Assembly: GCA_031362805.1 (NCBI GenBank)
Contig: JANLTG010000043.1
Location: 5,395 to 69,394, forward strand
Length of the DNA stretch: 64,000 nucleotides
Reading direction: 5' to 3'
Source: a bacterium
GTDB lineage: Bacteria; Verrucomicrobiota; Verrucomicrobiia; Limisphaerales; RI-55
Part shown: positions 1 through 64,000 of the stretch, one piece after another
Layout: each line of letters begins with the position of its first letter
How positions within the stretch are numbered: the first letter of the stretch is position 1
Notes under the pieces: model-generated
Seen by the model: only the letters and a program-made list of their open reading frames with translations
Database searches by the model: none
What the model was told of the DNA's origin: nothing
Made by a program: the position numbers and the translations under genes

Positions 1-906
1 CCACACAAATTGCACCTTTTCACGCGTCAGGCCGGCCGCCAAAGCAACCTCATCGATGTCAATAGCATGATTCTTTCCATAGAGGCAGAGATCCATGGGC
101 TCGTAGGGCAGGGCGAAATAGAATTCGTCCTGACCCTGGGGCAGCGAGTAGGTGTCAGTGGTCGGCAAGCGGCGACGAACCGTGTCCGGCAGGCCAAGGA
201 AGTCCGCCAACTGGTAAACCTGGCTTTTGTAGAGGTGGGCAATCGGTTTCACATCCGCCAACCCGTCACCACCTTTCACGAAGAAGCCCTGATCGTATTC
301 CAACCGGTTGGGGGTACCCGCCACCGCATAATTGAGCCGATCGGCATGATAGTACTCGATCATCTTGCGGGTGCGTTGCTTGAAGTTGGTGGCGGCGACG
401 ATTTCCAAATAGGCCTTCAAGGGCAACCGGGTGCGAATGGTGCGGCCCGTCGGGTCCTGGGCCACGATGGCAAAGGTGGTGTAGCCGCCGCCGCTGGCGA
501 CGCCTTCAATCACAATCTTGGACAGCCAGCCCGAACCGTATTCCGGAACGGCTTCGCGCACAGCGGCGTCATAGCGGCGGTAGAAGCCCACGGCTTCCAG
601 GATGCCGCTGATGTTTTCCTCCACGCACGGCATGCCCAGCGAGTCGGCCACGACCTGACCGAGGACGCGGGATTCGGAGTGTGAATGGCGTTCGGGCATG
701 AGAATGCCGAAGACGCGCTCCTTGCCCAGCGCCCGCGCGGCGAGCGCGGCGGTTACGGAGCTGTCAATACCGCCGGAAAGGCCAAGGACCAAGCCGCGAC
801 GTTTGAGGTCACGAGAAAGCGACGTGCGCAGACTGCTGACGATGCGCTCGGTTTCGGCCGCAGCATCAATTCGGAGCGTGTCCCGGGAGAATCGGTTGTT
901 GGTCAT
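1..906 (-). CDS. nadE: NAD+ synthetase, N-terminal ~302 aa (3' end beyond left window edge)
   Basis: Absent from the ORF track because there is no stop inside the window. Hand translation from the ATG at 906 gives MTNNRFSRDTLRIDAAAETERIVSSLRTSLSRDLKRRGLVLGLSGGIDSSVTAALAARALGKERVFGILMPE... and stays open to base 1. It carries the SGGIDS PP-loop motif and a NadE-like remainder. The plus-strand ORF 10..684 is its GC-rich shadow. The ATG overlaps the upstream stop (ATGA at 903-906). Confidence 0.8.
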   Translation of the reverse strand, partial: MTNNRFSRDTLRIDAAAETERIVSSLRTSLSRDLKRRGLVLGLSGGIDSSVTAALAARALGKERVFGILMPERHSHSESRVLGQVVADSLGMPCVEENISGILEAVGFYRRYDAAVREAVPEYGSGWLSKIVIEGVASGGGYTTFAIVAQDPTGRTIRTRLPLKAYLEIVAATNFKQRTRKMIEYYHADRLNYAVAGTPNRLEYDQGFFVKGGDGLADVKPIAHLYKSQVYQLADFLGLPDTVRRRLPTTDTYSLPQGQDEFYFALPYEPMDLCLYGKNHAIDIDEVALAAGLTREKVQFVW

Positions 907-1322
907 GGTTGGAGTGTTAAGAGTAGTGGACGGTTGTCGATCATTAAGCAGGTCTTGATGTAGGTCCTCTTGGAAGTGATTTTCCCATCGCGCAACTGAA
1001 CCACGTCCACCCCGGTCCTCAGCTCAAGCTGGCCCTGAACGCGGGGCTCCGGCGACGGCCAGGCCAGGCGCCACTCAAAGCTGAACGACTGCCGTGCCTC
1101 ATCGAGGCAGCAGTTGGTCATTTCGAAGTGAAAGTTCCCGTGGGAAGAAAACCAAGGTTGCCAGGCCCGCCCGAGCTGATGTTTGCCGCGAATCACCCGA
1201 CCATTCCAATGCTCGAAGATCACTTCGTCCGCCATGGGTTCAAGCACGCCGGTCAAATCGTGTTGATTCCAAGCGGCGAGCCAGTCCGCTAGCAAGTTTG
1301 AAATGCCCGCGCGGTCAAGCAT
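903..1322 (-). CDS. SnoaL-like / NTF2-fold protein
   Basis: 139-aa ORF. N-terminus reads ...LADWLAAWNQHDLTGVLEPMADEVIFEHWNG..., typical of SnoaL-like polyketide-cyclase-fold proteins. Translationally coupled to nadE. Confidence 0.6.
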   Translation of the reverse strand: MLDRAGISNLLADWLAAWNQHDLTGVLEPMADEVIFEHWNGRVIRGKHQLGRAWQPWFSSHGNFHFEMTNCCLDEARQSFSFEWRLAWPSPEPRVQGQLELRTGVDVVQLRDGKITSKRTYIKTCLMIDNRPLLLTLQP

Positions 1323-1930
1323 GCTGAGTCGTTGAGCACACGAAGCGCGGATTCATTCACCACGGAGGCGCGGAGGAGCGCTTCAAAAGCAGAAAACTGA
1401 AAGCAGAGAACTGAAATGTATGGCGTAAAACGTAAGGCGTAAGCGATTCAAAAGCGGAGAGCTGAAATCGGAAAACAGAAACGAACGACAGCCTGATCAG
1501 CGAACGCTCAACGTCGCAACAGGTAGAATTCCAAATTCAAAATTCGACATTTAAGACCATGATGGCTGCGAAAGTTGAACCGCTCATCGACGCGAATTCA
1601 CGCGAAGGACGCTAATCAATCAAAAGCGGAGAGCTGAAAATTGAAAGCTGAAATATAAAACGCAAAGCGTAAGGCGTAATCAGTAATCTGTGGACAGTGA
1701 TCCGTGATCGGTAATTCGTAAACTGGATGGCAGCACGTTTGGGGGGGTCCGTGCCGATCTATTTCGGCGGCGCAGCAGCACCGCCCTACCTTACAAGGAG
1801 GTTGGGGTTCGGCGCGAGGGCGCGCCGGACGGCAGCCGAGCCGGCTGCGCTCCCCGGTTCAAAAGCGGAGAGCAGAAAACTGAACGCGGAAATGATCTAG
1901 TGATGCTCCCGCGAAGAGATGCGAAGGACG
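1323..1930. repeat. Spacer composed of mosaic short-repeat modules (purine-rich heptads, GC hairpin + GCTCCCC head)
   Basis: Four copies of CAAAAGC-RGARARC-TGAAAnn heptad runs (near 1383, 1447, 1619, 1857). A run of about 16 in-phase heptads spans 1621-1730 (TGAAAAT TGAAAGC TGAAATA TAAAACG CAAAGCG TAAGGCG TAATCAG TAATCTG ...). The element GCGCGCCGGACGGCAGCCG..GCGCTCCCCGGTTCAAAAGCGG (1818-1868) recurs at 23988-24040. Confidence 0.85.
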
Positions 1931-2077
1931 CTAGAAATTCACGTAAACGAACTGGGGGATGCCGCTTCCGCCGCCGGAGCTGACACGATCGAGGAGGAAA
2001 ATGACGATCCAGAACACCTCGAGCGTCACCAGGATCAGCTTGCGGTTTTCGTGGAAAAGAGCGCGGAGCATTTTCAT
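1931..2077 (-). CDS. 48-aa single-TM micro-protein, DUF5989-like
   Basis: Below the ORF-track size cut-off. Hand translation: MKMLRALFHENRKLILVTLEVFWIVIFLLDRVSSGGGSGIPQFVYVNF*. It has a basic N-terminus, one TM helix and a C-terminal PxF(V/I)Y..F tail, as recalled for DUF5989 micro-proteins. It starts 29 nt after the MBOAT stop. Confidence 0.45.
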   Translation of the reverse strand: MKMLRALFHENRKLILVTLEVFWIVIFLLDRVSSGGGSGIPQFVYVNF

Positions 2078-2105
2078 AACAACCAGACGCGTTGCCGTTC
2101 ACATT

Positions 2106-3392
2106 TTAGAAAAGTTGACCGAGCACTGACGCCAACTGCTGGGAATCGAGAATGAATAGCAGTCCCAGCGCAAAGAAGTTGAACGAAAGAACCACACCGA
2201 GGGCGTAACTCAAAGGCGAGGTGAAATATTTCAGGGCGCCGGGATGGCGAACCTGGCGCTTCCATTTTTGATAAACATTGACGGCGGCAATGCCAATCCC
2301 GTGGTAAAGCCCCCAAAGAATAAAATTGAACGTCGGACCATGCCACGCACCACAGAGAAAAAAGGTGACGATGATGGCCAGATTGGAAATGACCAGCGGG
2401 TATTTTCGGAGCATTTCATTGCTCCGCAGCTTGCGAACCAGAGGCCAGTATACGTAATCCGTGAGCCACCCCGTCAGTGACATGTGCCAATTCGCCCAGA
2501 GTTGCTGAAGATTCTTCTTCAAGAACGGCTGATTGAAATTTTCGGGGAGGTTGAAACCCAGCAACCGCGCGCTGCCGATGGCAAGGTCGGTATAGCCGGA
2601 GAAGTCGATGTAGAAATAGAGGGCATAGGCATAGAGGCACAGGAGAACCTGCCACGGGGCCATTTCCGCCAACGGGACCTTGGTGCCAATGAGTGTGTAC
2701 GGGAACAGAAGCACGGTGATCACGAATTTCTTGAACAGGCCGTGAATGATCCGCTCCGCACCTGCAGAGAAGTCATCACGCCACGGCGCACGATTGGCGC
2801 GAGCAGAATGGGCGATAAAATCGTTGAACCGATTGATGGGACCGCTGACAAACGCGGGGAAGAAGAGGAGGAAGTTCAAAGTGTCCAGAAGGCGCGGACG
2901 CTTGATGGTGCCCTTGAACGATTCGATAAGGAAATGGATCGCCTTGAAGGAGGAATAGGAGATCCCGACCAGGAAGATGAAATCGGAAGCGCCCGACCCG
3001 AGGATTGATTTGTCGTGGAGGACGAGGGTCTGCAAAAAGCGGTACTTGAAAACCGCGAGCACAAACAGCACGAGCACGACGCCGAGAATCGCCAATGGAA
3101 GGCGCGACGACGGACGCTTCGCCAACGGTCCCTCGTTGAGGGCGAGTCCGATGCCATAGGTGACCAACGTCAGGCCACCATAAATCAGCAAGGCCGCGCC
3201 GTTGAATTGAGGCAGGGCCAGGAGCATTAAAACATTCGCGCCCAGCAGCAGCAGATCACCGACGGTGCCACGACGCGGAAGCAACCGGAGCGCGACAACG
3301 ACGATCGCAAAATAAGCCCAGAACGCGGCACTCGAAAAGAATTCGGCGGAAGGCAACCCGTGAAGGAACTGGGAGATTGATTCCAAGGTCAT
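2106..3392 (-). CDS. MBOAT-family membrane O-acyltransferase (AlgI/DltB/PatA-like)
   Basis: Track ORF is 2106..3503. The first ATG with a sensible N-terminus is at 3392 (MTLESISQFLHG...); the upstream codons read through heptad repeats. It is a multi-TM protein with the MBOAT signature QQLWANWHMSLTGWLTDYVYWPL (compare WRRWHISLSxWLRDYLYIPLGG). Confidence 0.85.
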   Translation of the reverse strand: MTLESISQFLHGLPSAEFFSSAAFWAYFAIVVVALRLLPRRGTVGDLLLLGANVLMLLALPQFNGAALLIYGGLTLVTYGIGLALNEGPLAKRPSSRLPLAILGVVLVLFVLAVFKYRFLQTLVLHDKSILGSGASDFIFLVGISYSSFKAIHFLIESFKGTIKRPRLLDTLNFLLFFPAFVSGPINRFNDFIAHSARANRAPWRDDFSAGAERIIHGLFKKFVITVLLFPYTLIGTKVPLAEMAPWQVLLCLYAYALYFYIDFSGYTDLAIGSARLLGFNLPENFNQPFLKKNLQQLWANWHMSLTGWLTDYVYWPLVRKLRSNEMLRKYPLVISNLAIIVTFFLCGAWHGPTFNFILWGLYHGIGIAAVNVYQKWKRQVRHPGALKYFTSPLSYALGVVLSFNFFALGLLFILDSQQLASVLGQLF

Positions 3393-3999
3393 TAGTACGA
3401 AAAGATGCAAGTCAGTTGACCGACGACCGACGACCGACGACCGACGACAGAGGACAGAGGACAGAGGACAGAGGACCGAAGACGGTAGACAGAGGACTGT
3501 CAAAAAAGGAAAGCAGCAGCACTTAACCGCCCGCCTTCATTCCTTGAACTTCGTCGCGGCACGCAGATGAACACAGATGGACGCAGATGAGCGGCCGAGG
3601 GAGTAATGGAGAGTTGGAGAGTTGGAATCGGACGACAGAGGACGGTGGACGGGTAAAGGAGAAAAGGAGCGGGGGAGCGGGGGAGCGGGGCGAAAGAGAC
3701 AGCCAACATTCAACGTTCAATGTTCAACTACCAAGGTGAGGGCGAAGGAGGTCGGAGTCTTTACGCGAATCAACACGAATTAACGCCAAGCGGAATCAGC
3801 CACGAAAGGGCGCAAAGGGCGCACAGTCCGTTTAACAGGAACTAACGGAGGAAGCGGAGGACGGAGGACCGAAGACGGTAGGCTGAAGACGGTCAAAAGC
3901 AGAAAACAGAAAGCGGAAATCAGTGGACCGACGACGGATGACCGAGGACAAGGAACGCTCAACGTCCAATGGCCAATGTTCAAAGCAGATACTGCGGCG
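3393..3999. repeat. 607-bp spacer made entirely of mosaic repeat modules
   Basis: Contains the GAC-phased heptad array, a TTAACC-CAGATG-type module, GGAGAGTTGGAGAGTTGG, GGAGCGGGGGAGCGGGGGAGCGGGG and AACRTTC heptads. It also contains TTTACGCGAAT..CACGAAT, GCCACGAAAGGGCGCAAAGGGCGCACAG, GTTTAACAGGAACTAACGGAGG and a CAAAAGC heptad run. All of these recur in other spacers. Confidence 0.9.
3418..3501. repeat. 12 consecutive in-register GAC-N4 heptads
   Basis: Counted base by base: (GACCGAC)x4 (GACAGAG)x4 GACCGAA GACGGTA GACAGAG GACTGTC. Confidence 0.95.
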
Positions 4000-4929
4000 T
4001 TACCGAGTCTGAGCCACCAAGGTGCGGACTTCGCCCGCGGCATCCTTCACCTGATCGACGGTTTGGTAGGCGCCAGACTTTTCGAGGCGAGCGGCAAAGA
4101 ACGGTCCCTGGCCAAGCCCGACTTCAAAGCACAGCCATGATTTGGGTTTCAGAAAGCGAGGGGCGTCAGTGATCAAGCGACTGATGATCGCGAGCCCGAA
4201 ACTGCCCGCGTCGAAGGCCTCGCGCGGCTCGAACTCACCGATCTCGCGCGGCAACACACGCGCTTTGGATGAGGAGAGGTAAGGCGGGTTGCAGACCACC
4301 AGATCCATCGTGCCGTCAAAATCCCCCTGCGCAAACGGAGCAAACAAATCTCCGACCCGAAACTCGACACGATCCTGAAGCTTATGGAATGCGGCGTTCT
4401 CCCGAGCGAGCGCCACGGCATCGGCGCAAAGGTCGGAAGCAACGACCTGGCAAGCAGGTTCGTGGGCAGCCAGCGCAAGCGCCAAGTTACCGGAGCCCGT
4501 GCAGATATCCATCACCCGGGCACGCCTGCGGGTGCGCACAAGATCGCGGAGCCGCTGGAGAGCAGCGTAGCCGAGAAGCTCGGTTTCCTTGCGCGGAATG
4601 AGCGCCTGAGGTCCCGCCTTGAGCTCCAGTCCCATAAAATTTTGCCAGCCCAGCAGATGGGCCAAGGGATTCCCCGACAGGCGGAGCTCGATCAACTCGT
4701 CGAGGCGTTTACGCTCTGCTTCGGTCAGAGTTGGCAGATCACCGTCGGCCGCTTTTTGTACCGAGCGGTGCTGTCCCGCCGCGGCGAACCAGAGAGCCCG
4801 GATGGCAGACGTCGGACTTTCCTCGGGTTTGTCCTGAAGATTTGGCCAACGGGGTGCAAAGTTCTGAACAAGACAATCGAAGAGGAGACCAGCGACCGCC
4901 GACGGGTTTGGGTTCGGGATGTTGTTCAT
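4000..4929 (-). CDS. prmC: HemK/PrmC-family N5-glutamine (release factor) methyltransferase
   Basis: 309 aa. Shows ...LIPRKETELL..., the SAM motif VMDICTGSGNLALALA and the catalytic NPPY (VVCNPPYLSS). Overall PrmC-like layout. Confidence 0.7.
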   Translation of the reverse strand: MNNIPNPNPSAVAGLLFDCLVQNFAPRWPNLQDKPEESPTSAIRALWFAAAGQHRSVQKAADGDLPTLTEAERKRLDELIELRLSGNPLAHLLGWQNFMGLELKAGPQALIPRKETELLGYAALQRLRDLVRTRRRARVMDICTGSGNLALALAAHEPACQVVASDLCADAVALARENAAFHKLQDRVEFRVGDLFAPFAQGDFDGTMDLVVCNPPYLSSSKARVLPREIGEFEPREAFDAGSFGLAIISRLITDAPRFLKPKSWLCFEVGLGQGPFFAARLEKSGAYQTVDQVKDAAGEVRTLVAQTR

Positions 4930-4980
4930 AGCCAGAAATAAGAACGATCAACGCAGGAGCGGTGGGAAAAGGAAGGTCGG

Positions 4981-6150
4981 TCAGTTTTGACCCCGCCCAT
5001 GATCCGGCTTGAGGGCGTCATAGAGGTACTCCCCGACGACCAGGCTGGTGGGCCCGTTGTAATGGCCGTCGGAGTCGAAATTCAACTTCTCCCCTTTGCT
5101 GAAACGCTCCTGCACGGGTGGATTCAGATCGATGAACTTTATTCCTTCGACCTGGCAGTGCTTTCGGACTACCTCCACAAAAAACTCCGTGTCAATCAGG
5201 CTGGGATCCAGTTTGCCTTTGGCCGCGAGGTCGTTTACGTGGAACACCCCGGCCGGTGGACAGTAAACGCCGATGGGAGTGGCGTTCAGACTGCGGACGA
5301 ACTGCTCAAGCTCCTGGAGATTCTTCAGAAAATCTGCGGTTTTCTCCGGTTTATGAATACGGTGACTGGAGGAAAAGCGTTCCACGTAGAATGACAGCGG
5401 GGCGTCCTCCCCTTTGAAATACCGGCGCTGCGTGTTTCGAATGCCGTCGCGCAGGAAGCAGTAACCAGCCGAAGTGTTCGCCAAGAATTTTCTGAGCAAG
5501 GGGATTCTCCAATTGCTGCCCTCGAAGAGGTCTCCCCGGCGCACAACGACGTCGGGATGGTTGTCGTCATACCCACCAATCAGCAATGGGTTGAAAACGA
5601 TGATCACCGCCTGCGGTGGGTTGGTGACAGACGCCGTGAAGCTCTTGAACAGGGCGGCTTGCTCCTGCAGATGGTGCCCAGCCACCGCGAGGTTAACCAC
5701 GTCAATATTATGGTCTTTAAGTTTTTCGGCGACGATGCCCACGAATGTTTGTTCGTAGTCGAGTCCGTTGCCAAAAGCGTCGGATGCTCCGAGGATCACG
5801 TAATATGGCCGCCCTCCGATAGATTGAGGGCCGGGTTTGGGTGATCGGAAGCCAAGATCGGAAGTATGGACGCTAAATTTTAGAGTAGGCCAAAATACTT
5901 CCTTGGTCACGCTTTTCTTCAAGACGTACGAAATACCACCTTGTTCGAAGTAGCCTTCCAAGTTCCCCATGTGGTAGCGACCAGTGGCTCGCAGGCCAAC
6001 CTCCAGCGTAATAATGCAGAATAGTAACGTGACAAGCACAACGCCGATTTTGGAGAGGCCTCGCCGAATAGTCTGCAGCGAACCTGACGAGCGGACGGTT
6101 GAACCATTCTCCGGAATCATGTTCTGTAAGGATGGGATAATTGGGCTCAT
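4981..6150 (-). CDS. Membrane-anchored SGNH/GDSL-like hydrolase or acyl-esterase (AlgX/AlgJ-role candidate)
   Basis: 389 aa with an N-terminal TM helix (VVLVTLLFCIITLEVGL). The block-I-like motif is YVILGASDAFGNG and the C-terminal DSDGHYN resembles the SGNH Asp/His block. Confidence 0.5.
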   Translation of the reverse strand: MSPIIPSLQNMIPENGSTVRSSGSLQTIRRGLSKIGVVLVTLLFCIITLEVGLRATGRYHMGNLEGYFEQGGISYVLKKSVTKEVFWPTLKFSVHTSDLGFRSPKPGPQSIGGRPYYVILGASDAFGNGLDYEQTFVGIVAEKLKDHNIDVVNLAVAGHHLQEQAALFKSFTASVTNPPQAVIIVFNPLLIGGYDDNHPDVVVRRGDLFEGSNWRIPLLRKFLANTSAGYCFLRDGIRNTQRRYFKGEDAPLSFYVERFSSSHRIHKPEKTADFLKNLQELEQFVRSLNATPIGVYCPPAGVFHVNDLAAKGKLDPSLIDTEFFVEVVRKHCQVEGIKFIDLNPPVQERFSKGEKLNFDSDGHYNGPTSLVVGEYLYDALKPDHGRGQN

Positions 6151-6237
6151 CGTCTTGCCATAATAGAGGGCTGCTTCAAGAGTTATTGGGGTACAGGAAC
6201 GATCGGTCTGAATTTTTCCAATACCAGCGCCGTGACT

Positions 6238-6708
6238 CTATCCTTTTGAGCTTTCCAAGACTTCCGCACTTGCGCGTTTATGGATTATTCTCGCTGGCAC
6301 GCCCACGGCAGTTGCGCCGGCGGGGACGTCGGTCAGCACCACGGCATTGGCCCCAACCCGCGCGCCGTCTCCAATTCTGATGCTTCCCAAGATTTTTGCG
6401 CCGGCGCCTATGCGAACGTTGTCGCCAATGATTGGCGCTACGGTTTCGTCCCAACGAATTCCAATCGTAACGTGCTGATCAATCCGAACGTTGTTGCCAA
6501 TTACGCAACGGTAGTCCAAAATAGTACCCATGCCATTGTGCCCAAAATGTACATTTACCCGGCCGATCCTTGTCTTGTAGGGGATAAAGCAGCAAAATAC
6601 GAATCGAAGGAACTGCTGGATCAAAAAGGGGAGGATCGGAACTTTCCAGCGGTATAAAGTATTCGCCGTTCGGTAGATGAAGTAAGGCAGGTTTGAATGT
6701 GTCTTCAT
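6238..6708 (-). CDS. Hexapeptide-repeat O-acetyltransferase (serine acetyltransferase/CysE-like)
   Basis: Track ORF is 6238..6876; the ATG at 6708 gives MKTHSNLPYFIYR.... The LbH repeats IGDNVRIGAGAKILGSIRIGDGARVGANAVVLTDVPAGATAVGVPARI are typical of EPS-locus CysE-like acetyltransferases. Confidence 0.75.
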   Translation of the reverse strand: MKTHSNLPYFIYRTANTLYRWKVPILPFLIQQFLRFVFCCFIPYKTRIGRVNVHFGHNGMGTILDYRCVIGNNVRIDQHVTIGIRWDETVAPIIGDNVRIGAGAKILGSIRIGDGARVGANAVVLTDVPAGATAVGVPARIIHKRASAEVLESSKG

Positions 6709-6712
6709 GGTA

Positions 6713-8365
6713 TCAGGTTGACTGCTCGCCGGCCCTTGCGGGAGGCTTGACCTTGCGAAGGCATGCGAAGATTGGTCGCGCCCGGTCCCGAAATTCACAA
6801 AACCCGCGCCTCGCTCCGGCCCAAAATGATGTGCGAGGCGCCCGAACCGTTTGTGGATCGATGCCCTCGGCAACAACGGATGTCAGTTCAATTTCCGTCC
6901 CGGGGTTTACTTTGATGGCTCCAGCCCGATACCCGTCAATTCGAACCCCATTCAACTGTCCATAGCGCAACTCAAGAGTTTCGTGTTCATCCGCCTCGAA
7001 CCAGGCACGGTGGACGATGAGATTGACGGCGTCCGACGGAATGCCAACTTGCACGCGACGCGAATACATCTTGACGTGCAGCGTGTCCCCGTCCTGATGG
7101 GTGCAGAAATTGGAACGAGCCATCGCCCGCATGTTCATCCAGCTCACATTCCCAACCGAGTTGATGCGATCGGCGAACTGCTTCATGATATCCAACCCGC
7201 CACTGACATCATCGTGATGGCCAACAAGAATGATAGGCTTTTGAAGCAGTGCGGCCAGATAGACATCCACTTCCCGTTCGTGGGCCAGCTTAAACCGGGG
7301 GATGACGGGGAATCCCGTTTCAAGATACTCGGCCGGGTTCAATCCGACGGTCTGTGGCCAGTCCCGATTCTGGTTGTAATGCATCAGCGACCAGCGGGAA
7401 ATACAGGCGGCCTCAAACCCGACCTGCAACATGGCGGCGGCCATCTCCTGGCTGCAGCCGCCATGGGGGGCCGCCATGATGCGGGAGATTTCCAAACCGG
7501 AACGTGCTTCCAGGCGGGCGATTCGGAGCAATGCCTGAGCCATGAGCCCCAGACGATGGCCGACAGGATAATCTTGAGCCAGTTCAGCGTAGGTGTGGTT
7601 ATTGCCATGGACGAGCAGTGAAAGCCGATCCTTATGGGCACGAAACAAGGCGGCAGTGGCGGGATGTACATACCAACCATCGAAGGGCACTGTCGCGAAC
7701 GACACATGGTAATTATGCGCGCGGGCATGCCGGGCCATTTCCTCGTACCGCACGCAGCCATAGGTCTTCCAATGCAGGTTGGGATCGTCGAACATCAAAC
7801 ATCCGCGCAGCGGCGGCCGCTTCCAGGGAGAAAGACCGCGCAGAAAATGCATGAGCGGCAACAAGTGCATGAAGTTGTCACGCTGAAGAAACTGGTACAG
7901 ATATTCGCCGCCGCCCAACGATGGGAGGTCCACGGCCAGAAGATCAATGGAGGCCTTCCCAACGACCCGATGAATCCATAGAATGTCTTCACCCTTGCGA
8001 GTGATCACTTCATCACCGCTTTTGGACTTCAGCTCACGGAGTTGCTTGATAGAGCGGTCACGAATGACACGGCCACGAAAACTCCGATCCAAACAAGGTA
8101 GCGCAGCCATCGAGAGGTCCGCCGTCTCCGACCTGACAGCAACGGGTGGCTGCCCGAGAAAGGCCAGGCAGGGAATTCCCGACCCAGCGATGCGCTCCGC
8201 CGCATCACGGCTCTGGCCGAAGAGCAAGGCTGCGGCACAATCGGATAGCTTGCCTTCGTCACGCGCCACGAACTGAAGCGTGTAAAGTTCACCCAAGGCA
8301 TCGAACAATCGCCGATGGCCGGACAATGCTTCAGAGGAAACCAGGGCAATTCTTACAGGCTTCAT
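6713..8365 (-). CDS. 550-aa protein of unknown function with a putative deacetylase/GH-like barrel core
   Basis: The ATG at 8365 (MKPVRIALVSSE...) overlaps the upstream stop (ATGA). The central segment CLMFDDPNLHWKTYGCVRYEEMARHARAHNYHVSFATVPFDGW...LLVHGNNHTYAEL resembles DUF2334/polysaccharide-deacetylase-like barrels. The N- and C-terminal domains are not recognised. Confidence 0.35.
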   Translation of the reverse strand: MKPVRIALVSSEALSGHRRLFDALGELYTLQFVARDEGKLSDCAAALLFGQSRDAAERIAGSGIPCLAFLGQPPVAVRSETADLSMAALPCLDRSFRGRVIRDRSIKQLRELKSKSGDEVITRKGEDILWIHRVVGKASIDLLAVDLPSLGGGEYLYQFLQRDNFMHLLPLMHFLRGLSPWKRPPLRGCLMFDDPNLHWKTYGCVRYEEMARHARAHNYHVSFATVPFDGWYVHPATAALFRAHKDRLSLLVHGNNHTYAELAQDYPVGHRLGLMAQALLRIARLEARSGLEISRIMAAPHGGCSQEMAAAMLQVGFEAACISRWSLMHYNQNRDWPQTVGLNPAEYLETGFPVIPRFKLAHEREVDVYLAALLQKPIILVGHHDDVSGGLDIMKQFADRINSVGNVSWMNMRAMARSNFCTHQDGDTLHVKMYSRRVQVGIPSDAVNLIVHRAWFEADEHETLELRYGQLNGVRIDGYRAGAIKVNPGTEIELTSVVAEGIDPQTVRAPRTSFWAGARRGFCEFRDRARPIFACLRKVKPPARAGEQST

Positions 8366-9165
8366 GGGGACGACACGACTTGTTTTTCCCCTGCGGCCCC
8401 GCAACTCGGATCGGTGCTCCGCACTTTTCGGGGGGTCAGACGACGGAAAAGGCGAAAGAGCGCGAAGACGGCGCACGGAATCGCGCAAGCGAGATAGAGA
8501 ACGGACTTTCCCCCGGGCCGGCCTGAATTCAGAACCCATTCGTAGAGATAGCCGAGGCTCTCGGTGACCATTTCCTTGGTGCGCTCACTGGATTGCCACC
8601 ATGCCTTGCCTTGCGTTGCATACGGACACCAGGCGACAATTCCGACGCGAGTTGCTGGACCGAAAACCTTCGAATACACCAAGCGAGTCCGCCGACAATG
8701 CGGTCCGCGGCTGAAGACGTTGATTGCCCCAACAGCGAAGCCCCGGAGTTCCAGCAACCGCTTCGCCGCCAGGGCGGATTCGAAGGTGCGCTGACTGTCA
8801 GATTCCAGACTTGGCGCCGAGAGTAACTTGTCGGCGGAGAGTCCAAGTACCAGCAATTCCTGCCTCGCGTTTTCCGCAAGGTTGAAGCGGTTCAATGCCC
8901 AAGAAGGTCCGCTCGGTCCGCCCGTTACTACAAGGTAATCGTAGCCCCCGCGACGGAACTCCTCCGCAGTTGCCGGCATTCCTTCCGAGTGAATCCACCC
9001 CTCCACGATCAGAACACTGGCTGGGACACGAGCCGTGACCGAAAGCCAAGATTCGCCCCACAAGACGCATGCCATCGCCAGGGTTACCGGTGAAACCAAG
9101 AGACAACTCCAACCGATCCAAGTCGGCCACCAGATCGTCCGCCGTTGAAAGAAAGCGCACTTCAC
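8362..9165 (-). CDS. DUF218 (YdcF/ElyC/SanA) family protein
   Basis: 267 aa with a GTG start and N-terminal TM helices. The core reads LIVEGWIHSEG...YDYLVVTGGP...ESALAAKRLLELRGFAVGAINVFSRGPHCRRTRLVY, matching the DUF218 pattern. Confidence 0.6.
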   Translation of the reverse strand: MKCAFFQRRTIWWPTWIGWSCLLVSPVTLAMACVLWGESWLSVTARVPASVLIVEGWIHSEGMPATAEEFRRGGYDYLVVTGGPSGPSWALNRFNLAENARQELLVLGLSADKLLSAPSLESDSQRTFESALAAKRLLELRGFAVGAINVFSRGPHCRRTRLVYSKVFGPATRVGIVAWCPYATQGKAWWQSSERTKEMVTESLGYLYEWVLNSGRPGGKSVLYLACAIPCAVFALFRLFRRLTPRKVRSTDPSCGAAGEKQVVSSP

Positions 9166-9190
9166 GCGTGCCAGAGATTTGAGGCTGCCA

Positions 9191-10846
9191 TCACGTGCCC
9201 CGGCGAGCGAGCTGCCGCTTCACCAGTTCGATCATCCCGGTCGCTTCCCGTCGGTAGAACGGAATTAGTGCAACCAGCGCCAGACCGGCCAGACTGCCGA
9301 CGGTTCCTCCCAGGCAGGTAAGGACGAAGGGATGAGCCTGCGGCAGGATCAGTTGAGGCAGGTACGCACCGACAAGGGTAACCACCCAAAATGGGGAGTG
9401 GCTTAAGCATCCCTTCCACAAGTCCGACCTAGTCACCGGACCGGATCGGCCGACGATGTGGTATTGGATTGGTAAACGGACCAGGAGTCCGAACACCGAA
9501 ACGGCCAGGGCCACACCCAATGGCCCGAAATACAAGCCGGCGACGAAGGAGCCCAGCGTAACCGTGGAAATGGCAATGCCCGAAATAAGAATATCCCGGT
9601 TGCGACGCTGAGTTGTCAGCAGCCACATGGAAGCACCCGCAATCGGATAATAGAGGGCCGTGAGCGACAACGCGGCGAAGACCGGCACCACCGCCGTCCA
9701 CTTAGAGCCCAAGGCCAACAGGACGAGCGGCCGAGACAACCCGAGAAAGAGACCGGCGATCGGAAAACTGACGAGAGCCATCGCATTGTAGATTTGTAGA
9801 AAGTGGCTTCGATAGCGCTCCGGTTGGTCCTGAAGGCGAGACAATACGGGAACAAACACCTTGTCGAAGGGAACCAGGAATTGGTCCAGCGGCCGCATTA
9901 TCAGGGCCATTGCCCGGGAATAAACCCCGACCGCGTCCGCGCCAAAGTAACGGCCTAGCAGCAGGCTATCAGCGTTACTGGTGATCCGCCTTAGAAGCGT
10001 CGCGAAGGTGATGCTCGCTCCAAAGCGAAGCATGGAACGAGTGCCGCTCCCGGATTTAGGCAGTTGCGGGCGCCAACCTGAGGCGATCCAAGCCATTGTC
10101 AATTCGGTCAGTGCCATGCCCAGTTGCGCGCCCACGAGAGACCAGTAACCGAAGTTGTAGGCGGCCATAACCATGCCGACAACCAGACAAGCCGTCATGG
10201 ACCCCAGATCAATCAGCGCCAAGGCCGTGAAACGCATTTGCCGATTCAGCAAGGCCAGATGTTGAACCGCTGCGCCGCCGGCAAAAAGGGTCAACGAGAG
10301 GGCAATCGTGATGCCCAGCAACCGCGAATCGTGATAATACCACGCCATCAAGGGTGCCAGCGCAATGCCGATCGAGGTGCAGCCGAGTCCGACAGCGAGG
10401 TTAGCCCAGAAAAGGTTGGAAACCTGGGCATGCGTAATGGTCTGCTGCTGCACGGTGGCGGTGGAGAGCCCGGCCTCTCGGAAAAGGTGCAAGATCTGGG
10501 TCAGCGCCAAACCCATGGCGACCAGCCCAAAGTCTGCGGGGTTGAGCATCCGTGCAAGGACAACGGTCAGGATCATGTACAATCCCATCCGTGCAACCTG
10601 CGAGAACGTCGTGACTACTCCACCGGAGAACGCGCGGCTTCCCAAGTTATGAATTAAGTGGTCCGTCCGGAAATGTTGTTCAGCCTCCCGGTTTTCCACA
10701 GCAGGAGACCCGGCCAAGTTTGGCAGCGCGCCTCCCTTTCCGACACCTGTGGGCTGAGGGTTGGAAGCGATAACGATGGGAACAGTCACGTCAAGAAATG
10801 GATTACGAAGGCGCGCAAGCCTACTTCTCCACCGACACGGAGGCAT
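9191..10846 (-). CDS. Wzx-type polysaccharide flippase (MOP/PST family)
   Basis: 551 aa with about 12-14 TM helices. ARMGLYMILTVVLARMLNPADFGLVAMGLALTQILHLFREAGLSTATVQ is typical of polysaccharide biosynthesis (Polysacc_synt) proteins. Confidence 0.8.
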   Translation of the reverse strand: MPPCRWRSRLARLRNPFLDVTVPIVIASNPQPTGVGKGGALPNLAGSPAVENREAEQHFRTDHLIHNLGSRAFSGGVVTTFSQVARMGLYMILTVVLARMLNPADFGLVAMGLALTQILHLFREAGLSTATVQQQTITHAQVSNLFWANLAVGLGCTSIGIALAPLMAWYYHDSRLLGITIALSLTLFAGGAAVQHLALLNRQMRFTALALIDLGSMTACLVVGMVMAAYNFGYWSLVGAQLGMALTELTMAWIASGWRPQLPKSGSGTRSMLRFGASITFATLLRRITSNADSLLLGRYFGADAVGVYSRAMALIMRPLDQFLVPFDKVFVPVLSRLQDQPERYRSHFLQIYNAMALVSFPIAGLFLGLSRPLVLLALGSKWTAVVPVFAALSLTALYYPIAGASMWLLTTQRRNRDILISGIAISTVTLGSFVAGLYFGPLGVALAVSVFGLLVRLPIQYHIVGRSGPVTRSDLWKGCLSHSPFWVVTLVGAYLPQLILPQAHPFVLTCLGGTVGSLAGLALVALIPFYRREATGMIELVKRQLARRGT

Positions 10847-11585
10847 GCAACGCTTCGCTGACTGGCAAAATTCTCGATCCGGATTTCATTGCCTGTCGCA
10901 CGACCTCTTCAAACAACCGCGGAGTGCAGCCAAAGCGGCTTGGCTGATCGCAGACGTCATGGGTGGCGAAGACAAGCCAGCCACAGGCTTGGGTATTCTG
11001 TTCAATGACTTGCTCGATCAGCGCGGGCGTGCTTTTCTCAATGAAGAATGCTCGAAGGTTGTTGAGATCCATCGTTCCAACGTTGAAGGTCTGTCCGCCG
11101 CCGCGGCAGCCGGCGAAGTACTTCGACGCTCGTCGTTTATTCTGCGGACGAGGGACATCGATGGGATACGACATGGTCTTGAACTCAGCGGTCGGCAGTA
11201 ACCGTTGCAACGATTCCCGGTTCTGAACGAGAGACCGGTCGAAGTCCTGAGAGGGGGTGTTCCACGCATGGTCGTGGCCAAAAGTATGGCAACCCAATTC
11301 GTGACCGGCAGATAAAAGTGGCTGGAAGTCGGCCTGTGAGAAGATCGGACCAACTGGTGAGTTGGCGCGATCCATCAATCCCAAGGCGGCATAAAAGGTG
11401 CCCCGGAGGTTGTGCCTTTGGAGAATCCCTCCCCCAACCTGTAGGGCGGTTCGTGGAAAATCGTCAAAACTGAATGAAATTAGTGGTCGGCTATTACGCA
11501 TTGGGACCATGCGCCGCACGGACAGTTGTGAAAGACTCAACCGAAATCGATCCCACGCTTTCGCCCAAATGCTGTTGACAGTCAT
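10821..11585 (-). CDS. Polysaccharide deacetylase (NodB homology, CE4)
   Basis: Shows SFSFDDFPRTAL (the DD metal/catalytic motif) and GHELGCHTFGHDH (the His-His motif). 254 aa. Confidence 0.8.
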   Translation of the reverse strand: MTVNSIWAKAWDRFRLSLSQLSVRRMVPMRNSRPLISFSFDDFPRTALQVGGGILQRHNLRGTFYAALGLMDRANSPVGPIFSQADFQPLLSAGHELGCHTFGHDHAWNTPSQDFDRSLVQNRESLQRLLPTAEFKTMSYPIDVPRPQNKRRASKYFAGCRGGGQTFNVGTMDLNNLRAFFIEKSTPALIEQVIEQNTQACGWLVFATHDVCDQPSRFGCTPRLFEEVVRQAMKSGSRILPVSEALHASVSVEK

Positions 11586-12958
11586 GCCAATGCCTGATTG
11601 ACGTGTGGGGCGGGATGCTCATTGAAAATGTCCGGAATGGCGTTGGCTGCCAGATAGGACCGGGGAGTTTCGATCAGCAGCAGCAGCATGAGAAACCAAC
11701 TCGGGTCGAGTCGGAAAAACGCAGTTTCGGAGTTGTTAAAGGCAATTCCCAACACCCAAATTGTCAGGGCCACTCGGCCGAACATATTTCCTGCAAGCAT
11801 GAGCCTGGCAGATCTTCGCCCCCAGACTACCAGTAACACTACCAGTAGCCCCACCCCGACAAAGCCACCGCCAAGATACATATCAATGAAGCCATTGTGC
11901 GCCGAGTTCATGAAAATGAACTCCTGTTGAATTCGTTCCGCCTCGCTGGTATGCCAAAATGAGAAATAGCCGCTCCCGAAGACCGGCTCTATTCTCGCCT
12001 GTTGCGCCATGTCCCAAATCTCAGTACGCCCGGTTAATGTTCTGCTCTTGCCCAATGCCTCCAGAATGCTACCAGACAAATCAAGGGATTTTTCAGAGAT
12101 GACAACAACCACGAAAACGGCGATACAACTTATCAGGACTCTAAAAGGGTTTTGCATACGAGCCAATCGTCCAGAACCCCACAACAGAAAGCACCCCAGG
12201 CTGAAACAGAGAAGCGAAGTGACGCTTTGACAAATGGCCATCAGCCACCCGCCCATAGCGAGAATTCCGAAACGAAGCCAAATCGCACGCCGCTTCTCCG
12301 CGCTTGGTTCCTGACGGTATAGCGCCATCAAATCCAGAACAATGAACAGCCCGAACAGAAACAAAATGGCTCCGAGATGGCTCTTATGCATGCTGACCCC
12401 GCATGGCATATTGTCGCCGCCCCTGGCAACCGTCCGTCCTATGGACGGAAAGTATTTGATGAACACGACGGAGAGGGGAAACATGACGTAAGCGGCGCGC
12501 ACCACCACTAGGCGAATGGACTCCAGCGGGTTGACTTCGGTCAGCACTACCAGCGCCGTAATCACCGCGCCATAATCCTTCACGATACGCTTAAGCGTGG
12601 GAAAACTAAATTCCGACCAACTGGCGCTCAAGGCCAGGAACAAGTAAAGCAGCATCAGAATCTTGTTTCGAGAAAAGAACGCTCCCCAAGAGAAGCCGCG
12701 CCGTTTCAGGACGATCAAAGCGGCGACCATTAGGCCCAAGAAGATAGCCAGATCAATGGGATTCCCATCCTGATCCCCACCGCTGGTACCAATCCCGATC
12801 CATGCCAGCCAGAACGAGTAGGGGCGTGAACCAATCGTGCCCAGCCACAACATCGGAATCAGCAGCGCCTTGGAAGACATTTGGCGCTCCTTCATGTCCT
12901 GTCGGATCAGCCAGTAAATGAATCCGTAGGAAAGCCATAGTGCTAACAGAGGAGGCAT
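11582..12958 (-). CDS. O-antigen ligase/Wzy-like polymerase family membrane protein
   Basis: 458 aa and polytopic. It has a Wzy_C-like loop and ...MNSAHNGFIDMYLGGGFVGVGLLVVLLV. There is a 4-nt overlap with the downstream gene. Confidence 0.65.
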   Translation of the reverse strand: MPPLLALWLSYGFIYWLIRQDMKERQMSSKALLIPMLWLGTIGSRPYSFWLAWIGIGTSGGDQDGNPIDLAIFLGLMVAALIVLKRRGFSWGAFFSRNKILMLLYLFLALSASWSEFSFPTLKRIVKDYGAVITALVVLTEVNPLESIRLVVVRAAYVMFPLSVVFIKYFPSIGRTVARGGDNMPCGVSMHKSHLGAILFLFGLFIVLDLMALYRQEPSAEKRRAIWLRFGILAMGGWLMAICQSVTSLLCFSLGCFLLWGSGRLARMQNPFRVLISCIAVFVVVVISEKSLDLSGSILEALGKSRTLTGRTEIWDMAQQARIEPVFGSGYFSFWHTSEAERIQQEFIFMNSAHNGFIDMYLGGGFVGVGLLVVLLVVWGRRSARLMLAGNMFGRVALTIWVLGIAFNNSETAFFRLDPSWFLMLLLLIETPRSYLAANAIPDIFNEHPAPHVNQALA

Positions 12959-13048
12959 AGCGGCAGGGTCTCAAGCGTTGCTTCCCAGCTCAGTTCCGGC
13001 GAGGAACGATGATTCGATTCAACTTAGGGTTGGGCCGCACATTGGCGA

Positions 13049-13936
13049 CTACATCGCCCGCTCCCGGACTACCGTAATTCCGAAAAACGCAAGCAGGCGC
13101 CCCAAATGGTTGCACAGCTTGATCAGGTAATTCATGAAGTGGTGTTGCCCCGCCATCAGTAGCAATGGAAGCACAATTGAATAGAGGGGAATTGCCAGTA
13201 ACGCCTTGCCAAGATTTAACCACCGCCCCTCCGGATGCCGGAACGAATTGCGGCCGCGCAGCAGGGCGCGCTTGATCATGACCTTGCGGTTCCAGCGACT
13301 GGGCGGAACAATCTCATGCACAATCGCCTCGTTGCACCAAATGAACTTATGTCCGGCGGCCATCATGCGGCGAAAGAAATCGACATCGCCGCCGCCAGTA
13401 CCGAATGCGGGATCAAAAACGGGGTCGAGCCCTTTGATAATCGAGCGATCAAACAACACATTGCCCGTACGGCATTCGGTCCACGGCATGACGTAGCCGG
13501 TCTCGTGCTCGGGGCGTTCGTAGAATCCACCCTTCTTCACCCAGTCAGGCGTGCCTGGCTCAAAGTGAGGACGAACGGGAGCCAGTACGCCAGCAACCTG
13601 GAAGCTCGTCAGGGTCTGAAATAAACGGAGCAACCAGTCGGGCTCGGGGAATTCATCGTCATCAATGAAGGCAATCAAGCCGCCGGTCGCGTTGGCGAGG
13701 GTCGTGTTGCGGGCGTGGGAGATACTGCGACGTGGATCGGCACAGTAGACGATCCGCAAGGAAGCATGCAGGGCTGCGTCCGCCACCACGGAGCGAGCCG
13801 ATTCCGCGGCGTCGTTGTCCGTGATGACGATTTCGTAGGTAAAGCGATCGTCCGTCCGCTGGCGTTGCAAATCCTCCAGTAGCCGCTTCAGCCAAACGGG
13901 GCGCTGATAGGTGCAGACACAAACACTGATATGCAT
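13049..13936 (-). CDS. Family 2 glycosyltransferase
   Basis: MHISVCVCTYQRPVWLKRLLEDL..., VITDNDAAESA and FIDDDEFPEPDWL (DxD) are classic GT2 features. Confidence 0.85.
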   Translation of the reverse strand: MHISVCVCTYQRPVWLKRLLEDLQRQRTDDRFTYEIVITDNDAAESARSVVADAALHASLRIVYCADPRRSISHARNTTLANATGGLIAFIDDDEFPEPDWLLRLFQTLTSFQVAGVLAPVRPHFEPGTPDWVKKGGFYERPEHETGYVMPWTECRTGNVLFDRSIIKGLDPVFDPAFGTGGGDVDFFRRMMAAGHKFIWCNEAIVHEIVPPSRWNRKVMIKRALLRGRNSFRHPEGRWLNLGKALLAIPLYSIVLPLLLMAGQHHFMNYLIKLCNHLGRLLAFFGITVVRERAM

Positions 13937-14137
13937 GGCGAATTAGCTCTTAACCGGAACAAATATGTGAAACCACGAAGGGACACGAAGCCACACGAAT
14001 AAAGACGGGCGTTCCTTGGCCGCGCGGCGGCAAACCAAACGGTGCGGGTCGGTGCGGGAGTCAAACGGTGTTCGGCGAGACGCCGAACACGGCACGCGGG
14101 ACGCGTGCGCTCCCCAATCCAACTGCATGGATCCGAC
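13937..14137. repeat. Spacer with two perfect GC hairpins followed by a GCTCCCCA head, plus a CACGAA-type module
   Basis: GTGTTCGGCG-aga-CGCCGAACAC lies at 14068-14090 and GCACGCG-gga-CGCGTGC at 14092-14108, followed by GCTCCCCA. GAAACCACGAAGGGACACGAAGCCACACGAAT lies at 13967-13998. Confidence 0.8.
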
Positions 14138-15961
14138 TTAGGGCTGCTCGATGAGAGTTCTCTGGATCAATTCACTGGTGAGCAGAAGGTGGATTTCCGA
14201 CGTATAATTGCCGGTGCCGGTGACGTGCGCGTTCACCATTCTGGCAATGTTCCGGCCGTCCAGATACGGCCGCGAGAGCGTAAGCGGATCCAGCAACATT
14301 TCCTTCACAAAAGGAGCGAGTTGATGGCGATACCAATAGCGATAGTGGTAATACTTGTGCCGGCCGAGGAAGAGTTTTTCCAGATGCAGCGGGGCAAGGA
14401 TTCGGTCCACCTTTGCCAGCCATTGCGGCATGCCGTAATCGTAGGCGTATTCGGCCTTGAAGGTAAATTCCTCGAATTGTTCCGAAATTCTGCCTAGCAG
14501 CCCACGCCGCCCCAAAGGACCGCGATCCGTGGGAAAGGAAGCCAAAGCCGGATTCCCATCAGAAATAAGCCGCTCGGCGATGTGCCGGTTCAACCTGATC
14601 CCCTCGGGGGCCTGATAAGCGACTGCCACCAACTCGTTGTCGAGGTACGGAGAACGAACGGTGATCTGGGACTGCTCCAGAGCGAATCGCGCAAAATGGT
14701 GCCAGGGAACCTGCTTGAACGCGATGAAGGTTAGAGCGTCACACTGCCTTTCACCCTTATACAGCATCCGTGCGTTGTCCAGATGGGGTGTGAAATCGTT
14801 CGCAAACAGAGAACGGTCGAGCGATTTGGGCTTGAAAGCCACAAGTTGTCTCAGGATCTCGCTGCCATAGTTACCCGTCATCCGAATGGGGGCGATCTCC
14901 CTGCTTGCGATCCGGTTGGCAAATAGTGAGGCGGCACCGCTGGCGTCCATGCAACCGTCGGTGATGTAAACACATTGACTCGCGAGCGTGGGAAACTCCG
15001 AAAAGAAACTTCCACCCACAGTGAGCGTTCGATGCGACTGCCTGCAGACCGACGCGACACGGCGGGCAATCTTTGCATCCAAACATTCGCGAAAAACGCC
15101 CCGATGGCTATAGCAAGGAAGCTTGGAGCGTTCGAAGCGAGTCCATGCCATGATGATCCGCCCATCGAGACCGCCGGTAAGCGACATCGCGATCTGATCC
15201 GCGTTGCGGAAGTAGCGAGGCAGGATGCGGACAAAGGTTGCCTTAAGCTTTTCGTAGTAGTCGTCGGTCGAAAGTTTCTCCTGAGATTCCCAGGTTCCTT
15301 TGGAGAAATAGGTCTCCTTTTTAACCGGGCATCGGGGTTTGAAGGTCCAGATCGAACCCGGAGGCACCAAAGAGATGCCAGCGAAGAGCGTCCGGTTTTG
15401 CAGCACACAGCCCATGGTGAGCAACTCGCCCAGCTGCGGCATTTCGAGGCGCCGAAGGTGCGGGAGGATTTTCAGCAAAGCCTTGGCTTCGGACGCGAAG
15501 AAGAAGCCATCCTCATTTTCATGGAAATAAATTCGTCCCAATCCGTAACGATCATTGAACAAGACGACTTTGTTTTCACGAAGATCAATAAGTAGACCAC
15601 TGAAGGCGCCGTTCAATTTCGCCCAAAAACCGTCCCCTTGCTCTTCATAAAGATGCACCAAGTAACTGGCATTCGTGCTTTCAAAACTGTGTCCACCCGC
15701 CTTGAGGCGCTGGACTTCCGCGGGGTCGCCAAATTCCTCACCGGAAAAGATCAGGCACACGTCACGGGTTTCGTTCCAGCTGGGCAGGCAATCCGCAAAG
15801 GAGCCCGGCTGGCTAACCCAGGCAGCGGCGACATCCAACCCCTTTTCGACGAGCGTCCCAGAAGCGTAGGACGGCTCGTGCAACATGGAATTGCGCATCT
15901 CGCCGAGAGCCCCGCGGCGGCTGTCAGTGTTTGGGGAGATGAATCCGGCTATTCCAGGCAT
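14138..15961 (-). CDS. Asparagine synthase (AsnB)-family amidotransferase homolog lacking the N-terminal Cys nucleophile
   Basis: Track ORF is 14138..16054, and its 5' extension reads through the tRNA. The ATG at 15961 gives MPGIAGFISPN..., where AsnB enzymes have MCGI. An Ntn-like domain is followed by an AsnB synthetase-like domain (SLTGGLDGR, corresponding to the SGGLDS PP-loop). Confidence 0.75.
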   Translation of the reverse strand: MPGIAGFISPNTDSRRGALGEMRNSMLHEPSYASGTLVEKGLDVAAAWVSQPGSFADCLPSWNETRDVCLIFSGEEFGDPAEVQRLKAGGHSFESTNASYLVHLYEEQGDGFWAKLNGAFSGLLIDLRENKVVLFNDRYGLGRIYFHENEDGFFFASEAKALLKILPHLRRLEMPQLGELLTMGCVLQNRTLFAGISLVPPGSIWTFKPRCPVKKETYFSKGTWESQEKLSTDDYYEKLKATFVRILPRYFRNADQIAMSLTGGLDGRIIMAWTRFERSKLPCYSHRGVFRECLDAKIARRVASVCRQSHRTLTVGGSFFSEFPTLASQCVYITDGCMDASGAASLFANRIASREIAPIRMTGNYGSEILRQLVAFKPKSLDRSLFANDFTPHLDNARMLYKGERQCDALTFIAFKQVPWHHFARFALEQSQITVRSPYLDNELVAVAYQAPEGIRLNRHIAERLISDGNPALASFPTDRGPLGRRGLLGRISEQFEEFTFKAEYAYDYGMPQWLAKVDRILAPLHLEKLFLGRHKYYHYRYWYRHQLAPFVKEMLLDPLTLSRPYLDGRNIARMVNAHVTGTGNYTSEIHLLLTSELIQRTLIEQP

Positions 15962-15990
15962 GACGAATCGGGATGGAAACGTATGTGAAG

Positions 15991-16069
15991 TGGTGGAGCT
16001 GGGAAGGGCTTGAACCTCCATCGTCGCGCTGTTGCCAACGCGCCGCTCTGCCAATTGAGCTACAGCCCC
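15991..16069 (-). tRNA. tRNA-Ala(GGC)-like gene with non-canonical anticodon arm and T arm
   Basis: Minus-strand sequence: GGGGCTGTAGCTCAATTGGCAGAGCGGCGCGTTGGCAACAGCGCGACGATGGAGGTTCAAGCCCTTCCCAGCTCCACCA. It has a 7-bp acceptor stem with G3:U70, a canonical D arm, the loop TT-GGC-AA, TTCAAGC in the T loop, and an encoded ACCA end. At 79 nt it is 3 nt longer than canonical and needs a bulged A or an 8-nt anticodon loop, plus one extra C at the T-arm/acceptor junction. Folded by hand only. Confidence 0.6.
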
Positions 16070-16968
16070 TGAGATTGCAGACGCGACCGGTACCTATACA
16101 AAAACCAGCGAGCACGCAAGTTCGCATAAACGTCCTGCCAGTTGCCGGGAACGAGTTCCGTGAGCTTTCGGTGCAGCCCGAGCCCGAGCGCCAGTCGGCC
16201 GCGCCAGTTCAGGGGAACGTAGTACCGGGGAATTTCCACCAACTCAAACCCGTGATGTTTCTTGAAATCGCCCAAACTGCGTCGGCTCCAAACGCCATAC
16301 TGGAGCTGCACGATGCCCCGCTCGGCGCAGATTTCGATGGCCTTGGCGAGCAGCGCGTTGGTGGGAGACTTATCGCGATGAGCGACCAGCGAAATGATCT
16401 GCATAATGCTGGCAGATTTTCTATTCGGATGCAGGATCATCTTAATGAAACCGATAACTCCCCTTTCAAAAATGGCACTGATAAACAGGCTCCGATCCAT
16501 AAAGCTAGAATGGGCCCTCTTCAAGGTTTCGAAGTCTTTGCCGTAATGTTTTGACGGCCTGCCTTGAATCAGCGGCGACTCGTTGTAGATGGCATGAATG
16601 CCCCGGGCGAGTTCATCGCTGAATTCAACCGGTTGAATCGTGACCCCTTTCTTGCCCGCCTTTCGGACCACATTCCTCGTCTTATCGTTGACCTGCCGTT
16701 TCCACCAGTTTTCGTAGGTATCGATTCTCAGCACGGCGATTTTCTCCGGCAGGGATGGATAGCCGTATTCCCGGTCGGGCGTGGCTATTTGCTGCAGGAA
16801 CGAGAAGACGTCGACTCCAGAACCTTTCAAGTCTGATAGAAACATCCGGGGTTCTTCGACGTATTCGTGGTGCTCCGATCGCAATCGGGCAACGCGGGGA
16901 AAAATGCCCGAAACGGAGACGTCCTTGCCTTCGATGTTAATCCGGTTGCTTGGGGGTGCCAGAGTCAT
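16060..16968 (-). CDS. GNAT-fold FemAB/CelD-like (Acetyltransf_6-like) transferase, PEP-CTERM-locus type
   Basis: The ATG at 16968 gives MTLAPPSNRINIEGK.... The pattern KTRNVVRKAGKKGVTIQPVEF...IYNESP...GVIGFIKM...RDKSPTNALLAKAIEICAERGIVQLQYG...SLGDFKKHHGFELVEIPRYYVPL matches FemAB-related/CelD-like proteins of EPS loci. Its last 3 codons and stop lie inside the tRNA 5' end. Confidence 0.55.
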   Translation of the reverse strand: MTLAPPSNRINIEGKDVSVSGIFPRVARLRSEHHEYVEEPRMFLSDLKGSGVDVFSFLQQIATPDREYGYPSLPEKIAVLRIDTYENWWKRQVNDKTRNVVRKAGKKGVTIQPVEFSDELARGIHAIYNESPLIQGRPSKHYGKDFETLKRAHSSFMDRSLFISAIFERGVIGFIKMILHPNRKSASIMQIISLVAHRDKSPTNALLAKAIEICAERGIVQLQYGVWSRRSLGDFKKHHGFELVEIPRYYVPLNWRGRLALGLGLHRKLTELVPGNWQDVYANLRARWFLYRYRSRLQSQGL

Positions 16969-17008
16969 TGTCTTCAAAGCGAATGCGGGCCTTACCGTCA
17001 GACGGCGC

Positions 17009-18334
17009 TTACCAACAAATGCCGTAATACTCGCAACCGTTCCACTGGTTGGAGTCCACGATTCTCACCAGGTCGATCACCAGCTTTCCGGGCGTGAGGA
17101 ACTCCAAGGCCTGCCTGAAAGACTCCTCCTTGTGGCTAATCACAATCACGTCACTTTGCTCAACGAGGTCCCGGGCTGAAGAGCACATCAGGTTCGAGAT
17201 ATGGGGGATTTCCTTTTCGATATACTCCTTGTTCGCGCCGATCAACCGCGCGAGCGACACGTGCTGGTCATAGATCTTGATGGTGAACCCCTTGCCCAGC
17301 ATGGTTTCGATCACCTCAACAATCGGGCTGGAACGCAAATCGTCGGTGCCACCCTTGAAACTCAGCCCCAGGAAGCCGAGCGACCGGCCCTTGCAGCTCA
17401 ACAGCTTATTCACGACCCGCCCGATCTGGCGGCTGTTGCTTTCGAGCACGGCGTTGAGCATGGGAACGTCGAGGTCCATAGCCCGCGCTTCGTGCGTGAT
17501 CGCCTTCAGGTCTTTCGGGAGGCAGGAGCCGCCAAACGCGAAACCGGGTTTCAAGTAGTAGGGCGAGAGGTTGAGCTTGGTGTCCTGACAGAAAATGTTC
17601 ATGACGGCGTGGCTATCCACATTCGCTTCCTTGCAAATATTGCCAATTTCATTGGCGAAAGTGACTTTGACCGCATGGAAGCAGTTGTCAGCGTACTTGA
17701 CCATTTCGGCAACTCTCAGCTCGGTGTGGATCAGCGGCCCTGGAATCTTCGTATAAAGCGCGGCGAGCGCCTTCCCGGACGCTTCGTCATACTGGCCGAT
17801 GACGGTTTTGGGCGGATTGTAGAAGTCGTAAATCGAAGTGCCTTCGCGCAAGAATTCCGGATGCATACACAGGCCGAAATCCCGGCCCACCTTCCTGCCG
17901 GACGATTGCTCGAGCGTCGGAATGACGATGCTGTCCATCGTGCCCGGCATGACCGTGCTGCGAATGACGACCGTGAATCGACCCGGATGCGAGGCGAGGG
18001 CGGTGCCGATCTGTTCACAAACACGCTGCACGTAGCGGAGGTCGATGCTGCCGTTTGACCGGCTCGGGGTACCAACGCACACCAACGCAAGTTCCGAGTC
18101 GTGAATCGCCGCGGTCCAGTCGCTGGTAGCCACGAATGAGCCAGCGCCAACGACTTTGGCCATGAGAGTGTCGATATCCTTTTCGATGATCGGGCTCTTG
18201 CCGCTATTGATGAGATCGACTTTAACTTGATTGGGCTCGACGCCCAGAACCTTGTGTCCCAGCTCGGCAAAGCAAGCGCCGGTCACACACCCCACATAAC
18301 CCATGCCGAAGATACAGACTCGCATACTTGTCAT
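17009..18334 (-). CDS. Nucleotide-sugar 6-dehydrogenase (GDP-mannose dehydrogenase AlgD-like / UDP-glucose dehydrogenase family)
   Basis: 441 aa. The N-terminal Rossmann segment MRVCIFGMGYVGCVTGACFAELGHKVLGVEPNQVKVDLINSGKSPIIEKDI looks closer to AlgD than to Ugd by eye. The catalytic region reads GFAFGGSCLPKD. Confidence 0.8.
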   Translation of the reverse strand: MTSMRVCIFGMGYVGCVTGACFAELGHKVLGVEPNQVKVDLINSGKSPIIEKDIDTLMAKVVGAGSFVATSDWTAAIHDSELALVCVGTPSRSNGSIDLRYVQRVCEQIGTALASHPGRFTVVIRSTVMPGTMDSIVIPTLEQSSGRKVGRDFGLCMHPEFLREGTSIYDFYNPPKTVIGQYDEASGKALAALYTKIPGPLIHTELRVAEMVKYADNCFHAVKVTFANEIGNICKEANVDSHAVMNIFCQDTKLNLSPYYLKPGFAFGGSCLPKDLKAITHEARAMDLDVPMLNAVLESNSRQIGRVVNKLLSCKGRSLGFLGLSFKGGTDDLRSSPIVEVIETMLGKGFTIKIYDQHVSLARLIGANKEYIEKEIPHISNLMCSSARDLVEQSDVIVISHKEESFRQALEFLTPGKLVIDLVRIVDSNQWNGCEYYGICW

Positions 18335-19459
18335 TTAGTTGGCTATCGTTTTTGCATCGCACTTTGTCGTCTTTGCCTGCCTGTCACCCGGACAGACGGA
18401 CTCGACTGCTTTGAGAAAACTTTGGAACATCCCCTCGGTCGATGCTTCACGAAAAATGTCCTGCCGTGCCTGCCGTGAAAATTCAGCTCGCACCGCGTCG
18501 TTATCGAGGAGATACAGAATTCGTTCCTTCAGTTGGATAATGTCGTCTTCAGGGACCATGAAGCCGTTACGACCTGACGTCAGGCAATGAATTTCCGGCG
18601 GCTGCATGCCCTGCTCCGTAATGACAGGCAGGCTCCAGTAGAACGCTTGGTTCAAACCCAGGCCTACATGTCCTGGCACGACGAACAGATCGGCGGCCTT
18701 GAACAGCCGACTGATCTGCAGGTCTTCAGGATCGTAAAGCTCTCCCAGGTAAACTGTGTTCTTTGGGTTGATTCTGGCTTGGAGCGGCTTTGGCATTCCG
18801 GCGCCAACGATCACCGCTCCGATGTCGTCGCGGTCCAGTTGACGGAACACCTCGATCAGATGCTCGACCTTCTTACGTTCACCATTGAGTCCCATCGTGC
18901 CGGTGAAAAGCACAAATTTCCGGAAGCGGATACCCAGTGCCGCTTTGATTTGATCCTTTGTCTCACGAATTTCCGGGATGTCCTCGAAATTCATGGTGTT
19001 GTTAGCAGGAACCGCCTTCCGCCGGTGGGCGGGCTTCAGAAACTCCAGCTGATTTGCCGAATAGAGCAGGATGCCGTCACTTAGTGAATGAACGTAGTTT
19101 GACAAGACCCGGCGCAAAAGGCCCTCCGGTTCGTCAAGGTTGACACCCTTTGACCAATAAACGACAGGTATTCCCTTCCACTTGAGCCAATGGATGAGCG
19201 GCCAAAGGATGCGTTCCTTCAAATGAACAAAGAGGATGACCACGTCGGGCTTCCTATCCTCAACCAGCTTCATATAGCGCCGGAATTTGAAAGGCGCCTG
19301 GTGCAATTCAAACTGAATGGGCCGCTGATTTTGGGGCGGCACCGAATTTGTGAGCACCTTCAAATCCCAGCCGTTCTCTCGGAAGCGCCGCCAGAAATAG
19401 TTGTACAGCGACACCCGATAGTGCAGGAGCTTACCGGAGACTAGGAGGACGGTTTTCAT
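18335..19459 (-). CDS. GT-B fold glycosyltransferase (GT4-like)
   Basis: 374 aa. The C-terminal half carries the GT1/GT4 motif (...DLFVVPGHVGLGLNQAFYWSLPVITE...NGFMVPEDD...). Confidence 0.65.
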   Translation of the reverse strand: MKTVLLVSGKLLHYRVSLYNYFWRRFRENGWDLKVLTNSVPPQNQRPIQFELHQAPFKFRRYMKLVEDRKPDVVILFVHLKERILWPLIHWLKWKGIPVVYWSKGVNLDEPEGLLRRVLSNYVHSLSDGILLYSANQLEFLKPAHRRKAVPANNTMNFEDIPEIRETKDQIKAALGIRFRKFVLFTGTMGLNGERKKVEHLIEVFRQLDRDDIGAVIVGAGMPKPLQARINPKNTVYLGELYDPEDLQISRLFKAADLFVVPGHVGLGLNQAFYWSLPVITEQGMQPPEIHCLTSGRNGFMVPEDDIIQLKERILYLLDNDAVRAEFSRQARQDIFREASTEGMFQSFLKAVESVCPGDRQAKTTKCDAKTIAN

Positions 19460-19509
19460 GAAGGATCAGCCTTGATACTTCGTTAACCAGGCCGACGCGT
19501 GGGCCACGA

Positions 19510-20715
19510 TCAGGATGCAACCGCCGCAACTTTGGCCGACACGGCACTCATCTGTGAATGCTGATGCTGATCGAGCAGCGCCAAGGCGGCGAACATGGTG
19601 GCCTGGCCCCAATGCAGCGTTGGCGTCTTGTTGGTGATCAGAGGGTACTTGCGATAATAAAAGTAACCAGCTTTGTCCTGCATGTGTTTGATGGTCCATT
19701 CCGCCACGTTAACGGCGGTGGGAACGCTGGCGGGATGCAGATCGCGCAAGTTGACGAGCGTCTGGATGGCTTGCGAAGCGCATTGGATATCAATCGGCAG
19801 CGTTTTGTAATCGTAGTAACGCGGAGTGCCGTCGGGCAGAAAGAAGGTATGAACGAAATATTCATAGCCTCGCTTGAGCGCGGGCTCGTACCTGGTGGCA
19901 CCGGTCGCGCGGATAAAAATGGCAAGCGCTTCGAGCACATAGCCCGTATGGAAGGAATCGATCCACTTCCATTTCTCGCCCACCCCATAGTACCAGGCAC
20001 CCGCTTCCGTCTGATGATGCAACGTGTATTGAATCGCGCGCTCGGCCAACTCGCGATAGCGTGGGTTGGGCGAAAAGGAGTTTACACGCGCCAACAGGCT
20101 CGCACCGATCATGCTCGAATTATGCACCAGGATGTTTGCGTTGGGATAATACTGAAGGAGGATACCTTCCGGAAACTCAAGCCATCCCAGTTCGTCGAGA
20201 ATGAAGTCACAGGCGCTCCGGGCGACTTCCAGGTAGCTCCGGTCGTCCAGCAGCTCGTAGGCATCAAGAAACGCGTGAGCAATCAATCCGGTCCAGACGA
20301 TGGTGGGTGTGCCCTTGGAAATGTTACCGCCGCGCGATTGATAATCGAAGTGGTTGCCCCAGGAGAAACCCTTGAATTGCGGGCAGCGGTTCTCGATCAG
20401 CCATTGCAGGCAAAACTTCGCCTTCTTCAGGAATAACGGATCACCGTGCGCCTGGTAACGGCGCAAGTAGCCCTGGGCGAAAAAGCCCATGCCCTTGGTG
20501 CTCATGCCGGGCTTGATACCCAACAAGGGCCGAAGGTTCAGGGGAAACCGCCGCACGCCCTGCTGCCAGGCGATTTTCAGCAGGGGGTGACCGAGAGTGA
20601 CGAAGGGGGCCAAGGGCGACGACAAGCCATCAAAGGTGTCGTAAGCCTTCCAATCGGCCGCCTCGACCCAACGATCAAGCCGGGTCAACGAATCGTGTAT
20701 ATTCTGGTGCTGCAT
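19510..20715 (-). CDS. Hypothetical protein, probable (alpha/alpha)6-barrel polysaccharide-modifying enzyme
   Basis: The ATG at 20715 gives MQHQNIHDSL.... W/Y/H-rich repeating helix-pair motifs are present (GFSWGNHFDYQSRGG..., WKWIDSFHTGYVLEAL, HWGQATMFAALA). The family was not recognised. Confidence 0.3.
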   Translation of the reverse strand: MQHQNIHDSLTRLDRWVEAADWKAYDTFDGLSSPLAPFVTLGHPLLKIAWQQGVRRFPLNLRPLLGIKPGMSTKGMGFFAQGYLRRYQAHGDPLFLKKAKFCLQWLIENRCPQFKGFSWGNHFDYQSRGGNISKGTPTIVWTGLIAHAFLDAYELLDDRSYLEVARSACDFILDELGWLEFPEGILLQYYPNANILVHNSSMIGASLLARVNSFSPNPRYRELAERAIQYTLHHQTEAGAWYYGVGEKWKWIDSFHTGYVLEALAIFIRATGATRYEPALKRGYEYFVHTFFLPDGTPRYYDYKTLPIDIQCASQAIQTLVNLRDLHPASVPTAVNVAEWTIKHMQDKAGYFYYRKYPLITNKTPTLHWGQATMFAALALLDQHQHSQMSAVSAKVAAVAS

Positions 20716-20734
20716 GTAGCGGAATGCCTTACAA

Positions 20735-21970
20735 TCACAGGGAAGCGTAGGCGGCCAACAGGTTCTTGCTGACCACCGACCACTGAAGCTCCTTTTCGAC
20801 ACGCTCACGGCCAAAGCGACCCATCTGCTCGCGGCGAATAGGGTCATCCATCAGCGCGGCGGTGGCCCCGGCAAAGGCCAGTTCGTCGTTGCAGGGGACA
20901 TATACCGCAGCGTCCTGCGCAGAGTAACGGGTCTCCCTGAGATCGAAGGTCACGATTGGCTTGCCGCAAGCCATGTATTCCATGACCTTGATCCACGTGG
21001 AGACGTCATTGAGCGGGCTCGACGGATCGGGGTCCATGCAAATGTCCGCCGCGGCCAAGTTCGCCTGAAGGTCCTCGTCGGAAATCCAGCCGGTCAGCTC
21101 GACGAATTTCTCCAACTTCAAAGTCCGGGTCAAGGCGCGCAAGTCCTCGAGCGAATCGCCACTGCCCATGATGACGCAGTAAAAATCTTCGCGCTTCAGA
21201 TCGTAGACGAGGTGTTTTAGCGAGCGGATGAGGTAATCCACGCCGTCCTGGGGATTCAGGCTGCCAATATAGACGAGAATGGTCTTGCCCAAGGCGCGCA
21301 GCCGCGGGGTCGGGGTGGCAATCTGCATGCGCTTCTGGTTGGGACCGTTCCGGACCACAAAAATGTGCTCGGGCTGGCGATGACCGCGCTGGATCTGGAT
21401 CGCCTTGTAAGACTCGTTGGTCGCGATGAGCACGTTGGCGAGCTTCAGATTGAACCATTCGATCCACTGCAACACGGTCGCGACGAAGTCGTGCGTCGCA
21501 CCATAGCGGGAGCGGTACAACTCCGGGCAGAGGTCGTGATGATCGAAGATGTATTTTTTCCCGAGCAACCGCCAAGGCAGGGCAGCGGCCCAAAGGGTAT
21601 CCGGAGGATTATGGGCATGAATCACGTCAAAGCCGTGCTTGCAGGCGACATAGATACTCATCAAAAAGCACGCGCTGGAGAAGTAAACGTATTCGCTGAC
21701 ATAGCCGACCAGCGACCGAAGCTTGAGGCTTAGGCGCTGGAAAAGCGTCGGGTTATCCGTCGGCGTCTTCTGAAAGAGTTCGAGGCGCGGCAACCGATAG
21801 ACCTGGACGCCCTTGACCACCTCAGAGCGGCTCTGGCCGGGCTTCCGCATGCCAATGACGGTCACGGAATACCCGGCTTCCGTCAGGGCATCGGCTTCGT
21901 TCTTGACCCGCGTATCGTTGGGATACGCGTTTTCGACGAACATCAGGACTCTACGGGCGGAAGCGTTCAT
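20735..21970 (-). CDS. Family 4 glycosyltransferase (group 1)
   Basis: 411 aa. RVLMFVENAYPNDTRVKNEADAL... is followed by the C-terminal EX7E-type region (ICMDPDPSSPLNDVSTWIKVMEYMACGKPIVTFDL). Confidence 0.8.
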   Translation of the reverse strand: MNASARRVLMFVENAYPNDTRVKNEADALTEAGYSVTVIGMRKPGQSRSEVVKGVQVYRLPRLELFQKTPTDNPTLFQRLSLKLRSLVGYVSEYVYFSSACFLMSIYVACKHGFDVIHAHNPPDTLWAAALPWRLLGKKYIFDHHDLCPELYRSRYGATHDFVATVLQWIEWFNLKLANVLIATNESYKAIQIQRGHRQPEHIFVVRNGPNQKRMQIATPTPRLRALGKTILVYIGSLNPQDGVDYLIRSLKHLVYDLKREDFYCVIMGSGDSLEDLRALTRTLKLEKFVELTGWISDEDLQANLAAADICMDPDPSSPLNDVSTWIKVMEYMACGKPIVTFDLRETRYSAQDAAVYVPCNDELAFAGATAALMDDPIRREQMGRFGRERVEKELQWSVVSKNLLAAYASL

Positions 21971-22216
21971 AAGAAAGGACCCAGCGATTCAAAAGCATGC
22001 ACCAATCTCGTGCCACCGAATAGTCCAAGACAGGCTGGAATAACTATGCACCGGAGTTCACGCCGAGACCGCGGTTTCGCGGCGACCCACTCACAGGAAG
22101 CAGCCGTACGGCCATTCAGATATCTGCGAGGCCCAAGCATTTGACCTCACGCAGTCTTCCGCTAACGCGACTCCCGCAGGCGAGATCAAAGCAAAGTCAA
22201 TCGGCCTTTGGTCGCG

Positions 22217-23323
22217 CTAAAATCCGAGGCAGACTGGCGCGCTAAACTCGCGAGAGGATAGCCGGGGACCCTTGGTTGGTGACGTAGTTTTCAGGCCCGG
22301 CGCAGCCTTTCGAAAATGAGCCGCAACAGACCGGGGTAGGATACGGGCAAACTGATCGTCGAAAGTGGCGGTGACCCACACCAGGAATTCGCGGTACAAA
22401 TCCGCTGAATACTCGCCAGTTGGAACCGTTCCATCAAACGCCATGTAGTCCGGATGCACATTCATCAAGGCCATACCGCCCTGTGATGCAATCCAAGTCA
22501 GTTTGCGCTTCCAAAGTTCATTTGTTGGTTCCTTCAAAAGCAGGAACAGCGTGAAATCCTGCGGGAGAGTGTAGGGGAGTTCGAGGTAGCCGGCCTCCAA
22601 AAGCGGAGAGCTGAAAGCAGAAAGCGGAGATGCAGAATCCGAGGACGAGGACGTGCCTGAAAGCGGAAAGCGGAAAGCTGAAAGCGGAAATGTTGAATCC
22701 GAGGACGAGGACGATTGGCGGGGGACCCAGAAGGGGAAGATGGTGCCGACGCCGTCGGGTTGGGGCTCGAAAGGATCCGTGTCGAAGGTGGAGGCATCGT
22801 AGGCGATATCCAAACCATGCAACCATTCGAGGTTGCGCAACATGAAACCGGAGCGAAAACCAACAGCCCCCCATTCTTTGAGCCGGCGATTAATCTCCCG
22901 GGTGCTGGCCTGGAATCTTTCGTGCGACGAGTAAAGTTTGCCGTCGTGGCGGTGATCGTGAACGCCCACTTCAAAGCCGTTAGAGGTGAGCCAACTGCGC
23001 AACTCAGCTGGGACTTGGTATTCGCCGTCAGGTATGAAATTAAACGAGGAACGAAACCCCAAGGACATCTCCAGTTCGGCCAGGTGCTTCACGCGGTCGA
23101 GGCCTTTCTGGCTTTCGACGTCGTGAGTGAGGACTAGGGCGAAGTCCTTGCCGTCGGGCCAACCAAGCCAGCCAACGGGTGGCCGTTCAGAACCGGGCAA
23201 GATCGGCCAGGTCGCGGACACCCGAGGCCGCTTGCGCAGTGCAAACCAACGCCGAATCCCGAGGCGCAGGCGCCAGGGAAGGAGCGGCTTTACTACGTAG
23301 TAGAAGCGGGTGAAAGGAGACAT
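22217..23323 (-). CDS. Polysaccharide deacetylase-like protein (PEP-CTERM-locus type) carrying a 39-codon in-frame repeat insertion
   Basis: The ATG is at 23323 (the track uses a TTG at 23329). FALVLTHDVESQKGL...FEVGVHDHRHDG... indicates a deacetylase barrel, and the C-terminal half resumes after the insertion (GYLELPYTLPQDF...MALMNVHPDY). Confidence 0.65.
   Translation of the reverse strand: MSPFTRFYYVVKPLLPWRLRLGIRRWFALRKRPRVSATWPILPGSERPPVGWLGWPDGKDFALVLTHDVESQKGLDRVKHLAELEMSLGFRSSFNFIPDGEYQVPAELRSWLTSNGFEVGVHDHRHDGKLYSSHERFQASTREINRRLKEWGAVGFRSGFMLRNLEWLHGLDIAYDASTFDTDPFEPQPDGVGTIFPFWVPRQSSSSSDSTFPLSAFRFPLSGTSSSSDSASPLSAFSSPLLEAGYLELPYTLPQDFTLFLLLKEPTNELWKRKLTWIASQGGMALMNVHPDYMAFDGTVPTGEYSADLYREFLVWVTATFDDQFARILPRSVAAHFRKAAPGLKTTSPTKGPRLSSREFSAPVCLGF
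22598..22714. repeat. Two tandem copies of the purine-heptad module inserted in-frame in a CDS
   Basis: Plus strand: CAAAAGCGGAGAGCTGAAAGCAGAAAGCGGAGATGCAGAATCCGAGGACGAGGACG followed by ..CTGAAAGCGGAAAGCGGAAAGCTGAAAGCGGAAATGTTGAATCCGAGGACGAGGACG. Length is 117 nt, which is 39 codons. It encodes SSSSSDSTFPLSAFRFPLSG-TSSSSDSASPLSAFSSPLL. Confidence 0.85.
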
Positions 23324-23419
23324 GTTCAAAAGCAGAAAACTGAAAGCTGAAAGCAGAAATGAACTGCTGACCGGAGGCTGTTCAAAAGCAGAAAACTGAA
23401 AGCGGAAATTAAATGCGGT

Positions 23420-23791
23420 TCAGTTTCCTGAATTACCTTTGGTGTTCTTAACCATGGTTACGAAGATGGCGATCAGCTCGCCGGCCTCGGCCAAGAGACC
23501 TTCCAACGCTGGGTCGGCAATGGCGCAATCATCCCGCAGCAACTCGAGCCACAGCTGCGACTCGTCCGCCTCTTGGGCTGCGCCTTCCAGCTTGGAGCAG
23601 AATTCGGCAGCGGAGCGGGCTCGTCCCGCCTCCCGAACTTGAGCGGCAACGGAAGTGCCGGAGCGCAAGAGTTGACGGCCAAGCACTCTGACCTCTTCGC
23701 GTTCCCTCGGGAGCGCCACGAAAAACCGAATGACCCCCGAGGCAAACCTCTTTGTTCGGTCCCGAAACTCGTGGGATAGGCGGCCGGACAT
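23420..23791 (-). CDS. Four-helix-bundle protein (23S rRNA intervening-sequence protein / Avd-like family)
   Basis: MSGRLSHEFRDRTKRFASGVIRFFVALPREREEVRVLGRQLLRSGTSVAAQVREAGRARSAAEFCSKLEGAAQEADESQLWLELL... is the classic signature of this family. The ATG at 23791 directly abuts a repeat module. Confidence 0.85.
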   Translation of the reverse strand: MSGRLSHEFRDRTKRFASGVIRFFVALPREREEVRVLGRQLLRSGTSVAAQVREAGRARSAAEFCSKLEGAAQEADESQLWLELLRDDCAIADPALEGLLAEAGELIAIFVTMVKNTKGNSGN

Positions 23792-24075
23792 AATCAAAAG
23801 CAGAAAACGGAAAACTGAAAACGGAAAGTGGAAATGTTAAACCGCAGATGAGCAGGAGAAGGAGAAAAGGAGCGGTGGAGTGAGCGAGGCGGACAAAACA
23901 TCCAACATCCAACATCCAACGTTCAACTTCGAGGGCAAGGCGCGCCCGGAGGATCGCGCCCCACCTGGAGTGAGGTTAACGTCCGTCGCGAGGCGCGCCG
24001 GATGGCAGCCGGGGCGGCCGCGCTCCCCGGTTCAAAAGCGGAAATGCCGACGGTCATAGACCGCCGCTACAGGGG
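23792..24075. repeat. Mosaic repeat spacer
   Basis: Contains CAAAAGC heptads, TTAAACCGCAGATG, AACATCC/AACGTTC heptads and GGCGCGCCCGGAGGATCGCGCCCCACCTGG (identical to the copy at 31058-31087). It also contains the GCGCGCCGGATGGCAGCCG..GCGCTCCCCGGTTCAAAAGCGG element. Confidence 0.85.
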
Positions 24076-25362
24076 CTAGGCTTTGTGGAGCTGGCCGGGG
24101 TTGGTGGGGAGGCCGTGCATCGCGTTGCGGGTGTCGACGATGAGCTTAGCCCACTCAGCGAGCTGGGTGTAGTTCACGTTGGCGTGCGCGGTCGAAATCA
24201 GGACGAGATCATAGCTGGAGATCGTGGCCTGGTTCCAGTCAATGGACTTAACGCCCGCCCACTGCGGATGCTCGCGCGTGGGCCGAATGACGGGCACATA
24301 GGGATCGTGATAGGCAACATCGGCACCGCGTTGCTTGAGCAACTCGAGCAAGTGGTAGCTCGGCGATTCGCGATCGTCATCGACGTTCGCCTTGTACGAA
24401 AGGCCAAGGATCAAGATGCGACTGCCGTTCACGGGCTTCCGGACGCCGTTCAACGTCTCGGCCACGCGATTGATCACATGCTCGGGCATGTGGGTGTTGA
24501 TCTCGCCGGCGAGCTCGATGAAACGGGTGTTCTGGCCATACTCGCGCGCTTTCCAGGTCAGGTAAAAGGGATCGATGGGGATGCAGTGTCCGCCGAGGCC
24601 CGGTCCGGGATAGAAGGCCATGTAACCGAAGGGTTTGGTCTTGGCGGCGTTGATGACTTCCCAAATATCGATGCCCATGGCGGCGTAGACGACCTTGAGC
24701 TCGTTGACGAGGGCGATGTTGACGCCACGGAAGATGTTCTCAAGCAGCTTGGTGGATTCGGCGGCGCGGCAGGACGAGACGGGGACAATGGTCTTAATGG
24801 CGAGGGAATAGAGCGCCTTCGCCTTTTCCAAGCAGGCGGGAGTGTAGCCGCCGACGACCTTGGGGATGATGGCGACCTTGCTGTCGGGATTGCCGGGGTC
24901 TTCGCGTTCGGGCGAAAAGGCGAGATGGAAATCAGTGCCGGCTTTCAGGCTCGAGCCGGATTCGAGCACGGCCCGGAGATCTTCATCGGTGGTGCCGGGG
25001 TAGGTGGTGGACTCAAGAACAACCAGAATGCCCTGGTGCAAATGCGGGGCAATGCTGCGGCCGGTATCGAGGATGTAAGAGATGTCGGGTTCGCGGTTTT
25101 TGTTGAGCGGCGTGGGGACGCAGATGATGACGGCATCGACTTCCTTGACGCGGGCGAAATCGGCGGAGGCGGTGAAGCGACCGGCGGAGACCTGTTCCTG
25201 CATGGACTCGCTCGAGATGTGCTTGATGTAGGACTGGGCAGTGTTGCAGGCGGTGACTTTTTTCTGATCGATGTCGAGGCCGAGGACCTTGGCGCCGGAG
25301 CGGGCGAACTGGAGGCAGAGCGGGAGACCGACGTAACCGAGGCCGACGATGGCGATTTTCAT
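24076..25362 (-). CDS. UDP-N-acetyl-hexosamine 6-dehydrogenase (WbpA/WecC/TviB family)
   Basis: 428 aa. MKIAIVGLGYVGLPLCLQFARSGAKVLGLDIDQKKV... and ...GPGLGGHCIPIDPFYL are typical of the WbpA/TviB branch of nucleotide-sugar dehydrogenases. Confidence 0.8.
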   Translation of the reverse strand: MKIAIVGLGYVGLPLCLQFARSGAKVLGLDIDQKKVTACNTAQSYIKHISSESMQEQVSAGRFTASADFARVKEVDAVIICVPTPLNKNREPDISYILDTGRSIAPHLHQGILVVLESTTYPGTTDEDLRAVLESGSSLKAGTDFHLAFSPEREDPGNPDSKVAIIPKVVGGYTPACLEKAKALYSLAIKTIVPVSSCRAAESTKLLENIFRGVNIALVNELKVVYAAMGIDIWEVINAAKTKPFGYMAFYPGPGLGGHCIPIDPFYLTWKAREYGQNTRFIELAGEINTHMPEHVINRVAETLNGVRKPVNGSRILILGLSYKANVDDDRESPSYHLLELLKQRGADVAYHDPYVPVIRPTREHPQWAGVKSIDWNQATISSYDLVLISTAHANVNYTQLAEWAKLIVDTRNAMHGLPTNPGQLHKA

Positions 25363-25892
25363 AAAAGTAGAAAGCAGAAAGCAGAAAGCAGAAAGCGGAA
25401 ATTGTGGGCGGAGCTTTTACGCGAATTTCGCGAATTCACACGAATACAAAGCTGAAGTGGCCGCGAAAAGGCACAAAGGACACAAAAGCGGAGACAAAAA
25501 ATCGAACATCGAACACTCAACTTTCAACGTTCAACTACCAGGGCGAGGACGAGGATGACGGTGGACGGTGGACGGTGGACGGTGGACGGTGGACGGTGGA
25601 CGGTGGATCCCTCTCAATAACTGAAAGCGGAAAGCGGAGAGCTGAAATTGTGGGCGGAGTTTTTACGCGAATTTCGCGAATTAATACGAATCAACGCCAA
25701 GCTGAACTAGCCGCGAAAGAGCACATAAGGCGCACAGTCTGTTTAACAGGAGCTAACGGAGTGAGGGTCGAAAACGGGAAAACTTGAAGACACGAAAACG
25801 AGTGCCGGGCCGAAGACCGGCGCTCCCCACCTGCTGACGAGGCCTGGAGTTTCAGTTGATTTGGGACTCGTGTAACTCGTCCCTCCGGATGG
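25363..25892. repeat. Mosaic repeat spacer with a ~246-bp internal duplication
   Basis: The block (AGAAAGC)n-GGAAATTGTGGGCGGAG-TTTTACGCGAATTTCGCGAATT.A.ACGAAT...GCCGCGAAA.GCACA.AAGG occurs at about 25366-25490 and again at about 25621-25745. A (GACGGTG)7 array lies between the copies, and a 125-bp element lies at the right end. Confidence 0.9.
25557..25607. repeat. Perfect tandem heptamer (GACGGTG)x7
   Basis: Counted base by base: 25557-25605 holds seven exact units, plus a partial GA. Confidence 0.95.
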
Positions 25893-28097
25893 TTAGGCGA
25901 TTTCGGGCTGGAGCCATTTCATGGCGCTGGCGGGGAGACGGTTCACGACGCCGGCGACGTCGGCGTGTTGCTGTCGCATGAGCTCGGTGGCGCGCTTGAC
26001 GGCATCGCGATTGGTCTTACCGGGTTCGACGAGCAACAGAACCTTATCCATGAAGCCCGAGAGGGCGACCGTGGCGCTGGTCTGTTTCACGGCCGGCATA
26101 TCAAAGATGATATAATCGAAGTCGCTGGAACGCATCTTGGGCAACATTTCATAGAACTTGGCGGGAACGAGGGGGGTGAGCTCGCCGTTGCGCTCGGTGC
26201 CGGTGGCCAAATAAAGGTTGTCGTACTGGCCGTGAGCAGCCTTTTGCCCGGGAAGGAAGAGGTCAGAGAGTGAGGAGGCGAGGTTGCCGCGGAAGAAAGG
26301 ATGCATCTCGGGTCGGGCGACATTCATGTCCACCAGGAGCACCTTGCCCTCGCCAGTCTCAGAAAGTGAAGCGGCCAGGCTGGCGGCGAGGGTGGTGGTG
26401 CCGGCGCCCTCGCTACAACTGGTCACAGCCACGAGCTTGGGCTTGTGATGAATGTTCTTGAGCTGGAAATACATGATCAAACGATCACGCAGGGCATCGG
26501 AGTAGGGGCGGATAAAGTGGCTGACCTCCCACGGGGCGCGCACGGGACGAGCACCCAAACCGGCGGATCCTTCACCCGATCCGTTGGTAAGCAACCGGAC
26601 GGGCTCGCGATCCGACAGGAGCGGAATGGACATGAACATGGGGAGCTGGAGGCGGGTTTCGATCTCCAGGGCACTGCGAATGGATTGATCGAAGACTAGT
26701 TCGCGGAGAAAGACGATACCCAGACCGAGCGCCAGGCCAAGCGCAGCCGCAGCACCACAGACCTTCAGGCGCTTACCGGCGGACTTTATCGGGACCGAGG
26801 GATTTTGAAGGACATTTATGTTAGGCATCTTGCTGGGATCCAAGGTCTCATTAACGCGGGCCCCACGGAGGGCGATCAACGATTGTTCATACGATTTTTC
26901 GTCAAGCTGGAGAGTCCGCTCAAGATCCGTTAGCTCATTTTCGGAAGCCGCAATAGCGCTTCGGCGATGGTTTAGCTCGCCCAACCGGCTCTCCAATGAC
27001 TGGAGGTGAGCGCGGGCCGCCGGAATGGCGGCGCGTTCAAGCGAGAAATCAGGGGCGGCGATGGCCGGCGCTCCGGGGTCGGTAACGGTTCGTTGCACCG
27101 CGAGCAGGGCGGGATGGGCGACTTCGAGGTTTTTCTTTTCCAGATCGGCATCGGCGATCTCCGCGCGCACTTGCTTTACCTGCGGATGCTCGCCGGTGTA
27201 CTGGCCGACCAGATCCAATTCACGGGCGCGAAAGCGCTCCAAGCGCAAGCTGACCGTGCGATACTGTTCGAGGATAGCGCCATCAACCGGGGCGGCGGCC
27301 TCCAACACAGTGTTGGTAGCGACACCATTGCCCGACGGTTGCTTTTGCAGCTCGCCCAAACGGGCCTCGGATTCGGCGAGCTCGGCCTTCATTTGGCCGA
27401 TATCCGTTTCGATCGCGGCGATCTGGGTGGAAAGCTGGGTCTTGGTTTCAGCAAGAGTCGTCACACCCAAACGCTCTTTCAGGGCACTCAACTTGGACTG
27501 ATTCTCCTTGATGCGCACGCTCATGGCATCGGTTTCCCGAACCAGATTATCATAAGAGCCTTCGGAACTATGAGCCGCGATATGTTTCTGGCGGTAGCGC
27601 TTGACGATCTCCTCCAGAACCCGTTGAGCAACGGACGGTCGGGGATTGGAATAGGTTAACGCGATGACACTGCCTACCCGGGAGGCTTGTACTTTCAAGT
27701 TTTCCCGAATCTGCCTAGCGGCCACCATAATCCCGTTGGTAGTCTCCCGACCGTTGAGAATTTCCGTGGGGCCGATTCCTTCGGCAACTTCCTGGGCCAA
27801 ATCCCAACTGCCAAGGATTTCCGCTTCGGTGTTCATCAAGCCCTCGCCCCGGGCGTCGAGCGACCGGACCTGAACCCCACTATCGCTGGGCACACTTGCG
27901 GGCTGTTCCATGATATAGCGGACGTAAAGCTTAGCGGTCGATTCGTAGGACGGCACTACCAGGAAAAAGAGCGCAACAGCGGCAGCCAGACCCAGAACAG
28001 AGCAAAGGATGATCGTCCACTTGTTGCGAATGAGGATGAGCAGGACCTCGCGCGGGCCGAGCGCGGGGCCGGAGGAAGGTGGCTGGTTGGGATTCAA
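25893..28097 (-). CDS. Polysaccharide co-polymerase / tyrosine autokinase-like protein (Wzc/GumC/EpsG type)
   Basis: 734 aa with an apparent TTG start. An N-terminal Wzz-type domain with a TM helix is followed by long coiled-coil segments and a second TM. The C-terminal P-loop domain reads VAVTSCSEGAGTTTLAASLAASLS...VLLVDMN. No obvious Tyr-rich tail is present. Confidence 0.8.
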   Translation of the reverse strand: MNPNQPPSSGPALGPREVLLILIRNKWTIILCSVLGLAAAVALFFLVVPSYESTAKLYVRYIMEQPASVPSDSGVQVRSLDARGEGLMNTEAEILGSWDLAQEVAEGIGPTEILNGRETTNGIMVAARQIRENLKVQASRVGSVIALTYSNPRPSVAQRVLEEIVKRYRQKHIAAHSSEGSYDNLVRETDAMSVRIKENQSKLSALKERLGVTTLAETKTQLSTQIAAIETDIGQMKAELAESEARLGELQKQPSGNGVATNTVLEAAAPVDGAILEQYRTVSLRLERFRARELDLVGQYTGEHPQVKQVRAEIADADLEKKNLEVAHPALLAVQRTVTDPGAPAIAAPDFSLERAAIPAARAHLQSLESRLGELNHRRSAIAASENELTDLERTLQLDEKSYEQSLIALRGARVNETLDPSKMPNINVLQNPSVPIKSAGKRLKVCGAAAALGLALGLGIVFLRELVFDQSIRSALEIETRLQLPMFMSIPLLSDREPVRLLTNGSGEGSAGLGARPVRAPWEVSHFIRPYSDALRDRLIMYFQLKNIHHKPKLVAVTSCSEGAGTTTLAASLAASLSETGEGKVLLVDMNVARPEMHPFFRGNLASSLSDLFLPGQKAAHGQYDNLYLATGTERNGELTPLVPAKFYEMLPKMRSSDFDYIIFDMPAVKQTSATVALSGFMDKVLLLVEPGKTNRDAVKRATELMRQQHADVAGVVNRLPASAMKWLQPEIA

Positions 28098-28973
28098 AGC
28101 GGTAGAGTTCAGAGATCCGACATCAAAGGCAGTTTAACCACTAATGCACACTAATCGATACGAATCTATGGGAGAGGGACAGGTGACAGGGGGTGAGTGT
28201 TCAGCCGAGGAAGGAGACCCGGTGAGGAGGCGAAGGAAAACAGCGAACGCTCAACGTTCAACGTTCAACATTCAACATTCAACGTTCAACCACCAAGGCG
28301 AGGCCGAAGGAGTTCGGAGTTTTTACGCGAATTTCGCGAATTAACACGAATCAACGCCAAGCTGAATTAGCCGCGAAAGAGCACATAAGGCGCAAAGATC
28401 GGTTAACAGGAGCGTGCGAAGGGGGACAAAACATCGAACATTCAACATTCAACATTCAAATGCCGAGGAGGAGGACGTCTTCAAAAGCAGAGAGCTGAGA
28501 CTTTTAACCGCAGATGGACGCAGATGGGGACTGCCGGCTGGCAGCGCGGCAGCACTTTGCAAGCGAGGCCGAGGGGGCCAATGAAGGAGCGGAAATGGAA
28601 ACCACGAATCAACACTAACTGACACGAATTCTTAAACCGCAGATGGACGCGGAGGAGCGGACAGGACTGGAAAACAAGAAAACTTGAAGACACGAAAACG
28701 AGTGCCAGGCCGAAGACCGGCGCTCCCCACCGGCTGACGAAGCCCGGAGTTTAAGTTGATTGGGGACTCGTGGAACTCGTCCCTCCGGATGATCGAGGAC
28801 GATTGTCAAAAACAGAAAGCGGAAAGCGGAGAGCTGAAATGTTTAACGGCAGATGAACACAGATGGACGCAGATGGGGACTGCCGGCTGGCAGCGCGGCA
28901 GCACTTTGCAGGCGAGGCCGAGGCGGCCAATGAAGGAGCGGAAATGGAAACCAAGAATTGACGCCAAGCTGAA
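28098..28973. repeat. 876-bp mosaic repeat spacer with a ~349-bp higher-order duplication
   Basis: An 8-unit AAC-heptad array spans 28239-28294. TTTACGCGAATTTCGCGAATTAACACGAAT begins at 28321. CAGATGGGGACTGCCGGCTGGCAGCGCGGCAGCACTTTGCA.GCGAGGCCGAGG.GGCCAATGAAGGAGCGGAAATGGAAACCA occurs at 28521 and again at 28870. The second copy of the 125-bp element spans 28668-28792. Confidence 0.9.
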
Positions 28974-30107
28974 TCAGACGGAAGCGCTGGACTTGTTGGC
29001 CGGGAGTTTTTGGAGGACTTCGGCGAGGGCCTCGGCGACGCGGCGCAGTTGAGCCTCGGTGAGCTCGGGGAACATGGGCAGTGAGAGGAAGCCGTCTGCG
29101 CACCGCTCGGAAACGGGCAGGGAACCGGCGGGAACCCCCAAGTGCTCGTAGGCTTTCATACGATGCACGGGAACCGGATAATGGATGCCACAGGAGACGC
29201 CGGCGGTGTTCATGGCGTTCAGAACGGCATCGCGATGCGCGACCCGAATGGCGTAGATGTGAAAGACGGGCTGGGCGTAGTCCGCAACGGTGGGGCGGAT
29301 GACGGGGAGCTCGCGGAGTAATTCGTGATAGACGGCGGCGTGCTGGCGGCGGAGTTCATTGCCGCGAGCAAGGTGCTTGAGCTTGGCGCTAAGCACGACG
29401 GCTTGCAGGCCGTCCATGCGGGCGTTCCAACCATCGAGGACATGGTCGTATTTCTTGCGCTGGCCGTGATCGCGGAAGAGCCGGATGTAATCCGCGACGT
29501 CGTCGCGATTGGTAATGACACCACCCGCCTCACCGAAGGCGCCCAGGTTTTTGCCAGGATAGAAACTGAAACAGCCGGCATCGCCCAAGGTGCCGATGGG
29601 GCGACCCTGGTAACGCGCGCCGTGGGCCTGGCAGGCATCCTCGACGACGGCGAGCCCGTGCTTCTTCGCAATGGCAAGGATGGGGTCCATGTCGGCCGGT
29701 TGACCGAAGAGATGAACAGGAACAATCGCGCGGGTCTTCGGGGTGATGGCGGCCTCGATCAGTGACGGATCCATCGTATAGGTCTTTTCGTCAACATCGA
29801 CGAAGACCGGGCGAGCGCCGCAGTGGGTGATGGCCTCGACGGTGGCCATGAAGGTGGCGCTGACGGTGATTACTTCATCGCCCGGTTTGACGCCGACGGC
29901 ATATAGGGCGGCCCAGAGAGCGTCGGTGCCGTTGGCGACGCCGAGGGAGTGTTTGGCCTCGCAGAAGGCCGCGAACTCGCGATCGAATTGATCAACGAAC
30001 TTGCCACCAGCGAAGGCGCAGGAGGCGATGACTTCGTCAAAGGCCCGGTGAATCTCGGGGAGCAACGGTTGGTGATGGAGCTGGAGATCGAGGAAGGGAA
30101 CTTTCAT
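28974..30107 (-). CDS. DegT/DnrJ/EryC1/StrS-family PLP-dependent sugar aminotransferase (WbpE-like)
   Basis: 377 aa. Shows MKVPFLDLQLHHQPLLPEI..., GDEVITVSATFMATVEAI and the CFSFYPGKNLGAFGEAG Lys motif. Confidence 0.9.
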   Translation of the reverse strand: MKVPFLDLQLHHQPLLPEIHRAFDEVIASCAFAGGKFVDQFDREFAAFCEAKHSLGVANGTDALWAALYAVGVKPGDEVITVSATFMATVEAITHCGARPVFVDVDEKTYTMDPSLIEAAITPKTRAIVPVHLFGQPADMDPILAIAKKHGLAVVEDACQAHGARYQGRPIGTLGDAGCFSFYPGKNLGAFGEAGGVITNRDDVADYIRLFRDHGQRKKYDHVLDGWNARMDGLQAVVLSAKLKHLARGNELRRQHAAVYHELLRELPVIRPTVADYAQPVFHIYAIRVAHRDAVLNAMNTAGVSCGIHYPVPVHRMKAYEHLGVPAGSLPVSERCADGFLSLPMFPELTEAQLRRVAEALAEVLQKLPANKSSASV

Positions 30108-31168
30108 AGGATAAAGCGGAAAGCAGAGGACCGAAGACCGACGACGGAAAACAGCGAACGCTCAACGCTCAACGTTCAACTTTCCACATTCAACCGCCAA
30201 GGCGACGCGAAGGTGACCGGAGTTTTTACGCGAATTGCACGAATTCACACGAATGCCGGAGAGATCAATCGACCGACGGTTTTCCAACGCCACAAGACGA
30301 GGCGGTCTCGGAGAGACGCGCCCCACCGTATTCAAACACAGATGGTCGCAGATGAGCGGGTGAGTGGAGACGAACGAAAACAGCGAACGCTCAACGTTCA
30401 ACGTTCAACGTTCAAAGCAGTTATTTACGAAGACACAAAGAACGCGGAGCGAGGAACAAGGATCGAAAACGGGAAAACTTGAAGACGTGAAAACGAGTGC
30501 CGGTTCGGAGACCGGCGCTCCCCAAGCGAGGACGACGACGAAATGGGAACCAAAGTTTTACGCGAATTGCACGAATTCACACGAATGCCGGAGAGATCAA
30601 TCGGCCGACGGGATTTCCAACGCCATAAGACGAGGCGGTCTCGGAGAGAACCGCCCCACCGTGTTTAACCGCGGATGCTTCAAAAACAGAAAACGGAGAG
30701 CAGCGAGTCGAAATTTTAACCACAGATGAACACAGACGAACACAGATGGACGCAGATGAGCGGGTGAAGGAGTGTTGGAGTGAGTGGCGAGGACCGACGA
30801 CGGAGGACAAGGAACATTCAACGTTCAACGCTCAACATCCAACCGCCAGGTGAGGGAGAAGGTGATCAGAGTTTCTACGCGAATTAACACGAATTAGCGC
30901 AAATAAGTGCTGAGTCTGTTACCACAGTGGCGCGAAGCTTTTAACCACGGAGGTAAGAAGAACACGAAGTCGGTTGGCCACGAAAGGGCGCAAAGAACGC
31001 AAAGTCCGGTTAACAGGAGCGTGCGAAGGGGGACAAAACATCGTACATCGAAGGCTAGGCGCGCCCGGAGGATCGCGCCCCACCTGGAACAAGGCCAGGA
31101 ACATCGAACATTCAACGCTCAAGGTCCACTATCCAGGTCGCAGGGAAGATAGTGGCAATCAACGGGAG
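30108..31168. repeat. 1.06-kb mosaic repeat spacer with a ~332-bp duplication
   Basis: A 10-unit xAC heptad array spans 30129-30198. The segment TTTTACGCGAATTGCACGAATTCACACGAATGCCGGAGAGATCAATCG.CCGACGG..TTTCCAACGCCA.AAGACGAGGCGGTCTCGGAGAGA..CGCCCCACCGT, about 125 nt long, occurs at 30225 and again at 30557. A third, partial copy of the 125-bp element spans 30463-30525. Decamer ACRCAGAYGR repeats span 30725-30760. Confidence 0.9.
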
Positions 31169-31672
31169 TTAGGCGGGCACTTCGGGGTCGGTGATGGATC
31201 GGAGAACGCGGGCGGGGTTGCCGGCAACGATGACCCCGGGCGGGACATCCTTCGTGACGACGCTGCCGGCGCCCACGATGGATTTCTCACCCACGGTGAT
31301 GCCGCCCAAAAGCGTGGAACCGGAACCGATGGACGCACCGCGCTTGATCAGCGTCTGCTGGCAGGCCCAATCCGCCTCCGTCTGAAGCGCGCCCGAGACC
31401 GCGGTGGCGCGGGGGAAACGGTCGTTTACAAAGGTGACGCCGTGGCCTACGAAGACTTCGTCTTCGATCGTGATTCCTTCGCAGATGAACGTGTGGCTGG
31501 AGATCTTGCAGCGGGCGCCGATCCGGGCACCCTTTTGAATTTCAACGAAAGTGCCGATCTTCGTTTCATCGCCAATTTCGCAACCGTAGAGATTGACGAA
31601 GGCGAACAGTTTGACGCCGCGTCCGAGTTTGACGTCAGGCGAAATACGGACAGTGGAAGTCGCGCTTTCCAT
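31169..31672 (-). CDS. Left-handed beta-helix N-acetyltransferase (WbpD-like)
   Basis: The ATG at 31672 gives MESATSTVRISPDVKLGRGVKLFAFVNLYGCEIGDETKIGTFVEIQKGARIGARCKISSHTFICEGITIEDEVFVGHGVTFVNDRFPRA.... This is a hexapeptide fold like the WbpD/acetyltransferases of diacetamido-sugar pathways. Confidence 0.75.
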   Translation of the reverse strand: MESATSTVRISPDVKLGRGVKLFAFVNLYGCEIGDETKIGTFVEIQKGARIGARCKISSHTFICEGITIEDEVFVGHGVTFVNDRFPRATAVSGALQTEADWACQQTLIKRGASIGSGSTLLGGITVGEKSIVGAGSVVTKDVPPGVIVAGNPARVLRSITDPEVPA

Positions 31673-31708
31673 AGAGCCAGGTCGAAAGGTTCGCACAAGA
31701 GCAGGGGA

Positions 31709-32893
31709 TCAAGACGCCGAAAAAGCTGAGGGCTGAACCGGCGAGGGTGCCGAACCAGCCAGGGGAACTGCTGCGGGTGCAGGCTCCACGGGCGTGGGGC
31801 ATTCCGTGAGACGCGGGGCTCCCGAGGCCGCGAGGCGGTGATGCAGGCCGGCCGGGGCAGAGGCTTCGGTGGACAAGAATGGAATGGCGGCGCCGTTCTG
31901 ACGGAGGGAAATGGATGCGGCCTCGAGAATGCGAACCAACTGCAGACCCTCCAAGCCGCTGGAGATCGGTTTGCGACCCTCGTTGATGCAATCGAGGAAG
32001 TGCTGGCATTCCACTTTCAACGGTTCCTCCTGCTTGATGTAGGGGACGTGAAGATCGCCGTAATGATACGAATACTGAAATTCAGCGAAGGTGTCGTAGT
32101 GCGGCGGGCGATCGACGCGGGCATCGTAGATCTTGATTTTTTCAAGCGGCTGAAGGTCGTCATAGACAATCATGCGCTTGGTGCCGACGATCGTCATCTC
32201 GCGGACCTTGCGCGGGTCCAACCAACTGTTTTGAACCGTCGCAAACCGGCCATTGCGGAAGGAAAGGGAGAGGTTGATGATATCCTCAATGCCCACCGTG
32301 ACATTGGCGTTGCCCTGGCAGTTTACGGAGAGCGGATGCTCCTCCAGGATGTAAAGAATGATCGAGAGGTCGTGCGGAGCGAGATCCCACATGACGTTGA
32401 TATCCTTCTGAAAGAGGCCGAGATTCAAACGCCGGGAGCTGATGTAACAAAGGTCGCCAATGTCGCCGCGGTCGACGATCTCCTTGATCTTCCGGACGGG
32501 GGACGAATAAAGGAACGTGTGGCCGATCATGACCACGAGCCCCTTCCGCGCAGCGATCTCGTTGAGCTCCTCACATTGCGCGGCGGAACTGGCCATCGGC
32601 TTTTCAATGAAGACATGCTTGCCTGCCATCAGGACCTGGCGAGCCATCGGGTAATGAAACCGGACGGACGTCGCGACGACGATGGCATCCAGCTCCGGGT
32701 CCTCGATCAAATCCTCGAGCCGGCTCGTGGTTTGGACCGCGGGATACAGCTCCTTCATGTGGCGGAGCCGGGCTTCACTGAGATCGCAAACCGTCTTAAG
32801 ACGGCACCCCCCCAGGTTATTGAAGTTGCGGATCAGGTTGGGACCCCAATAGCCGCAGCCAACCACGCCGATGTTGATCTTCTTGTGAGTCAT
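31709..32893 (-). CDS. Gfo/Idh/MocA-family NAD-dependent sugar oxidoreductase (WbpB-like) with a low-complexity C-terminal tail
   Basis: The N-terminus reads MTHKKINIGVVGCGYWGPNLIRNF...DAIVVATSVRFHYPMARQVLMAGKHVFIEKPMA. The last ~60 aa (…PAGLHHRLAASGAPRLTECPTPVEPAPAAVPLAGSAPSPVQPSAFSAS) are P/A-rich and end in repeat-like sequence. Confidence 0.75.
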   Translation of the reverse strand: MTHKKINIGVVGCGYWGPNLIRNFNNLGGCRLKTVCDLSEARLRHMKELYPAVQTTSRLEDLIEDPELDAIVVATSVRFHYPMARQVLMAGKHVFIEKPMASSAAQCEELNEIAARKGLVVMIGHTFLYSSPVRKIKEIVDRGDIGDLCYISSRRLNLGLFQKDINVMWDLAPHDLSIILYILEEHPLSVNCQGNANVTVGIEDIINLSLSFRNGRFATVQNSWLDPRKVREMTIVGTKRMIVYDDLQPLEKIKIYDARVDRPPHYDTFAEFQYSYHYGDLHVPYIKQEEPLKVECQHFLDCINEGRKPISSGLEGLQLVRILEAASISLRQNGAAIPFLSTEASAPAGLHHRLAASGAPRLTECPTPVEPAPAAVPLAGSAPSPVQPSAFSAS

Positions 32894-32920
32894 ACGCAGA
32901 TAAACGCGGCCGCCCGGCTT

Positions 32921-33631
32921 TCAAGCGCGATCGCGAACGGGAGCGGTTGGGTTGACGAGGGTTGAGGTGCGCGAGCCCACGCTGGCTTCCCAAACCTGAT
33001 GGAGCAGGACCCCGGCGGTGCGCAGCATGATCGAGATATCCAAGCCAAACGACACCTGGCGAGTGTACAGAATGTCGAGGTCAATCATCTCCTCAAAAGT
33101 CGTGCGATTCTTGCCGGTAACCTGCCAGAGGCCGGTAATGCCCGGCACGACCGCCAGCCGCTTTTTGTGGTGATCGTGGTAGAGGGCAAACTCGTAGGGG
33201 AGGCACGGGCGAGGGCCGACAATGCTCATTTCGCCCCGCAGCACATTGAGGAGCTGCGGCAATTCATCGAGGCCCGAGGATCGGAGCAGTCGCCCGCCGG
33301 GGATAATCCGAGAGTCGTTACCGCGATCCAGTTTGGTCATCGGGGTCGACGACTTCATCAAGGAGGCGAGATGCAGCTCGTGGCCGGAGGTGCAAGCGTT
33401 CGGCTTCATCGTGCGGAACTTGTAACAGCGGAAGGGTTTGCCAGCGCGGCCGACGCGAGTCTGCGAGAACAGTATCGGGCCGGGAGAACTGAGCTTGATG
33501 AGGAGGCCAATCAACACCGTGAGCGGCGCCAGGAGAGGCAACGCGAGCACGAAAAGGCAGAGATCAAGCGCCCGTTTCCATAAGGGAGCGGGGAACGACG
33601 CGAGCGTCTGGATTGGCGAAACTACGTTCAT
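32921..33631 (-). CDS. Polyprenyl-phosphate sugar-phosphotransferase (bacterial sugar transferase, WbaP C-terminal/EpsB type); first gene of the EPS operon
   Basis: The ATG at 33631 gives MNVVSPIQ.... One TM helix is followed by SPGPILFSQTRVGRAGKPFRCYKFRTM...GLDELPQLLNVLRGEMSIVGPRP...PGITGLWQV, the PF02397 signature. Confidence 0.9.
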   Translation of the reverse strand: MNVVSPIQTLASFPAPLWKRALDLCLFVLALPLLAPLTVLIGLLIKLSSPGPILFSQTRVGRAGKPFRCYKFRTMKPNACTSGHELHLASLMKSSTPMTKLDRGNDSRIIPGGRLLRSSGLDELPQLLNVLRGEMSIVGPRPCLPYEFALYHDHHKKRLAVVPGITGLWQVTGKNRTTFEEMIDLDILYTRQVSFGLDISIMLRTAGVLLHQVWEASVGSRTSTLVNPTAPVRDRA

Positions 33632-34452
33632 TGGCAACTCGAAGGGCCTGGATACAGAGCCGGGGTGGACCAGGCAATCGAACCGGGAAAATGGGTGTCC
33701 GCACGCTGCCGCACTTGATCATTCGGTGCCGAATGAGCGGAGAAATGGCGAGCCAGTATAGGTTGAGCGTGTTTCATCAAGACCAGCGTCCAAAATACGG
33801 TACAAACTACTCCCGAGAGGTCCAGTCAGTCAGAATCGCACGCAAGCGAGTTCGAGCAGGTAGCACTCGGCATACCCAGTTCAGGTTTGCACAACACCCC
33901 GCCCCGCAAGCAGCTCGGATTGGCGCAACCCAGCAATGCAATCGCCCATTTTGAACAAAATGCGGCGATAAGGATAGTTTTCTGGAAGGAATGGAGAAGT
34001 GGCGAGACAGTTACCAACCGTTAAGAAGATTCCGAGTGTCTGATTATTAGGCAGGGACAACTTGAAACGAAGACCCCCAGAAGCCAAGCCAATACAGAGC
34101 GAACCGCGCATCGGCAAACGCATTGCAAACACACTTCGCATACACAACTCGCCAAAAAAAGGTAGCCGCATTCGTACCGCAAAGATTAACCACTGGAGAT
34201 GCCTACGCAAATTGCATTCTAAGCTACTAATTGGAAGCGAGATACGGAACGCATATTTCTGGCATCTTGAAATGCCCCGGCGAAGGTCAAGCTTAACGAT
34301 TGTAAGGAAATCGTTACATATCTGCTGCTCCAGCCACGAAAAGGAAGCGTCAAGTTACTTCCAAGTAACAACTTAGGTAATAGCCGCACAACTGTAAGAG
34401 ATTCCGACGAAAGACATGGCCCCAAGGAGGGTGGCTTACTCTCAGCAATAAC
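33632..34452 (-). promoter_or_regulatory. ~0.8-kb ORF-poor, visibly AT-richer leader/promoter region of the EPS operon
   Basis: No protein-like ORF on either strand. It lacks the mosaic modules. Three hairpins or palindromes lie at 34261-34276, 34294-34316 and 34354-34369. It sits between the ubiA-like stop (34453) and the priming transferase ATG (33631). Confidence 0.5.
33932..33947 (-). promoter_or_regulatory. Candidate sigma-54 (-24/-12) promoter
   Basis: Minus strand reads GGGCGATTGCATTGCT, which gives GG-N10-GC with a perfect TTGCT -12 box and a weak -24 box (GGGCGA versus TGGCAC). It lies about 300 nt upstream of the operon ATG. A sigma-54 activator (PrsR-like) is encoded in the window. 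Confidence 0.2.
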
Positions 34453-35316
34453 TCAGGTCGCAGGGATAAAACGCTGAAACAACAGCGCGAGCGGGAAGAA
34501 ACTGAGAACCACCAAACCGACCCAGGGGGAGGTCCAGCCCAGCGCCACGAGATCGACCAGAACAATGCCCGCAAGGAGACCGGAGACCGTGCGACCGAGA
34601 TTGCGTTTGCCGGTCCAGAAAGTGTGTTGCAGGCAGCTCAACAGCCAGCCGACGAGCAGCGCCGACAAGACGATGCCGGGAGTCCGAGCAGCTTCGTTGT
34701 TGATCAACTGGGCAAGAATCACGGGCGCAGCCAACGCCAAGACCGGCCATAGGGCGATCGCCGAGTTCAACGTTTCACGGCGAGCGATGTAACTCAGGCC
34801 GACCACGTACGCGGCCAGCACGAGCGCACACCAAACGGAATAACCCGTGACGCCGTCGGCGCCAGCACTGGCCGCAACCAGGAACAGCCAGAAGCGGCAG
34901 CCCGCCATGATGACGGGCGCGAAAGCCACCCGCTTATGCACGACATCGTAAACAACAACAGTCACAAGAAGCAGCAAGGTCAAGTAACCGGTCGTCCAGC
35001 CAAGCGGGATGAGCAGCAATGAACCGGCGCCGAGCAACACGAGCGCAAACCACCACGCGGCCGCGAGGGAAACGTGACCGGATGGGATAGGCCGCTCGCG
35101 GCGATGTTGACGATCGAAGTCCGCATCGATCGCGTCGTTCAGAAACATCCCACCAACGTAGATGAGCGTGGCGCCGACGCAGAGTTCAAACAAGGTCCAA
35201 CCCGAGCCGCCACCGCCAAGCCACCAGCCGGCGACGCAATTGGACCAGACCGTGGGCAGATTGGAAACCCGACCCAAGATTAACAGCCCGCGCCAAAACT
35301 GCCCTCGATCGGTCAT
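34453..35316 (-). CDS. UbiA-family aromatic prenyltransferase
   Basis: 287 aa and polytopic. Shows NDAIDADFDRQHRRERPIPSG (NDxxDxxxD motif). Confidence 0.8.
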   Translation of the reverse strand: MTDRGQFWRGLLILGRVSNLPTVWSNCVAGWWLGGGGSGWTLFELCVGATLIYVGGMFLNDAIDADFDRQHRRERPIPSGHVSLAAAWWFALVLLGAGSLLLIPLGWTTGYLTLLLLVTVVVYDVVHKRVAFAPVIMAGCRFWLFLVAASAGADGVTGYSVWCALVLAAYVVGLSYIARRETLNSAIALWPVLALAAPVILAQLINNEAARTPGIVLSALLVGWLLSCLQHTFWTGKRNLGRTVSGLLAGIVLVDLVALGWTSPWVGLVVLSFFPLALLFQRFIPAT

Positions 35317-36182
35317 GGTTTCGCCGATGAGCCGAGCCGCAACCAGACAACCAAGGGGAAGTGATCGCTGGGATACTGTTCATCGCGAGCGAAATCGATG
35401 ATCTGGATGGCCGTCGTCTGGACCGCGCCACGCGTGAGGATCCAATCGATGCGCTGCGAATCGCGGACGGCCGGCTTGAAGCCATTAAAGGTATTCAAGG
35501 TGGGATCGCCCTTTCGTTCAGTTGCGGTCTTCCATGTGTCCGCGAAGTAACCGTCGCCCACGAGCACCTCGTAGGCGGGATTGTCGCCAGCCGTGGCATT
35601 GAAGTCGCCGGTGAGGATGATGGGCAGGGCGGGGTTCAGCTTGGCGACACGTTCGCGGATCAGCTTTGCGCTTTTCTCGCGGGCCTCCTGGATTTGGTGA
35701 TCGAAGTGCGTGTTCAACAGATAGAACTCCTGGTTGGTGGTGCGGTCCTTGAAGCGAATCCACGTGACCATGCGGCGATTGGAATGGCCCCACGTCGTGG
35801 AGCCGATGACCTCCGGCGTGTCGCTCAGCCAGAAGTGGTCGTACTCGAGCGGCTCGAAGCGGGCGCGCTGGTAATAGATGGCCATAAACTCGCCGCGACT
35901 GCCGCCGTCACGGCCGAGGCCGAGCCACTCGTATTCGGGAAGATCGGCGGCGAGCTCCTTCAACTGGGAGTAAACTCCTTCCTGCGTGCCAATCAGGTCG
36001 GGCAGCAACTCGCGGATACACGCGCGCATAAGCGGGCGCCGATCCGGCCAGGCGTTCGGCGGTTGCGCGCTGGCGTAGCGCAGGTTGTAGGTCATGACGA
36101 CGAGCGGTTCGGCGGCGCGGCCCGTCAACGCGATCACGAGCAAACCACCGAAGAGCAAAGCGCGAAGGAACGAAGGTTTCAT
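35313..36182 (-). CDS. Secreted endonuclease/exonuclease/phosphatase (EEP) family protein
   Basis: The ATG at 36182 gives MKPSFLRALLFGGLLVIALTGRAAEP (signal peptide). The body shows VMTYNLRY...GTQEG...LLNTHFDH...ILTGDFNA...SDHFPL, the EEP catalytic motifs. Confidence 0.85.
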   Translation of the reverse strand: MKPSFLRALLFGGLLVIALTGRAAEPLVVMTYNLRYASAQPPNAWPDRRPLMRACIRELLPDLIGTQEGVYSQLKELAADLPEYEWLGLGRDGGSRGEFMAIYYQRARFEPLEYDHFWLSDTPEVIGSTTWGHSNRRMVTWIRFKDRTTNQEFYLLNTHFDHQIQEAREKSAKLIRERVAKLNPALPIILTGDFNATAGDNPAYEVLVGDGYFADTWKTATERKGDPTLNTFNGFKPAVRDSQRIDWILTRGAVQTTAIQIIDFARDEQYPSDHFPLVVWLRLGSSAKP

Positions 36183-36330
36183 ATTGGCGACCAAGGAAAG
36201 TCAACCCGGGATCGGGAAGCCATTTCACGGACGGGAGCGAAGTGTGGGAAGGCGGCCGAAGGGCGTCAAGAACGCTGCGACCAGCGAATTCTTACTTGTC
36301 TTGAACCGAACGCTCACCGGAAATGGCGCC

Positions 36331-36753
36331 ATGTTGCGTCAACAACTCGATGAACTTTCCATCCGGACCCAAGGGCGCGGTTTTACCATGATCACCGCTG
36401 AGGTCTCGCGGATCGTGTCGGTTGCGAAGATGCAAACCGGGCTGGTCACCCTGCACCTGCGGCACACCTCGGCATCGCTGCTCATCCAGGAAAATGCCGC
36501 TCCCGATGTTCGTCGCGACCTCGAGGCGTTCTTCGCCCGACTCGTGCCGGATGGCGACCCGCTGTTCGCCCACACACTCGAAGGCGACGACGACATGCCG
36601 GCCCATGTGCGAACGGCGCTGACGGCGGTGAGCTTGAGCATCCCCATCGTGAACGGCCGGATGGTGCTGGGAACGTGGCAGGGGATTTATCTGTGGGAAC
36701 ACCGGACGCATCCGCATACCCGGCAGATCGTCGTGCATGTGCTGGGGGAATGA
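36331..36753 (+). CDS. yjbQ: YjbQ/UPF0047 family (secondary thiamine-phosphate synthase-like) protein
   Basis: The ATG at 36331 begins MLRQQLDELSIRTQGRGFTMITAEV...LVTLHLRHTSASLLIQENAAPDVRRDLE...HTLEGDDDMPAHVRTAL...GTWQGIYLWEHR. Confidence 0.85.
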   Translation: MLRQQLDELSIRTQGRGFTMITAEVSRIVSVAKMQTGLVTLHLRHTSASLLIQENAAPDVRRDLEAFFARLVPDGDPLFAHTLEGDDDMPAHVRTALTAVSLSIPIVNGRMVLGTWQGIYLWEHRTHPHTRQIVVHVLGE

Positions 36754-37106
36754 GCGGGGATGCGCGCAACATCGAACATCCAACATCGAACATCCAACAT
36801 CGAACATTCAACGTCGAACATTCAACGTCCAAGCAGCAGGCCGGGTCCCGAAGCTTTACGCGAATTTGCGCAAATTGACACGAATTGGATTAGCCACGAA
36901 AGAGCACAAAGGACGCGAAGGACGGAAAGCGGAGAATTTTAACCACAGATGGAGCGGGTAAGGGAGCAAAGGAGCAAAGGGGCGCTGGAGCAGTGGAGTG
37001 TTGGAGTGTTGGAGTGAGTGCGAGGCGAAACATCGAACATCGAACACTGAACGTCCGGGCGCTGCCAAGCGCTGCTGGCCGATCTGGAGATCAGCGTTCC
37101 ACGCTA
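36754..37106. repeat. Mosaic repeat spacer between convergent genes
   Basis: Nine AAC heptads span 36768-36830 (AACATCG AACATCC ...). The spacer also contains TTTACGCGAATTTGCGCAAATTGACACGAAT, GCCACGAAAGAGCACAAAGGACGCGAAGG, TTTTAACCACAGATGG and GGAGTGTTGGAGTGTTGGAGTGAG, then AACATCG heptads again. Orientation matches the EPS-locus copies. Confidence 0.9.
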
Positions 37107-38309
37107 CTACGACGCGGGCGTCAGGTTGCTGGCGACGTCGGTGCGATACGCCTTGAACGCGGGCACAACGCCGGCCAGGGCCGCGGCGGTGATCATGCCG
37201 AGCGGCGCCCAAAACATCACGGGATGCCACGCGAAGGGATTCAGCACCACGCCCGTCTGCGCGCGGATCACGCTGGCGGCACCACTCATGATGGCGAGGT
37301 AAATGCCGAAGGCGATCACCATGCCGAGCGCGGCGATGGCGGTGGATTCGAGAATGATCGTGGCGAACACTGTGAACCGGCGCGCACCCAGCGCGCGGAG
37401 GATCGCGAAGTCGCGGCGCCGCTCGTTCATCGAGTTGTAAATGCTGGCGAGGATGGAGCCGGTAGCCACCGCCGCCACGAGGTAGGCGACGATCGCGAGC
37501 ACGCGGTCGAACCAGCCGATCTTGTCGAAGAGCTGGGCCATGATCGTGCCGATGGGCCACGCGAACGTCAGCCGATTGCCCTGCTTGTTGTAGAGCACCT
37601 CCATTTGCTGACCGGCCACCGGTGAGCGCAATTTAACCAACACCGCGCTGATGTCAGCCGCCGTCTGGGGATCGTGGCCGGTCATGTTCTGCACGCCTTC
37701 GAGAGGAATCCAGATCACGCGATCGACCGGCGAGTTCGAAGGTTCGAGGATGCCGACGACCACGTAGGTTTCCTCGTGTTGATCCGCCGGGTTGAAGATC
37801 AAACCGTGAAACGGCTGGAATTTATCACCCACCTTGAGACCGATACGTTGCGCGACGAACGAGCCGAGCACGGCCTCGCGATAGCCGGCATTGAAGGCGC
37901 GGCCGACAGCGGGCGTGAGCTTGCGACCGGACTCCAGCGTGACGTCGGAGAACAAGTTGGTGAGCGTGCCGACGACGCGGTAGCCGAGATAATTGTCGCC
38001 CAACGCGAGCGGGATGGCGTGTTGCACGGCCGGCATGGCCGCGACGTCGAGGTAGTCCTGCCACTGGAGATTGCCGGGGGACGATTCGAGGTGATAGATC
38101 GCGTTGAGGACAAGCTGGAGCTTCGAACCGCGCGCGCCCAACACGGCATCGAAGCCGCCAGTAATGTTGGTGAAGGTCTGGTTGGACTGCGTCTTCACGG
38201 CCCAGACCGACATGAGGAGACCGCCCGCGAGCGCGATCGAGAGGGCGGTCACCCACGTGGACAACGCGTGCTGGCGGAGGCTCTTGAGAACGAGTTGGAA
38301 CAGGCTCAT
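37107..38309 (-). CDS. FtsX/MacB-type ABC transporter permease
   Basis: 400 aa. An N-terminal TM helix is followed by a large periplasmic domain and the C-terminal FtsX 3-TM bundle (RRRDFAILRALGARRFTVFATIILES). No adjacent ATPase gene is present. Confidence 0.75.
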   Translation of the reverse strand: MSLFQLVLKSLRQHALSTWVTALSIALAGGLLMSVWAVKTQSNQTFTNITGGFDAVLGARGSKLQLVLNAIYHLESSPGNLQWQDYLDVAAMPAVQHAIPLALGDNYLGYRVVGTLTNLFSDVTLESGRKLTPAVGRAFNAGYREAVLGSFVAQRIGLKVGDKFQPFHGLIFNPADQHEETYVVVGILEPSNSPVDRVIWIPLEGVQNMTGHDPQTAADISAVLVKLRSPVAGQQMEVLYNKQGNRLTFAWPIGTIMAQLFDKIGWFDRVLAIVAYLVAAVATGSILASIYNSMNERRRDFAILRALGARRFTVFATIILESTAIAALGMVIAFGIYLAIMSGAASVIRAQTGVVLNPFAWHPVMFWAPLGMITAAALAGVVPAFKAYRTDVASNLTPAS

Positions 38310-38423
38310 GGGGTTGGTCGAACGGCGATGAGGTTAACGGACGTTGCCGGAGCAGGCAATGTTCAGCTGCGCTAGGTCTTGCGCGGATGGGTTGCGTGGC
38401 GACGAAGGCGAACCCAATCGACA

Positions 38424-41400
38424 TCACGCCGCAGCTGGCTCGGCCTTGCGTTCCCAGCGACGGCGTTCGGGCTGCGGCAACGACTGATCCACCTTCGCGT
38501 AATAAGTTTCCTCGCCGAGCAGTTCGTCGATGGCGTCCTGCAAGGCGCGCGAGGGCGTCACGTAAAACCGGTCGTGCGTCTCGATGAAGATCAGCTCGCC
38601 AGTCGGTTTGCGGCAGCAGAGGAAGAGCGGGCATTTGCCGGGGTGCGTCGTGACAAGTTGATGCACCTGGTCCAGCAGGGCTGGTGTGAGCTGCGCCAGG
38701 GTCAGCCGGAAATGGACCTGGAGGGTGTACTTCTTTGGCGCATCCGCCAGCGCCATGACTTCTTGCGGAAACACCTTGGGCTTGTCCTCGTCGTTGTTCA
38801 CCTCGCCGATGACGAGGACGGTCTTGCCCGGCTCGACCAGTTGCGCGTAGCGATCAAACGTCTCGTTCACGAGCAGCATCGAGAAGGAGCCGTGCAAGTC
38901 CTCGATGCCGACCATGCAGTAGGCCTTGCCAGACTTCTTCGAGACGCCCTTTTGCACAGAGGAAATCATCCCGCCCAAGCGCGACATCGTGCGCGGGGCA
39001 AGTTCCTTGGCCGTGACCGAATTGTGCAGGCAGTACTTGTCGAGGATCGGCGCGAACGGCGTGAGCGGATGGCCGCTGATGTAATAGCCGAGCAACTCCT
39101 TCTCGTGCGCGAGCAGCTCGCCCTGCGGCCATTCGGGGAGCTGAATCTTCGGCGCGTTATCGGCGTCGCCAGAGGCGATGGCGTCCATCATCGCGAACAA
39201 CGACACCTGGCCCTTGGCTTTGTCGGACTGCACGCTGGATGCGCGACTCAGCACGCGATCAATCTGCGCGAACAGGCTGGCGCGCGTTTCGCCGAAGCAA
39301 TCGCACGCGCCGGATTTGATCAGCGCTTCGAGTCCCTTGCGATTCAAGGTGCGACCATCCACGCGTTCGCAGAGATCGGACAGGTTCTTGAACGGACCGG
39401 CGGCGGCGCGCGCGGCCAGGATGATATTCACGGCGCCTTCACCGACCCCTTTGATCGCCGCCAAACCGAAACGAATCTTGCCACCTGGCGGCGGCAATGT
39501 GAGTCGGGCAGGCTGCCCGAACGGTAAAGTCTCCGGAGCATCCGGCGCTTGAGCTGCGCTCGGCGCTACTTGCCGGCTGGCAGCCGGCAACACATTACCC
39601 AGCTTGGCCGCCGCGAAGAACACATCCGATTCATTCACATCCGGGCCGAGTGTCTCGACGTGAAACACCCGCGCTTCCTCGATCAAGATCGAGAGCTTCG
39701 CGGTGTCGCTCAGATCGTTGGTCATCATCGCCGCGAGGAATTCGACCGGATAATTCGCCTTCAGCCACGCCGTTTGATACGCGACAATCGCGTAGGCGGC
39801 GGCGTGCGATTTGTTGAAGCCGTAACCCGCGAATTTTTCGAGCAAGTCAAACACTTCGTTCGCCTTGCGCTCGGGGATGTGGTTCTTCTCGCGGCAACCT
39901 TTCACGAAGGTCTCGCGCTGCTTTTGCATCTCCTCGATCTTCTTCTTGCCCATCGCGCGGCGCAACAAATCAGCACCGCCGAGCGTGTAGCCACCGAGCA
40001 CCTGCGCGGCCTGCATGACTTGCTCCTGATAAATGAGCACGCCATAGGTCTCCTTGGAAATCGCCTCAAGCAACGGGTGCGGATAAACGATCTCCACCTG
40101 GCCGTGCCGCCGCGCGATGAAGTCGGGAATGAGGTCCATCGGTCCCGGTCGATAGAGCGCAACGAGCGCGGTGATGTGCTCGACGGAGCTGATCTGAAAC
40201 TTGCGACACAAGTCGCGCATGCCGCCGGATTCCAACTGGAACACACCGACCGTGTTGCCCTTGTTGAGCAGGTCGTACGTCTTCGGATCACTGAGCGGCA
40301 GGCGGTCGATGTCGATCTCGACGCCGTGACTGCGCCGCACCATCTCGACTGTGTTGCGGATGACCGTCAGCGTCTTGAGCCCGAGGAAATCCATCTTCAA
40401 AAGGCCGAGATCACCGACCGGGCCCATCGCGTACTGCGTGACGATGCCGCCGTTGTCATCGAGCTTGAGCGGCAGATAATTTACCAACGGCTTCGCACCG
40501 ATGACGACGCCCGCCGCGTGGACCGAGCAATTGCGCGTCAGGTCTTCGAGCACGAAGGCGGTGTCCACCAGTTCACGCGTCGTTTCCTCGGTGTCGTAGG
40601 CCTGCTTGAATTCAGGCGACTGCGCGAGCGCCTTCTTCAAGTCCATCTTCAGCTCGTTCGGGATCATCTTGGCGAGGCGATCGCAGTCACCATAGCCGAG
40701 GCCCATGACGCGGCCGACATCGCGCACGACGGACTTCGCGCCCATGGTGCCGAACGTGATGATCTGCGCGACCGAATCGCGACCGTACTTCTGCCGCGTG
40801 TACTCAATGACCTCGGCACGACGGTCGTCAGCGAAGTCGATGTCGATGTCGGGCGGGCTGATGCGCTCGGGATTCAGGAAGCGCTCGAACAGCAGCTCGT
40901 AGCGGATCGGATCGACGTTCGCGATCTCCAGCAAATAGGTGACAAGCGAACCGGCAGCGGAACCACGCGCCACGCACGCGATGCCGACGCTGCGGCCGTG
41001 TTGCACGAAATCGCCGACGATCAGGAAGTACGACACGAAGCCCAACTGCTCGATCACCTTGGTCTCGAACTTGAGGCGGTCGATGACCTCCATCACGGCG
41101 GCGGCCACCTCGGGATCATGCAAGTCGTTCGGCGGCGTCGCACCGGGTTGCTTCTCGAACCTGGGCAACCGACGGGCGTCGTTGAGGCCTTCGACCACGA
41201 ACTCTTCGCCCACCGCGCGGGCATGCAGCGTGTAGCGCTTGAGCAAACCCTCGGCGAGCAACTTTCGCAGGTAACCTTCGCGGGTGAACGTTTCCGGCGG
41301 CGTGAACACCGGATAATGTAGGCCGCCAAACTTCAGCTCCAAGCCGCATTGCTCAGCCACTTCGAGCGTGTTGCGCGTGGCCTCGGGAATCTCGGCGAAG

Positions 41401-42182
41401 AGCGCTTCCATCTCCTCCTGCGAGCGCAGATAGAATTGCTCCTGCTGGTAACGCATCCGGTTCGGCGTCTCGAGCGTGGTCTGCGTGCCGAGGCAGATCA
41501 GGCAATCGTGCGCGTGCGAGTGCTCCTTCTTCACGTAATGCACGTCGTTCGTGCCGACCAGCTTGATGCCGAACTCGCGCGACCAGGGGATCAAGTGCTT
41601 GTTCACGTTCACCTGCTCGGCGATGCCGTGGTTCTGCAGCTCGAAATAATAATTGTCCGGCCCGAGCGTTTGCTTGAACCAATCGATCGTGTCGCGCGCC
41701 TCCTTGAGCTTGCCCTGGGTGATTAACGACGGCACCTCGCTGGCGAGACAGCCGGAGAGCGCGATCAAGCCGTCCTTGTGCGCGGCGAGCAGCTCCTTGT
41801 CGATACGCGGCTTGTAATACATGCCCTCGAGATGAGCGGCGGTGACCAGCTTGACGAGGTTCTTGTAGCCGGTCTCGTCCTTCGCGAGCAGGACGAGATG
41901 ATGATATTTGTCGCGGCCACTCGCGTGTTCCTGCGCCTTCTTTTCGAGGCGCGAACCGGGCGCGACATAAACCTCGCAGCCGATGATCGGCTTGATGCCG
42001 GCGTTCATCGCGGCCTGGTAAAACTCGATCGCACCGAAGAGCACGCCGTGATCGGTGATGGCCAGGGCCGGGAAGCGCAGCTCGCGGGCGCGCTCCATGA
42101 GCCGGTCGAGGCGGCAGGCACCGTCGAGCAGCGAGAACTCCGTGTGGAGGTGGAGATGGACGAATTCGGAGTGGCCGGACAT
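38424..42182 (-). CDS. dnaE: DNA polymerase III alpha subunit
   Basis: The ATG at 42182 gives MSGHSEFVHLHLHTEFSLLDGA (PHP domain). The protein is about 1250 aa with the polymerase core, HhH and OB-fold regions (…FNKSHAAAYA…). Confidence 0.95.
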   Translation of the reverse strand: MSGHSEFVHLHLHTEFSLLDGACRLDRLMERARELRFPALAITDHGVLFGAIEFYQAAMNAGIKPIIGCEVYVAPGSRLEKKAQEHASGRDKYHHLVLLAKDETGYKNLVKLVTAAHLEGMYYKPRIDKELLAAHKDGLIALSGCLASEVPSLITQGKLKEARDTIDWFKQTLGPDNYYFELQNHGIAEQVNVNKHLIPWSREFGIKLVGTNDVHYVKKEHSHAHDCLICLGTQTTLETPNRMRYQQEQFYLRSQEEMEALFAEIPEATRNTLEVAEQCGLELKFGGLHYPVFTPPETFTREGYLRKLLAEGLLKRYTLHARAVGEEFVVEGLNDARRLPRFEKQPGATPPNDLHDPEVAAAVMEVIDRLKFETKVIEQLGFVSYFLIVGDFVQHGRSVGIACVARGSAAGSLVTYLLEIANVDPIRYELLFERFLNPERISPPDIDIDFADDRRAEVIEYTRQKYGRDSVAQIITFGTMGAKSVVRDVGRVMGLGYGDCDRLAKMIPNELKMDLKKALAQSPEFKQAYDTEETTRELVDTAFVLEDLTRNCSVHAAGVVIGAKPLVNYLPLKLDDNGGIVTQYAMGPVGDLGLLKMDFLGLKTLTVIRNTVEMVRRSHGVEIDIDRLPLSDPKTYDLLNKGNTVGVFQLESGGMRDLCRKFQISSVEHITALVALYRPGPMDLIPDFIARRHGQVEIVYPHPLLEAISKETYGVLIYQEQVMQAAQVLGGYTLGGADLLRRAMGKKKIEEMQKQRETFVKGCREKNHIPERKANEVFDLLEKFAGYGFNKSHAAAYAIVAYQTAWLKANYPVEFLAAMMTNDLSDTAKLSILIEEARVFHVETLGPDVNESDVFFAAAKLGNVLPAASRQVAPSAAQAPDAPETLPFGQPARLTLPPPGGKIRFGLAAIKGVGEGAVNIILAARAAAGPFKNLSDLCERVDGRTLNRKGLEALIKSGACDCFGETRASLFAQIDRVLSRASSVQSDKAKGQVSLFAMMDAIASGDADNAPKIQLPEWPQGELLAHEKELLGYYISGHPLTPFAPILDKYCLHNSVTAKELAPRTMSRLGGMISSVQKGVSKKSGKAYCMVGIEDLHGSFSMLLVNETFDRYAQLVEPGKTVLVIGEVNNDEDKPKVFPQEVMALADAPKKYTLQVHFRLTLAQLTPALLDQVHQLVTTHPGKCPLFLCCRKPTGELIFIETHDRFYVTPSRALQDAIDELLGEETYYAKVDQSLPQPERRRWERKAEPAAA

Positions 42183-42345
42183 CGGGCGGATTTTCGCGGG
42201 CGAAAAATGGAAAGTCGAGGGTGGAGCGCCCGAGTTGTTCACGGGCGGGTGTTAATGAACGGTGAATAAGGTTGATGCCATGACCTGGAAAGCAACGCCG
42301 CAACAGGGGCTTGTTTTCGACGGACCTTAACCTTACGTTCGCACC

Positions 42346-42546
42346 ATGACATTGGCAGATATTCAACGGGAAGCTGCCGGCTTGGACGCCGAAGCACAAC
42401 GCAAGCTGAGGGCGTTTCTGGCGTCACTCGCGCTCCAACAAGAGGGAGTCGATGCGGCGGAGCTATCCCGGCGGGTCACGGACCAGAACCCGGAAAACTG
42501 GGTGTCACTGGACGAAGCCCGAAAACGCCTCTCCGCGCTGCCGTAA
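42346..42546 (+). CDS. Small antitoxin-like protein (addiction-module component type)
   Basis: 66 aa: MTLADIQREAAGLDAEAQRKLRAFLASLALQQEG.... It is helical and sits immediately upstream of a RelE/ParE-like ORF (1-nt gap to a GTG). Confidence 0.5.
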   Translation: MTLADIQREAAGLDAEAQRKLRAFLASLALQQEGVDAAELSRRVTDQNPENWVSLDEARKRLSALP

Positions 42547-42547
42547 G

Positions 42548-42806
42548 GTGGATCGCTATTCACTCTATCTGCGCCGGGAAGTGCTCGACGCAATTGGCGC
42601 GTATCGCCGGGCCGGATCGCGACCGTATCCTTCGCTTTCTCGATTCCCTGGAAATTGATCCGTTTCAAAAAGGCGACTACGAGATCCACGATGCCGACCA
42701 TCGCCCTCACCAAGTCAGGATCTTCGGAAGTCTGGCCGTGGTCTACTGGGCAGACCATCCCGTCAAAGAGGTAAAGGTCGTTGCCCTCCGCCATGCCGAT
42801 CGCTAA
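42548..42806 (+). pseudogene. RelE/ParE-family toxin, apparently disrupted by a +1 frameshift near 42593
   Basis: Frame A from the GTG at 42548 reads VDRYSLYLRREVLDA.... Frame B (track ORF 42594..42806) reads LARIAGPDRDRILRFLDSLEIDPFQKGDYEIHD...VKEVKVVALRHADR. Skipping one A in GCAATTG joins them into an 85-aa RelE/ParE-like protein. Alternatively it is a 70-aa TTG-started remnant, or the shift is an assembly indel. Confidence 0.5.
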
Positions 42807-43494
42807 ACCAACCCAGCCAATTCGCACCTTGGCCATCGGCGACATCCACGGTTGCCTGAAGGCGCTGGAGACCTTGGCGCATTTCGTCCCGTTCAAGGCG
42901 GAGGACCAACTGGTGCTGCTCGGTGACTACGTCGATCGCGGGCCGGATTCCAAAGGGGTGATCGACTGGGTGCAGGCGGCGAGTCGGGCGGAAAAAGTCA
43001 TTGCCTTGCGCGGAAATCACGAGGCGATGGCGATGGAAGCGCGCACCAACCCGACCGTGAGACAGACCTGGCTGGAGAACGGAGGACTGGAGGCACTCGC
43101 TTCCTATGGCACGAGCGTCCTTGACGATTGGATCGCCGCAGTGCCGTCCACGCATTGGCAGTTTCTTGAATCGACCCGCCAACATTTTGAGACGGACCGA
43201 GTCATCTTCGTCCATGGCAGTGTTGACTGGGATCTGCCGTTGGGGGAGCAAAATGCCCACCGAGAGATCTGGACTCGCTGCTCGGGCATGCAGCCACATG
43301 TCTCGGGAAAACGCGTCATCTGTGGACATACGCCGCAGCCCGACGGCCAGATCGGCGTCTATCAATGGGGTCTCTGCCTCGACACGGATTGCTGTCGCGG
43401 AGAATGGCTGACCTGTCTCGATGTGGAGGGCGGCGAGTTCTGGCAAGCCAACGAACAAGGCGCGACCCGCGGCGGCAAACTCGACCGCGTTTAA
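42793..43494 (+). CDS. PPP-family metallophosphoesterase (Ser/Thr phosphatase / ApaH-like)
   Basis: Shows LAIGDIHGC...LLGDYVDRGPDS...ALRGNHE...VHG. The ATG at 42793 overlaps the toxin ORF end by 14 nt. Confidence 0.8.
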   Translation: MPIAKPTQPIRTLAIGDIHGCLKALETLAHFVPFKAEDQLVLLGDYVDRGPDSKGVIDWVQAASRAEKVIALRGNHEAMAMEARTNPTVRQTWLENGGLEALASYGTSVLDDWIAAVPSTHWQFLESTRQHFETDRVIFVHGSVDWDLPLGEQNAHREIWTRCSGMQPHVSGKRVICGHTPQPDGQIGVYQWGLCLDTDCCRGEWLTCLDVEGGEFWQANEQGATRGGKLDRV

Positions 43495-43595
43495 GTCCGT
43501 CGTTCGGTGCGATTCCAATAACGGCGGGAAATTCCCATTGGCTTTGCCCGGCGTGGCGACTATCAAGCAGGCGAACTTAGAAACCCAAACTACCC

Positions 43596-44591
43596 ATGAC
43601 TATCGCCTTCGGTTGTCTGCTTGGATTCGCCGCCTGGTTCGTTGTGCGTTACCTGGTCGCCGGTTTTTACACGCTCGACCAGAACGAACGCGCCGTAATG
43701 ACCAGCTTCGGCCGCGCCCACCGGCTCGGCGACACCACCACCGCGAATGACCCCGTCTCGGATTCGCTGCGACCCGATGAGAAGGAGCGCTACGCCTGTC
43801 CGCAGGTGCAAGTGATCGGGCCGGGCTTCTACTGGAAATGGCCGTGGCAAAGGGTGCATCGCGTGTCGATCGCGACGGAGACGCTGAACATGGCCTTCGA
43901 TCCCGAGGCGCCGATGGCCAACCAGGGCGGCACCATCCTCGATGCCGTCACGAAGGATCAGTTGAACATCGGCTTGAACGGGCAGATCCGGTTCAGCGTC
44001 TCCGAGCGGAATCTCTACGCCTACCTGTTCGGCGTGAAGAATCCGATCGCGCACGTGATGGGCTATTTCGTGTCGGTGTTGCGCGAACGCATCGCCACGT
44101 TCGAGGCGCCCAAACCGGCGCCGGCGGCGCATGTCAGCGAGTTGTCGAGCTCAGAGGCGGTGGCATCCTTCGGGGTCTCGATCAACGATCTGCGCAAGAA
44201 CTTGCGCGATCTGAACGAGCACATGGACACCGAGAGCCGCTCGTCCGCCGCGCGCTACGGCATCGTGCTGGACGCCTCATTGATCACGGGCATCGATCCA
44301 CCGGCCGAGGTCGAATCCGCGCTCGCGGCGATCAACACCGCGCACAACCACGTCTCGTCTGACATCTCGCTCGCGCAAGCGTCCGCCGACCAAAAGATCG
44401 TGCAGTCGGGTCGCGCGGTGGAGATTGAAACGCTCAAGGCGCAGGCCGAAGTCGAGCCGCTCGAACGGCTGGCTGCGCAGTTGACGGTCCTCAAGCAAAG
44501 CGGGCCCGACGCACTGAACGCCTACGTCCGAAACGTTCGACTCGAATTGTTCAACCAGGCGGAACGCGCCTTTCTGGAGGTAAAGTCATGA
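43596..44591 (+). CDS. SPFH/band-7 domain membrane protein
   Basis: 331 aa. An N-terminal TM helix is followed by an SPFH-like core (YTLDQNERAVMTSFGR...) and a C-terminal coiled coil (…QASADQKIVQSGRAVEIETLKAQAEVE…). Confidence 0.65.
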   Translation: MTIAFGCLLGFAAWFVVRYLVAGFYTLDQNERAVMTSFGRAHRLGDTTTANDPVSDSLRPDEKERYACPQVQVIGPGFYWKWPWQRVHRVSIATETLNMAFDPEAPMANQGGTILDAVTKDQLNIGLNGQIRFSVSERNLYAYLFGVKNPIAHVMGYFVSVLRERIATFEAPKPAPAAHVSELSSSEAVASFGVSINDLRKNLRDLNEHMDTESRSSAARYGIVLDASLITGIDPPAEVESALAAINTAHNHVSSDISLAQASADQKIVQSGRAVEIETLKAQAEVEPLERLAAQLTVLKQSGPDALNAYVRNVRLELFNQAERAFLEVKS

Positions 44592-45499
44592 ACTTTCTCA
44601 TCGCACTCGTCGCCACGTTTGTCGCTTGTTTCGTCTTCGTGCCGATCCTGTTCGCCGTGGCGCGGATGTTCGGGCTCTACACGATTGTGCAGGAGCGGCG
44701 CTGCCAAGTGTATGTGCTGTTCGGCAAGGTGGAGTTGATCCTTGATCAGCCCGGTTTGCACTTCCTGCTGCTCAAGCTCGGTTGGAAGGCGCCCATCGTG
44801 AACTGGCTGGGCAAGTGTTACGTGCTCGATATGCGGCTCGATCAGGTCTACCTGCGCAGCCAGCCGGTGAACTCCGAGGAAGGCGCACCGATGGGCATCG
44901 GCATCTGGTACGAGATGTTCATCAGCGATCCCGTCGCCTACCTGTTCAAGAACACCGATCCGCGCGGCTCGCTCGGGGCGAACGTCAGCAACTCGACGGT
45001 GCGATGCCTGAGCAATCTGCCGCTGGACAAGATGATGACCAACCGCCATGCGATGAGCAAAACGGTGCGCGACGAAGTTTCGCCGAAGTCGCACGAGTGG
45101 GGCTACAAGCTCGGCTCGATCTACATCCGCAAGGTCCACTTCCGCGATCTCGAGATGATCAAGCAGATCGAGAGCAAGGTGGTGAACCGGTTGCGGCAGG
45201 TGACGTCCGCGATCAAGCAGGACGGCGCGAACCAAGTGAGCATCACCACGAGCACGGCCGACCGCAAGGCGGCGGTCGAGTTTGCGAAGGCGGCGGCGAT
45301 CCGGCCGCAGATTGTCGGCGCGGCCTTGCAACGGATCAGCCAGGATCGCGAAGTGGCGGCGGCGATGTTTGCCGCGCTCGAAGCGCAGCGCCTCATCGAA
45401 GGCGAAGCGAAGATCACACTGGTGCCCGCCGGCAGCGAAACGCTGACGGCCGTCATGGCGGCGGAGAGCAAGACGAGCCCGCCGAGGATGCCGGTTTGA
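44588..45499 (+). CDS. SPFH/band-7 (stomatin/prohibitin-like) membrane protein
   Basis: 303 aa with an ATGA overlap with the upstream SPFH gene. An N-terminal TM helix is followed by YTIVQERRCQVYVLFGKV... and ...EWGYKLGSIYIRKVHFRD.... Confidence 0.7.
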   Translation: MNFLIALVATFVACFVFVPILFAVARMFGLYTIVQERRCQVYVLFGKVELILDQPGLHFLLLKLGWKAPIVNWLGKCYVLDMRLDQVYLRSQPVNSEEGAPMGIGIWYEMFISDPVAYLFKNTDPRGSLGANVSNSTVRCLSNLPLDKMMTNRHAMSKTVRDEVSPKSHEWGYKLGSIYIRKVHFRDLEMIKQIESKVVNRLRQVTSAIKQDGANQVSITTSTADRKAAVEFAKAAAIRPQIVGAALQRISQDREVAAAMFAALEAQRLIEGEAKITLVPAGSETLTAVMAAESKTSPPRMPV

Positions 45500-45559
45500 A
45501 CTGCACCCTGCTAATTTCCAAGCTGGCCACATGGATTCCGGCTCGCTAGGCTGCGCCGC

Positions 45560-46078
45560 GTGATCGGTTTCCTGCGGATAGTGGGCGTGATGAATGCCGC
45601 CGTGTGGTTCGGCGCGGCGATCTTCTTCAACTTCCTGATCGCCCCGCTGTTTTCCAGCCCGGAGGCGCTGTCCGTGTTGAGCTGGAAACTCAGTGGCTGG
45701 CTGGCGCAAGGCGCGCTCGAACGGTATTTTCAACTGAACCTCTGGTGTGCGGGCATCGGCCTGCTGCATCTCGTGGCCGAGTGCGTCTATCTGGGGCGGC
45801 CGCTCTCGCGCCTGCACTTGTTCCTCCTCGCGGGGCTCCTCTGCCTGACGCTCGTGGGCAGCTACGGGCTGCAACCCCAGCTCCAGAAGTTGCACATCGC
45901 CCGTTACCATCAACGCAGCTCGCCGCAGGAAGCACAGCAGGCCACCCGCGGCTACGGTGCCTGGAACGGCGTCACCCAGTTCCTCAACTACCTGGCACTG
46001 GCGGGTATTCTGGTCTACTTCTGGCAGGTGAGCGGATTGAATTCTGCGTCGCGTTCCGGGAATAAATTCCGGGGTTGA
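45560..46078 (+). CDS. DUF4149-like polytopic membrane protein
   Basis: 172 aa with a GTG start and 4 predicted TM helices. MNAAVWFGAAIFFNFLIAPLFSS resembles DUF4149/TMEM205-like proteins. Confidence 0.45.
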   Translation: MIGFLRIVGVMNAAVWFGAAIFFNFLIAPLFSSPEALSVLSWKLSGWLAQGALERYFQLNLWCAGIGLLHLVAECVYLGRPLSRLHLFLLAGLLCLTLVGSYGLQPQLQKLHIARYHQRSSPQEAQQATRGYGAWNGVTQFLNYLALAGILVYFWQVSGLNSASRSGNKFRG

Positions 46079-46149
46079 CAATCGTGTCGGCCGGACAACT
46101 GTGGCTTAACAACCAGAGCGCCTGCGGAGGCGCAGCGGAGCACCACGCC

Positions 46150-46449
46150 ATGTTTGAAAAACCACACTCATACGGCAACCGGGAATTCGAGCAACGCCGC
46201 CCGCCCACCAACGAAACCGTGATCTGCTCGGAGCGGCTCCAGATCGAGCGCAAGTCGTTTCAGTTCACGCTCAAGGAGAATCCCCGCGGCCGGTTTCTGC
46301 GCATCACCGAGGAAGTCGGCGGCCGCCACGACAGCATCATAGTGCCGGCGACCGGTCTCACTGAATTCTGCAAGGTGCTGGGCGACGTCACCAAGTCGGC
46401 TGGTGATCTGCCGCCACCGCCGGTGCCAGTCAACCCAGTGGATGCGTAA
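46150..46449 (+). CDS. Pur-alpha-like (DUF3276) nucleic-acid-binding protein
   Basis: The ATG at 46150 begins MFEKPHSYGNREFEQRRPPTNETVICSERLQIERKSFQFTLKENPRGRFLRITEEVGGRHDSIIVPATGLTEFCKVLGDV. The KxFxFxLKENxRGRFLRIxE repeat is the PUR signature. Confidence 0.7.
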   Translation: MFEKPHSYGNREFEQRRPPTNETVICSERLQIERKSFQFTLKENPRGRFLRITEEVGGRHDSIIVPATGLTEFCKVLGDVTKSAGDLPPPPVPVNPVDA

Positions 46450-46511
46450 TGCGCGGGACTGCGCGCCAAGCTTGCCCGGCTTCACGATTCCCGTAGAGTC
46501 AGGCACCCAGC

Positions 46512-48647
46512 GTGCCGATCATCAACTTCATCTCGCTCGTCGCCGCCCTCGTTGCCGGGGCTTCCGCTCTGGCAGTTTTCTTTCGAGCCCGGCGTTCCCT
46601 GGCCAGCCGCCTCTTCGCCGTGGGCATGCTGCTGCTGGCCGCAGAGGCGGCGATCAACTTCATCTCCTACCAGCAGGTGCTGCTGGTTGATTTAATCTAC
46701 TGGCAGAAACTCCGTTTCATCCCCGTTTCCCTGCTGCCGTCGGTCTGGCTCGCCTTCAGCCTAGTCTATTCCCGGGGCAACTACGGCGAGTATCTCCGGC
46801 GCTGGCGAATCGCAATCATCGCGCTGGCGGTGGCACCGCCGCTATTGCTCGCACTGGGACACGAAACATTGCTCAGCGCCACGCTCGACCCGGGGGAGGG
46901 TTTGCACTGGACCCTGTTGCTGGGCTGGGCCTCGCAATCGCTGCAGTTCATCCTGGTAGCCGCCGCAGTGTTGGTGCTGATGAATCTCGAGCAGACGTTC
47001 AAAGCCTCCGTCGGCACGCAGCGCTGGCGGCTGAAGTTCGTGATCCTCGGGTTGGGCGCATTGTTCGCCGCCCGGGTTTATGCCGCCAGCCAGGCGCTGC
47101 TTTACCATAGCCTGCTGGAGAATTTGGGCCTGCTCAACGGCACGGCCTTGATTGTGGCCTGCCTCCTGGTGGCCGTCTCGCTCTCCCGCACGGGCGAGTT
47201 TTCGATCGACCTCTACCCCTCGCAAACGGCGCTGCACCGGTCGGTGGTGGTCATCATCGTGGGCAGCTATCTCTTGATCGTCGGGCTGCTGGCCAAACTG
47301 GCGGGCTGGCTGGGTAACACGGAGAACTTCCAATTCAATGCGCTGGTGGTTTTCGTCGCGCTGGTCCTGCTCGGGCTGATCCTGATGTCCGATCGCTTGC
47401 GGGAAGTTTCGTACGGCTGGCTGACCCGCCACTTCCGCCGGCCCCACTACGACTATCGCCAGGTCTGGAATGGCTTCACAGCCGCCACATCCGGCCATGC
47501 TTCCGAGGACACCGCTTGCCCGGCGCTTGCCAAGTGGACTTCGCACACGCTCAGCGCGCTGTCGGTCTCGGTCTGGCTGTTTGACGAGGCCCGCAACGAC
47601 TTGCAACTCACCGGCTCCACTTTGGACGCGGACCAACTTTCAGCCGGCGCAATTCGCGAAAACACAGGTGACTGGCAAGCCCTCAGCAAATCAGCGACAG
47701 AACTCTCCCAAATCGTGAATCTCGATGAAGAACGAACCCATCGCGCAGCCGTCCTCGCAAAGCTGCACCCGCGAATGTTCCCCAACGGCGGCGCCCGACT
47801 GGCCGTGCCAATGTTGGCCGATGGCGCTGCCGTTGGCATCCTGTTCGTGGGCGACCGCGTGAGCGGCATGCCGTTCACGACCGAAGACAAAGACCTGCTG
47901 CAAACGGTCGCCGAGCAGTCCACCAAGTTGCTGCTCAGCATCCGGCTCGCGCGGCGCATGATGGATGCGCGGGAGATGGAAGCCTTCCAGAGCATGTCCA
48001 CATTCTTCGTGCATGATCTCAAGAACACCGCGTCGGGGCTTTCGTTGATGCTGCAAAACCTGCCGCGGCATTTTGACAACCCGGAGTTTCGCGAGGACGC
48101 CCTCCGCTCGATTCGCAAAAGCGTGGAGCGCATCAACCAGATGATTGAATCGCTCTCGGCGCTGCGGCGCAAGCTGGTCATCGATCCGGTGTGGGGTGAC
48201 CTGGCTGAGCTGCGCCCGGTCGCCGAACGGCTGGCTCGCGAACGTGGGCTTTCGCTGCAGGCCGATTTTCAGCCCGCCGGCCCCGTTCGTTTCGACCGTG
48301 AGCAAATCGAGCGCGTGCTGACCAATCTCATCGTCAATGCGCATGAAGCCTCCCCCGATGGACAAGTCGTCACCGTTCGCACGTCACTCGGCGACGATGC
48401 GGCGCGGCTGATCGTCGAGGACCACGGCTGCGGCATGGCCACCGAATTCATTCAACGACAGCTGTTCCGCCCTTTTCATACGACCAAGAAGACCGGCACC
48501 GGGATTGGCCTTTACCACAGCAAACTGATTGTCGATGCTCACGGTGGCCGGATGGAGGTGCAGAGCGCACCCGGGACGGGCACCCGCATCAGCATCGTTT
48601 TGCCGCTACTCAAGTCACCCGATGAAGCCAGCCGTATTGATCGTTGA
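46512..48647 (+). CDS. prsK: PEP-CTERM-system sensor histidine kinase, PrsK-like
   Basis: 711 aa with a GTG start. The first ~300 aa are polytopic, followed by a GAF-like domain, the H-box STFFVHDLKNTASGL and an HATPase_c domain (DHGCGM...GTGIGL). The architecture matches PrsK, and the gene overlaps a PrsR-like gene. Confidence 0.7.
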   Translation: MPIINFISLVAALVAGASALAVFFRARRSLASRLFAVGMLLLAAEAAINFISYQQVLLVDLIYWQKLRFIPVSLLPSVWLAFSLVYSRGNYGEYLRRWRIAIIALAVAPPLLLALGHETLLSATLDPGEGLHWTLLLGWASQSLQFILVAAAVLVLMNLEQTFKASVGTQRWRLKFVILGLGALFAARVYAASQALLYHSLLENLGLLNGTALIVACLLVAVSLSRTGEFSIDLYPSQTALHRSVVVIIVGSYLLIVGLLAKLAGWLGNTENFQFNALVVFVALVLLGLILMSDRLREVSYGWLTRHFRRPHYDYRQVWNGFTAATSGHASEDTACPALAKWTSHTLSALSVSVWLFDEARNDLQLTGSTLDADQLSAGAIRENTGDWQALSKSATELSQIVNLDEERTHRAAVLAKLHPRMFPNGGARLAVPMLADGAAVGILFVGDRVSGMPFTTEDKDLLQTVAEQSTKLLLSIRLARRMMDAREMEAFQSMSTFFVHDLKNTASGLSLMLQNLPRHFDNPEFREDALRSIRKSVERINQMIESLSALRRKLVIDPVWGDLAELRPVAERLARERGLSLQADFQPAGPVRFDREQIERVLTNLIVNAHEASPDGQVVTVRTSLGDDAARLIVEDHGCGMATEFIQRQLFRPFHTTKKTGTGIGLYHSKLIVDAHGGRMEVQSAPGTGTRISIVLPLLKSPDEASRIDR

Positions 48648-49992
48648 CGACGACGAGGAGATCCGCACCCAGATGCGCTGGGCGCTCGCGGATGATTACG
48701 AACCCCTCCTCGCCGACAGCCGCGAAAGCGCACTCAAGGTTTTTAAGGACCGCCAGCCAGGTGTCGTGCTGCTCGATCTGGGCCTACCGCCCAACCCCAA
48801 CAACACAACCGAGGGAATGGCGATTCTCAGCGAGCTGCTCGCTGAGCAACCGGCCACCCGGGTGATCGTCATCACCGGCCAGACCGATCGCGAGCACGCC
48901 TTGCGCGCCATCGAAGCGGGAGCGCACGATTTCCTGGCCAAGCCCGTGCAGATGGAGGAGCTCAAGATCCTGCTTAAGCGTGCGACCGTGGTAGCCGATT
49001 TGAAACGCGCCGACCGCCTCGCCACCCACGGAACGGTGGCCGACGCGGACTTCGCGGGGTTGATCGGAAACAGCCCGGCGATGCACCAGATTTACGGTTT
49101 TATCACCAAAGTCGCGGGCACCGGCGCGCCGGTCCTGATTCTGGGGGAGAGCGGCACGGGCAAAGAAATGGCCGCCCAAGCCATTCACCTGCGCAGTTCG
49201 CGACGGGACGCCCCGTTTGTCGCGATCAATTGCGGCGCGATTCCCGAGGCGCTGCTGGAGAGCGAATTATTCGGTCACGAGAAAGGCTCGTTCACCGGCG
49301 CTCACACCCAGCGCAAAGGCCGCGTGGAGACTGCCGAGGGTGGCACGCTGTTTCTGGATGAGATCGGTGAAATGCCGCCCGCGCTCCAGGTCAAGCTGCT
49401 CCGCTTTTTGCAGGAGCGGAAGATTGAGCGCATTGGCGGCCGGGTAACAATCGACGTAGACGTCCGCATCATCGCCGCGACCAACTTGGACCTCTCGCTG
49501 CGCATTTCCGAGGGCCGTTTCCGCGAGGATCTCTACTATCGGCTGGCTGTGGTGAACATTTCGATGCCGCCGCTGAAGAGTCGGCCGGGCGATGTCCTGT
49601 TGCTCGCGCTGTCTTTCATCGAGCAATTCGCCCGCGAGCACGGCAAGCCGGCTCCCAAGTTTACCCTGCCGGCGCAGCGCGCGCTGGAGCATCATAACTG
49701 GCCTGGTAATGTGCGCGAGCTGCAAAACCGGGTTCGCCGCGCCTTCATCATGCACGAGGGCGCAAGCATCCGGCCCGAAGATCTCGAACTGGTGGACACC
49801 GGGCCAAAGGAGCCCAACAAATCGCTCAAGGCCGCCCGCGAGGAACTCGAACGCAGCATGGTCAGCGACGCGCTCCGCCGCAATCAGGGCAAGATCAGCC
49901 ATGCCGCCGTCGAGCTGGGCATCAGCCGGCCGACGCTTTACGAGCTCATGGAAAAGCTCGGCATCAAGAACGAGGATCGACCAGCCCCATAG
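48622..49992 (+). CDS. prsR: Sigma-54-dependent response regulator, PrsR-like (PEP-CTERM-box regulator)
   Basis: The ATG at 48622 begins [17 protein letters not shown]...[21 protein letters not shown] (the PrsR-typical receiver). It continues with the AAA+ domain ([14 protein letters not shown]-like [15 protein letters not shown]) and a C-terminal Fis-type HTH. Confidence 0.75.
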
Positions 49993-50004
49993 CCGGACGC
50001 GCGC

Positions 50005-50925
50005 TCACTTCAGCGCGTCCACGACGGTGTTGATGTTGTGGCGAATCCAGCCTTCGTAAGTGCCCAGGTCGTAGGTTGCGCCCCCCGCCGTCTCGCTTTT
50101 CCCCGGCGTGCCGAGCGCGTCCGAGAACAGCTCGCCTCCAATCCGCGCACCTGAATCCTTGCTGATGCGCTCGATCGTCGCCGGTGACACGCTGGTCTCG
50201 ACGAAGATCGCCTTCACCTTGCGTTCCTTGATGAAGTCCACGATGCGCGTGATGTCGGCGAGCCCCGCTTCCGTCACCGTTGAGATGCCCTGGACGCCGA
50301 CAACTTCAAACCCAAACGCACGGCCAAAGTAGTTGAACGCGTCATGGCTGGTGATCAGCACCCGTCGGTCAGCCGGGAGTTCACTCGCGCGGCCCTTCGC
50401 CCAAGTCGCCAGTTGCTCGTAGTCTTTCTTCAACGCGGCGCCGCGCTGCTCATAGCCGTCTTTGCCGGCGGCATCATTCTCGACCAATGCCTTGACCACC
50501 GCGTCCACGCTGGCTGCCCACAAGGTGGGATCGCCCCAGACATGGGGATCCCAGTGACCTTGAAACTCCGGCGGTTCCAGCAACCGGTCCTCGGCCACCG
50601 TTTCCGTGATCGCGTAAACTTTCTTGCCGCGCCGCGCCATCTTCGAAAAAAGGTCTGCCATGCGACCTTCCAGCATCAGGCCGGAGTAAAAAATCACCTG
50701 CGCCCGACCCAGCCGGGTGACGTCGTTGGCGGAAGGTTTGTAAAGATGAGGATCCACGCCGGGCCCCATCAAGCCAACCACTTCGACCCGCTCACCGCCC
50801 ACCCGCTGCACCAGATCGGTGACCATGGTGGTGGTGGTGACGACGGCGAGCTTTTCAGCTCCGTTGGCGGGAACCGCAGCCATCGCCGCGATCACGACAA
50901 GGAGCATTGATCGAAATGGTTTCAT
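50005..50925 (-). CDS. Metal (Zn/Mn/Fe) ABC transporter substrate-binding protein, cluster A-I (ZnuA/TroA/YtgA-like)
   Basis: The ATG at 50925 gives MKPFRSMLLVVIAAMAAVPANGAE (signal peptide). The body shows KLAVVTTTTMVTDLV...GPGVDPHLYKP...DPHVWGDP...ITSHDAFNYF.... Confidence 0.85.
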   Translation of the reverse strand: MKPFRSMLLVVIAAMAAVPANGAEKLAVVTTTTMVTDLVQRVGGERVEVVGLMGPGVDPHLYKPSANDVTRLGRAQVIFYSGLMLEGRMADLFSKMARRGKKVYAITETVAEDRLLEPPEFQGHWDPHVWGDPTLWAASVDAVVKALVENDAAGKDGYEQRGAALKKDYEQLATWAKGRASELPADRRVLITSHDAFNYFGRAFGFEVVGVQGISTVTEAGLADITRIVDFIKERKVKAIFVETSVSPATIERISKDSGARIGGELFSDALGTPGKSETAGGATYDLGTYEGWIRHNINTVVDALK

Positions 50926-50999
50926 AGGAAAGACAGCCAACGGCTTTGTTTACCGGCGGATATTGATAGCTTGGAAATAGATTGGTGCAAGATATTAAT

Positions 51000-51013
51000 T
51001 TAGACTCGTCTAA
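51000..51013. promoter_or_regulatory. Palindromic box TTAGA-CTCG-TCTAA (candidate DtxR-family operator), site 1
   Basis: Centred about 81 nt upstream of the SBP ATG. The 17-mer TTAGACTCGTCTAACTT matches site 2 (63688) at 15 of 17 positions, in the same orientation relative to the downstream minus-strand gene. Confidence 0.4.
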
Positions 51014-51098
51014 CTTTAAATTTCGCAAACTGCCCCGGCTCCGCCGATCGCAAATTTGCTCTTTGCACTGGAGCGGCGGTCATTACGCTCGCTCCCGC

Positions 51099-51665
51099 AT
51101 GACTCAGGACGAAGCACTGCAAATCTTTCGCGACACCGGCGCGCTGCTCGACGGTCACTTCTTACTGCGGAGCGGACTGCACAGCCGGCAGTTCTTCCAA
51201 TGCGCGATCGCCCTCCAGCAGATGCCCGCAGTTGAAAAGCTCGGCGCGGCCCTCGCCGACAAAGTCCGCGCCCTCGGCGTCGAGACGGTCGTGGCGCCCG
51301 CCATGGGTGGGTTGGTCATCGGCCAGGAAGTCGCCCGCCAGTTAGGAGTCCGTTTCATTTTTGTGGAGAAGGAAGAGGGCAAGCTGGTGCTGCGGCGCGG
51401 CTTCAAAATTGCCGCCGGGGAAAGGATTCTAATCGTCGAGGATGTCGTGACTAAAGGTGGCCGGGCGCAGGAAGCCATCGACATCGTGCGGGCAAATCAG
51501 GGAACCGTGCTGGGTTTGGCCATGCTGGTCGACCGCTCGAACGGCGCCGTTGATCTGGGAATTCCGCTGTTCCAACTGATTCAATTGAAGGTGGAAACAT
51601 TCGAGCCAGACAAACTGCCGCCGGATCTGGCAGGCACACCCGCGGTGAAGCCCGGCAGCAAGTGA
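51099..51665 (+). CDS. pyrE: Orotate phosphoribosyltransferase
   Basis: The ATG at 51099 begins MTQDEALQIFRDTGALLDGHFLLRSGLHS.... The PRPP motif is ERILIVEDVVTKGGRAQEA. Length is 188 aa. Confidence 0.85.
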   Translation: MTQDEALQIFRDTGALLDGHFLLRSGLHSRQFFQCAIALQQMPAVEKLGAALADKVRALGVETVVAPAMGGLVIGQEVARQLGVRFIFVEKEEGKLVLRRGFKIAAGERILIVEDVVTKGGRAQEAIDIVRANQGTVLGLAMLVDRSNGAVDLGIPLFQLIQLKVETFEPDKLPPDLAGTPAVKPGSK

Positions 51666-51863
51666 TCGGCGGCCGGGACGCAACCCGGCGAGGGGTTCCC
51701 ATGAGCCACGCCCAAACACGCCGGTCAGCTTAGTTACCTTTTTGTAACAATAGTGCGGCATCGACTGTTTGACGGTCCACGAATCAGGACCTAGCCTCCG
51801 CTCCTAAATTGAATGGCGCCGCAGTTACCGTGCGTCCATCCCCGTCTCCGATTGCACCTCAAA

Positions 51864-52955
51864 ATGAAAAGTCTGCCATCCGTTCTGCTGCTGCTCGCGT
51901 TGCTAACAACCTCGTGCAAAGACCCGGGCGATGCCAAGCCCGCCGCCGCGAGAGCGGGTGCATCGGCAACCCAGGTGGTCGCGATTCCAGCCACGGTGCA
52001 ACCCGTCACCGAGTCCCTCTCGCTGGCCGGCACGGTGGTGCCCAACGAATCCGTCGAGATCAAAGCCGAGACCGACGGGATCATCGAGTCGGTGCCGTTC
52101 GACGAAGGTCAACGCGTGCCAAAGGGCCAGGTGCTGGTGCAGTTGGACCAATCGAAGTTCGCCGCCGCCGTCGCGGAATCCGCAGCGGTGCTCAAACTCA
52201 GCCAGTCAAACCACGAGCGCGCCAAGCAACTCCAGACGGACAAGCTCATCTCGCAACAAGAGTTTGACCAGACGGCTTCGATTTTTGCGGTGAACCAGGC
52301 CACCCTGGATTTGAAACGCCGCCAGTTGCAGGACACGCGGGTCATCGCTCCGTTCACGGGGATGGTCGGCGCCCGGCAGATCAGCCCCGGTCAGGTCATC
52401 AGCCGCAACTCCGTGCTGACCTGGCTCGTCGATCTGGACACGGTGAAAGTCGAGTTCGATGTGCCCGAGCGCTACCTTGGCCAAGTTGCCGCCGGCCAAA
52501 AAATTGCCTTCGCGGTTGATGCCTTCCCGGCCGAGCGTTTCGAAGGTGAAGTCTATTTCATTTCCCCGCAATTGGGCGCCGCGCGCGGCACCGCGCTCGT
52601 AAAGGCGCGCATTCCCAATCCCGACCACAAGCTGCGCGGCGGCATGTTCGCGCGGCTCGCCTTGACCCTGCAACTTCGCGCGGCCGCCATCGTTGTTCCC
52701 GAGCCGGCGCTCATGAGCGACGGCGATCGCGTCAGTGTCTTCATCATGGATGAAAACAAGGTCGCTCAGATCCGCCCGGTGAAAGTCGGACTCCGGCTGG
52801 CAGGTCGGGTCGAAATCGTCGCGGGGCTCAAGCCCGGCGAACAGGTCATCGTTGAGGGCATTCAAAAACTCTACCCCGGCGCCACGGTGCAGCAGGGGCC
52901 ACCCGAGTCGCAGGCCCCCTATTTGGATAAACCAACCGGGCAGCCGAAGTCCTGA
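51864..52955 (+). CDS. RND efflux periplasmic adaptor (MFP/HlyD family) lipoprotein
   Basis: The ATG at 51864 gives MKSLPSVLLLLALLTTSCKD (lipobox). Barrel-sandwich and coiled-coil motifs are present (…LDQSKFAAAVAESAAVLKLSQSNHERAKQL…APFTGMVG…). Confidence 0.85.
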   Translation: MKSLPSVLLLLALLTTSCKDPGDAKPAAARAGASATQVVAIPATVQPVTESLSLAGTVVPNESVEIKAETDGIIESVPFDEGQRVPKGQVLVQLDQSKFAAAVAESAAVLKLSQSNHERAKQLQTDKLISQQEFDQTASIFAVNQATLDLKRRQLQDTRVIAPFTGMVGARQISPGQVISRNSVLTWLVDLDTVKVEFDVPERYLGQVAAGQKIAFAVDAFPAERFEGEVYFISPQLGAARGTALVKARIPNPDHKLRGGMFARLALTLQLRAAAIVVPEPALMSDGDRVSVFIMDENKVAQIRPVKVGLRLAGRVEIVAGLKPGEQVIVEGIQKLYPGATVQQGPPESQAPYLDKPTGQPKS

Positions 52956-52980
52956 CGCTTCACCCCCACCGCCTCGCGTT

Positions 52981-55900
52981 ATGTTTCTTTCCCAAGCCAG
53001 CATCAAGCGCCCGATCCTCGCGACGATGATGAATCTCGTGCTGATCCTGTTTGGCGTCATCGGCCTCAGCCGCCTGCCGGTGCGCGAACTGCCCGACATC
53101 GATCCGCCGATTGTCTCCGTCACCACCGTCTATCCCGGGGCCAACTCGCAGGTAGTCGAGACCGAGGTCACCGAGCGGCTCGAGGAAGTCATCAACAACA
53201 TCGAGGGCATAAAGACCCTCCGCAGCACCAGTCGCGAAGGGGTCAGCAGCATCACCATCGAGTTCGATCTCTCCCGTGAAATCGACGTGGCCGCGCAAGA
53301 CGTGCGCGACCGCGTCTCGCGCGTGCGCGGCGCGCTCCCCGACGACATTCTCGAGCCGATCATCGCCAAGCAGGACTCCGATGCGCAGCCCATCATCTGG
53401 GTGGCGCTGAACAGCGACCGCCAGTCGCCACTCGAACTCACAACGCTCGCCGAGCGCCAGATTAAGCCGCGTTTCCAGGGGGTACCCGGCGTTTCCTCGG
53501 TAACCATCGGTGGTGAGAAACGCTACGCAATGCGGCTCTGGCTCGACTCTGAACGCATGGCCGCCCGCCAGGTCACCGTGCTCGATATCCAACGGGCGCT
53601 GCGCCAGCAGAACGTCGAATTGCCCAGCGGCCGGGTCGAGAATCTGGATCGCGAGATGACGATCCAGACTCGGGGCGAGCTGAAGACCGCCGAGGAATTC
53701 AACGAGCTGGTGATCCGCGCCGAGGGCGCCACGATGGTCAAGCTCCGCGACATCGGCCGCGCCGAAACCGGGCCCGAGGACTTCCGCACCATCGCGCGCG
53801 CCCGGGGCAAGCCGTGTATTTTTCTGGGAGTCGTGAAGCAAGCGAAGGCCAACACCGTCTCGGTCGCGAAGGCGATCCGGGCCGAGATCGATAACATCCA
53901 GCCGACGCTCCCGGCCGGCAGCTCGATGTGGGTGGGTTTCGACTCCAGCATCTTCGTCGAAAAGGCGATCAGCGAAGTGTGGGACACGCTGGCGATCGCG
54001 TTCGGCCTCGTGGTGCTGATCATCTTCGTGTTCCTGCGCAATATCCGCTCGACGATCATTCCGGCGGTGGCGATCCCGATCTCCATCGTGGGCACGTTTG
54101 CGGTGCTCTATTTGCTCGGCTACTCGATCAACATCCTGACGATGCTCGCGCTCGTGCTCGCCATCGGTGTGGTGGTGGACGACGCGATCGTCGTGCTCGA
54201 AGCCATCTACCGGCACATCGAAGAAGGCATGAAGCCGTTGCAGGCCGCGTACAAGGCGATGGAAGAAATCAGCTTCGCGGTGATCGCGATCACCATCTCG
54301 CTGGTGGCGGTGTTCGCGCCGCTGGCTTTTCAGAAGAGCCAGACCGGCCAGCTATTTATCGAGTTCGCGGTGGCGGTCTGCGCGTCCGTGATCATCTCGG
54401 CTTTCGTGGCGCTGACCCTCACCCCGGCGATGGCGGCACGGATTCTCAAGCCGGTGGAAGGCGTGAAGCATGGCGCACTGTTCAACTTCTTCGAGACCGC
54501 CTTCAACTGGTTGACGAACCTCTATACACGCGGCCTGCGGGCGTCGCTCCGCCATCGCTGGGTGATGGTCCTAGTCGCGTTCGCCACACTCGGCATCATG
54601 GTCAGCGCCTACACAGCGCTCGATAAGGATTTCCTGCCCCAAGAAGACAAGAGCCGGATGTTCTGCATGGTGATCACGCCCAATGGTTCGACGTCGGAAT
54701 ACACCGACCGCCAGTTGGTCAAGGCCGAGCGGGTCGTGGCCTCGTACCCGGAGGTGGACAGCTACGGCGCGATGGTGGCACCCGGCTTCGGCGGGCCGGG
54801 GCAGGCGACTTTCGGCATCGTCTTCGTCACGTTCAAGGACCGCAGCGAGCGGACGCGTTCCGTACAGGAAATGGTGACGGGTCCAGGCGGCATGCAACAG
54901 CAACTCTTCGCCGAAGTCGAAGGTGGCCTCGCGATGGCGAACCTGCCCAAGTCCATTGAAGTGAGTTTCAACGACGCGCCGTTCGAATTGATTCTCCAGA
55001 ACCAAAACCTCGACGAGCTCGCTAGAACCTCGGGAGCCCTCGCCAACAAGATTCGCGCCCTCACCAACAGCGTTGGCCAACCGCTGCTGCGCAATGTCCG
55101 CGTGAGTTACGAAGTGGACAAACCGGAACTGCGCATCTCCGTCGATCGCGATCGTGCCGCCACCCTGGGCGTCAGCATTGAGGACATTTCGCGCACGTTG
55201 CAGATCATGTTCGGCGGTCTCGACCTCAGCCGCATCAAAGTCGAGGGCAAGGAGTACAAGGTGATCGCGCAACTGGAGCGGCTCAACCGCCTCACGCCGC
55301 AGATGCTTGACGGCATCTTTGTCCGCAACAGCCGGGGCGAAATGATCCAGCTCAGCGCCGTGGTCAGCCGCGAAACCGGTGCCTCCGCCAACGCGATCAA
55401 TCACTACGGCCGCTTGCGCAGCGCGAGCATCACCGGCTCAACCGGCGCTGCACCGATCGGCCTTGTGGTCGAGGTGGCCGAACAACTCCTGACCAAGGAG
55501 CTGCCGGCCGGCTTCCTCTATTCGTGGGGTGGCGACGCCCGCAACTTGAAGGACGCCACCTCGGAGATCTGGTGGGTGCTCGGCCTGGCGATGATCATCG
55601 TTTACATGACGCTGGCCGCGCAATTCGAGAGCTTGGTGCATCCGTTCACCGTGATGCTAGCGTTGCCCCTCGCGGCAGTCGGCGCCTTCGGTGGGCTCTG
55701 GCTGTTGGATCTCGGTGGTGATCTCGGATTTTATCCGCCGATTCCCGCGATGAACGTGAATCTGTTCAGCCAGATCGGTCTGGTGCTGCTGATCGGTCTC
55801 GTAACGAAGAACTCCATTCTGCTCGTCGAGTTCGCCAACCAGCGCGTGGCCGCGGGCGACGAATCGCATCATGCCATGCTCGAAGCCGGCCGCGTGCGTT

Positions 55901-56157
55901 TGCGCCCAATCCTCATGACCGCGTTCTCGACCATCGCGGGCATTCTCCCGATCGCCATCGGCTTCGGTGCCGGCGCGGAAAGCCGCCGCCCGATGGGCGT
56001 GGCGGTGGTCGGCGGGATGTTGACCAGCACTTTCCTCACACTGTTTGTGATTCCCGTCGTCTACACCGTCTTCGCCGATGCTGCCGCTTGGTTGCGCCGC
56101 AAGTTTGGCTCGGCCGCAGCCACGGTCCCCGCGTCGGAACCGTTGCTGGTTAAGTAG
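52981..56157 (+). CDS. RND efflux permease (AcrB/HAE1-like)
   Basis: The ATG at 52981 gives MFLSQASIKRPILATMMNLVLILFGVIGLSRLPVRELPDIDPP. The protein is about 1058 aa with a 12-TM AcrB architecture. No outer-membrane factor gene is in the window. Confidence 0.9.
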   Translation: MFLSQASIKRPILATMMNLVLILFGVIGLSRLPVRELPDIDPPIVSVTTVYPGANSQVVETEVTERLEEVINNIEGIKTLRSTSREGVSSITIEFDLSREIDVAAQDVRDRVSRVRGALPDDILEPIIAKQDSDAQPIIWVALNSDRQSPLELTTLAERQIKPRFQGVPGVSSVTIGGEKRYAMRLWLDSERMAARQVTVLDIQRALRQQNVELPSGRVENLDREMTIQTRGELKTAEEFNELVIRAEGATMVKLRDIGRAETGPEDFRTIARARGKPCIFLGVVKQAKANTVSVAKAIRAEIDNIQPTLPAGSSMWVGFDSSIFVEKAISEVWDTLAIAFGLVVLIIFVFLRNIRSTIIPAVAIPISIVGTFAVLYLLGYSINILTMLALVLAIGVVVDDAIVVLEAIYRHIEEGMKPLQAAYKAMEEISFAVIAITISLVAVFAPLAFQKSQTGQLFIEFAVAVCASVIISAFVALTLTPAMAARILKPVEGVKHGALFNFFETAFNWLTNLYTRGLRASLRHRWVMVLVAFATLGIMVSAYTALDKDFLPQEDKSRMFCMVITPNGSTSEYTDRQLVKAERVVASYPEVDSYGAMVAPGFGGPGQATFGIVFVTFKDRSERTRSVQEMVTGPGGMQQQLFAEVEGGLAMANLPKSIEVSFNDAPFELILQNQNLDELARTSGALANKIRALTNSVGQPLLRNVRVSYEVDKPELRISVDRDRAATLGVSIEDISRTLQIMFGGLDLSRIKVEGKEYKVIAQLERLNRLTPQMLDGIFVRNSRGEMIQLSAVVSRETGASANAINHYGRLRSASITGSTGAAPIGLVVEVAEQLLTKELPAGFLYSWGGDARNLKDATSEIWWVLGLAMIIVYMTLAAQFESLVHPFTVMLALPLAAVGAFGGLWLLDLGGDLGFYPPIPAMNVNLFSQIGLVLLIGLVTKNSILLVEFANQRVAAGDESHHAMLEAGRVRLRPILMTAFSTIAGILPIAIGFGAGAESRRPMGVAVVGGMLTSTFLTLFVIPVVYTVFADAAAWLRRKFGSAAATVPASEPLLVK

Positions 56158-56172
56158 CGGCCCGCAACCTGG

Positions 56173-59100
56173 TCATTTGCCGCCGACGAGCGAGGCTGGC
56201 TGCGCGCGGTAGTAGTGACCTCCAGGGTTGACGGGTTGGCTGAAGAGCAATCGCCGGCTGATGGGTGTGTTGGTCGAGACAGGCGTCCACGTGACGAAGT
56301 TCGAGGTGGTGGACAAAACGTAAGGCCGTTCTGGTTCCCCGAACAGTTCCAATGAAAGCGTGTTGTCATCACGCACCTCCGGCGGCGCCAACCGGGACGC
56401 GCCGTCCAACGAGAGCAAGAGATTGATCGACCCAGCTTCGACCCACGACCAGTTGAGTTCATCGGTAAATGGATCGCGCGATTCCCTATAATAGCCATCC
56501 GCGCGAATGCTGTAGGTGACGCCCTCCGTCGCGCCAAACGTGAGCAGGCTGGTGTAAACCCGCGAGGAGCGATCATCATTATAGGCGACTAGGGTGAGGT
56601 TGTTGACGTCCTGGCCGGTGAAGACTTCGAGTCGGGTGTCAAACGGGCTGCCATCGGTAGTGATCGTCACGTTGCCGGTGCCCGGCGCCGTCCACTGCCA
56701 CCAAACGGATTTGGCCTCCGCCGCCGGCGAGCCGTAGTTCGGCTCTCCCGCCTGCAACGTGGCGCCCAGATTATTTCCCTGATCCAGGGCAAACTCGCCC
56801 GTCAACGTCCGCGGCGTGTAGAAATCGTCGTTGTCCGGCAGCTGGGCGATCGTCAGCTCAATGCTGCCAACCGGTGGTTTGGCGCTGTCCACCACGATGT
56901 GGTAACGCCGGCCCGCCAATGCGGTAAACTGCACCTGGCTGTTGCGGATGATGGCGGGTACTACGTCGTCGTTGGTGGCCTCTTGTACGAGGGAGCCATA
57001 ACCTGGACCACTGTACACCGCCATGTGCGTATCGAAGGAACTGCCGGCGGTCGACATATAGACCGTTCCCGTGTAGTTGGTATTGTTCCATTCCCACCAA
57101 ACGGAGCTGGTGGGGAAAAAGAAGTTGTGGGGAGGTTCGTTGCCCTCACCGGTAGCGCCCAGGTTGTAACCGGACACGGTGAAATCGATGCCCGAGATGG
57201 GTGTCCGATCGGCAAAATTGTCATTGGGAAGACTGGGGTTCAACTGAAGATTGAACTGCAGGTCGCCCTGTTCACCATAGTAACCATCCACAAGAAAGTG
57301 ATAAGTGGTGCCCGACGTTACCTGAAACAAAACCGAGCTCGTAAAGGCACCCGGCACGTCATCGCTGCTGCCGCGCGGCGTCAGCGCATTCACTGCGGTG
57401 CCCGTGTAAACTCCCAGCAGCGTGTCGAACGTACTGCCCTCCGTAGTGGCTATGGCGACACCGGATTGCGGTGCCGTCCAAGACCACCAAACCGAGCTGC
57501 CGCCGACGCCAAAAAGATCAGGTTCACCTGCCTGGGGGGTCGCGTTCAGATTTGAACCCCGGCGCAAAGCGGGCACGCTCGTGATCACTTCCCGGCCAGC
57601 AAACAGGTCGTTCGGCGGAGGGACGGTCACCGTGAACGGCACGCTCGTGCTGGCGGGATTCTTGGTTGGCGCGGTGACGCCAATGTTCAAGGTGAACGTG
57701 CTCACGCCAGCAGGCACCGTCATCGACGCGGAATAGACATTGTCGCCGGCCACCTGATCGGGGGCGATGCCGCCATTCGAAAAAGCCACGCTGCCGCCCG
57801 TCGAAAGCGTTCCGGTAACAACCGCATTATTCACCGCACTCAAGTCCGTGACGCGGACCCGCACGGTGACAGCTGCTCCGGGGTCGACCTGCAAGCCGCC
57901 TTCCGCCGTCACCGTCAGCTCAAGGATGCCGTCCGGTATCGCCGACAAGGCCTTAAAGGCGTTTAGCCTTCCGCCGGTGACCGTCTGACCATTCAAGGCT
58001 GGGATAGCGACAGTACCCGCCAACAACCGCTCACGCACTTCGGCGAGCGTCGCATTGGGAAACGCCGACCAGATAAGCGCGGCCACACCCGACACATGCG
58101 GTGCCGCCATGCTGGTGCCATTAAAAGTCTTGTACTCGCTGTCCGAGCCGCTCGTGCTCGAGAAGATGTCCACCCCGGGTGCCCCCAGATGTACCGTGGC
58201 CACGCCGCGATTGGAGAAGGTCGCCAACTGATCGGCCCGGCTCACGGCCGCCACGGAGATAACGCTGTCCACGTTGTAAGTGGCCGGGTAGGAGGGGAAC
58301 GAATCGTTGTTGTTGGATTCATTGCCAGCCGCAGCAACAAAAAGGATTCCCGCGTTGCGCGCCGCCGTAATCGCATCGAGCAAACTTTGCTCGAAGCCAC
58401 CGCCGCCCCAGCTGTTGTTTAAGATCATCCGCGTCGCAACGGGCAACCGCCCCTTTTCCGCCACCGCAAAATCAATGCATTGAATCGCGGCCCCAGAGCT
58501 GCCGCTACCGTTGGCATCCAGAAACTTGAGTGCCATCAAACGGATGTTCCAAGCGACTCCGACGTGGGAGCCACCGCCGTTGGCCTGGGCGCCGATGGTG
58601 CCGGCACAGTGCGTCCCGTGATCATTGTCGTCCATGGGATCACCGCTGCCGACGATCGCGTTGATGCCATGTACATTGTCCACATAGCCGTCATTGTCGT
58701 CGTCTTGACCGTTGCCAGCGATCTCGTCCGGGTTGACCCACATCTGTGACGCCAGATCTTGGTGGGTGTAACGGATGCCGGAATCAATCACGCCTACGAT
58801 CACATTCGGACTGCCCGTGGTGATATCCCACGCTGCCTGGGCCGAGATGTCCGCGCCCGCCACACCGCCGCTTTGCCCGGTATTCTTCAGGCCCCACAAG
58901 GTGCCGTTACCAAACGAGGCATCGCTGGGTGTCGCCAAGACGGTCACCACGTAATCCGGTTCCACGTAGGCGAACGCGCCGGTCGCTTCGAGCGCCTTGA
59001 TGCGGCGCAGCAATTCCTTGCCGGCGTCCGCGGATTTGCTTGAGCCCGGCACCACGGAATTGGGTCGCGGGATGGGGAGCAGCTCGATGGAAACCAAATC

Positions 59101-59313
59101 CGACACCAGCGAGTACTGGTGAGTCACGCGAGCGCGCTGGCTGTCCAAGGCGCTGGTGCGAGCCCCGGACGCCACGTCGCCCTTGAAGCGGGCCAGCACC
59201 CGGTTGGCGACGGCCTTTTGCTTACCCAACGAAACCGTTTCGTAACCGGCGGCGTACGAGGTGAGGGCCAGAAGCAAGACCAGCAATCCAACCAGATGCG
59301 TGTGGAGTTTCAT
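56173..59313 (-). CDS. Secreted subtilisin-like (S8) serine protease with three C-terminal ~125-aa repeat domains
   Basis: The ATG at 59313 gives MKLHTHLVGLLVLLLALTSYAAG. The catalytic triad motifs are VGVIDSGI, HGTHCAGTIGA and GTSMAAPHVSGVAAL. Three repeats follow, each with ND.F..R......G.N.GAT...GEP.....SVWW.W....G.....T.GS.FDT...V..G. Confidence 0.85.
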   Translation of the reverse strand: MKLHTHLVGLLVLLLALTSYAAGYETVSLGKQKAVANRVLARFKGDVASGARTSALDSQRARVTHQYSLVSDLVSIELLPIPRPNSVVPGSSKSADAGKELLRRIKALEATGAFAYVEPDYVVTVLATPSDASFGNGTLWGLKNTGQSGGVAGADISAQAAWDITTGSPNVIVGVIDSGIRYTHQDLASQMWVNPDEIAGNGQDDDNDGYVDNVHGINAIVGSGDPMDDNDHGTHCAGTIGAQANGGGSHVGVAWNIRLMALKFLDANGSGSSGAAIQCIDFAVAEKGRLPVATRMILNNSWGGGGFEQSLLDAITAARNAGILFVAAAGNESNNNDSFPSYPATYNVDSVISVAAVSRADQLATFSNRGVATVHLGAPGVDIFSSTSGSDSEYKTFNGTSMAAPHVSGVAALIWSAFPNATLAEVRERLLAGTVAIPALNGQTVTGGRLNAFKALSAIPDGILELTVTAEGGLQVDPGAAVTVRVRVTDLSAVNNAVVTGTLSTGGSVAFSNGGIAPDQVAGDNVYSASMTVPAGVSTFTLNIGVTAPTKNPASTSVPFTVTVPPPNDLFAGREVITSVPALRRGSNLNATPQAGEPDLFGVGGSSVWWSWTAPQSGVAIATTEGSTFDTLLGVYTGTAVNALTPRGSSDDVPGAFTSSVLFQVTSGTTYHFLVDGYYGEQGDLQFNLQLNPSLPNDNFADRTPISGIDFTVSGYNLGATGEGNEPPHNFFFPTSSVWWEWNNTNYTGTVYMSTAGSSFDTHMAVYSGPGYGSLVQEATNDDVVPAIIRNSQVQFTALAGRRYHIVVDSAKPPVGSIELTIAQLPDNDDFYTPRTLTGEFALDQGNNLGATLQAGEPNYGSPAAEAKSVWWQWTAPGTGNVTITTDGSPFDTRLEVFTGQDVNNLTLVAYNDDRSSRVYTSLLTFGATEGVTYSIRADGYYRESRDPFTDELNWSWVEAGSINLLLSLDGASRLAPPEVRDDNTLSLELFGEPERPYVLSTTSNFVTWTPVSTNTPISRRLLFSQPVNPGGHYYRAQPASLVGGK

Positions 59314-59445
59314 AAGTGTTTTTCCAACAGGAATGGCGAACCCTAGCGCGCAGTGGCTTTTTTGCAACCCGATCAATCAGGCACCTTCGTCGGTCTGTCC
59401 GCCCGGCTTGCCGAGCTGAAGCGGGACAGCTAAAATCTCCGGCCA

Positions 59446-60267
59446 ATGAATCCCGCCACGCTCCAGGAGCTGTTTCCCGATACCGATTACGGGTTCTCGA
59501 TGCGTATGCGGCCGGGGAACCCCGCGGATTTCTTCGCGCCCACCGCCGAATCTTCCGGCATTCTGCGCGAGCGCCGCTTCTGGCTGGAGCAGGCGCCGAC
59601 GAAGTACAGCGTGCTCGATCCCGACTACGAAGCACTCATCGATTCGTTGCGTCAATTCGCTGACACGGCCCGCAACGACTCTGCGAATTCCCGTGCTGCC
59701 GCTTCGACTCCAGCCGGCCGACTCCGCCAGTTGGGCGGCGAGTGGGAGCCAGATTTCATGATCGTTTCGCCTGATGCTGGCGGTCACTTCGTGCTTCGCG
59801 CCGGCTGCGTTTGTTTTCCATCCGGCTGGTCGCTCGAAGAGAAGCTGGGGCTGCCCATCGAGGAAATTCATGGTGTGGTCCCCGGCTTGAACGCCGCCGT
59901 GGGCGCGAAGATCCATCAATTCCTCACGCGCCTAAAGCCCGGCATCGGCTGGTACCGATCCAATTGGGGCATCAGTTCCTCGGCCAAGTTCAACCAGCAT
60001 CCCAGCCGCGCCATCAATCAGCTGACCAAAGACACGTCGCCCGCCGCAACCTGGCTGCGGATCGAGCATCAAGTGCTGACCAGCTTGCCCGGCTCGAACG
60101 CAATCCTGTTTGGCATCCGACTGGAGAATGTCGCGCTCGCGCAAATAAAGGAAGCTGTCGCGATCCGCGGCGGCCTTCGCCACGCGCTGGCCACGATGCC
60201 CGACCCGATGGCGGCCTACAAAAACCTTATCGCCGTGCGACCGGCGTTGCTGGATTACCTGGGCTGA
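59446..60267 (+). CDS. DUF3445-like protein (heme-dependent oxidative N-demethylase alpha-subunit family)
   Basis: 273 aa. ...FVLRAGCVCFPSGWSLEEKLGLPIEEIHGVVPGLN... resembles the DUF3445 core as recalled. Confidence 0.45.
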   Translation: MNPATLQELFPDTDYGFSMRMRPGNPADFFAPTAESSGILRERRFWLEQAPTKYSVLDPDYEALIDSLRQFADTARNDSANSRAAASTPAGRLRQLGGEWEPDFMIVSPDAGGHFVLRAGCVCFPSGWSLEEKLGLPIEEIHGVVPGLNAAVGAKIHQFLTRLKPGIGWYRSNWGISSSAKFNQHPSRAINQLTKDTSPAATWLRIEHQVLTSLPGSNAILFGIRLENVALAQIKEAVAIRGGLRHALATMPDPMAAYKNLIAVRPALLDYLG

Positions 60268-61285
60268 CGCCGCCGGCATCGTCGAATTGCGGTGCTTCAA
60301 CCTTCGCTGCGGACAGCCGGCGGCGGAGGCCCGGCAGCAAACCTTGCGAAGGACTGAACACCCAAGCGGCGCAGAACAGACCCGCTCCGGCCACCACCAT
60401 TGCGCCCGCCGTCGGGCAATCGAGCCAGATCGCGAGGTGCAACCCGGCGACCGCGCTCAGGGCGGCATGAGCCAGCGTCCACAGAAATATCAGAGGCAGG
60501 CGATGCGTGAGCAACGAGGCCGTCGCGCCGGGCAAGATCAACATCGCGATCACGAGAATTGCACCCACAGCTTCAAACGCACTGACCACCACAACGGACA
60601 GCCAACACATCAGCGCGTAATGCATGAGGCCGGGCTTGATGCCGAGCGACGCTGCGAGCCCGGAGTCAAACGAGCTGACCAGCAGTTCCTTGTAGAAAGC
60701 CAACACCAGCCCGCCCGTCGCCAGGAAGACCAGGCACATCCGCGCCACCGGCCACGGTGCCAATTCGGTGCCGCCCAACTGCACGAACGGATGTGAAGCC
60801 ACCAGACCCACCTCGCCATACAGAACACAGTCAGCATCGAGATCCACCTTGTCGGCGAACACACTGATCAAGATCACTCCGATGGCGAACAGGCTGGAAA
60901 ACGTGATGCCGATGGCCGCGTCCTGTTTGACCCGCGATTTCTTGTGAATCAGTTCAATGAGCAGCGTGGTCACGACACCCGCCGCCAGTGCGCCGATGAA
61001 CATCAGCGTTGGATTGCGCAGATCGTGACTCTCGCCACCCGCGACCGTGCCACCACCCGCCAGGCTGCCGGCGAGAAACGCGATCGCCAGTCCCGGCAAC
61101 ACGCTATGACTGATCGCGTCACCCACCAACGCCATGCGCCGCAGGATCAAGTACACACCCGTCAGGCCGCAGGCTGCCGCCACGAAGAAGCCCATCAACA
61201 CCACCCAGAGAAACACGCGCCAGTCCAAGGTCCACGGCTCAATGAACACGCGTTGAAAATCAAATGGCGGGATGAGTTCGGTCAT
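60227..61285 (-). CDS. Metal ABC transporter permease (ABC-3 family; TroD/YtgD-like)
   Basis: 352 aa and polytopic. Shows ...ALVGDAISHSVLPGLAIAF.... ATGA overlap with the upstream permease gene. Confidence 0.85.
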   Translation of the reverse strand: MTELIPPFDFQRVFIEPWTLDWRVFLWVVLMGFFVAAACGLTGVYLILRRMALVGDAISHSVLPGLAIAFLAGSLAGGGTVAGGESHDLRNPTLMFIGALAAGVVTTLLIELIHKKSRVKQDAAIGITFSSLFAIGVILISVFADKVDLDADCVLYGEVGLVASHPFVQLGGTELAPWPVARMCLVFLATGGLVLAFYKELLVSSFDSGLAASLGIKPGLMHYALMCWLSVVVVSAFEAVGAILVIAMLILPGATASLLTHRLPLIFLWTLAHAALSAVAGLHLAIWLDCPTAGAMVVAGAGLFCAAWVFSPSQGLLPGLRRRLSAAKVEAPQFDDAGGVSPGNPATPVARR

Positions 61286-62748
61286 GTCTTTCTCCCGTAG
61301 CCAACCATGCCCTCGGCCGGCCGTCGGCCCGGATCGTCCTGCAAAATCTCGGCGCTGCTCGGAATGATTCTCCCGTGTGGATCGCGCGTCGCGTAGGCGA
61401 GTCCCTTCTCCAGTTGGCGCACCACCTCTTCCCCCAGCACATGCTCAATCTCCTCGGCGTCGGCGTGAACGTGATCGGCGGCGATCTTGGCTTCGTTGGT
61501 GAGATAAAGCTCCCAGAGCCGGTGATTGCGGACGACGGCCCGGGCGCGCTGCCAGCCTTCCGGCGTGAGGTAAACCGCTTCGCCCGCTTCGTCGAACGTC
61601 GCCATGCCATGCTGGCGCAAGGCGCGCACCGCTTGCCGGATTTGTTCGATGGTCTCGCGCCGGAGTGCGCACAGTTCCTGGAGTGTCGCGCCTTCGCCGC
61701 GAAACTCGCGATCCTCCAACACGCGGAAGATCGCCTTGAGCAGATTCTCGCGTTCCACTCGTTGACTGCGGGAACGCTGGCGCCACCAGCGCGCCACCGT
61801 GCCGTGCCGCGGGCCAAACAGGAAGGCAGCGCCAAACAGAAAACTCGCGGCGAGAACCATGAACGGCCCGGTGGGCAAGTTGTTGCCGAGGAAGGAAAGG
61901 AACGCACCGAGAACGCCGGACGCGACGCCAAACGCCGCGGCGATCACCAGCATGCGATGCATGCGGTCCGTCAGGAGATACGCCGCCGCCGCCGGCGTGA
62001 TCAACATCGCCGAGACCAGCACCACCCCCACCGCCTGCAACGCAATTACGACCGCCGCCGCCAGCATCAACATGAGTCCATGGTGTAGCAACCGCGTGGG
62101 CAACCCAGTGGCCCGCGCAAACCCCGGGTCAAAACTGCTGACCAAAAGCTCCTTGTAGCAGAGCAACACTGCTGCGATCACGACCGTCGTCACGCCGGTC
62201 ATCAACTGCAGATCCTCCGTGCTGAGCGCCGCCGCCTGGCCGAAGAAAAACTTGTCGATGCCGCTCTTCGCACCGGTCGGTAGCCGCTCGATCATCTTTA
62301 CCAGACAGATGCCCACGGCGAAGAACGACGCGAGCACGAGGCCCAGCGCCGTGTCTTCCTTGAGTCGGGTGGTGTGGGTGATGGCGTAAACCGCCATGGT
62401 GCCCAGCAACCCGGCGATCGTGGCCCCGATGAAAATAGCGACGGGGTCCTTGGTCATGTTCCAGAGAAACCCGAGCGCCACGCCGGGCAACACGGCGTGG
62501 GAAAGCGCGTCGCCCATCAGCGACATCTTGCGCACCACGATGAAGCTGCCGAGCAAGCCACACGTGACACCGAGCAGCACGGATCCCAGCAAGACGGCGC
62601 GCAAGGATGGATCGCGCAGGCTGAAGAACCGCCAGGCCTGATCCAGCACGTTCGTGTCGGTCAGATCCCCGATCTTCGCCGCCTCAGCCGGCAACAAGCC
62701 GGCGAGCAACAGCGCAAACAGCAGCCAGATTTTCGGTTGGCGAAGCAT
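61282..62748 (-). CDS. Fusion protein: ABC-3 metal permease + C-terminal DtxR/MntR-family metalloregulator domain (YtgC-YtgR-like)
   Basis: The first ~300 aa are a permease (…SLMGDALSHAVLPGVALGF…). They are followed by ...NLLKAIFRVLED...TLQELCALRRETIEQIRQAVRALRQHGMATFDE...RNHRLWELYLTNEAKIAADHVHADAEEIEHVLGEEVVRQLEKGLAYATRDPHGRIIP. That is a winged HTH plus the DtxR dimerisation/metal-binding signature. Confidence 0.8.
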   Translation of the reverse strand: MLRQPKIWLLFALLLAGLLPAEAAKIGDLTDTNVLDQAWRFFSLRDPSLRAVLLGSVLLGVTCGLLGSFIVVRKMSLMGDALSHAVLPGVALGFLWNMTKDPVAIFIGATIAGLLGTMAVYAITHTTRLKEDTALGLVLASFFAVGICLVKMIERLPTGAKSGIDKFFFGQAAALSTEDLQLMTGVTTVVIAAVLLCYKELLVSSFDPGFARATGLPTRLLHHGLMLMLAAAVVIALQAVGVVLVSAMLITPAAAAYLLTDRMHRMLVIAAAFGVASGVLGAFLSFLGNNLPTGPFMVLAASFLFGAAFLFGPRHGTVARWWRQRSRSQRVERENLLKAIFRVLEDREFRGEGATLQELCALRRETIEQIRQAVRALRQHGMATFDEAGEAVYLTPEGWQRARAVVRNHRLWELYLTNEAKIAADHVHADAEEIEHVLGEEVVRQLEKGLAYATRDPHGRIIPSSAEILQDDPGRRPAEGMVGYGRKT

Positions 62749-62753
62749 GGCCG

Positions 62754-63602
62754 CTAACTGGTCTTCTGGCGGACGGCATCCGCCACTTCGGAAAGAATGG
62801 TCAGGCGACCGCCGTAAGTTTTCTGCAGCAACTCGTAGTTGAAAACCTCTTCCGTCGGGCCAAACGCGACCAGCCGCATGTTCAACAGGATCAGCAGGTC
62901 GAAATAGTTGCGCGCGGTCGGCAGATCGTGATGCACGACCAGCAGCGTCTTTCCCCGCGACTTCAGCTCATGCATGATTTCAACGATCGCAGACTCGGTC
63001 GCCGCATCCACGCCGGCGAACGGTTCGTCCATCAGGTATAGGTCACTCTCTTGGGCGAGCGCCCGGGCCAGAAACACGCGCTGCTGCTGGCCGCCGCTCA
63101 AGTTGGCGATCTGCCGATCCGCATAGGGCAGCATCTTCACCTTCTCCAGGCACTCGCGGGCGATCTCGCGATCCTGTTTCTTCGGCCGCTTGAACAAACC
63201 GAGCCGGCCGTAGCGCCCCATCAACACCACGTCCATGACGTTCACCGGAAAATCCCAGTCAACCGACTCCCGCTGCGGCACGTAGCCGACGCGCCGCAGG
63301 TTCGACTGAAACGGTTCGCCGAAAATCTTCACCCAGCCGCTGCTCAATGGCAGCAGCCCCATGATGGCCTTGATCAAGGTGGATTTGCCGGCGCCATTGG
63401 GGCCGATGATACCCACGAGCTTGCCTTTGGGAACTTGCAGGTCGATGCCCCACAGCACGGGTTTGCGATGATAGGAGACTGTCAGGTCATGGATCTCCAG
63501 GGGCAGCGCGCGCGGATCGGCGACGGGCGCCGTTTGGCCCGGCGTTAGGATCGCGAGTTCCCGGTTCTCCGGGCCTGGTTTGGGTGGCGTGGCGAGCGAC
63601 AT
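62754..63602 (-). CDS. Metal ABC transporter ATP-binding protein (ZnuC/TroB/YtgB-like)
   Basis: Shows Walker A GPNGAGKST, the signature LSGGQQQRVFLARAL and Walker B LYLMDEPFAGVD. Confidence 0.9.
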   Translation of the reverse strand: MSLATPPKPGPENRELAILTPGQTAPVADPRALPLEIHDLTVSYHRKPVLWGIDLQVPKGKLVGIIGPNGAGKSTLIKAIMGLLPLSSGWVKIFGEPFQSNLRRVGYVPQRESVDWDFPVNVMDVVLMGRYGRLGLFKRPKKQDREIARECLEKVKMLPYADRQIANLSGGQQQRVFLARALAQESDLYLMDEPFAGVDAATESAIVEIMHELKSRGKTLLVVHHDLPTARNYFDLLILLNMRLVAFGPTEEVFNYELLQKTYGGRLTILSEVADAVRQKTS

Positions 63603-63687
63603 GATATGAACGGCGCGTTCGATCGGGGACCGACCCCACGCCGCAAGCGTAGGCTAGGGCGGAGCAAGTTTGAGTCAAGTAGCAATG

Positions 63688-63701
63688 TTAGACCCTTCTA
63701 A
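63688..63701. promoter_or_regulatory. Palindromic box TTAGA-CCCT-TCTAA (candidate DtxR-family operator), site 2
   Basis: Centred about 92 nt upstream of the ABC ATPase ATG (63602). The extended form is GTTAGA-CCCT-TCTAAC, and the 17-mer TTAGACCCTTCTAACTT parallels site 1. Confidence 0.4.
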
Positions 63702-63745
63702 CTTCAATTCTGGAGCGACCGCTTGTGAATCTTCACTTCAATTGA

Positions 63746-64000
63746 TTAGGACACTGTCAGGTCGCGCTGAATGTAAGGCTCGAACTCCGCGCGCACGTGC
63801 GGCGGGATGCGCGCCTTGAAGCGCGCCTGTTCGCCCGTGTAATCGCGCTCAACGATCTGGCCGACCTCGTGCAACCGGGCGATCACCGCCGAACGTTCAT
63901 GGGGCACTCGAAGCTCCAGGAACTCCCGCACCGGCCGCAGTTGCGCGCCCAGTTCCGCCAGCAGCTCTGTGATGCCCTGGCCGGTCTTCGCGGAAACTGT
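63746..64000 (-). CDS. hflX: GTPase C-terminal fragment, HflX-like (5' part beyond right window edge)
   Basis: The reading frame is open to base 64000. ...TVSAKTGQGITELLAELGAQLRPVREFLELRVPHERSAVIARLHEVGQIVERDYTGEQARFKARIPPHVRAEFEPYIQRDL shows a G5 SAK motif followed by an HflX-type C-terminal domain. Confidence 0.55.
   Translation of the reverse strand, partial: TVSAKTGQGITELLAELGAQLRPVREFLELRVPHERSAVIARLHEVGQIVERDYTGEQARFKARIPPHVRAEFEPYIQRDLTVS

Follow-up and report, generated by a model that had tools for sequence, protein, structure and literature searches.

Head-to-tail modular repeats in the long intergenic spacers of a verrucomicrobial EPS gene cluster

Known families of intergenic repeats

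Short, abundant, extragenic and mosaic-forming repeats are represented by the REP/BIME elements of Proteobacteria and by REPINs (with RAYT transposases), and REPs with RAYTs have been reported also in the verrucomicrobium Opitutus terrae (PMC3733652). A second group, which includes cyanobacterial STRR, consists of heptameric intergenic repeats such as GGGNATC in Xanthomonas and Nostoc (PMC4692102) and TAACTGA in Beggiatoaceae (PMC4679880), for which binding of S1, Csp or CsrA or the formation of G-quadruplexes has been proposed. Pneumococcal BOX (boxA-boxB(n)-boxC), ERIC, Correia and RUP elements form a third group, and MITEs and the attC/VCR arrays of integrons are further systems to be compared with the locus described here, an EPS polysaccharide gene cluster in a verrucomicrobial stretch of 64,000 nucleotides (the window).

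The modules in the spacers of this cluster are, like REP/BIME elements and REPINs, short, abundant, extragenic and mosaic-forming, and two of them (H and D) are found in relatives as inverted doublets, ~65-90 bp long and with a short loop, that lie near gene ends in any intergenic context, as REPINs do. The analogy with REP/BIME elements drawn in a preliminary description of this DNA holds to this extent, but the features that define BIMEs are missing from the window. A strict BIME was considered and rejected, since palindromic REP units that alternate in orientation are lacking and a head-to-tail composite of fixed order is present instead. It is very unlikely that we are dealing with genuine REP/BIME elements that owe their mobility to a RAYT gene in another part of the genome: the mosaic of short extragenic units, the REPIN-like doublets in relatives and the precedent of O. 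terrae would be in keeping with such an origin, but units in the window are never inverted, module D consists of three direct repeats with no stem-loop, direct 7-10-nt arrays follow one another in a single collinear mosaic order, about a quarter of the spacer DNA is plain tandem array, the GTAG/CGTC tag is absent and no RAYT was seen within the window.

With the heptameric repeats the spacer heptads share tandem 7-nt units that are strongly intergenic and occasionally found in ORFs, a purine- or G-rich non-coding strand just upstream of ORFs, and the lack of an associated mobile element. They differ in that AAAGCRG, AACRTTC, GACGGTG, GACCGAC and GAGGACA coexist here, in that they sit in a larger ordered composite with 8-, 9- and 10-nt arrays, and in that no general G-quadruplex potential was found in these repeats. 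As in BOX, ERIC, Correia and RUP, a fixed module order is combined with variable numbers of internal units, truncated versions are frequent, and the location in UTRs allows for effects on transcription or mRNA stability; however, BOX and Correia elements are bounded by terminal inverted repeats and fold as entire units, whereas the composite lacks such termini, measures ~350 bp and is piled head to tail in one locus. The MITE-like trait is confined to relatives and viral contigs, where non-coding H-...-H' units of 100-200 bp start with TTAACC and end with GGTTAA, while the window has single arms only and neither a target-site duplication nor a parent IS element was identified. Finally, co-oriented ~100-bp repeats between co-directional genes recall integron attC/VCR arrays, but there is no integrase, the genes are syntenic with those of relatives rather than cassettes, and the repeats are not imperfect palindromes. 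The EPS spacers are a case worth recording, though no new kind of system.

Organisation of the spacers

The long intergenic gaps of the EPS cluster are genuine and are filled head to tail with one non-coding modular repeat. All eight spacers initially named are packed with recurring short modules and with tandem repeats: arrays detected by TRF with a period of 6-21 occupy 24% of spacer bases compared to 0.85% in the remainder of the window, and the chance expectation for the module patterns in shuffled sequences is 0.00. To say that the spacers consist almost entirely of modules is nevertheless an overstatement, as the named modules make up 34-78% of individual spacers, and the spacer at 36754-37106 lies outside the EPS cluster, between convergent non-EPS genes. 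Four more gaps in the cluster (13937-14137, 21971-22216, 33638-33880 and 34211-34452) are module-free. In line with the earlier description, which saw no plausible ORFs in the spacers, a search for gene remnants in them was negative, and a Pfam search of the window revealed neither a transposase nor a RAYT; Rfam families were not found in the spacers either.

The repeat unit is a ~350-bp composite with the canonical plus-strand order A-H-M-L-B-C-D-E-F-G. The modules had first been described as shuffled, yet 57 of 84 neighbour transitions are canonical compared to 37.4 +/- 2.8 in shuffled arrangements, and none of 10,000 shuffles reached 57. Module A comprises TTCAAAAGC followed by AAAGCRG heptads and GGAAATG, module H comprises TTAACC followed by 10-mers RCAGATGRAC, module M consists of 8-mers GGAGNNNN, modules L and B of heptads GACNNNN and AACRTTC, respectively, module C is a small hairpin, and module D is made of TTTACGCGAATT-type 9-mers, after which E, F and G complete the composite; the hairpin pieces I, J-K, N, O and P are found in addition to it. 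Besides numerous truncated copies, which are arranged head to tail, there are two full ones, both on the plus strand, at 3500..3850 (A-H-M-L-M-B-C-D'-E-F-G) and at 30680..31043 (A-H-M-L-B-C-D'-(extra)-F-G2). Module D is found as three direct 9-10-nt TTTACGCGAATT-type units at 25417..25445 (+), with further exact copies at 25663-25691, 28323-28351, 30226-30254 and 30558-30586 and variants near 3762, 30876 and 36857.

Read on the plus strand, the spacer that separates the small ORF/MBOAT genes from the SnoaL gene (1323..1930) carries A heptad modules, degenerate D/E pieces and hairpin O (1817-1869), and the one between the methyltransferase and MBOAT genes (3393..3999) GACCGAC and GAGGACA heptads, the first full composite and a second, truncated copy (A-L-B). 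Two A modules, one of which stops 5 nt before the ATG, lie in the spacer between the IVP (Avd-like) and deacetylase-like genes (23324..23419), and A-H-M-B followed by hairpins N (23938-23969) and O (23990-24042) in that between UGDH and the IVP gene (23792..24075). The Wzz-UGDH spacer (25363..25892) reads A-D-F-B-L(7 x GACGGTG)-A-D-E-F-G-J-K, with A touching the ATG at 25362 and K touching the Wzz stop codon. Between DegT and Wzz (28098..28973), B-C-D-E-F-G2 is accompanied by two H-I-I2 units (28504-28609 and 28843-28958) that are 97% identical, and by J-K. The spacer from Hexapep to DegT (30108..31168) holds A-L-B-D-P, J, D-P, the second full composite and hairpin N, and that between the UPF0047 gene (plus) and the FtsX-like gene (minus; 36754..37106) B-C'-D'-F followed by A-H-M-B. 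A ninth repeat patch, overlooked before, consists of two ~60-bp units of A-type heptad arrays (22597..22714, +) lying in frame within the deacetylase-like gene (22217-23323, minus strand), in a linker which in every homologue is hypervariable and filled with repeats.

The single orientation noted at the outset was borne out, 11-mers with at least three copies being found 871 times in forward and 16 times in reverse-complement orientation. Moreover, all 144 non-self BLAST matches of the spacers against the window are plus/plus, with none on the minus strand and every one within spacers, in which no inverted repeats were found; segmental duplicates among the spacers measure 50-117 bp at 84-97.5% identity (BLAST). 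All copies are pyrimidine-rich in mRNA sense, as had been stated. The modules are indeed absent from the housekeeping half of the window (37.2-64 kb) according to 11-mers, BLAST and module mapping, but since hardly any intergenic DNA exists there, this absence is weak evidence.

Synteny and assembly support

That spacers of this size are unusual inside an operon is supported by three syntenic relatives (L036, L038 and L040; 35-79% identity), which have the common order Bac_transf-GFO-Hexapep-DegT-...-Wzz-...-deacetylase-like and in which genes overlap or abut at the same junction: Hexapep and DegT overlap by 20 nt, overlap by 4 nt or lie 2 nt apart, compared to 1,061 bp here. The compactness of the EPS locus in these three relatives suggests that the spacers are lineage-specific insertions. 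In the interval corresponding to the DegT-Wzz spacer, relatives have a FemAB-like gene.

We consider it highly improbable that the spacers are artefacts of short-read MAG assembly, i.e., repeats that were collapsed, expanded or chimerically joined. Their interiors do hold near-identical duplicates of 50-117 bp, and the short-read contigs in Logan stop inside the long spacers at modules D and N, so that agreement covers the junctions. However, three independent contigs in Logan, which stem from two sequencing runs, match the gene-spacer junctions, one entire spacer (23330-23419) and the in-gene array with 100% identity, the gene order agrees with that of the three relatives, and many other assemblies contain spacers similarly rich in repeats.

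The same contigs bear on the proposal that the heptad arrays are contingency tracts, in which 7-nt slippage would switch EPS genes on or off or put the deacetylase-like gene out of frame. Phase variation classically affects genes for surface polysaccharides, perfect or near-perfect arrays of 7.3 x GACGGTG (100%), 9.4 x GACCGAC (93%) and 5.4 x AAAGCAG (93%) are present, and in the coding region a 7-nt step would cause a frameshift. Yet the longest arrays lie mid-spacer, outside promoters and ORFs, those in the gene are imperfect (71-92%), array length is invariant among the three contigs and two runs, and in relatives heptads adjoin genes of all types, which makes such switching scarcely credible.

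Distribution of the modules in the lineage

The core modules H (TTAACC and 10-mers) and D were found at ~130 further Verrucomicrobia-like loci. Module D occurs at 34 genome loci, 20 of which carry a Verrucomicrobiota label, and in more than 120 metagenome stretches; its neighbours in relatives include PFOR, MurJ, ThrRS, DnaG, FtsK and other genes. Amongst 131 distinct loci, its orientation with respect to co-directional genes is balanced (30 against 30), and in 36% an inverted partner gives rise to ~80-bp inverted doublets. The modal doublet has 80 bp and a loop of 18 nt, and the more stable RNA strand is the sense strand in 11 and the antisense strand in 20 cases; the sense RNA thus not being the stabler one, this fits a DNA-level element. 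The order H-D is kept in relatives.

The heptads, in turn, dominate among the tandem repeats of the lineage, with 121 arrays in 750 kb of sequence from relatives, 76% of them within intergenic DNA, which itself accounts for 26% of bases. They flank genes of all kinds and also fill a protein linker in frame. The tie to the EPS locus implied by the preliminary description does not hold across the lineage, as module D adjoins housekeeping genes in both orientations relative to transcription and is spread over intergenic DNA in relatives. The core modules are generic Verrucomicrobia intergenic repeats, not specific to the EPS locus.

Signals in the untranslated RNA

In mRNA sense the spacers have a C/G ratio of 1.34 and 63% pyrimidines, compared to 1.09 and 53% for coding sequence. 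Three copies of module J on the minus strand, each a GC hairpin followed in mRNA sense by GUUUUCGUGUCUUCAAGUUUUC, resemble intrinsic terminators; they are located at 25778..25829, 64 nt past the Wzz stop codon, at 28678..28729 and at 30473..30524, the stem of the last being one pair longer than the others. EPS and LPS operons classically require antitermination, for which JUMPStart/ops-RfaH and Bacteroides UpxY are the NusG-family models. The spacers might accordingly be purpose-built insulators or attenuators, whose C-rich, G-poor untranslated RNA and J hairpins would stop transcription between EPS genes, with read-through set by a NusG-family antiterminator. The ordinary global RNA structure of the spacers (z-scores +1.65 and -1.5) would agree with this. 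Nevertheless, we regard such a design as decidedly unlikely: promoter-like sites were not found in the spacers, there is no sigma-54 signal, the window contains no NusG paralogue, relatives manage the same operon without spacers, and the composition can be put down to the repeat content with no need for selection. Overall, the terminator scan gave 20 hits compared to 19.2 expected in shuffles, i.e., no enrichment.

Alternatively, the modules might act in cis as RNA elements, maintained by selection, in the EPS transcripts, the pyrimidine-rich heptad leaders driving or tuning translation, with module A (CUGCUUU repeats) directly 5' of the starts recruiting S1 or a Csp/CsrA-type protein. In four genes (starts 23323, 23797, 25362 and 30107) the ATG follows module A at a distance of 0-8 nt, gene starts are poor in Shine-Dalgarno sites, which the genome hardly uses, every copy is pyrimidine-rich in mRNA sense, a mild bias of like sign (14 against 5) is seen in the heptads of relatives, and heptameric repeats provide a precedent (PMC4679880, PMC4692102), the same role having been proposed for TAACTGA in Beggiatoaceae (PMC4679880). 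However, ~12 of 17 A copies lie in spacer interiors, distant from any start, A is the terminal module of the composite and hence abuts whatever adjoins, its sequence is private to this genome (an A-module 23-mer had 0 matches in metagenomes), the same heptads are found in frame within a coding linker, and leaders of genes without A are equally plain. On the whole this reading is unlikely.

Origin of the spacers

The spacers are best read as local pile-ups of Verrucomicrobiota-generic non-coding repeat DNA and not as an EPS-specific device. We propose with moderate confidence that they arose from a one-armed REPIN/MITE-like derivative together with heptad microsatellites, amplified locally by duplication and slippage. 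Modules H and D would derive from a widespread family that in relatives takes the form of ~80-bp REPIN/MITE-type inverted doublets, irrespective of intergenic context and orientation. In this genome the one-armed derivative might have inserted into the very short gene junctions of an EPS operon that was originally compact, and multiplied in situ by segmental duplication, unequal recombination or gene conversion, while the internal 7-10-nt arrays may have been lengthened via slippage. The genes now lie 0.1-1 kb apart and would be linked via untranslated RNA bearing the three J hairpins, and because this RNA is pyrimidine-rich with C exceeding G, the spacers probably insulate transcription units, as a side effect, by intrinsic termination and Rho loading. 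Module A would act as an unstructured leader that lacks a Shine-Dalgarno sequence, in a genome with little use for such sites.

Several observations count against this origin. The Pfam search yielded no transposase or RAYT in the window as a means of entry; the nearest homologue in the databases is 62% identical, no close relative being present there, and neither an insertion polymorphism nor an intermediate state was observed. The strict co-orientation, the fixed order and the position of A just before four starts might equally well be due to selection for an RNA function or for protein binding, and the terminator scan as a whole showed no enrichment. The pyrimidine-rich sense-strand bias of heptads in relatives, though mild, also argues against it, as does the 31-nt D module, which is nearly invariant across many species and found also in a Flavobacterium isolate and in Treponema MAGs, a conservation exceeding what would be expected for a decaying selfish repeat. 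In favour of local amplification, growth in place would lead to strict direct orientation, conserved module order and head-to-tail truncated copies, and would put the most similar copies into neighbouring spacers; the best inter-spacer pairs (97.5% and 94% identity) belong to the adjacent spacers on either side of Wzz.

Recurring modules in the spacers of the polysaccharide cluster

The polysaccharide (EPS-type) cluster occupies the minus strand at about 2-36 kb of the window and comprises genes for MBOAT, methyltransferase, Wzx, Wzy, GT2, GT4, AsnB-like and two UDP-glucose dehydrogenase proteins, as well as for a Wzz/tyrosine-kinase, DegT, a hexapeptide transferase, a GFO oxidoreductase, an initiating sugar transferase and others. 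It is followed at 37-64 kb by tightly packed genes on both strands, coding for DnaE, SPFH proteins, a histidine kinase with an NtrC-type regulator, ZnuA, an RND pump, a subtilase and a metal ABC transporter. The named homologues of one window protein belong to the Chthoniobacterales and Terrimicrobiaceae, which, together with the Verrucomicrobiota labels of most genome matches to module D, points to a verrucomicrobium.

With respect to the eight spacers at 1323-1930, 3393-3999, 23324-23419, 23792-24075, 25363-25892, 28098-28973, 30108-31168 and 36754-37106, which according to the preliminary description are filled with recurring modules of uniform orientation, Tandem Repeats Finder placed dozens of arrays with periods of 7, 8, 9 and 10 exactly there, and tandem arrays make up 24% of the spacer bases, in contrast to only 0.85% elsewhere in the window. 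Two module patterns were matched 5 and 11 times, compared to 0.00 times in shuffled sequence. Repeated 11-mers occur 871 times in forward orientation and 16 times as reverse complements, and a BLAST comparison of the spacers with the window yielded 144 non-self hits, all of which are plus/plus and lie within spacers, with none on the minus strand. An inverted-repeat search of the spacers found none, and no spacer matched Rfam 15 at the gathering score or at E<=1, the only match in the window being a tRNA-like gene. That the spacers might be a graveyard of decayed genes was rejected, as tblastn searches with all proteins from three relatives with syntenic loci, the FemAB-like protein included, revealed no gene remnants in the spacers. 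Since arrays, k-mer orientation, BLAST, Rfam and remnant checks all agree, the core of the preliminary description stands. In particulars it has to be amended, as the share of each spacer taken up by named modules is 34-78% and not almost the whole, and as the spacer at 36754-37106 is located outside the cluster between the convergent UPF0047 and FtsX-like genes and not within the EPS operon. In addition, a patch of A-type heptads not listed before lies in frame at 22597-22714 inside a deacetylase-like gene (22217-23323, minus strand). Gaps of the cluster free of modules are found at 13937-14137 and 21971-22216, together with two gaps within 33638-34452.

A composite with a preferred module order

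In plus-strand reading, module A consists of TTCAAAAGC followed by AAAGCRG heptads and GGAAATG, H of TTAACC followed by RCAGATGRAC 10-mers, M of GGAGNNNN 8-mers, L of GACNNNN heptads, and B of AACRTTC heptads that are nearly self-complementary. C is the hairpin CCAAGG..CCGAAGGAGTTCGG, D reads TTTACGCGAATT-NNNCGAATT-NNNACGAAT (consensus tTTTACGCGAATT...), F is GCCRCGAAAGRGCRCAWAGG and G, the last of the recurrent order, is GTTTAACAGGAGCTAACGGAG, with E residing between D and F. Direct arrays make up modules A, B, D, H, L and M, and palindromes are confined to the small GC hairpins (J, N, O, P and C).

The modules had been thought to be joined in shuffled order. Instead, 57 of the 84 transitions between neighbours follow the single order A-H-M-L-B-C-D-E-F-G, compared to 37.4 +/- 2.8 upon shuffling of the modules within spacers, and none of 10,000 shuffles reached 57. 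Full copies of this composite are present at 3500-3850 and 30680-31043, while truncated copies are arranged head to tail elsewhere (A-H-M-B, B-C-D-E-F-G, A-D-F and others). Further repeated pieces are an H-I-I2 unit of about 100 bp (two copies, 97% identity), D-P (two copies, 94%), K-J (two to three copies, 88-94%) and the GC hairpins N and O. The highest similarity between different spacers is found for the two spacers on either side of Wzz, and local copying therefore fits.

Comparison with syntenic loci and reproducibility of the assembly

Syntenic loci of three relatives (L036, L038 and L040) were found by searching for homologues of the deacetylase-like protein and then looking up their contigs. 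They share the order Bac_transf-GFO-Hexapep-DegT-FemAB-like-Wzz-(IVP)-deacetylase-like-GT4, where IVP denotes a 23S-rRNA-IVS/Avd-like gene, and their proteins are 35-79% identical to those of the window. The Hexapep and DegT genes of the three relatives either overlap, by 20 or 4 nt, or are separated by 2 nt, in contrast to a gap of 1,061 bp in the window, and the spacers are insertions relative to these compact loci. In turn, the FemAB/Acetyltransf_6-like gene located between DegT and Wzz in all three loci is missing without remnant at 28098-28973 of the window, which carries an extra UDP-glucose dehydrogenase gene (24076-25362) between Wzz and the IVP gene; repeat spacers border both changes. 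At the Wzz/IVP/deacetylase junction the relatives also possess heptad arrays, with sequences differing from those of the window, and this junction is therefore a recurrent soft spot. As a 23-mer of module A had no match in the JGI metagenomes, close relatives for a comparison of presence/absence polymorphism were not available.

An IS630-type (DDE_3) transposase adjoins the deacetylase-like gene in the EPS locus of L038 (11108-12208, minus strand). Its terminal repeats are unrelated to modules H and D, and a link to it was rejected.

That the spacers might be artefacts of assembly was examined with Logan contigs. Three of them are 100% identical to the window, namely L035 (window 17207-23575), L041 (28924-30253; from a second run and seen in two samples) and L042 (31059-33366), which shows the assembly to be reproducible at the gene-spacer junctions, across one whole spacer and in the in-gene array. 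The three contigs end within spacers, at modules D and N, and for the long spacers the agreement thus covers the gene-proximal ends.

Modules H and D across the lineage

The exact D pattern was found in 34 genome stretches, 20 of them labelled as Verrucomicrobiota MAGs, and in more than 120 metagenome stretches, with several loci per MAG. The conserved unit spans about 33 nt, its flanks are not conserved, and its neighbours include genes for PFOR, MurJ, ThrRS, DnaG, FtsK and a histidine kinase, among others. Based on a codon-usage log-odds gene caller trained on the window, a survey of 131 distinct Verrucomicrobia-like loci showed D in either orientation relative to co-directional neighbours equally often (30 against 30). 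The TTTACG end lies at a median distance of 68 nt from a gene end, the other end at 182 nt. In the relatives D is thus generic, occurs in both orientations and is tied to no EPS genes, so that the proposed link of the modules to the EPS locus falls away for D in these genomes.

An inverted partner within 250 nt accompanies D in 47 of the 131 loci (36%), the commonest loop being 18 nt, and such doublets typically measure 80 bp. Selection at the RNA level, as might be read from G.U asymmetry, would predict the sense RNA to be the more stable one. However, the sense strand was the more stable one in 11 doublets and the antisense strand in 20, which favours an element acting at the DNA level. H precedes D in the relatives as it does in the window, and the relatives contain H-D...D'-H' units as well as H...H' units with TTAACC/GGTTAA ends, which look REPIN- or MITE-like.

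Outside the Verrucomicrobiota, the exact D pattern of 23 specified bases, for which the chance expectation is well below one, is present in L001, L003 and L024 (Flavobacterium), in the Treponema MAGs L016, L019, L028 and L033, and in L092 and L121. These copies have inverted partner arrays and ends of the TTAACC or GTCAACGAA type. The family spans phyla. Viral or prophage contigs from IMG/VR contain H (TTAACCRCRGATGRACRCRGATG) in 17 stretches (L164-L180, with L163 listed alongside), often as a palindromic TTAACC...GGTTAA unit and sometimes adjoining AATCGTA heptads, and D is found twice in one viral contig.

Heptad arrays and an in-frame linker

Of about 20 period-7 arrays in the window, every one resides in a spacer or in the gene linker, and at least five unrelated heptads occur at this one locus, i.e., no single heptamer dominates. 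In 750 kb of the relatives' loci, too, no tandem repeat is commoner than arrays of period 7, and 76% of the 121 arrays there fall within intergenic DNA, which itself accounts for 26% of the bases. The heptads of the relatives show a mild bias towards a pyrimidine-rich sense strand (14 against 5), and in all heptad arrays of the window purines or G are concentrated on the non-coding strand just upstream of open reading frames.

The deacetylase-like family (window 22217-23323) has a hypervariable linker between the motifs FPFWV and GYVELPYTL, which in many species contains translated heptad arrays: 19.7 copies of CCCCGAC in L040 (10602-10742), inverted heptad pairs in L036 (10621-10718) and L038 (10613-10694), and LSAF repeats in the window. 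In three of the four genomes a gene for an IVP-type four-helix bundle resides at the Wzz/deacetylase junction (window 23420-23797, minus strand; L036 9266-9685; L040 9317-9955), with heptad or octad arrays on both sides in each case; in L040 a GIY-YIG open reading frame, which looks like the insertion of a homing endonuclease, interrupts the gene. Although heptads flank the IVP gene in these genomes, it is absent from all D loci of the genome scan and was rejected as the general carrier of the repeats. A phase-variable contingency locus was likewise rejected, as the arrays lie mostly in mid-spacer, those within open reading frames are imperfect, and the contigs from two runs are identical.

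Comparison with known repeat families

REP/BIME elements, short extragenic repeats that had been suggested as the nearest analogue, are built from imperfect palindromes of 20-40 bp forming stem-loops, whereas six modules of the window (A, B, D, H, L and M) are direct arrays. The REPs of a BIME alternate in orientation, whereas 0 of 144 hits in the window are on the minus strand. Also the tetranucleotide GTAG or CGTC conserved at one REP end (Di Nocera 2013, PMC3733652) is absent from the D consensus and from H, which starts with TTAACC. REPs with their RAYT transposases are known in Opitutus (PMC3733652), and Pfam searches of the 64-kb window detected neither a RAYT (Y1 HUH transposase) nor any other transposase, as already noted in the preliminary description. 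A high copy number and an extragenic distribution over the whole genome, further properties of REPs, apply to D in the relatives, where several loci per MAG lie next to unrelated genes. The feature in the window is no BIME and probably no EPS-specific system. REPINs, in which two inverted repeats with a short spacer form one hairpin unit, are absent from the window and resembled by the D doublets of the relatives, and the TTAACC...GGTTAA termini in relatives and viral contigs look like the terminal inverted repeats of MITEs, which are also marked by a target-site duplication, whereas the window copies lack the second arm.

The closest counterparts in function and structure are the heptameric intergenic repeats STRR, GGGNATC (Xanthomonas, Nostoc; PMC4692102) and TAACTGA (Beggiatoaceae; PMC4679880), and modular elements such as BOX are close as well. 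Like the arrays of the window and its relatives, the heptameric families consist of tandem 7-nt units that are strongly intergenic, and they share with the window arrays a purine-rich strand that is antisense just upstream of open reading frames. However, these families have one dominant heptamer per genome, in contrast to the five or more unrelated heptads of the window. A literature search for the module sequences returned only unrelated primer matches.

Transcription and translation features

Pyrimidines account for 63% of the spacers' sense RNA, in which the ratio of C over G is 1.34 compared to 1.09 in coding sequence, and such a C-rich, G-poor pyrimidine composition is rut-like, i.e., of the kind relevant to Rho. 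The three copies of module J have a core stem of 5-6 pairs (extendable to about 9) followed by GUUUUC...UUUUC in the mRNA sense; their distances downstream of stop codons are 64 nt, about 245 nt and about 650 nt. Judged from sequence, J fits the pattern of an intrinsic terminator, a GC-rich stem-loop with a U tract downstream of a gene. Because of the rut-like composition and the J hairpins, the spacers probably separate transcription units. The terminator scan as a whole gave no excess over shuffled sequence, a sigma-70 promoter scan found no sites within the spacers, matches to the sigma-54 promoter pattern were at chance level (29 found, 33 expected), and the folding of whole spacers as RNA revealed no significant structure bias on either strand.

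A Shine-Dalgarno-like GGAG precedes almost no gene of the window, the leaders being plain and often pyrimidine- or A/U-rich. At four genes, module A ends 0-8 nt before the ATG, which would be an acceptable leader in a genome hardly using Shine-Dalgarno sequences.

Origin and significance of the spacers

The feature is genuine and sharply bounded; among the known kinds of bacterial repeat DNA it represents a variant specific to the lineage. To account for the ordered composite, the direct orientation, the truncated head-to-tail copies, the duplicates in neighbouring spacers and the insertion relative to the relatives, we infer a history of entry and local amplification. A one-armed derivative of the H/D family would have entered gene junctions, which would be the only entry sites tolerated in a packed operon, and would then have been copied within the locus through duplication, unequal recombination or gene conversion, accompanied by slippage of the internal arrays. 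Since D follows no orientation rule across the lineage, the uniform orientation in the window is better explained by such local growth than by a lineage-wide rule.

An alternative hypothesis, which we consider rather improbable, assumes that the iteron-like 9-10-nt arrays of H/D and the heptads are not passive junk but the footprint or target of an unrecognised cross-phylum, sequence-specific system, for which a protein that recognises the triple direct repeat, or else an activity for templated repeat addition or recombination, may be candidates. Such a system would explain why a non-palindromic 31-nt module is near-exact in Verrucomicrobiota, a Flavobacterium isolate, Treponema MAGs and viral contigs, why its TTTACG end abuts gene ends irrespective of gene orientation (68 vs 182 nt), why the composite has a fixed module order, and why heptad arrays are in frame in a protein linker of many species. 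Under the preferred history of entry and local amplification, the near-exact conservation of D in the Flavobacterium isolate, the Treponema MAGs and one viral contig is a residual puzzle, and is the one feature that perhaps points beyond selfish DNA.

To our knowledge, the repeat families of the Verrucomicrobiota, an abundant phylum in soil that is poorly studied, are essentially undescribed. Repeats of this kind break short-read assemblies, create spurious open reading frames and in the window spread the genes of a compact operon up to 1 kb apart, and knowledge of the composite and its modules aids annotation and the quality control of MAGs. They also provide a case for studying how long untranslated spacers are tolerated within biosynthetic clusters, and raise the question why some lineages are dominated by heptameric repeats, which even extend into coding linkers.

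Additional genes of the cluster

Directly downstream of the MBOAT gene, a 48-codon open reading frame (MKMLRALFHENRKLILVTLEVFWIVIFLL...; 1931-2077, minus strand), which had no match in a Pfam search, probably encodes a small membrane partner protein. The tRNA-like gene at 15994-16069 (minus strand; Rfam tRNA, 45 bits) lies within the cluster on the same strand as its genes and is reported by ARAGORN as 'tRNA-???'; its anticodon has 4 bases (ggca), the anticodon loop measures 9 nt, and the CCA end is encoded. The gene resides just downstream of an open reading frame (16060-16977) with a weak match to the GNAT fold (E=0.009), and FemAB-like transferases, which are aminoacyl-tRNA-dependent, are present in the same cluster of the relatives. 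The tRNA-like gene may thus specify a dedicated non-ribosomal tRNA donor.

Follow-up and report, generated by a model that had tools for sequence, protein, structure and literature searches.

Why should a triplet recur every seven nucleotides in the spacers of a polysaccharide gene cluster, and do so in phase, while the remaining letters of the repeat unit change? This question is raised by the 64,000-nucleotide stretch of bacterial DNA analyzed here, referred to as the window. According to the original prediction, the invariant feature of its heptads is RAC on the plus strand, i.e. GUY in the mRNA, which might be read by an oligomeric protein in the manner of HutP or TRAP; a purely mutational origin, in which 7-nt units slip and later drift apart, was offered as the alternative.

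As judged by locus comparison, the closest relatives of the window are Verrucomicrobiota MAGs. The arrays occupy spacers between same-strand genes of an exopolysaccharide/O-antigen-type cluster in this bacterium of soil type, and TRF identified 26 of them in the window with a period of 7, 14 or 21. Every array is intergenic except one, an in-frame coding loop at 22600-22714. They cluster in the surface-polysaccharide region (1-37 kb) and none was found across 38-64 kb, an absence that constitutes weak evidence since there are hardly any long spacers in the right half of the window. All arrays, the coding one included, share a single orientation relative to transcription; because all genes lie on one strand (the minus strand, to which all features below belong), effects of transcription and replication on array orientation are inseparable. 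Such a uniform orientation is unpredicted by pure neutral slippage and counts against the explanation favored below. The neighboring genes are devoted to polysaccharide synthesis, with no hut or trp context in the window. Rfam covariance models gave no match in the repeat-rich spacers, even at E<=1, and only a tRNA at gathering score over the whole window. Consensus scans of the spacers for promoters and terminators returned sites no more commonly than in shuffles and yielded no sigma-70-like promoter; terminator-like modules on the sense strand, picked up by the terminator scan, do recur.

The 7-nt signal itself was examined by two types of statistics. In-phase RAC runs of at least three units were observed 18 times vs. 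2.3 expected from Markov-1 simulations, with 12 vs. 0.12 for at least four units and 7 vs. 0 for at least six. As anticipated, autocorrelation also revealed an excess over shuffled controls: identity at lag 7 reaches z=3.8-9.5 in seven of eight long spacers when compared with dinucleotide shuffles, and coding DNA is autocorrelated at lag 3 only. Masking the arrays found by TRF (30% of spacer bases) lowers the lag-7 z from 8.5 to 2.4 and abolishes lags 14 and 21, which leaves only this small remainder of the proposed periodicity beyond obvious tandem repeats. It is the recognizable arrays that carry the periodicity, with a decay within ~4 units. Among 80 loci from many phyla, 7 is the commonest non-triplet period, together with 14 and 21.

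At least four families of heptad units can be distinguished, i.e. RRARCNG (family A, 43 units), GACNGNN (family B, 38 GAC units), AACRYYS (family C, 56 AAC units) and NNGTRRN (family D, 18 units), in addition to 8- and 10-nt arrays. The proposed invariance of RAC holds for the GAC and AAC families and fails in RRARCNG, NNGTRRN and the 8-/10-nt arrays. In the AAC units, positions 1, 2 and 3 are invariant in 61, 62 and 60 of 64 units, respectively, and positions 4-6 vary almost solely between G/A, T/C and T/C. On the sense strand, the triplets of the arrays read GUY or CNG, with CNGYUYU as the RNA form of family A and GUC-N-N-C-N as that of family B (e.g. GUCUUCG and GUCCUCU). On the plus strand of family A, where NAG-N4 is readable and CAG-N4 occurs, variability is highest at the A of NAG. 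In the non-AAC families, the letters that stay constant are C and G, one on either side of a hypervariable base; the variability of the C-N-G center is 0.47 in the window (vs. 0.22 ± 0.045) and 0.32 in 168 arrays of other taxa (vs. 0.25 ± 0.02). The constancy of these two letters also speaks against the explanation favored below and may point to a protein that recognizes them. Phase was claimed to persist when the unit changes, which is the case inside contiguous runs and not between separate arrays, as a shared register was seen in 5 of 20 pairs of arrays from one spacer vs. 2.9 expected (not significant).

Family B is represented by 12 units at 3418-3501 (plus strand GACCGAC ×4, GACAGAG ×4 and four variants), situated within the MBOAT 5′ leader (ATG at 3392 according to the gene call), as well as by short arrays at 3634-3654 (GACAGAG GACGGTG GACGGGT) and 3860-3880 (GACGGAG GACCGAA GACGGTA). 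The array (GACGGTG)7 at 25557-25605 corresponds to (CACCGUC)7 in sense RNA and is C-rich, G-poor and unstructured. Family C arrays lie at 3705-3725 (followed by a conserved tail, AACTACCAAGGTGAGG...TTTACGCGAAT), 23897-23931 (AACATCC ×3 and others), 25505-25539, 28239-28294 (eight units with a predicted sense-RNA hairpin and then CGCUGUUUUCC), 28430-28457 (AACATCG, AACATTC ×3), 30379-30413 (terminator-like hairpin plus U tract in sense RNA), 31100-31120, 36768-36830 (a 14-nt superperiod of alternating AACATCG/AACATCC, predicted to form a perfect 29-bp G·U-rich sense-RNA hairpin) and 37029-37056. Composite arrays pass in phase from GAC ×4 to AAC/AAT ×4 at 3926-3981, from GAC ×3 to xAC ×7 at 30129-30198 and from GAC ×3 to AAC ×5 at 30792-30847. 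A distance of 19 nt separates the end of the first from the stop codon of the gene spanning 4000-4929, and the second, together with family A units at 30113-30126, reaches as far as the start codon of DegT (30107).

Family A includes arrays at 1386-1413, 1862-1882, 3896-3916, 25624-25644, 28809-28836 and 30683-30703, and one at 25371-25398 (AAAGCAG ×3 plus AAAGCGG) that ends 8 nt from the start of a UDP-glucose dehydrogenase gene at 25362. Another, at 23797-23824, ends with GCUUUUGAUU-AUG immediately upstream of a gene for a 23S_rRNA_IVP (PF05635) four-helix-bundle protein (23420-23791, ATG at 23791), which sits between family A arrays. Two more, 56 nt apart, occupy 23329-23405 (23329-23356 and 23385-23405), the former ending with GCUUUUGAAC-AUG at the start of a deacetylase-like gene (23323). 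The coding array at 22600-22714 combines family A heptads with CGAGGA hexamers (60-nt unit ×1.9) within the ORF 22217-23323. In the long in-phase run at 1621-1730, family A-like units drift to family D (CNGTRRN; CAGTAAT, CTGTGGA, CAGTGAT and others), and T-R-R begins 13 of 15 full units, in agreement with the phasing described before. Recounting also proved the earlier heptad assignments exact at 3418-3501 (12 GAC units), 25557-25605, 28239-28294, 30129-30198 and 36768-36830; for the run placed at 3928-3990, the listed units are correct and the start is 2 nt off, as it truly begins at 3926.

The mosaic formed by these heptads also comprises the non-heptad arrays at 3564-3690, namely 10-nt CAGATGNNCN (3564-3590), 8-nt TGGAGAGT (3607-3626) and 8-nt GGAGCGGG (3666-3690). 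A terminator-like sense-RNA module, GCCGGUCUUCGGCCCGGC followed by (GUUUUCNN)4, is found at 25768-25821, with copies at 28668-28721 and 30463-30516. Alignment shows the in-phase GAC-to-AAC junctions at 3926, 30129 and 30792 to be homologous copies of a single dispersed composite element, not independent events, and the tails behind the AAC arrays likewise align as copies of one element. Approximately three copies of a ~310-335-nt cassette lie in the spacer 30107-31169. The arrays belong to a larger mosaic cassette with the sense order ATTCGYG-rich module, AAC array, GAC array, 8-/10-nt arrays, CNGYYYY array and start codon.

Folding offers an explanation for the AAC triplet. For 36768-36830, the MFE of the sense RNA is -32.8 kcal/mol (z -8.7) compared with -4.6 (z 0.1) for the antisense RNA; the values for 28239-28294 are -21.7 (z -5.2) and -6.7, and 3418-3501 gives -22.7 (z -2.9) in sense with a z of -0.7 in antisense. 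The predicted structure of the latter results from imperfect pairing of (CUCUGUC)4 with (GUCGGUC)4. At 25557-25605 the sense MFE is -0.1 (z +1.7), and the sense RNA of families A and B is rich in pyrimidines and lacks structure. Sequence and folding predictions show that the constant AAC corresponds to the GUU half of a G·U-tolerant palindrome with the sense-RNA unit S-R-R-Y-G-U-U, and that triplet conservation reflects no protein code common to the families. Since the variable letters R, R and Y in every case find a Watson-Crick or G·U partner in U, U and G, respectively, long hairpins would arise on the gene-sense strand only. When G·U-compatible variants of (AACGTTC)n were related to gene orientation in 80 metagenome loci, ratios of 26:10 vs. 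6:15 were obtained, which is the predicted direction and only suggestive, as one array supplies 15 and the gene calls are crude. G·U-compatible substitutions could instead stem from strand-biased deamination, not from selection for hairpins.

A second peculiarity concerns start codons. Family A units end 2-8 nt from the ATG of the DegT, UGDH2, IVP and deacetylase-like genes, all four of which follow repeat-rich spacers; these are only 4 of ~16 family A arrays, the remainder being located deep in spacers. Even a 4-nt SD-like core is present at just 5 of 40 starts. The leader ...CAGUUUUCUGCUUUUGAUU-AUG is kept between lineages whose spacers are otherwise unrelated. Together with the start-proximal family A arrays, this conserved sequence hints at a constraint, against pure slippage. 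The heptads and hexamers of 22600-22714 keep to the reading frame and encode a low-complexity loop; in several lineages, such an in-frame loop of heptads is found again at a single site of an EPS-modifying enzyme. As the loop is in frame in 24 of 24 homologues, no OFF alleles were seen. Heptads that settle, always in frame, in a permissive coding loop fit arrays that arise wherever they are tolerated.

Comparison with relatives points to rapid change. In the DegT-flanking spacers, the relatives compared (L002, L003 and L004) have unit sequences that differ from those of the window; relatives with 86-89% identical DegT carry the heptads CAGTAAG, CAGTGGT, AACTTCC and AGATAGC, and one with 85% identical DegT has no heptads in those spacers. 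Family D is also present in L003 (CAGTAAG, CAGTGGT). Exact-protein look-ups of six window genes retrieved five same-strain contigs, identical to the window, and L083 as the only different strain, in which the IVP CDS differs by 1 nt and the mosaic is wholly different >45 nt upstream. L004 and L083 both retain the IVP leader (23797-23824), at 4-5 units; it has five in the window and four in L004. The same-strain short-read (Logan) contigs all end in an array.

The evidence favors the alternative of 7-nt unit slippage followed by drift, and the arrays are probably slippage-driven heptanucleotide SSRs, a verrucomicrobial counterpart of the cyanobacterial STRRs and of other bacterial heptamer SSRs. 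The cassette has been duplicated within and between spacers, and slippage or duplication of whole units along with point mutation may grow, shrink and diversify the arrays. Slippage by whole units would keep the register automatically and lead to very fast turnover. The predominance of period 7 across phyla agrees with a study that reports both the over-representation of heptamer SSRs and the idea of polymerase slippage (PMC4692102, citing Mrazek 2007). The arrays are likely, in addition, to act in cis on the mRNA in a manner tunable by copy number. Candidate elements are hairpins for processing, stability or termination, C-rich tracts and, in a host largely without Shine-Dalgarno sites, unstructured pyrimidine-rich leaders at start codons.

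Selection for mutability could be added to the slippage explanation, with which it is compatible, if the arrays served as contingency loci in which gain and loss of 7-nt units in 5′ leaders tune individual surface-polysaccharide genes; the array of the deacetylase-like gene would then switch frame unless changes occurred in multiples of three units. Such a role is conceivable and on balance doubtful. The arrays are gathered in a surface-polysaccharide cluster and sit in leaders beside start codons, neighboring arrays of two unit types are predicted to pair as an imperfect sense-RNA hairpin, lineages diverge by one unit in the IVP leader, the in-frame loop is recurrent at one site of an EPS enzyme, and Haemophilus hmw, the closest model, provides an experimental precedent (PMC12721329). 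However, the short-read contigs of the same strain, broken at arrays, are identical to the window, many arrays are distant from any start codon, the scarcity of long spacers at 38-64 kb weakens the argument from array absence there, and the coding loop stays in frame in all homologues. In what would be a workable form of the original idea, a protein with a 7-nt footprint, for example with cold-shock-domain or S1-type OB folds, could coat the pyrimidine-rich sense heptads as single-stranded RNA with one domain per unit and keep leaders open, recruit ribosomes without Shine-Dalgarno sites or block termination. The lack of structure in families A and B, the position of arrays next to start codons with few SD-like cores and the GUC beginning of family B sense units, which share 3-6 of 7 letters with the heptanucleotide of B. 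subtilis CspB (consensus GTCTTTG/T, preferring C at position 3 and T at 2, 4 and 6; PMC1904285), are in line with such a binder, and the same candidates have been put forward for TAACTGA repeats (PMC4679880). We nevertheless regard it as unlikely, as a 3-letter match to the CspB consensus occurs by chance in ~1 unit in 9, units vary between relatives and even between families, the AAC arrays are predicted to be base-paired and thus to offer no free single strand, the 64-kb window contains no Csp or S1 gene, and heptad arrays across taxa exhibit no sense pyrimidine bias (19 vs. 30, based on crude gene calls). A more far-reaching proposal, which we consider decidedly unlikely, is that a protein of 7-nt footprint, either a cold-shock or S1-type OB fold or the Avd-like four-helix-bundle IVP encoded among the arrays, reads the heptads as a cis code of the sense mRNA and that bound arrays replace SD initiation or block termination in surface-polysaccharide genes, with slippage as a heritable and rapidly adjustable dial. 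If this were true, C-N-G with its free center would be a recognition or slippage signature and could help to explain why the repeat length of 7 is favored in bacteria. The DGR protein Avd presumably belongs to the PF05635 family and forms nucleic-acid-binding pentamers; elsewhere, IVP genes were not enriched beside arrays, with three weak matches in ~120 metagenome loci and none of them adjacent.

HutP recognizes RNA with two sets of three UAG (NAG) triplets at 4-nt spacing, and TRAP binds 9-11 GAG/UAG triplets spaced by 2-3 nt. Such targets resemble the arrays in their periodic short motifs with short spacers, and the HutP period of 3+4 nt equals 7; combined with the near invariance of RAC in two families, this is what speaks for a ring protein that reads RAC on the plus strand, or GUY in the mRNA, with 4-nt spacing. 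Its probability nonetheless appears close to negligible. No triplet is common to all families, as A, D and the 8-/10-nt arrays are without RAC, neither UAG/NAG, which HutP needs, nor the GAG/UAG of TRAP is conserved, and the middle base of the readable NAG-N4 is the most variable. TRAP spacing implies a period of 5-6, not 7. Moreover, the GUU of the AAC arrays is accounted for by pairing, their units would be double-stranded in sense RNA, and units at the same spacers differ between close relatives. A hut/trp context as well as HutP or MtrB homologues are missing from the window, and both protein families are, to our knowledge, confined to Bacillota. With HutP, MtrB, CspA, CspB, CsrA and Hfq as queries, tblastn against the window and all fetched loci produced only noise (for HutP no match in the window better than E=1.8), which is a weak point against these proteins because only 64 kb are visible. 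An action at the DNA level, through phased protein sites, curvature/nucleoid elements or non-B structures (for example cruciforms formed by AACGTT palindromes, or G-quadruplexes formed by plus-strand (GGAGCGGG)n), would be suggested by the palindromic nature of AACGTT in DNA, by the 14- and 21-nt superperiods (21 bp, the length of three heptads, correspond to two turns of the helix) and by work on G-rich Xanthomonas and Nostoc heptamers as G4 formers (PMC4692102). Yet pairing of the G·U type is kept on one strand only, which a duplex site or cruciform would not favor, most heptads have no G runs, and the turnover of units is too fast for a fixed DNA-binding site, so that this reading is very unlikely.

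Slippage-driven SSRs thus invite comparison with known repeats. STRRs in the strict sense are a feature of heterocystous cyanobacteria, with the units CCCCAGT, TTGGTCA and CAACAGT. As the relatives of the window are Verrucomicrobiota and its units differ, the arrays are assigned to heptameric SSRs in general and not to STRRs proper; the unit TGACCAC of L003 is 6/7 identical to STRR2 (TGACCAA), a likeness that we regard as coincidental. With STRR/heptameric SSRs such as GGGAATC in Xanthomonas and GGGGAYT in Nostoc (PMC4692102), the arrays share tandem 7-nt units, several families per genome, an intergenic location including operon spacers, variation between close relatives and a function that is not established. 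In contrast, those described here occur in Verrucomicrobiota, have other unit sequences, form an ordered mosaic with 8-/10-nt arrays and are all co-oriented with transcription, and one family is a G·U-tolerant palindrome, not G-rich. A literature search for heptamer repeats in Verrucomicrobia found nothing relevant.

The TAACTGA repeats known from marine Beggiatoaceae and from certain Cyanobacteria and Bacteroidetes (MacGregor 2015, PMC4679880) are situated with 2-6 or more copies in forward orientation a few nt upstream of the starts of genes without Shine-Dalgarno sequence, with occasional copies inside ORFs, and S1, Csp or CsrA were proposed as binders. Here, too, forward repeats lie a few nt from the start in the absence of an SD, and the leader is also present in L004; unlike that system with its one dominant unit, several families are involved. 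A TAACTGA array is absent from the TRF output for the window, the nearest units being sense AUUACUG and AUCACUG in 1667-1722. In Haemophilus influenzae, (ATCTTTC)n of hmw1A/hmw2A forms a transcribed 5′-UTR hairpin that is cut by RNase III and whose length sets expression (PMC12721329). Common to both is a pyrimidine-rich sense heptamer upstream of a surface-structure gene and a long imperfect hairpin, predicted from sequence in our case. Transcription, cleavage and length variation are demonstrated for hmw. The window differs in its many arrays per spacer, and its organism is not host-adapted as far as known. The REP/BIME elements of enterobacteria likewise consist of short modules in recurring order, between co-transcribed genes, with hairpins and many dispersed copies, and their hairpins can stabilize or terminate mRNA. 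They differ as ~35-bp imperfect palindromes from the tandem 7-, 8- and 10-mers, and REPs are tied to RAYT transposases, none of which was seen in the window.

Heptamer repeats are an over-represented class of long SSRs in many bacteria, and the literature on their unit length or role is sparse (PMC4692102, PMC4679880). In practice, such arrays break short-read assemblies and generate spurious ORFs. If copy number tunes expression, they would provide an environmental bacterium with contingency loci for its surface polysaccharides. Taken together, this kind of array is already known in other bacteria, and the window is an unusually dense example with three regularities: a conserved triplet accounted for by predicted self-pairing of the sense RNA that tolerates G·U, the conservation of C and G on either side of a hypervariable base, a tendency also seen in other phyla, and a strict co-orientation with transcription that is accompanied by start-codon abutment and an in-frame protein loop.

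The surface-polysaccharide cluster spans 1-37 kb of the window with all genes on the minus strand, encoding MBOAT, Wzx, Wzy, an asparagine-synthase-like protein, two UDP-glucose dehydrogenases, GT1, a Wzz/tyrosine-kinase type protein, DegT, a GFO oxidoreductase and an initiating sugar transferase. Verrucomicrobiota MAGs contain the closest relatives of the DegT-type aminotransferase (28974-30107, -), at 85-89% identity, and the species collection searched contained no genome identical to the window. Heptad arrays are located in the long spacers of this cluster; the 38-64 kb portion is richer in G+C, nearly lacks long spacers and contains no arrays. The analysis covered 64 kb of the genome, with all relevant genes on one strand.

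The units listed for 3418-3501, 25557-25605, 28239-28294, 30129-30198 and 36768-36830 match the sequence as written, as do those of a run assigned to 3928, which truly starts at 3926; in the supposedly TGA/TAA-phased run at 1621-1730, T-R-R opens 13 of 15 full units. Runs of at least three, four and six in-phase RAC units were observed 18, 12 and 7 times, respectively, vs 2.3, 0.12 and 0 expected from Markov-1 simulations of the window. The proposed 7-nt autocorrelation was likewise recovered, with lag-7 identity exceeding dinucleotide shuffles in seven of eight long spacers (z=3.8-9.5) and no such signal in the eighth (33637-34453). Coding DNA displays a lag-3 signal only, and weaker lag-8 and lag-10 signals stem from 8- and 10-nt arrays within the same spacers. 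The heptad observation is real, but the proposed RAC invariant is not general. The 815-nt spacer at 33637-34453, which unlike all other long spacers is devoid of repeats and 7-nt periodicity, lies upstream of the initiating sugar transferase, the first gene of a co-directional block, and may be the real regulatory region of the cluster. Mid-cluster, a tRNA-like gene (15991-16069, -; Rfam tRNA, 45 bits) features G3:U70, an encoded CCA and an abnormal anticodon arm (4-base anticodon 'ggca' in ARAGORN, three extra loop bases in Rfam). The long ORF 14138-16054 overlaps this gene at its 5' end and must have its true start further downstream.

At least four heptad families, all in a single orientation, can be distinguished on the plus strand: A (RRARCNG, 43 units in 12 runs), B (GACNGNN, 38 units), C (AACRYYS, 56 units) and D (NNGTRRN, 18 units). 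A family B run at 4887 in coding DNA is probably due to chance, and (GACGGTG)7 is also readable as family D (CGGTGGA). Purines account for 69-87% of the plus strand in families A, B and D, and the gene-sense RNA is hence pyrimidine-rich. Among 56 arrays retrieved with an unbiased array finder from the window and three close relatives, the column between a 5' C and a 3' G was the most variable (mean 0.395 vs 0.224 overall). For the window only, this column reached 0.468 vs a permutation mean of 0.215 ± 0.045, a value not attained in any of 5000 permutations; the tendency was weaker among 168 arrays of other taxa (0.321 vs 0.25 ± 0.019). C_G was the top variable context in two independent sets, with T_A or G_C ranking next. 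What is fixed in families A, B and D is therefore not RAC but a C-N-G whose centre is free (GAC-N-G, RC-N-G). As this centre varies freely, a HutP-type NAG-N4 reading of the plus strand is ruled out. RAC, which the original prediction regarded as the invariant feature, is near-invariant in families B and C only. Register is preserved inside contiguous arrays but not, beyond chance, between separate ones: 5 of 20 pairs of separate RAC arrays in the same spacer are in phase (2.9 expected). Masking of the arrays called by TRF lowers the lag-7 z from 8.5 to 2.4 and eliminates lags 14 and 21, and unmasked coherence ends by lag 28-35. The phase test and the masking result thus identify register as a property of contiguous arrays, and whole-unit slippage would produce exactly such array-bound register.

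In the AAC family (64 units), positions 1-3 are A in 61, A in 62 and C in 60 units, while positions 4-7 are A/G in 56, T/C in 54, T/C in 63 and C/G in 64. The unit reads S-R-R-Y-G-U-U in sense RNA, and Watson-Crick or G·U pairing of its R, R and Y with U, U and G of a second unit is always possible. Hence, the "conserved triplet plus variable spacer" is how a wobble-tolerant palindrome looks. The sense strand of 36768-36830 is predicted to fold into a perfect 29-bp hairpin (-32.8 kcal/mol, z=-8.7, none of 200 shuffles as good; antisense -4.6 kcal/mol, z=0.1), in which the C/G alternation at position 7 replaces the single mismatch of each unit with a G-C pair. For 28239-28294, the predicted values are -21.7 kcal/mol (z=-5.2) for sense and -6.7 kcal/mol for antisense. 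Three of the AAC hairpins precede CGCUGUUUUC and are terminator-like by score. Self-pairing that tolerates G·U accounts for the "triplet" of AAC arrays. Strand-biased deamination could also produce the substitution pattern. Across 80 metagenome loci with (AACGTTC)3, pairing-preserving variants followed the gene orientation expected from pairing (26:10 against 6:15), with one array contributing 15 of these and gene calls being crude.

The arrays form a mosaic with a recurring sense-strand order, i.e. an ATTCGYG-rich module, an AAC array, a GAC array, 8- and 10-nt arrays (CCCGCTCC, ACWCTCCA, CATCTGNNNN), a family A array framed by AUUUC...GCUUUUGA and the start codon. The 30107-31169 spacer harbors about three tandem cassette copies of roughly 310-335 nt each, with the ATTCGYG-rich module at 30894, 30586 and 30254 and an AAC array after each of these. 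In alignments, three GAC-to-AAC junctions share the units GACCGAC-GACGGAN along with flanking sequence, and a non-repeat tail after the AAC arrays is conserved (AACCRCCAAGGYGAGG...GGAGTTTTTACGCGAAT). The junctions are in phase as originally claimed, but the shared units and the conserved tail reveal them as copies by descent rather than independent events. Within spacers of what is seemingly one long operon, three copies of a strong terminator-like module occur on the gene-sense strand (25768-25821, 28668-28721 and 30463-30516, -), composed of a GCCGGUCUUCGGCCCGGC hairpin and four GUUUUCNN octamers. Octamer arrays of the same mosaic, (GGAGCGGG)3 and (TGGAGWGT)2-3 at 3666-3690, 3607-3626 and 36963-37016 (+), carry G runs opposite the genes' strand and could form G-quadruplexes. 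A dispersed GC-rich module (...GGCGCGCCCGGAGGATCGCGCCCCACC... / ...GGCGCGCCGGAYGGCAGCCG.GSCGGC.GCGCTCCCCGGTTCAAAAGCGG) recurs beside family A arrays at 1740-1860, 23930-24030 and 31040-31090. The arrays also create long spurious ORFs on both strands, e.g. 25404-25787, 29949-30482 and 30364-30729 (all +), and short-read assemblies break at them (contigs L001, L082, L084, L085 and L206 each end inside one).

Family A arrays stop 2-8 nt short of the ATG in four genes, encoding DegT (30107), a UDP-glucose dehydrogenase (25362), a 23S_rRNA_IVP-family protein (IVP, PF05635; 23791) and a deacetylase-like protein (23323). The MBOAT start (3392), also used in public gene calls, is 26 nt downstream of the GAC array of the original finding. 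No more than 5 of 40 putative starts show a Shine-Dalgarno-like core of even 4 nt. The IVP gene (23420-23791, -; 8036-8398 in the relative L004) is situated inside the cluster, flanked on both sides by family A arrays in the window and L004 alike, and encodes a four-helix-bundle protein with 2RLD (five chains) as closest solved structure. The DGR protein Avd is a PF05635 member and a nucleic-acid-binding pentamer. No enrichment of IVP genes beside arrays was seen in other loci. In L083, a contig of a near-identical strain from another sample, the IVP coding sequence is 1 nt off, the downstream spacer is identical and differences in the leader array are confined to the CNG centre; beyond ~45 nt upstream of IVP, the mosaic is wholly different. 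L004 shares the leader (...CAGTTTTCTGCTTTTGATT-ATG) with four units vs five in the window, and heptads on either side. The short-read contigs that derive from the strain of the window match it exactly, and all of them stop inside arrays.

An array is also found within ORF 22217-23323 (-), the product of which is a conserved deacetylase-like polysaccharide-cluster protein with a hypervariable heptad loop. Between the conserved motifs FPFWVP and GYLELPYT, family A heptads and CGAGGA hexamers at 22600-22714 (60-nt unit x 1.9) encode the in-frame loop SSSSSDSTFPLSAFRFPLSGTSSSSDSASPLSAFSSPLLEA. The loop is in frame in 24/24 homologues (30-141 nt), and in verrucomicrobial homologues it is again heptad-built from other units: CTCAACN x7 (L079, 16142-16216), AGGTCAG and TCAACTC (L011, 16483-16596), GCATCNA (L013, 15373-15438) and ACGAATC (L032, 15383-15445). 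Such in-frame loops from differing heptads suggest that arrays arise wherever tolerated, with the frame then kept by selection.

Among close relatives, the spacers flanking DegT contain long in-phase runs of other units in L003 (86% DegT identity; e.g. 19 units, GAAAGCT...GGAGTCA...GTAAGCA...GTAAGCG), AGATAGC in L002 (89%) and no heptads in L004 (85%), whose family A arrays lie at other sites. Among the arrays of 80 loci spanning many phyla, those of period 7 (87, with a further 32 of period 14 and 10 of period 21) come close in number to those of the coding-associated period 9 (99) and outnumber those of periods 6, 8 and 10. Heptad-dense spacers are also present in loci of deltaproteobacteria and Syntrophales. 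Across these other taxa, arrays show no general sense-strand pyrimidine bias, and the strict orientation is thus a feature of the window's lineage or of its one-strand region. In another phylum, two Syntrophaceae MAGs (L047, 9412-9982; L020, 9548-9982) carry inverted (AAGGTTC)n and (CTTGAAC)n, the latter up to 144 nt, flanking ~360 nt just upstream of a DegT homologue, a long-range inverted arrangement that differs from that of the window.

Taken together, slippage-driven heptamer SSR arrays in a fast-evolving mosaic cassette are the best-supported reading, in which the "triplet" of the non-AAC families comes down to a C and a G conserved on either side of a free base. A HutP- or TRAP-type reader of triplets is not supported, given the restriction of RAC to families B and C and the pairing that explains the AAC triplet. 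Both a cis role on the sense mRNA and copy-number tuning are plausible rather than proven, with co-orientation, start-codon abutment, the conserved leader and the hmw precedent as hints. The literature searched held no description of such arrays in Verrucomicrobia. Heptamer SSRs are reportedly over-represented in many bacterial genomes, and those of Xanthomonas and Nostoc lie between the same gene pairs across related strains while being highly variable in length and sequence (PMC4692102). In Nostoc, heptamers close to start codons influence how recF and recO are expressed (bioRxiv 2022.06.06.494920). TAACTGA heptamers of Beggiatoaceae, Cyanobacteria and Bacteroidetes reside just 5' of starts without Shine-Dalgarno sites, with S1, Csp or CsrA as proposed binders (PMC4679880), and CspB of B. 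subtilis binds the heptanucleotide GTCTTTG/T (PMC1904285). In Haemophilus, the (ATCTTTC)n tract of hmw1A is transcribed into a long, RNase III-cut 5'-UTR hairpin, on which expression and changes in repeat number both depend (PMC12721329).

Follow-up and report, generated by a model that had tools for sequence, protein, structure and literature searches.

The tRNA-like domain of tmRNA has no anticodon and is charged by alanyl-tRNA synthetase (AlaRS) via a G3:U70 pair, and thus an anticodon-less tRNA mimic can be alanylated in vivo. Another tRNA-shaped element, mascRNA, is cut from MALAT1 by RNase P and RNase Z and carries a non-functional anticodon loop. The enzymes Sba18 and Sbb17 use housekeeping tRNA, and we know of no dedicated tRNA-like gene that serves them. 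Their ligand streptothrisamine is an amino sugar, which makes them Fem-like enzymes that act on a sugar amine. A FemAB protein and an amidotransferase are paired in XrtA loci; to our knowledge, the role of this pair is not known and no tRNA-like gene has been described there. In Staphylococcus aureus, non-proteinogenic tRNA-Gly isoacceptors are kept as donors for the Fem enzymes FemX, FemA, and FemB (PMC9976931). AlaRS and FemX are both active on minihelices that have no anticodon, and FemX reads the pairs G1-C72 and G2-C71 (PMC2175331, PMC2655667).

We analyzed a 64,000-nucleotide stretch of verrucomicrobial DNA, called the window here, in which a Fem-like transferase gene, a tRNA-Ala-like RNA gene (TLS), and a gene for an AsnB homolog lie consecutively on the minus strand (Table 1). 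The coordinates given in the initial annotation were rechecked and are all correct, and its claim that the transferase gene is fused at its stop codon to the RNA gene holds, since the TAG at 16062-16060, read from the sequence, forms TLS positions 8-10. The AsnB-like ATG (15961) follows the TLS after a gap of 29 nt. The longest open reading frame of the Fem-like gene begins with a TTG at 16977. A model scan of open reading frames of at least 200 aa at 2.1-42 kb of the window identifies the cluster as a polysaccharide operon of the Wzx/Wzy-like/Wzc-like/Bac_transf type. Genes for a DegT aminotransferase, a deacetylase, a 3-dehydrogenase, and two dehydrogenases of NDP-sugars lie nearby, and their products could generate amine and carboxylate acceptors. 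The 6-dehydrogenase directly upstream would supply a uronic-acid carboxylate, and the deacetylase is a possible source of free sugar amine. A nucleotide-sugar 6-dehydrogenase also adjoins the corresponding genes in loci L104 and L161, and in L099 a YdjC-type deacetylase lies between the AsnB-like and Fem-like genes.

Table 1. Features of the module and its surroundings (window coordinates).
Feature	Position	Strand	Evidence
Fem/MprF-type (GNAT-fold) transferase-like gene, 302 aa from ATG 16968	16060..16968	-	ORF, AF2 model, Foldseek
tRNA-Ala-like RNA gene (TLS), 79 nt, CCA encoded	15991..16069	-	ARAGORN, Rfam, MFE fold, covariance model
Remodelled anticodon arm of TLS	16025..16042	-	Sequence, MFE folds
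AsnB-family adenylating enzyme homolog, 607 aa	14138..15961	-	Pfam GATase_7 + Asn_synthase
Nucleotide-sugar (UDP-glucose-type) 6-dehydrogenase, directly upstream, same operon	17009..18334	-	TIGR03026, 416 bits
Polysaccharide deacetylase (HfsH-like)	10821..11585	-	NF050820, 138 bits; PF01522

ARAGORN reports the TLS as tRNA-??? with a four-base “anticodon” (ggca), and the Rfam tRNA model RF00005 matches it with 45 bits (gathering score 29; E = 2e-6 for the window). Its minimum free energy (MFE) fold is a cloverleaf of −33.1 kcal/mol. The body is that of a tRNA, with a 7-bp acceptor stem (GGGGCUG/CAGCUCC; G1 at 16069), a canonical D arm that carries G18 G19, and a TPsiC-type T loop (UUCAAGC) with the canonical G53-C61 pair. 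As had been claimed, the AlaRS identity pair is retained: G3 (16067) forms the wobble pair with U70 (15997), and the discriminator A73 (15994) precedes an encoded CCA (15993-15991). The T arm had been described as disrupted, but its sole irregularity is a 1-nt bulge in the stem at 16005/16004, between positions 63 and 64. The anticodon arm had been described in the same way; its canonical loop is indeed lost, but the arm is remodeled rather than broken. Three inserted nucleotides (CAG) form pairs with U32, U33, and G34 of the former UUGGCAA loop; the resulting 7-bp helix runs from C28-G45 to G34-C39 and is closed by a GCAA tetraloop of the GNRA type (16035-16032). This extended helix is present in both the MFE and the centroid fold, and it is supported by the replacement of the window's U32.G41 with C32-G41 in L081. 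The 7-nt loop with U33, NGC anticodon, and purine 37 of a canonical tRNA-Ala is not present in the TLS. What could insulate this RNA from translation is thus its missing anticodon loop and not a damaged T arm.

Counterparts of the TLS are present in about 27 related loci, most of them verrucomicrobial, which gives 28 occurrences and 25 distinct sequences, the window's included. Our own covariance model, R1, scores the window TLS at 80.9 bits and the 27 homologs at 37-92 bits. Twenty-three of the 25 distinct sequences fold as a cloverleaf, and 94.4% of cells are paired versus 42-52% when the partners are slid. None of the 25 has a 7-nt anticodon loop. In its place are GCAA (11 sequences), UUCG (4), other 4-nt loops (2), or loops of 6 nt (6), 5 nt (1), and 3 nt (1, the degenerate copy L012). 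As a control, the pattern of the TLS 5' half was run against viral contigs; of its 77 matches, 64 were canonical tRNA-Ala genes, and these genes with the same 5' half were called normally. Loss of the anticodon loop is conserved (25/25). The T-stem bulge is confined to the window, L001, L002, L004, and L109, and the T stems of the others are regular.

At the acceptor end of the RNA, G1-C72 is kept in 24, G2-C71 in 25, G3:U70 in 24, and A73 in all of the 25 distinct sequences. The acceptor stem is invariant except in L012 and in L081, the closest relative, which is likewise visibly degenerate (damaged T arm, 37 bits). Pair 6:67 occurs as six pair types, the anticodon-stem and T-stem pairs covary, and compensatory changes are found in three helices. 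Because the acceptor stem is invariant while these other positions covary, its constancy suggests that only the acceptor end is read in a sequence-specific manner. Common descent could account for part of the G3:U70 invariance if it is recent, as most acceptor-stem pairs are invariant too. The D and T loops are also conserved, and CCA is encoded in several copies.

Twenty-five of the 27 TLS genes are located directly 3' of a Fem-like gene and 25 of 27 are 17-310 nt upstream of an AsnB-like gene, and the adjacency is thus conserved in relatives. In L099 and L104 the gene order is rearranged, and the TLS is still in the cluster, immediately upstream of the AsnB-like start. Since linkage to the two genes is equally tight (two exceptions each), it does not by itself name the user of the RNA. 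The Fem-like and AsnB-like pair is present in most of 160 loci, usually without a TLS; none lies within 5 kb in most gene-pair loci, including all acidobacterial and some verrucomicrobial ones (such as L007). The TLS is therefore a dispensable accessory of the gene pair. No description of the TLS locus was found in Rfam 15 or in the literature searched.

No curated family, including PF02388 (FemAB), PF09924, and PF13480, matches the window's Fem-like protein at E ≤ 1e-3 (P0001 is 100% identical to this protein over 302 aa). Its family comprises about 1,800 homologs, and matches that are weak and below cutoffs run through it: PF13480 in 18 of 21 members (best 3.5e-6), FemAB PF02388 in 17 of 21 (best 1.2e-3), and TIGR03019 in 21 of 21 (best E 1.2e-6). 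A profile search of PDB sequences returned generic GNATs only. The description “FemAB/CelD-like” is thus backed by weak signals at the level of sequence, but the predicted fold favors it. The AF2 model (pLDDT 89.6, pTM 0.85) has the double GNAT-type fold common to FemX, the C-terminal domains of aaPGS, and Sba18/Sbb17. Its best Foldseek matches in the PDB are the aminoacyl-tRNA-dependent enzymes Sba18/Sbb17, MprF C-terminal domains, and FemX, with TM scores of 0.52-0.62, whereas the acetyl-CoA-dependent tandem GNATs VipF and Eis reach 0.36-0.42. An invariant, glycine-free HRDK(A/S)PTN appears to replace the CoA-binding motif A (Q/R-x-x-G-x-G/A) at beta4-alpha3, as placed by GNAT topology, and the family has an invariant basic helix, DKTRNxVRKAxKKG. 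The model favors the aminoacyl-tRNA transferase superfamily over acetyl-CoA-dependent GNATs, with the caveat that the Fem-like assignment is drawn from fold similarity at TM scores of about 0.55-0.62 and 10-16% identity.

The downstream protein is, as had been proposed, an AsnB homolog that lacks a glutaminase nucleophile. Its N terminus (MPGIAGF) has Pro where Cys2 is expected, and alignments to 7ylz and 1ct9 show the same Cys-to-Pro change, with Asn74 of AsnB (1ct9) replaced by Ser. Among 118 homologs, Pro2 is found in 115 and the nucleophile is gone in 117. The PP-loop is kept; it reads SLTGGLDG in the window, and most homologs have SLTGGLD[TSG]. Because the nucleophile is lost and the PP-loop is kept, the amine donor of this enzyme is not expected to be glutamine. 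In known Cys-less AsnB homologs, such as lasso-peptide cyclases and beta-lactam synthetase, an adenylated carboxylate is coupled to an amine of the substrate, and the NCBIfam search gives weak matches to lasso and macrolactam cyclases. Curated scores are below cutoff (TIGR01536, 94.2 versus 267.1 bits; TIGR03108, 94.6 versus 816.9 bits). TIGR03019 gives 16 bits for the window's Fem-like protein against a cutoff of 260, and no exosortase model matched the ORFs of at least 200 aa scanned in 2.1-42 kb of the window. The locus is thus not a member of the PEP-CTERM/XrtA group to which the initial annotation had likened it.

We propose that the Fem-like gene, the TLS, and the AsnB-like gene constitute an aminoacyl-decoration module in a Wzx/Wzy-type polysaccharide operon. 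The TLS would be co-transcribed with its neighbors and excised by the normal tRNA-processing enzymes. AlaRS would then load alanine onto it, because this synthetase recognizes nothing beyond the acceptor end (G3:U70 and A73). Since a closed tetraloop hairpin replaces the anticodon loop, Ala-TLS should be unable to decode on the ribosome and would form an alanine pool private to the cluster. The Fem/MprF-type transferase would pass the alanine to a nucleophilic group on a sugar precursor, for which a free sugar amine is the likeliest candidate. The Cys-less AsnB homolog would then use ATP to adenylate a carboxylate, probably that of a uronic acid which the adjacent dehydrogenases produce, and an amide would be formed. 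Lineages that have no TLS would use ordinary tRNA-Ala.

We assign a probability of roughly 0.55 to the central part of this proposal, namely that AlaRS charges a non-decoding TLS, which donates alanine to a sugar acceptor via the Fem-like enzyme. The more specific version, a free-standing aminoacyl carrier RNA whose sole role is to supply alanine to an as yet uncharacterized family of Fem-type polysaccharide transferases with a coupled amide step by the AsnB homolog, is tentative, and we place it slightly below even odds. In loci where the TLS contains the stop codon of the Fem-like gene, excision would leave a non-stop mRNA, which counts against a module of this kind. The hypothesis of aminoacyl decoration is partly supported overall; its author had named a canonical, ribosome-used tRNA-Ala(GGC), adjacency kept by no relative, and an acetyltransferase-like protein as observations that would contradict it, and none of these was made. 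If the more specific version is true, no earlier natural tRNA without an anticodon would be dedicated to non-ribosomal aminoacyl transfer, and in no earlier case would an exopolysaccharide be decorated with amino acids in a tRNA-dependent way.

Other explanations for the TLS must be weighed. It may be an RNA-processing or expression-control element, a tRNA-shaped signal for cleavage by RNase P/RNase Z comparable to mascRNA or to tRNA punctuation in mitochondria, that carries no amino acid, splits the Fem-like and AsnB-like messages, and sets their relative stability or translation. This would fit an RNA that resides within an operon, has neither a promoter-like nor a terminator-like site to itself, directly precedes the AsnB-like start in 25 of 27 loci (both rearranged ones included), and is dispensable in most lineages. 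The anticodon arm also varies freely, while the acceptor/T/D elbow recognized by RNase P and RNase Z is kept. However, these nucleases do not require G3:U70, A73, or a fixed G1-G5, and it is a weak G.U pair that is retained in 24 of 25 sequences while other stems covary freely. The CCA encoded in several copies also speaks against a pure processing signal, which would leave the predicted aminoacyl-tRNA-transferase fold of the neighboring enzyme unexplained. We judge this explanation unlikely. Processing-signal and carrier roles can coexist in one RNA.

An improbable alternative is that the TLS is used by the AsnB-like enzyme and not, or not only, by the Fem-like enzyme. The AsnB-like enzyme could couple an adenylated uronic-acid carboxylate to alanine on the TLS, through the alpha-amine of the alanine, and the Fem-like enzyme would then transfer the product; or the AsnB-like enzyme could act on the TLS itself, as other PP-loop ATPases do. 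Its short distance from the TLS, which stays with this gene in L099 and L104, the loss of its nucleophile beside an intact PP-loop, and its weak resemblance to cyclases agree with this idea. However, Pro replaces Cys equally often in many TLS-less loci, the TLS loops vary such that no loop base is conserved as a modification target, and we know of no tRNA-dependent enzyme in the AsnB family. That the TLS is a functionless, decaying tRNA-Ala(GGC) pseudogene or a chance fold is suggested by the UUGGCAA still readable in the window's loop region, by the bulged T stem, and by the degenerate L081 and L012. This is very unlikely, because neutral decay would not yield compensatory changes in three helices or the recurrent, hyperstable GNRA/UNCG tetraloops; moreover, the RNA sits at a constant place in the operon across 27 loci, and the Fem-like proteins of these loci are just 46-69% identical to the window's. 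Near-identical copies from one recent transfer were considered as a source of such a pseudogene, and are ruled out by the divergence of the loci. Finally, the four-base ARAGORN anticodon, together with an alternative window fold that has a 4-bp stem and a 10-nt loop, could indicate a translating tRNA-Ala with an expanded loop that acts as a quadruplet or frameshift suppressor. We give this almost no credence: The loops of homologs are closed, 4-6 nt long (GCAA, UUCG, GUUAAA), and without U33-NNN-R37, and the extended helix is backed by the base change in L081 and by both predicted folds.

The preferred reading, in which the TLS is an alanine carrier, can be set beside each of the known systems. 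Like mascRNA, the TLS is a tRNA-shaped element inside a longer transcript, from which we propose that it is excised. In contrast, mascRNA is eukaryotic, is not aminoacylated, has no synthetase identity set, and serves 3'-end formation of its host RNA. tmRNA, which is 350 nt long, rescues ribosomes, contains an mRNA module, and has SmpB as its partner, whereas the TLS is a complete cloverleaf of 73-79 nt that has a stable hairpin for an anticodon loop and no coding part. The XrtA/PEP-CTERM pair TIGR03019 and TIGR03108 are the nearest curated families to the two proteins, albeit with scores far below cutoffs, and XrtA exopolysaccharide loci likewise combine Fem-like and AsnB-like proteins with a deacetylase.

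The best structural match to the Fem-like model is Sba18/Sbb17 (PDB 9wqy, 9wqx, 9wqw; E 1e-10, TM 0.59-0.62), which is also similar in size (about 285 aa). These entries are titled as aminoacyl-tRNA-dependent peptide synthases in complex with streptothrisamine and belong to streptothricin-type pathways, that is, to actinomycete secondary metabolism, unlike the Fem-like protein. Weissella viridescens FemX (PDB 1NE9, 4II9) has a similar fold (TM 0.55-0.57), and its donor shares with the TLS a tRNA-Ala acceptor stem, including the two pairs that FemX reads. However, FemX uses ordinary cellular tRNA-Ala and a UDP-MurNAc-pentapeptide acceptor, its identity to the Fem-like protein is about 11-14%, and the window protein falls below the FemAB Pfam threshold. 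The S. aureus system (PMC9976931) resembles our proposal in that an extra tRNA, charged by the housekeeping synthetase, is reserved for a Fem-type transferase of an envelope polymer, as would be the case here; for the TLS, the identity elements and the linkage to a gene for a Fem-fold protein give this indirect support. In the S. aureus tRNA-Gly molecules the anticodon loop is normal, and changes elsewhere in the tRNA body exclude them from translation, with altered T-stem pairs 49:65 and 51:63 that bind EF-Tu weakly and so evade it. Their genes are not beside fem genes, and they serve peptidoglycan. In the TLS, deletion or closure affects the anticodon loop, alanine is the probable amino acid, and the proposed target is a Wzx/Wzy polysaccharide. 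The TLS gene itself forms part of the operon, where it overlaps the stop codon of the transferase.

The sole match in Rfam 15 to the tRNA-Ala-like RNA of the window, for which Rfam holds no specific family, is the generic tRNA model (45 bits; gathering score 29). Its gene is the only tRNA-type gene in the 64 kb and was called by ARAGORN as tRNA-??? with a four-base anticodon. The RNA carries a G3:U70 pair and a discriminator A, and therefore the AlaRS identity pair reported in the initial annotation is present. AlaRS recognizes G3:U70 together with A73 and ignores the anticodon. The loop of tRNA-Ala(GGC), UUGGCAA, is still readable in the loop region, and three inserted bases (CAG) are paired to U32, U33, and G34. 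A cloverleaf results in both the minimum-free-energy and the centroid predictions, with a 7-bp helix at the "anticodon" position that ends in the GNRA tetraloop GCAA. Elongator tRNA-Ala identity is ruled out, as there is no anticodon loop. Direct reading of the sequence agrees with the coordinates and anatomy first proposed, with two amendments. The anticodon arm, described as disrupted, is indeed aberrant, but it is remodeled rather than broken. The T arm, also described as disrupted, is nearly normal, with a canonical-looking loop (UUCAAGC), a G53-C61 pair, and a single bulged U in the stem.

Homologous loci (80 genomic and 80 metagenomic, numbered with the prefix L) were fetched via an alignment of homologs of the adjacent Fem-like protein, which resembles Fem/MprF-type transferases. 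In several verrucomicrobial loci, ARAGORN reports aberrant "tRNA-???" genes directly after the Fem-like gene. A covariance model of the RNA (R1), built from ten copies, found 27 further elements in the 160 loci, scoring 37–92 bits; counting the window copy, there are 25 distinct sequences. Standard pairs fill 94.4% of cells in the R1 alignment, compared with 42%–52% when partners are slid by 1–3 columns, although fitting the alignment to the model somewhat favors the structure. Changes on both sides are seen in seven pairs.

Variation is uneven between helices. The anticodon-stem pairs covary freely (31:39, for example, is A-U in 12 sequences and G-C in 10), the T-stem pair 52:62 is variable, and acceptor pair 6:67 occurs as six pair types. 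G1-C72, G2-C71, G3:U70, G4-C69, C5-G68, G7-C66, and A73 are invariant, with exceptions only in the degenerate copies of L012 and L081; this acceptor-stem invariance may derive partly from shared ancestry. A seven-base anticodon loop is found in none of the 25 distinct sequences. Tetraloops are present in 17 (GCAA in 11, UUCG in 4, GUUA, and CUUG), six-base loops such as GUUAAA in six, a five-base loop in one, and a three-base loop in the degenerate L012 copy. The aberrant arm beside the Fem-like gene, for which the initial annotation had suggested a test of conservation, recurs among relatives.

The extended anticodon-arm helix is supported by a change from U32.G41 in the window to C32-G41 in L081, the closest relative, whose Fem-like protein is 69% identical to that of the window. 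The L081 RNA (37 bits) has the same GCAA-capped arm and a partly deleted T arm. This damage suggests a possible lapse of constraint, and the deletion may be an error of assembly or may reflect decay of the RNA in the L081 lineage.

As a control, viral contigs were scanned with the 25-nt 5′ half of the RNA. No new loci emerged, and 64 of the 77 matches were ordinary tRNA-Ala genes with normal anticodons. The RNA clearly descends, therefore, from tRNA-Ala, and its odd loops are not a tool artifact. Two viral contigs (L202 and L226) carry tRNA-Ala-like genes in which the acceptor, D, and T arms are intact and inserts of 72 and 46 nt, respectively, replace the anticodon arm; ARAGORN makes no call for these genes. 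These could be intron-containing tRNAs or another type of anticodon-less mimic.

The adjacency of the Fem-like and tRNA-like genes noted in the window is kept in relatives: In 25 of 27 loci the RNA immediately follows the Fem-like gene on its 3′ side and often overlaps the stop codon of that gene. An equal number of loci (25 of 27) have it 17–310 nt upstream of a gene for a homolog of AsnB-family adenylating enzymes, which begins with MPGI beside the RNA (MSGI in L008). The two rearranged loci retain the RNA within the cluster, in the order RNA, AsnB-like, YdjC deacetylase, Fem-like (L099) or Fem-like, GT4, UGDH, RNA, AsnB-like (L104). The L099 enzyme, a YdjC-family carbohydrate deacetylase, parallels the PF01522 deacetylase of the window and fits an order of deacetylation followed by aminoacylation.

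A Fem-like gene followed on the same strand by an AsnB-like gene, a few hundred bases away, occurs in most of the 160 loci, with hosts among Acidobacteriota, Nitrospirota, Rokubacteria, Geomonas, and Methylomicrobium. By average-linkage clustering, the RNA is confined to one subgroup of Fem-like proteins, mostly from Verrucomicrobiota, and is patchy within it. A cmsearch with filters off gave nothing above 11.4 bits for hidden or degenerate copies in 13 loci lacking the RNA; L007 is among the subgroup members without it. Because the pair is widespread whereas the RNA is restricted and patchy, the RNA is best viewed as an accessory to a two-enzyme module.

The Fem-like stop codon lies inside the RNA in the window and in L001–L005, L075, L085, L086, L088, and L096 (within the anticodon stem in L003 and L005), and upstream of it in L006, L008, L009, L012, and L023. 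When the stop codon is internal, RNase P cleavage at G1 would leave a non-stop upstream mRNA, and any single transcript may be able to yield either the RNA or the transferase, but not both. A scan for sigma-70 consensus sites revealed no promoter or terminator belonging to the RNA nearby on the minus strand.

The Fem-like protein of the window has no Pfam or NCBIfam match at E ≤ 1e-3, and a profile search of PDB sequences with its family gave nothing significant beyond generic GNAT. Among 21 family members, weak matches far under the cutoffs were obtained to PF13480 (18/21), PF02388 FemAB (17/21), and TIGR03019 pepcterm_femAB (21/21). The initial annotation had placed the protein with the FemAB proteins of PEP-CTERM loci, a placement we abandon: It scores 16 bits against TIGR03019 (cutoff 260), and no exosortase was found among the window ORFs scanned. 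The family comprises ∼1,800 homologs in Verrucomicrobiota, Acidobacteriota, Nitrospirota, and other phyla.

AlphaFold, run on the family alignment, gave a high-confidence model (pLDDT 89.6, pTM 0.85), and Foldseek searches of the PDB rank aminoacyl-tRNA-dependent enzymes first. The similarities are moderate, at 10%–16% identity: Sba18/Sbb17 in complex with streptothrisamine (E 1e-10, TM 0.59–0.62), FemX (TM 0.55–0.57), and MprF/aaPGS C-terminal domains (TM ∼0.52–0.55), with the acetyl-CoA-dependent tandem GNATs VipF and Eis at TM 0.36–0.42. In the alignment, the glycine-rich CoA-binding motif A is absent and an invariant HRDKAPTN is found instead. The family also has an invariant basic helix, DKTRNxVRKAxKKG, which we infer to be the counterpart of the helix that has been proposed to bind tRNA in FemX (PMC12945691).

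The AsnB homolog retains the PP-loop (SLTGGLDG), but its nucleophilic Cys is replaced by Pro, as was anticipated from the missing glutaminase nucleophile, and Asn74 by Ser. It is expected, therefore, to be an adenylating enzyme unable to use glutamine normally. Across L001–L160, Pro occupies the Cys position in 115 of 118 homologs (MPGI[VAT]G), the others having one Ser, one Thr, and one Cys. Judged from sequence, conservation of an N-terminal Pro on an Ntn fold points to a function that has changed but persists, not to mere decay. Membership in TIGR03108 or AsnB proper was rejected, given a score of 94.6 bits (cutoff 817) and the absent Cys.

A scan of ORFs against Pfam and NCBIfam shows an operon-like run of polysaccharide genes on the minus strand. 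One part encodes a Wzx flippase, an HfsH-like deacetylase, a Wzy_C protein, a GT2, the AsnB homolog, the tRNA-like RNA, the 302/305-aa protein, an NDP-sugar 6-dehydrogenase, and GT4s. Further on are a second NDP-sugar dehydrogenase, a Wzc-like kinase, a DegT aminotransferase, a UDP-GlcNAc-3-dehydrogenase-like enzyme, and a Bac_transf initiating transferase. Three of these products (see table) jointly resemble the WbpA/B/E route to 2,3-diamino-2,3-dideoxy-uronic acids, which carry a free amine and a carboxylate on one sugar. With a deacetylase and such a route encoded, the acceptors could plausibly be free sugar amines and carboxylates. The MBOAT at the cluster edge may constitute a second system that acylates the same polymer, in this case extracytoplasmically. 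A ∼415–445-aa protein accompanies the module in the window and in L099.

Features of the module and its surroundings (window positions unless a locus is named)
Feature	Position	Strand	Remarks
tRNA-Ala-like RNA	15991–16069	-	79 nt
G1	16069	-	
G3:U70	16067:15997	-	
Discriminator A	15994	-	
Encoded CCA	15993–15991	-	
Fem-like gene	16060–16968	-	302 aa
Fem-like stop TAG	16062–16060	-	tRNA positions 8–10
AsnB-like gene	14138–15961	-	607 aa; ATG at 15961, 29 nt 3′ of RNA
Pro-for-Cys site	15959–15953	-	codons 2–3; Ntn-type N-terminal domain
NDP-sugar dehydrogenase	24076–25362	-	UDP-ManNAc/GlcNAc-DH-like; WbpA/B/E-like set
DegT-family aminotransferase	28974–30107	-	WbpA/B/E-like set
UDP-GlcNAc 3-dehydrogenase-like enzyme	31709–32893	-	WbpA/B/E-like set
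DltB/AlgI-type MBOAT	2106–3503	-	TIGR04091 233 bits, under cutoff 375
ORFs adjoining MBOAT	4981–6150; 6713–8539		no family match
∼415–445-aa protein	19510–20847	-	faint GH76/GH88/pectate-lyase-like matches
Same protein, other loci	L099 3949–5190; L161 1–459		
YdjC-family deacetylase	L099 2250–2978		
L081 tRNA-like RNA	L081 2106–2180		
Viral tRNA-Ala-like genes	L202 1900–2028; L226 6407–6511		

Anticodon-less minihelices are substrates for both AlaRS and FemX, and FemX reads G1-C72 and G2-C71 (PMC2175331, PMC2655667); tmRNA is an in vivo AlaRS substrate that lacks an anticodon (PMC3985003). We propose, with a probability of roughly 55%, that the RNA is an amino acid carrier. It would be cut out of the operon transcript, charged with alanine, and kept out of decoding. 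The Fem-fold enzyme would then use the alanylated RNA to aminoacylate a sugar nucleophile, and amide formation at a carboxylate would fall to the AsnB homolog.

The comparative data contradict the readings of the RNA as a pseudogene or as a quadruplet-decoding tRNA. A pure RNase P/Z processing signal would account for its position and dispensability, but leaves unexplained the retention of a weak G.U pair and of an unchanging acceptor sequence alongside drift in the other stems, as well as the fold of the neighboring Fem-like enzyme; we consider this reading unlikely. That the AsnB-like enzyme is the partner of the RNA seems more doubtful still, even though its linkage to the RNA is equally tight.

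If the carrier proposal is true, a tRNA is used purely as a carrier of an activated amino acid, and the anticodon independence of AlaRS has physiological relevance beyond tmRNA. The proposal offers a concrete, testable function for a large family of "hypothetical" proteins and predicts exopolysaccharides decorated with amino acids in abundant soil and freshwater bacteria. By analogy, it may bear on the long-unexplained pair of FemAB-like protein and amidotransferase in XrtA/PEP-CTERM loci. The RNA might also serve synthetic biology as a natural orthogonal Ala-carrier scaffold.

Full-text searches of the literature outside subscription journals turned up no account of polysaccharide clusters with an anticodon-less tRNA-Ala-like gene. 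To our knowledge, staphylococcal peptidoglycan synthesis is essentially the only setting in which tRNAs dedicated to non-ribosomal use have been described, and those tRNAs still resemble decoding ones. The RNA described here has lost all capacity for decoding but still carries the synthetase identity set. The closest arrangement in its working is that of Staphylococcus aureus, in which non-proteinogenic tRNA-Gly is kept for Fem enzymes (PMC9976931). The present module differs in that insulation is achieved through loss of the anticodon, the RNA gene is embedded in the operon, the predicted amino acid is another one, and the likely target is a polysaccharide.
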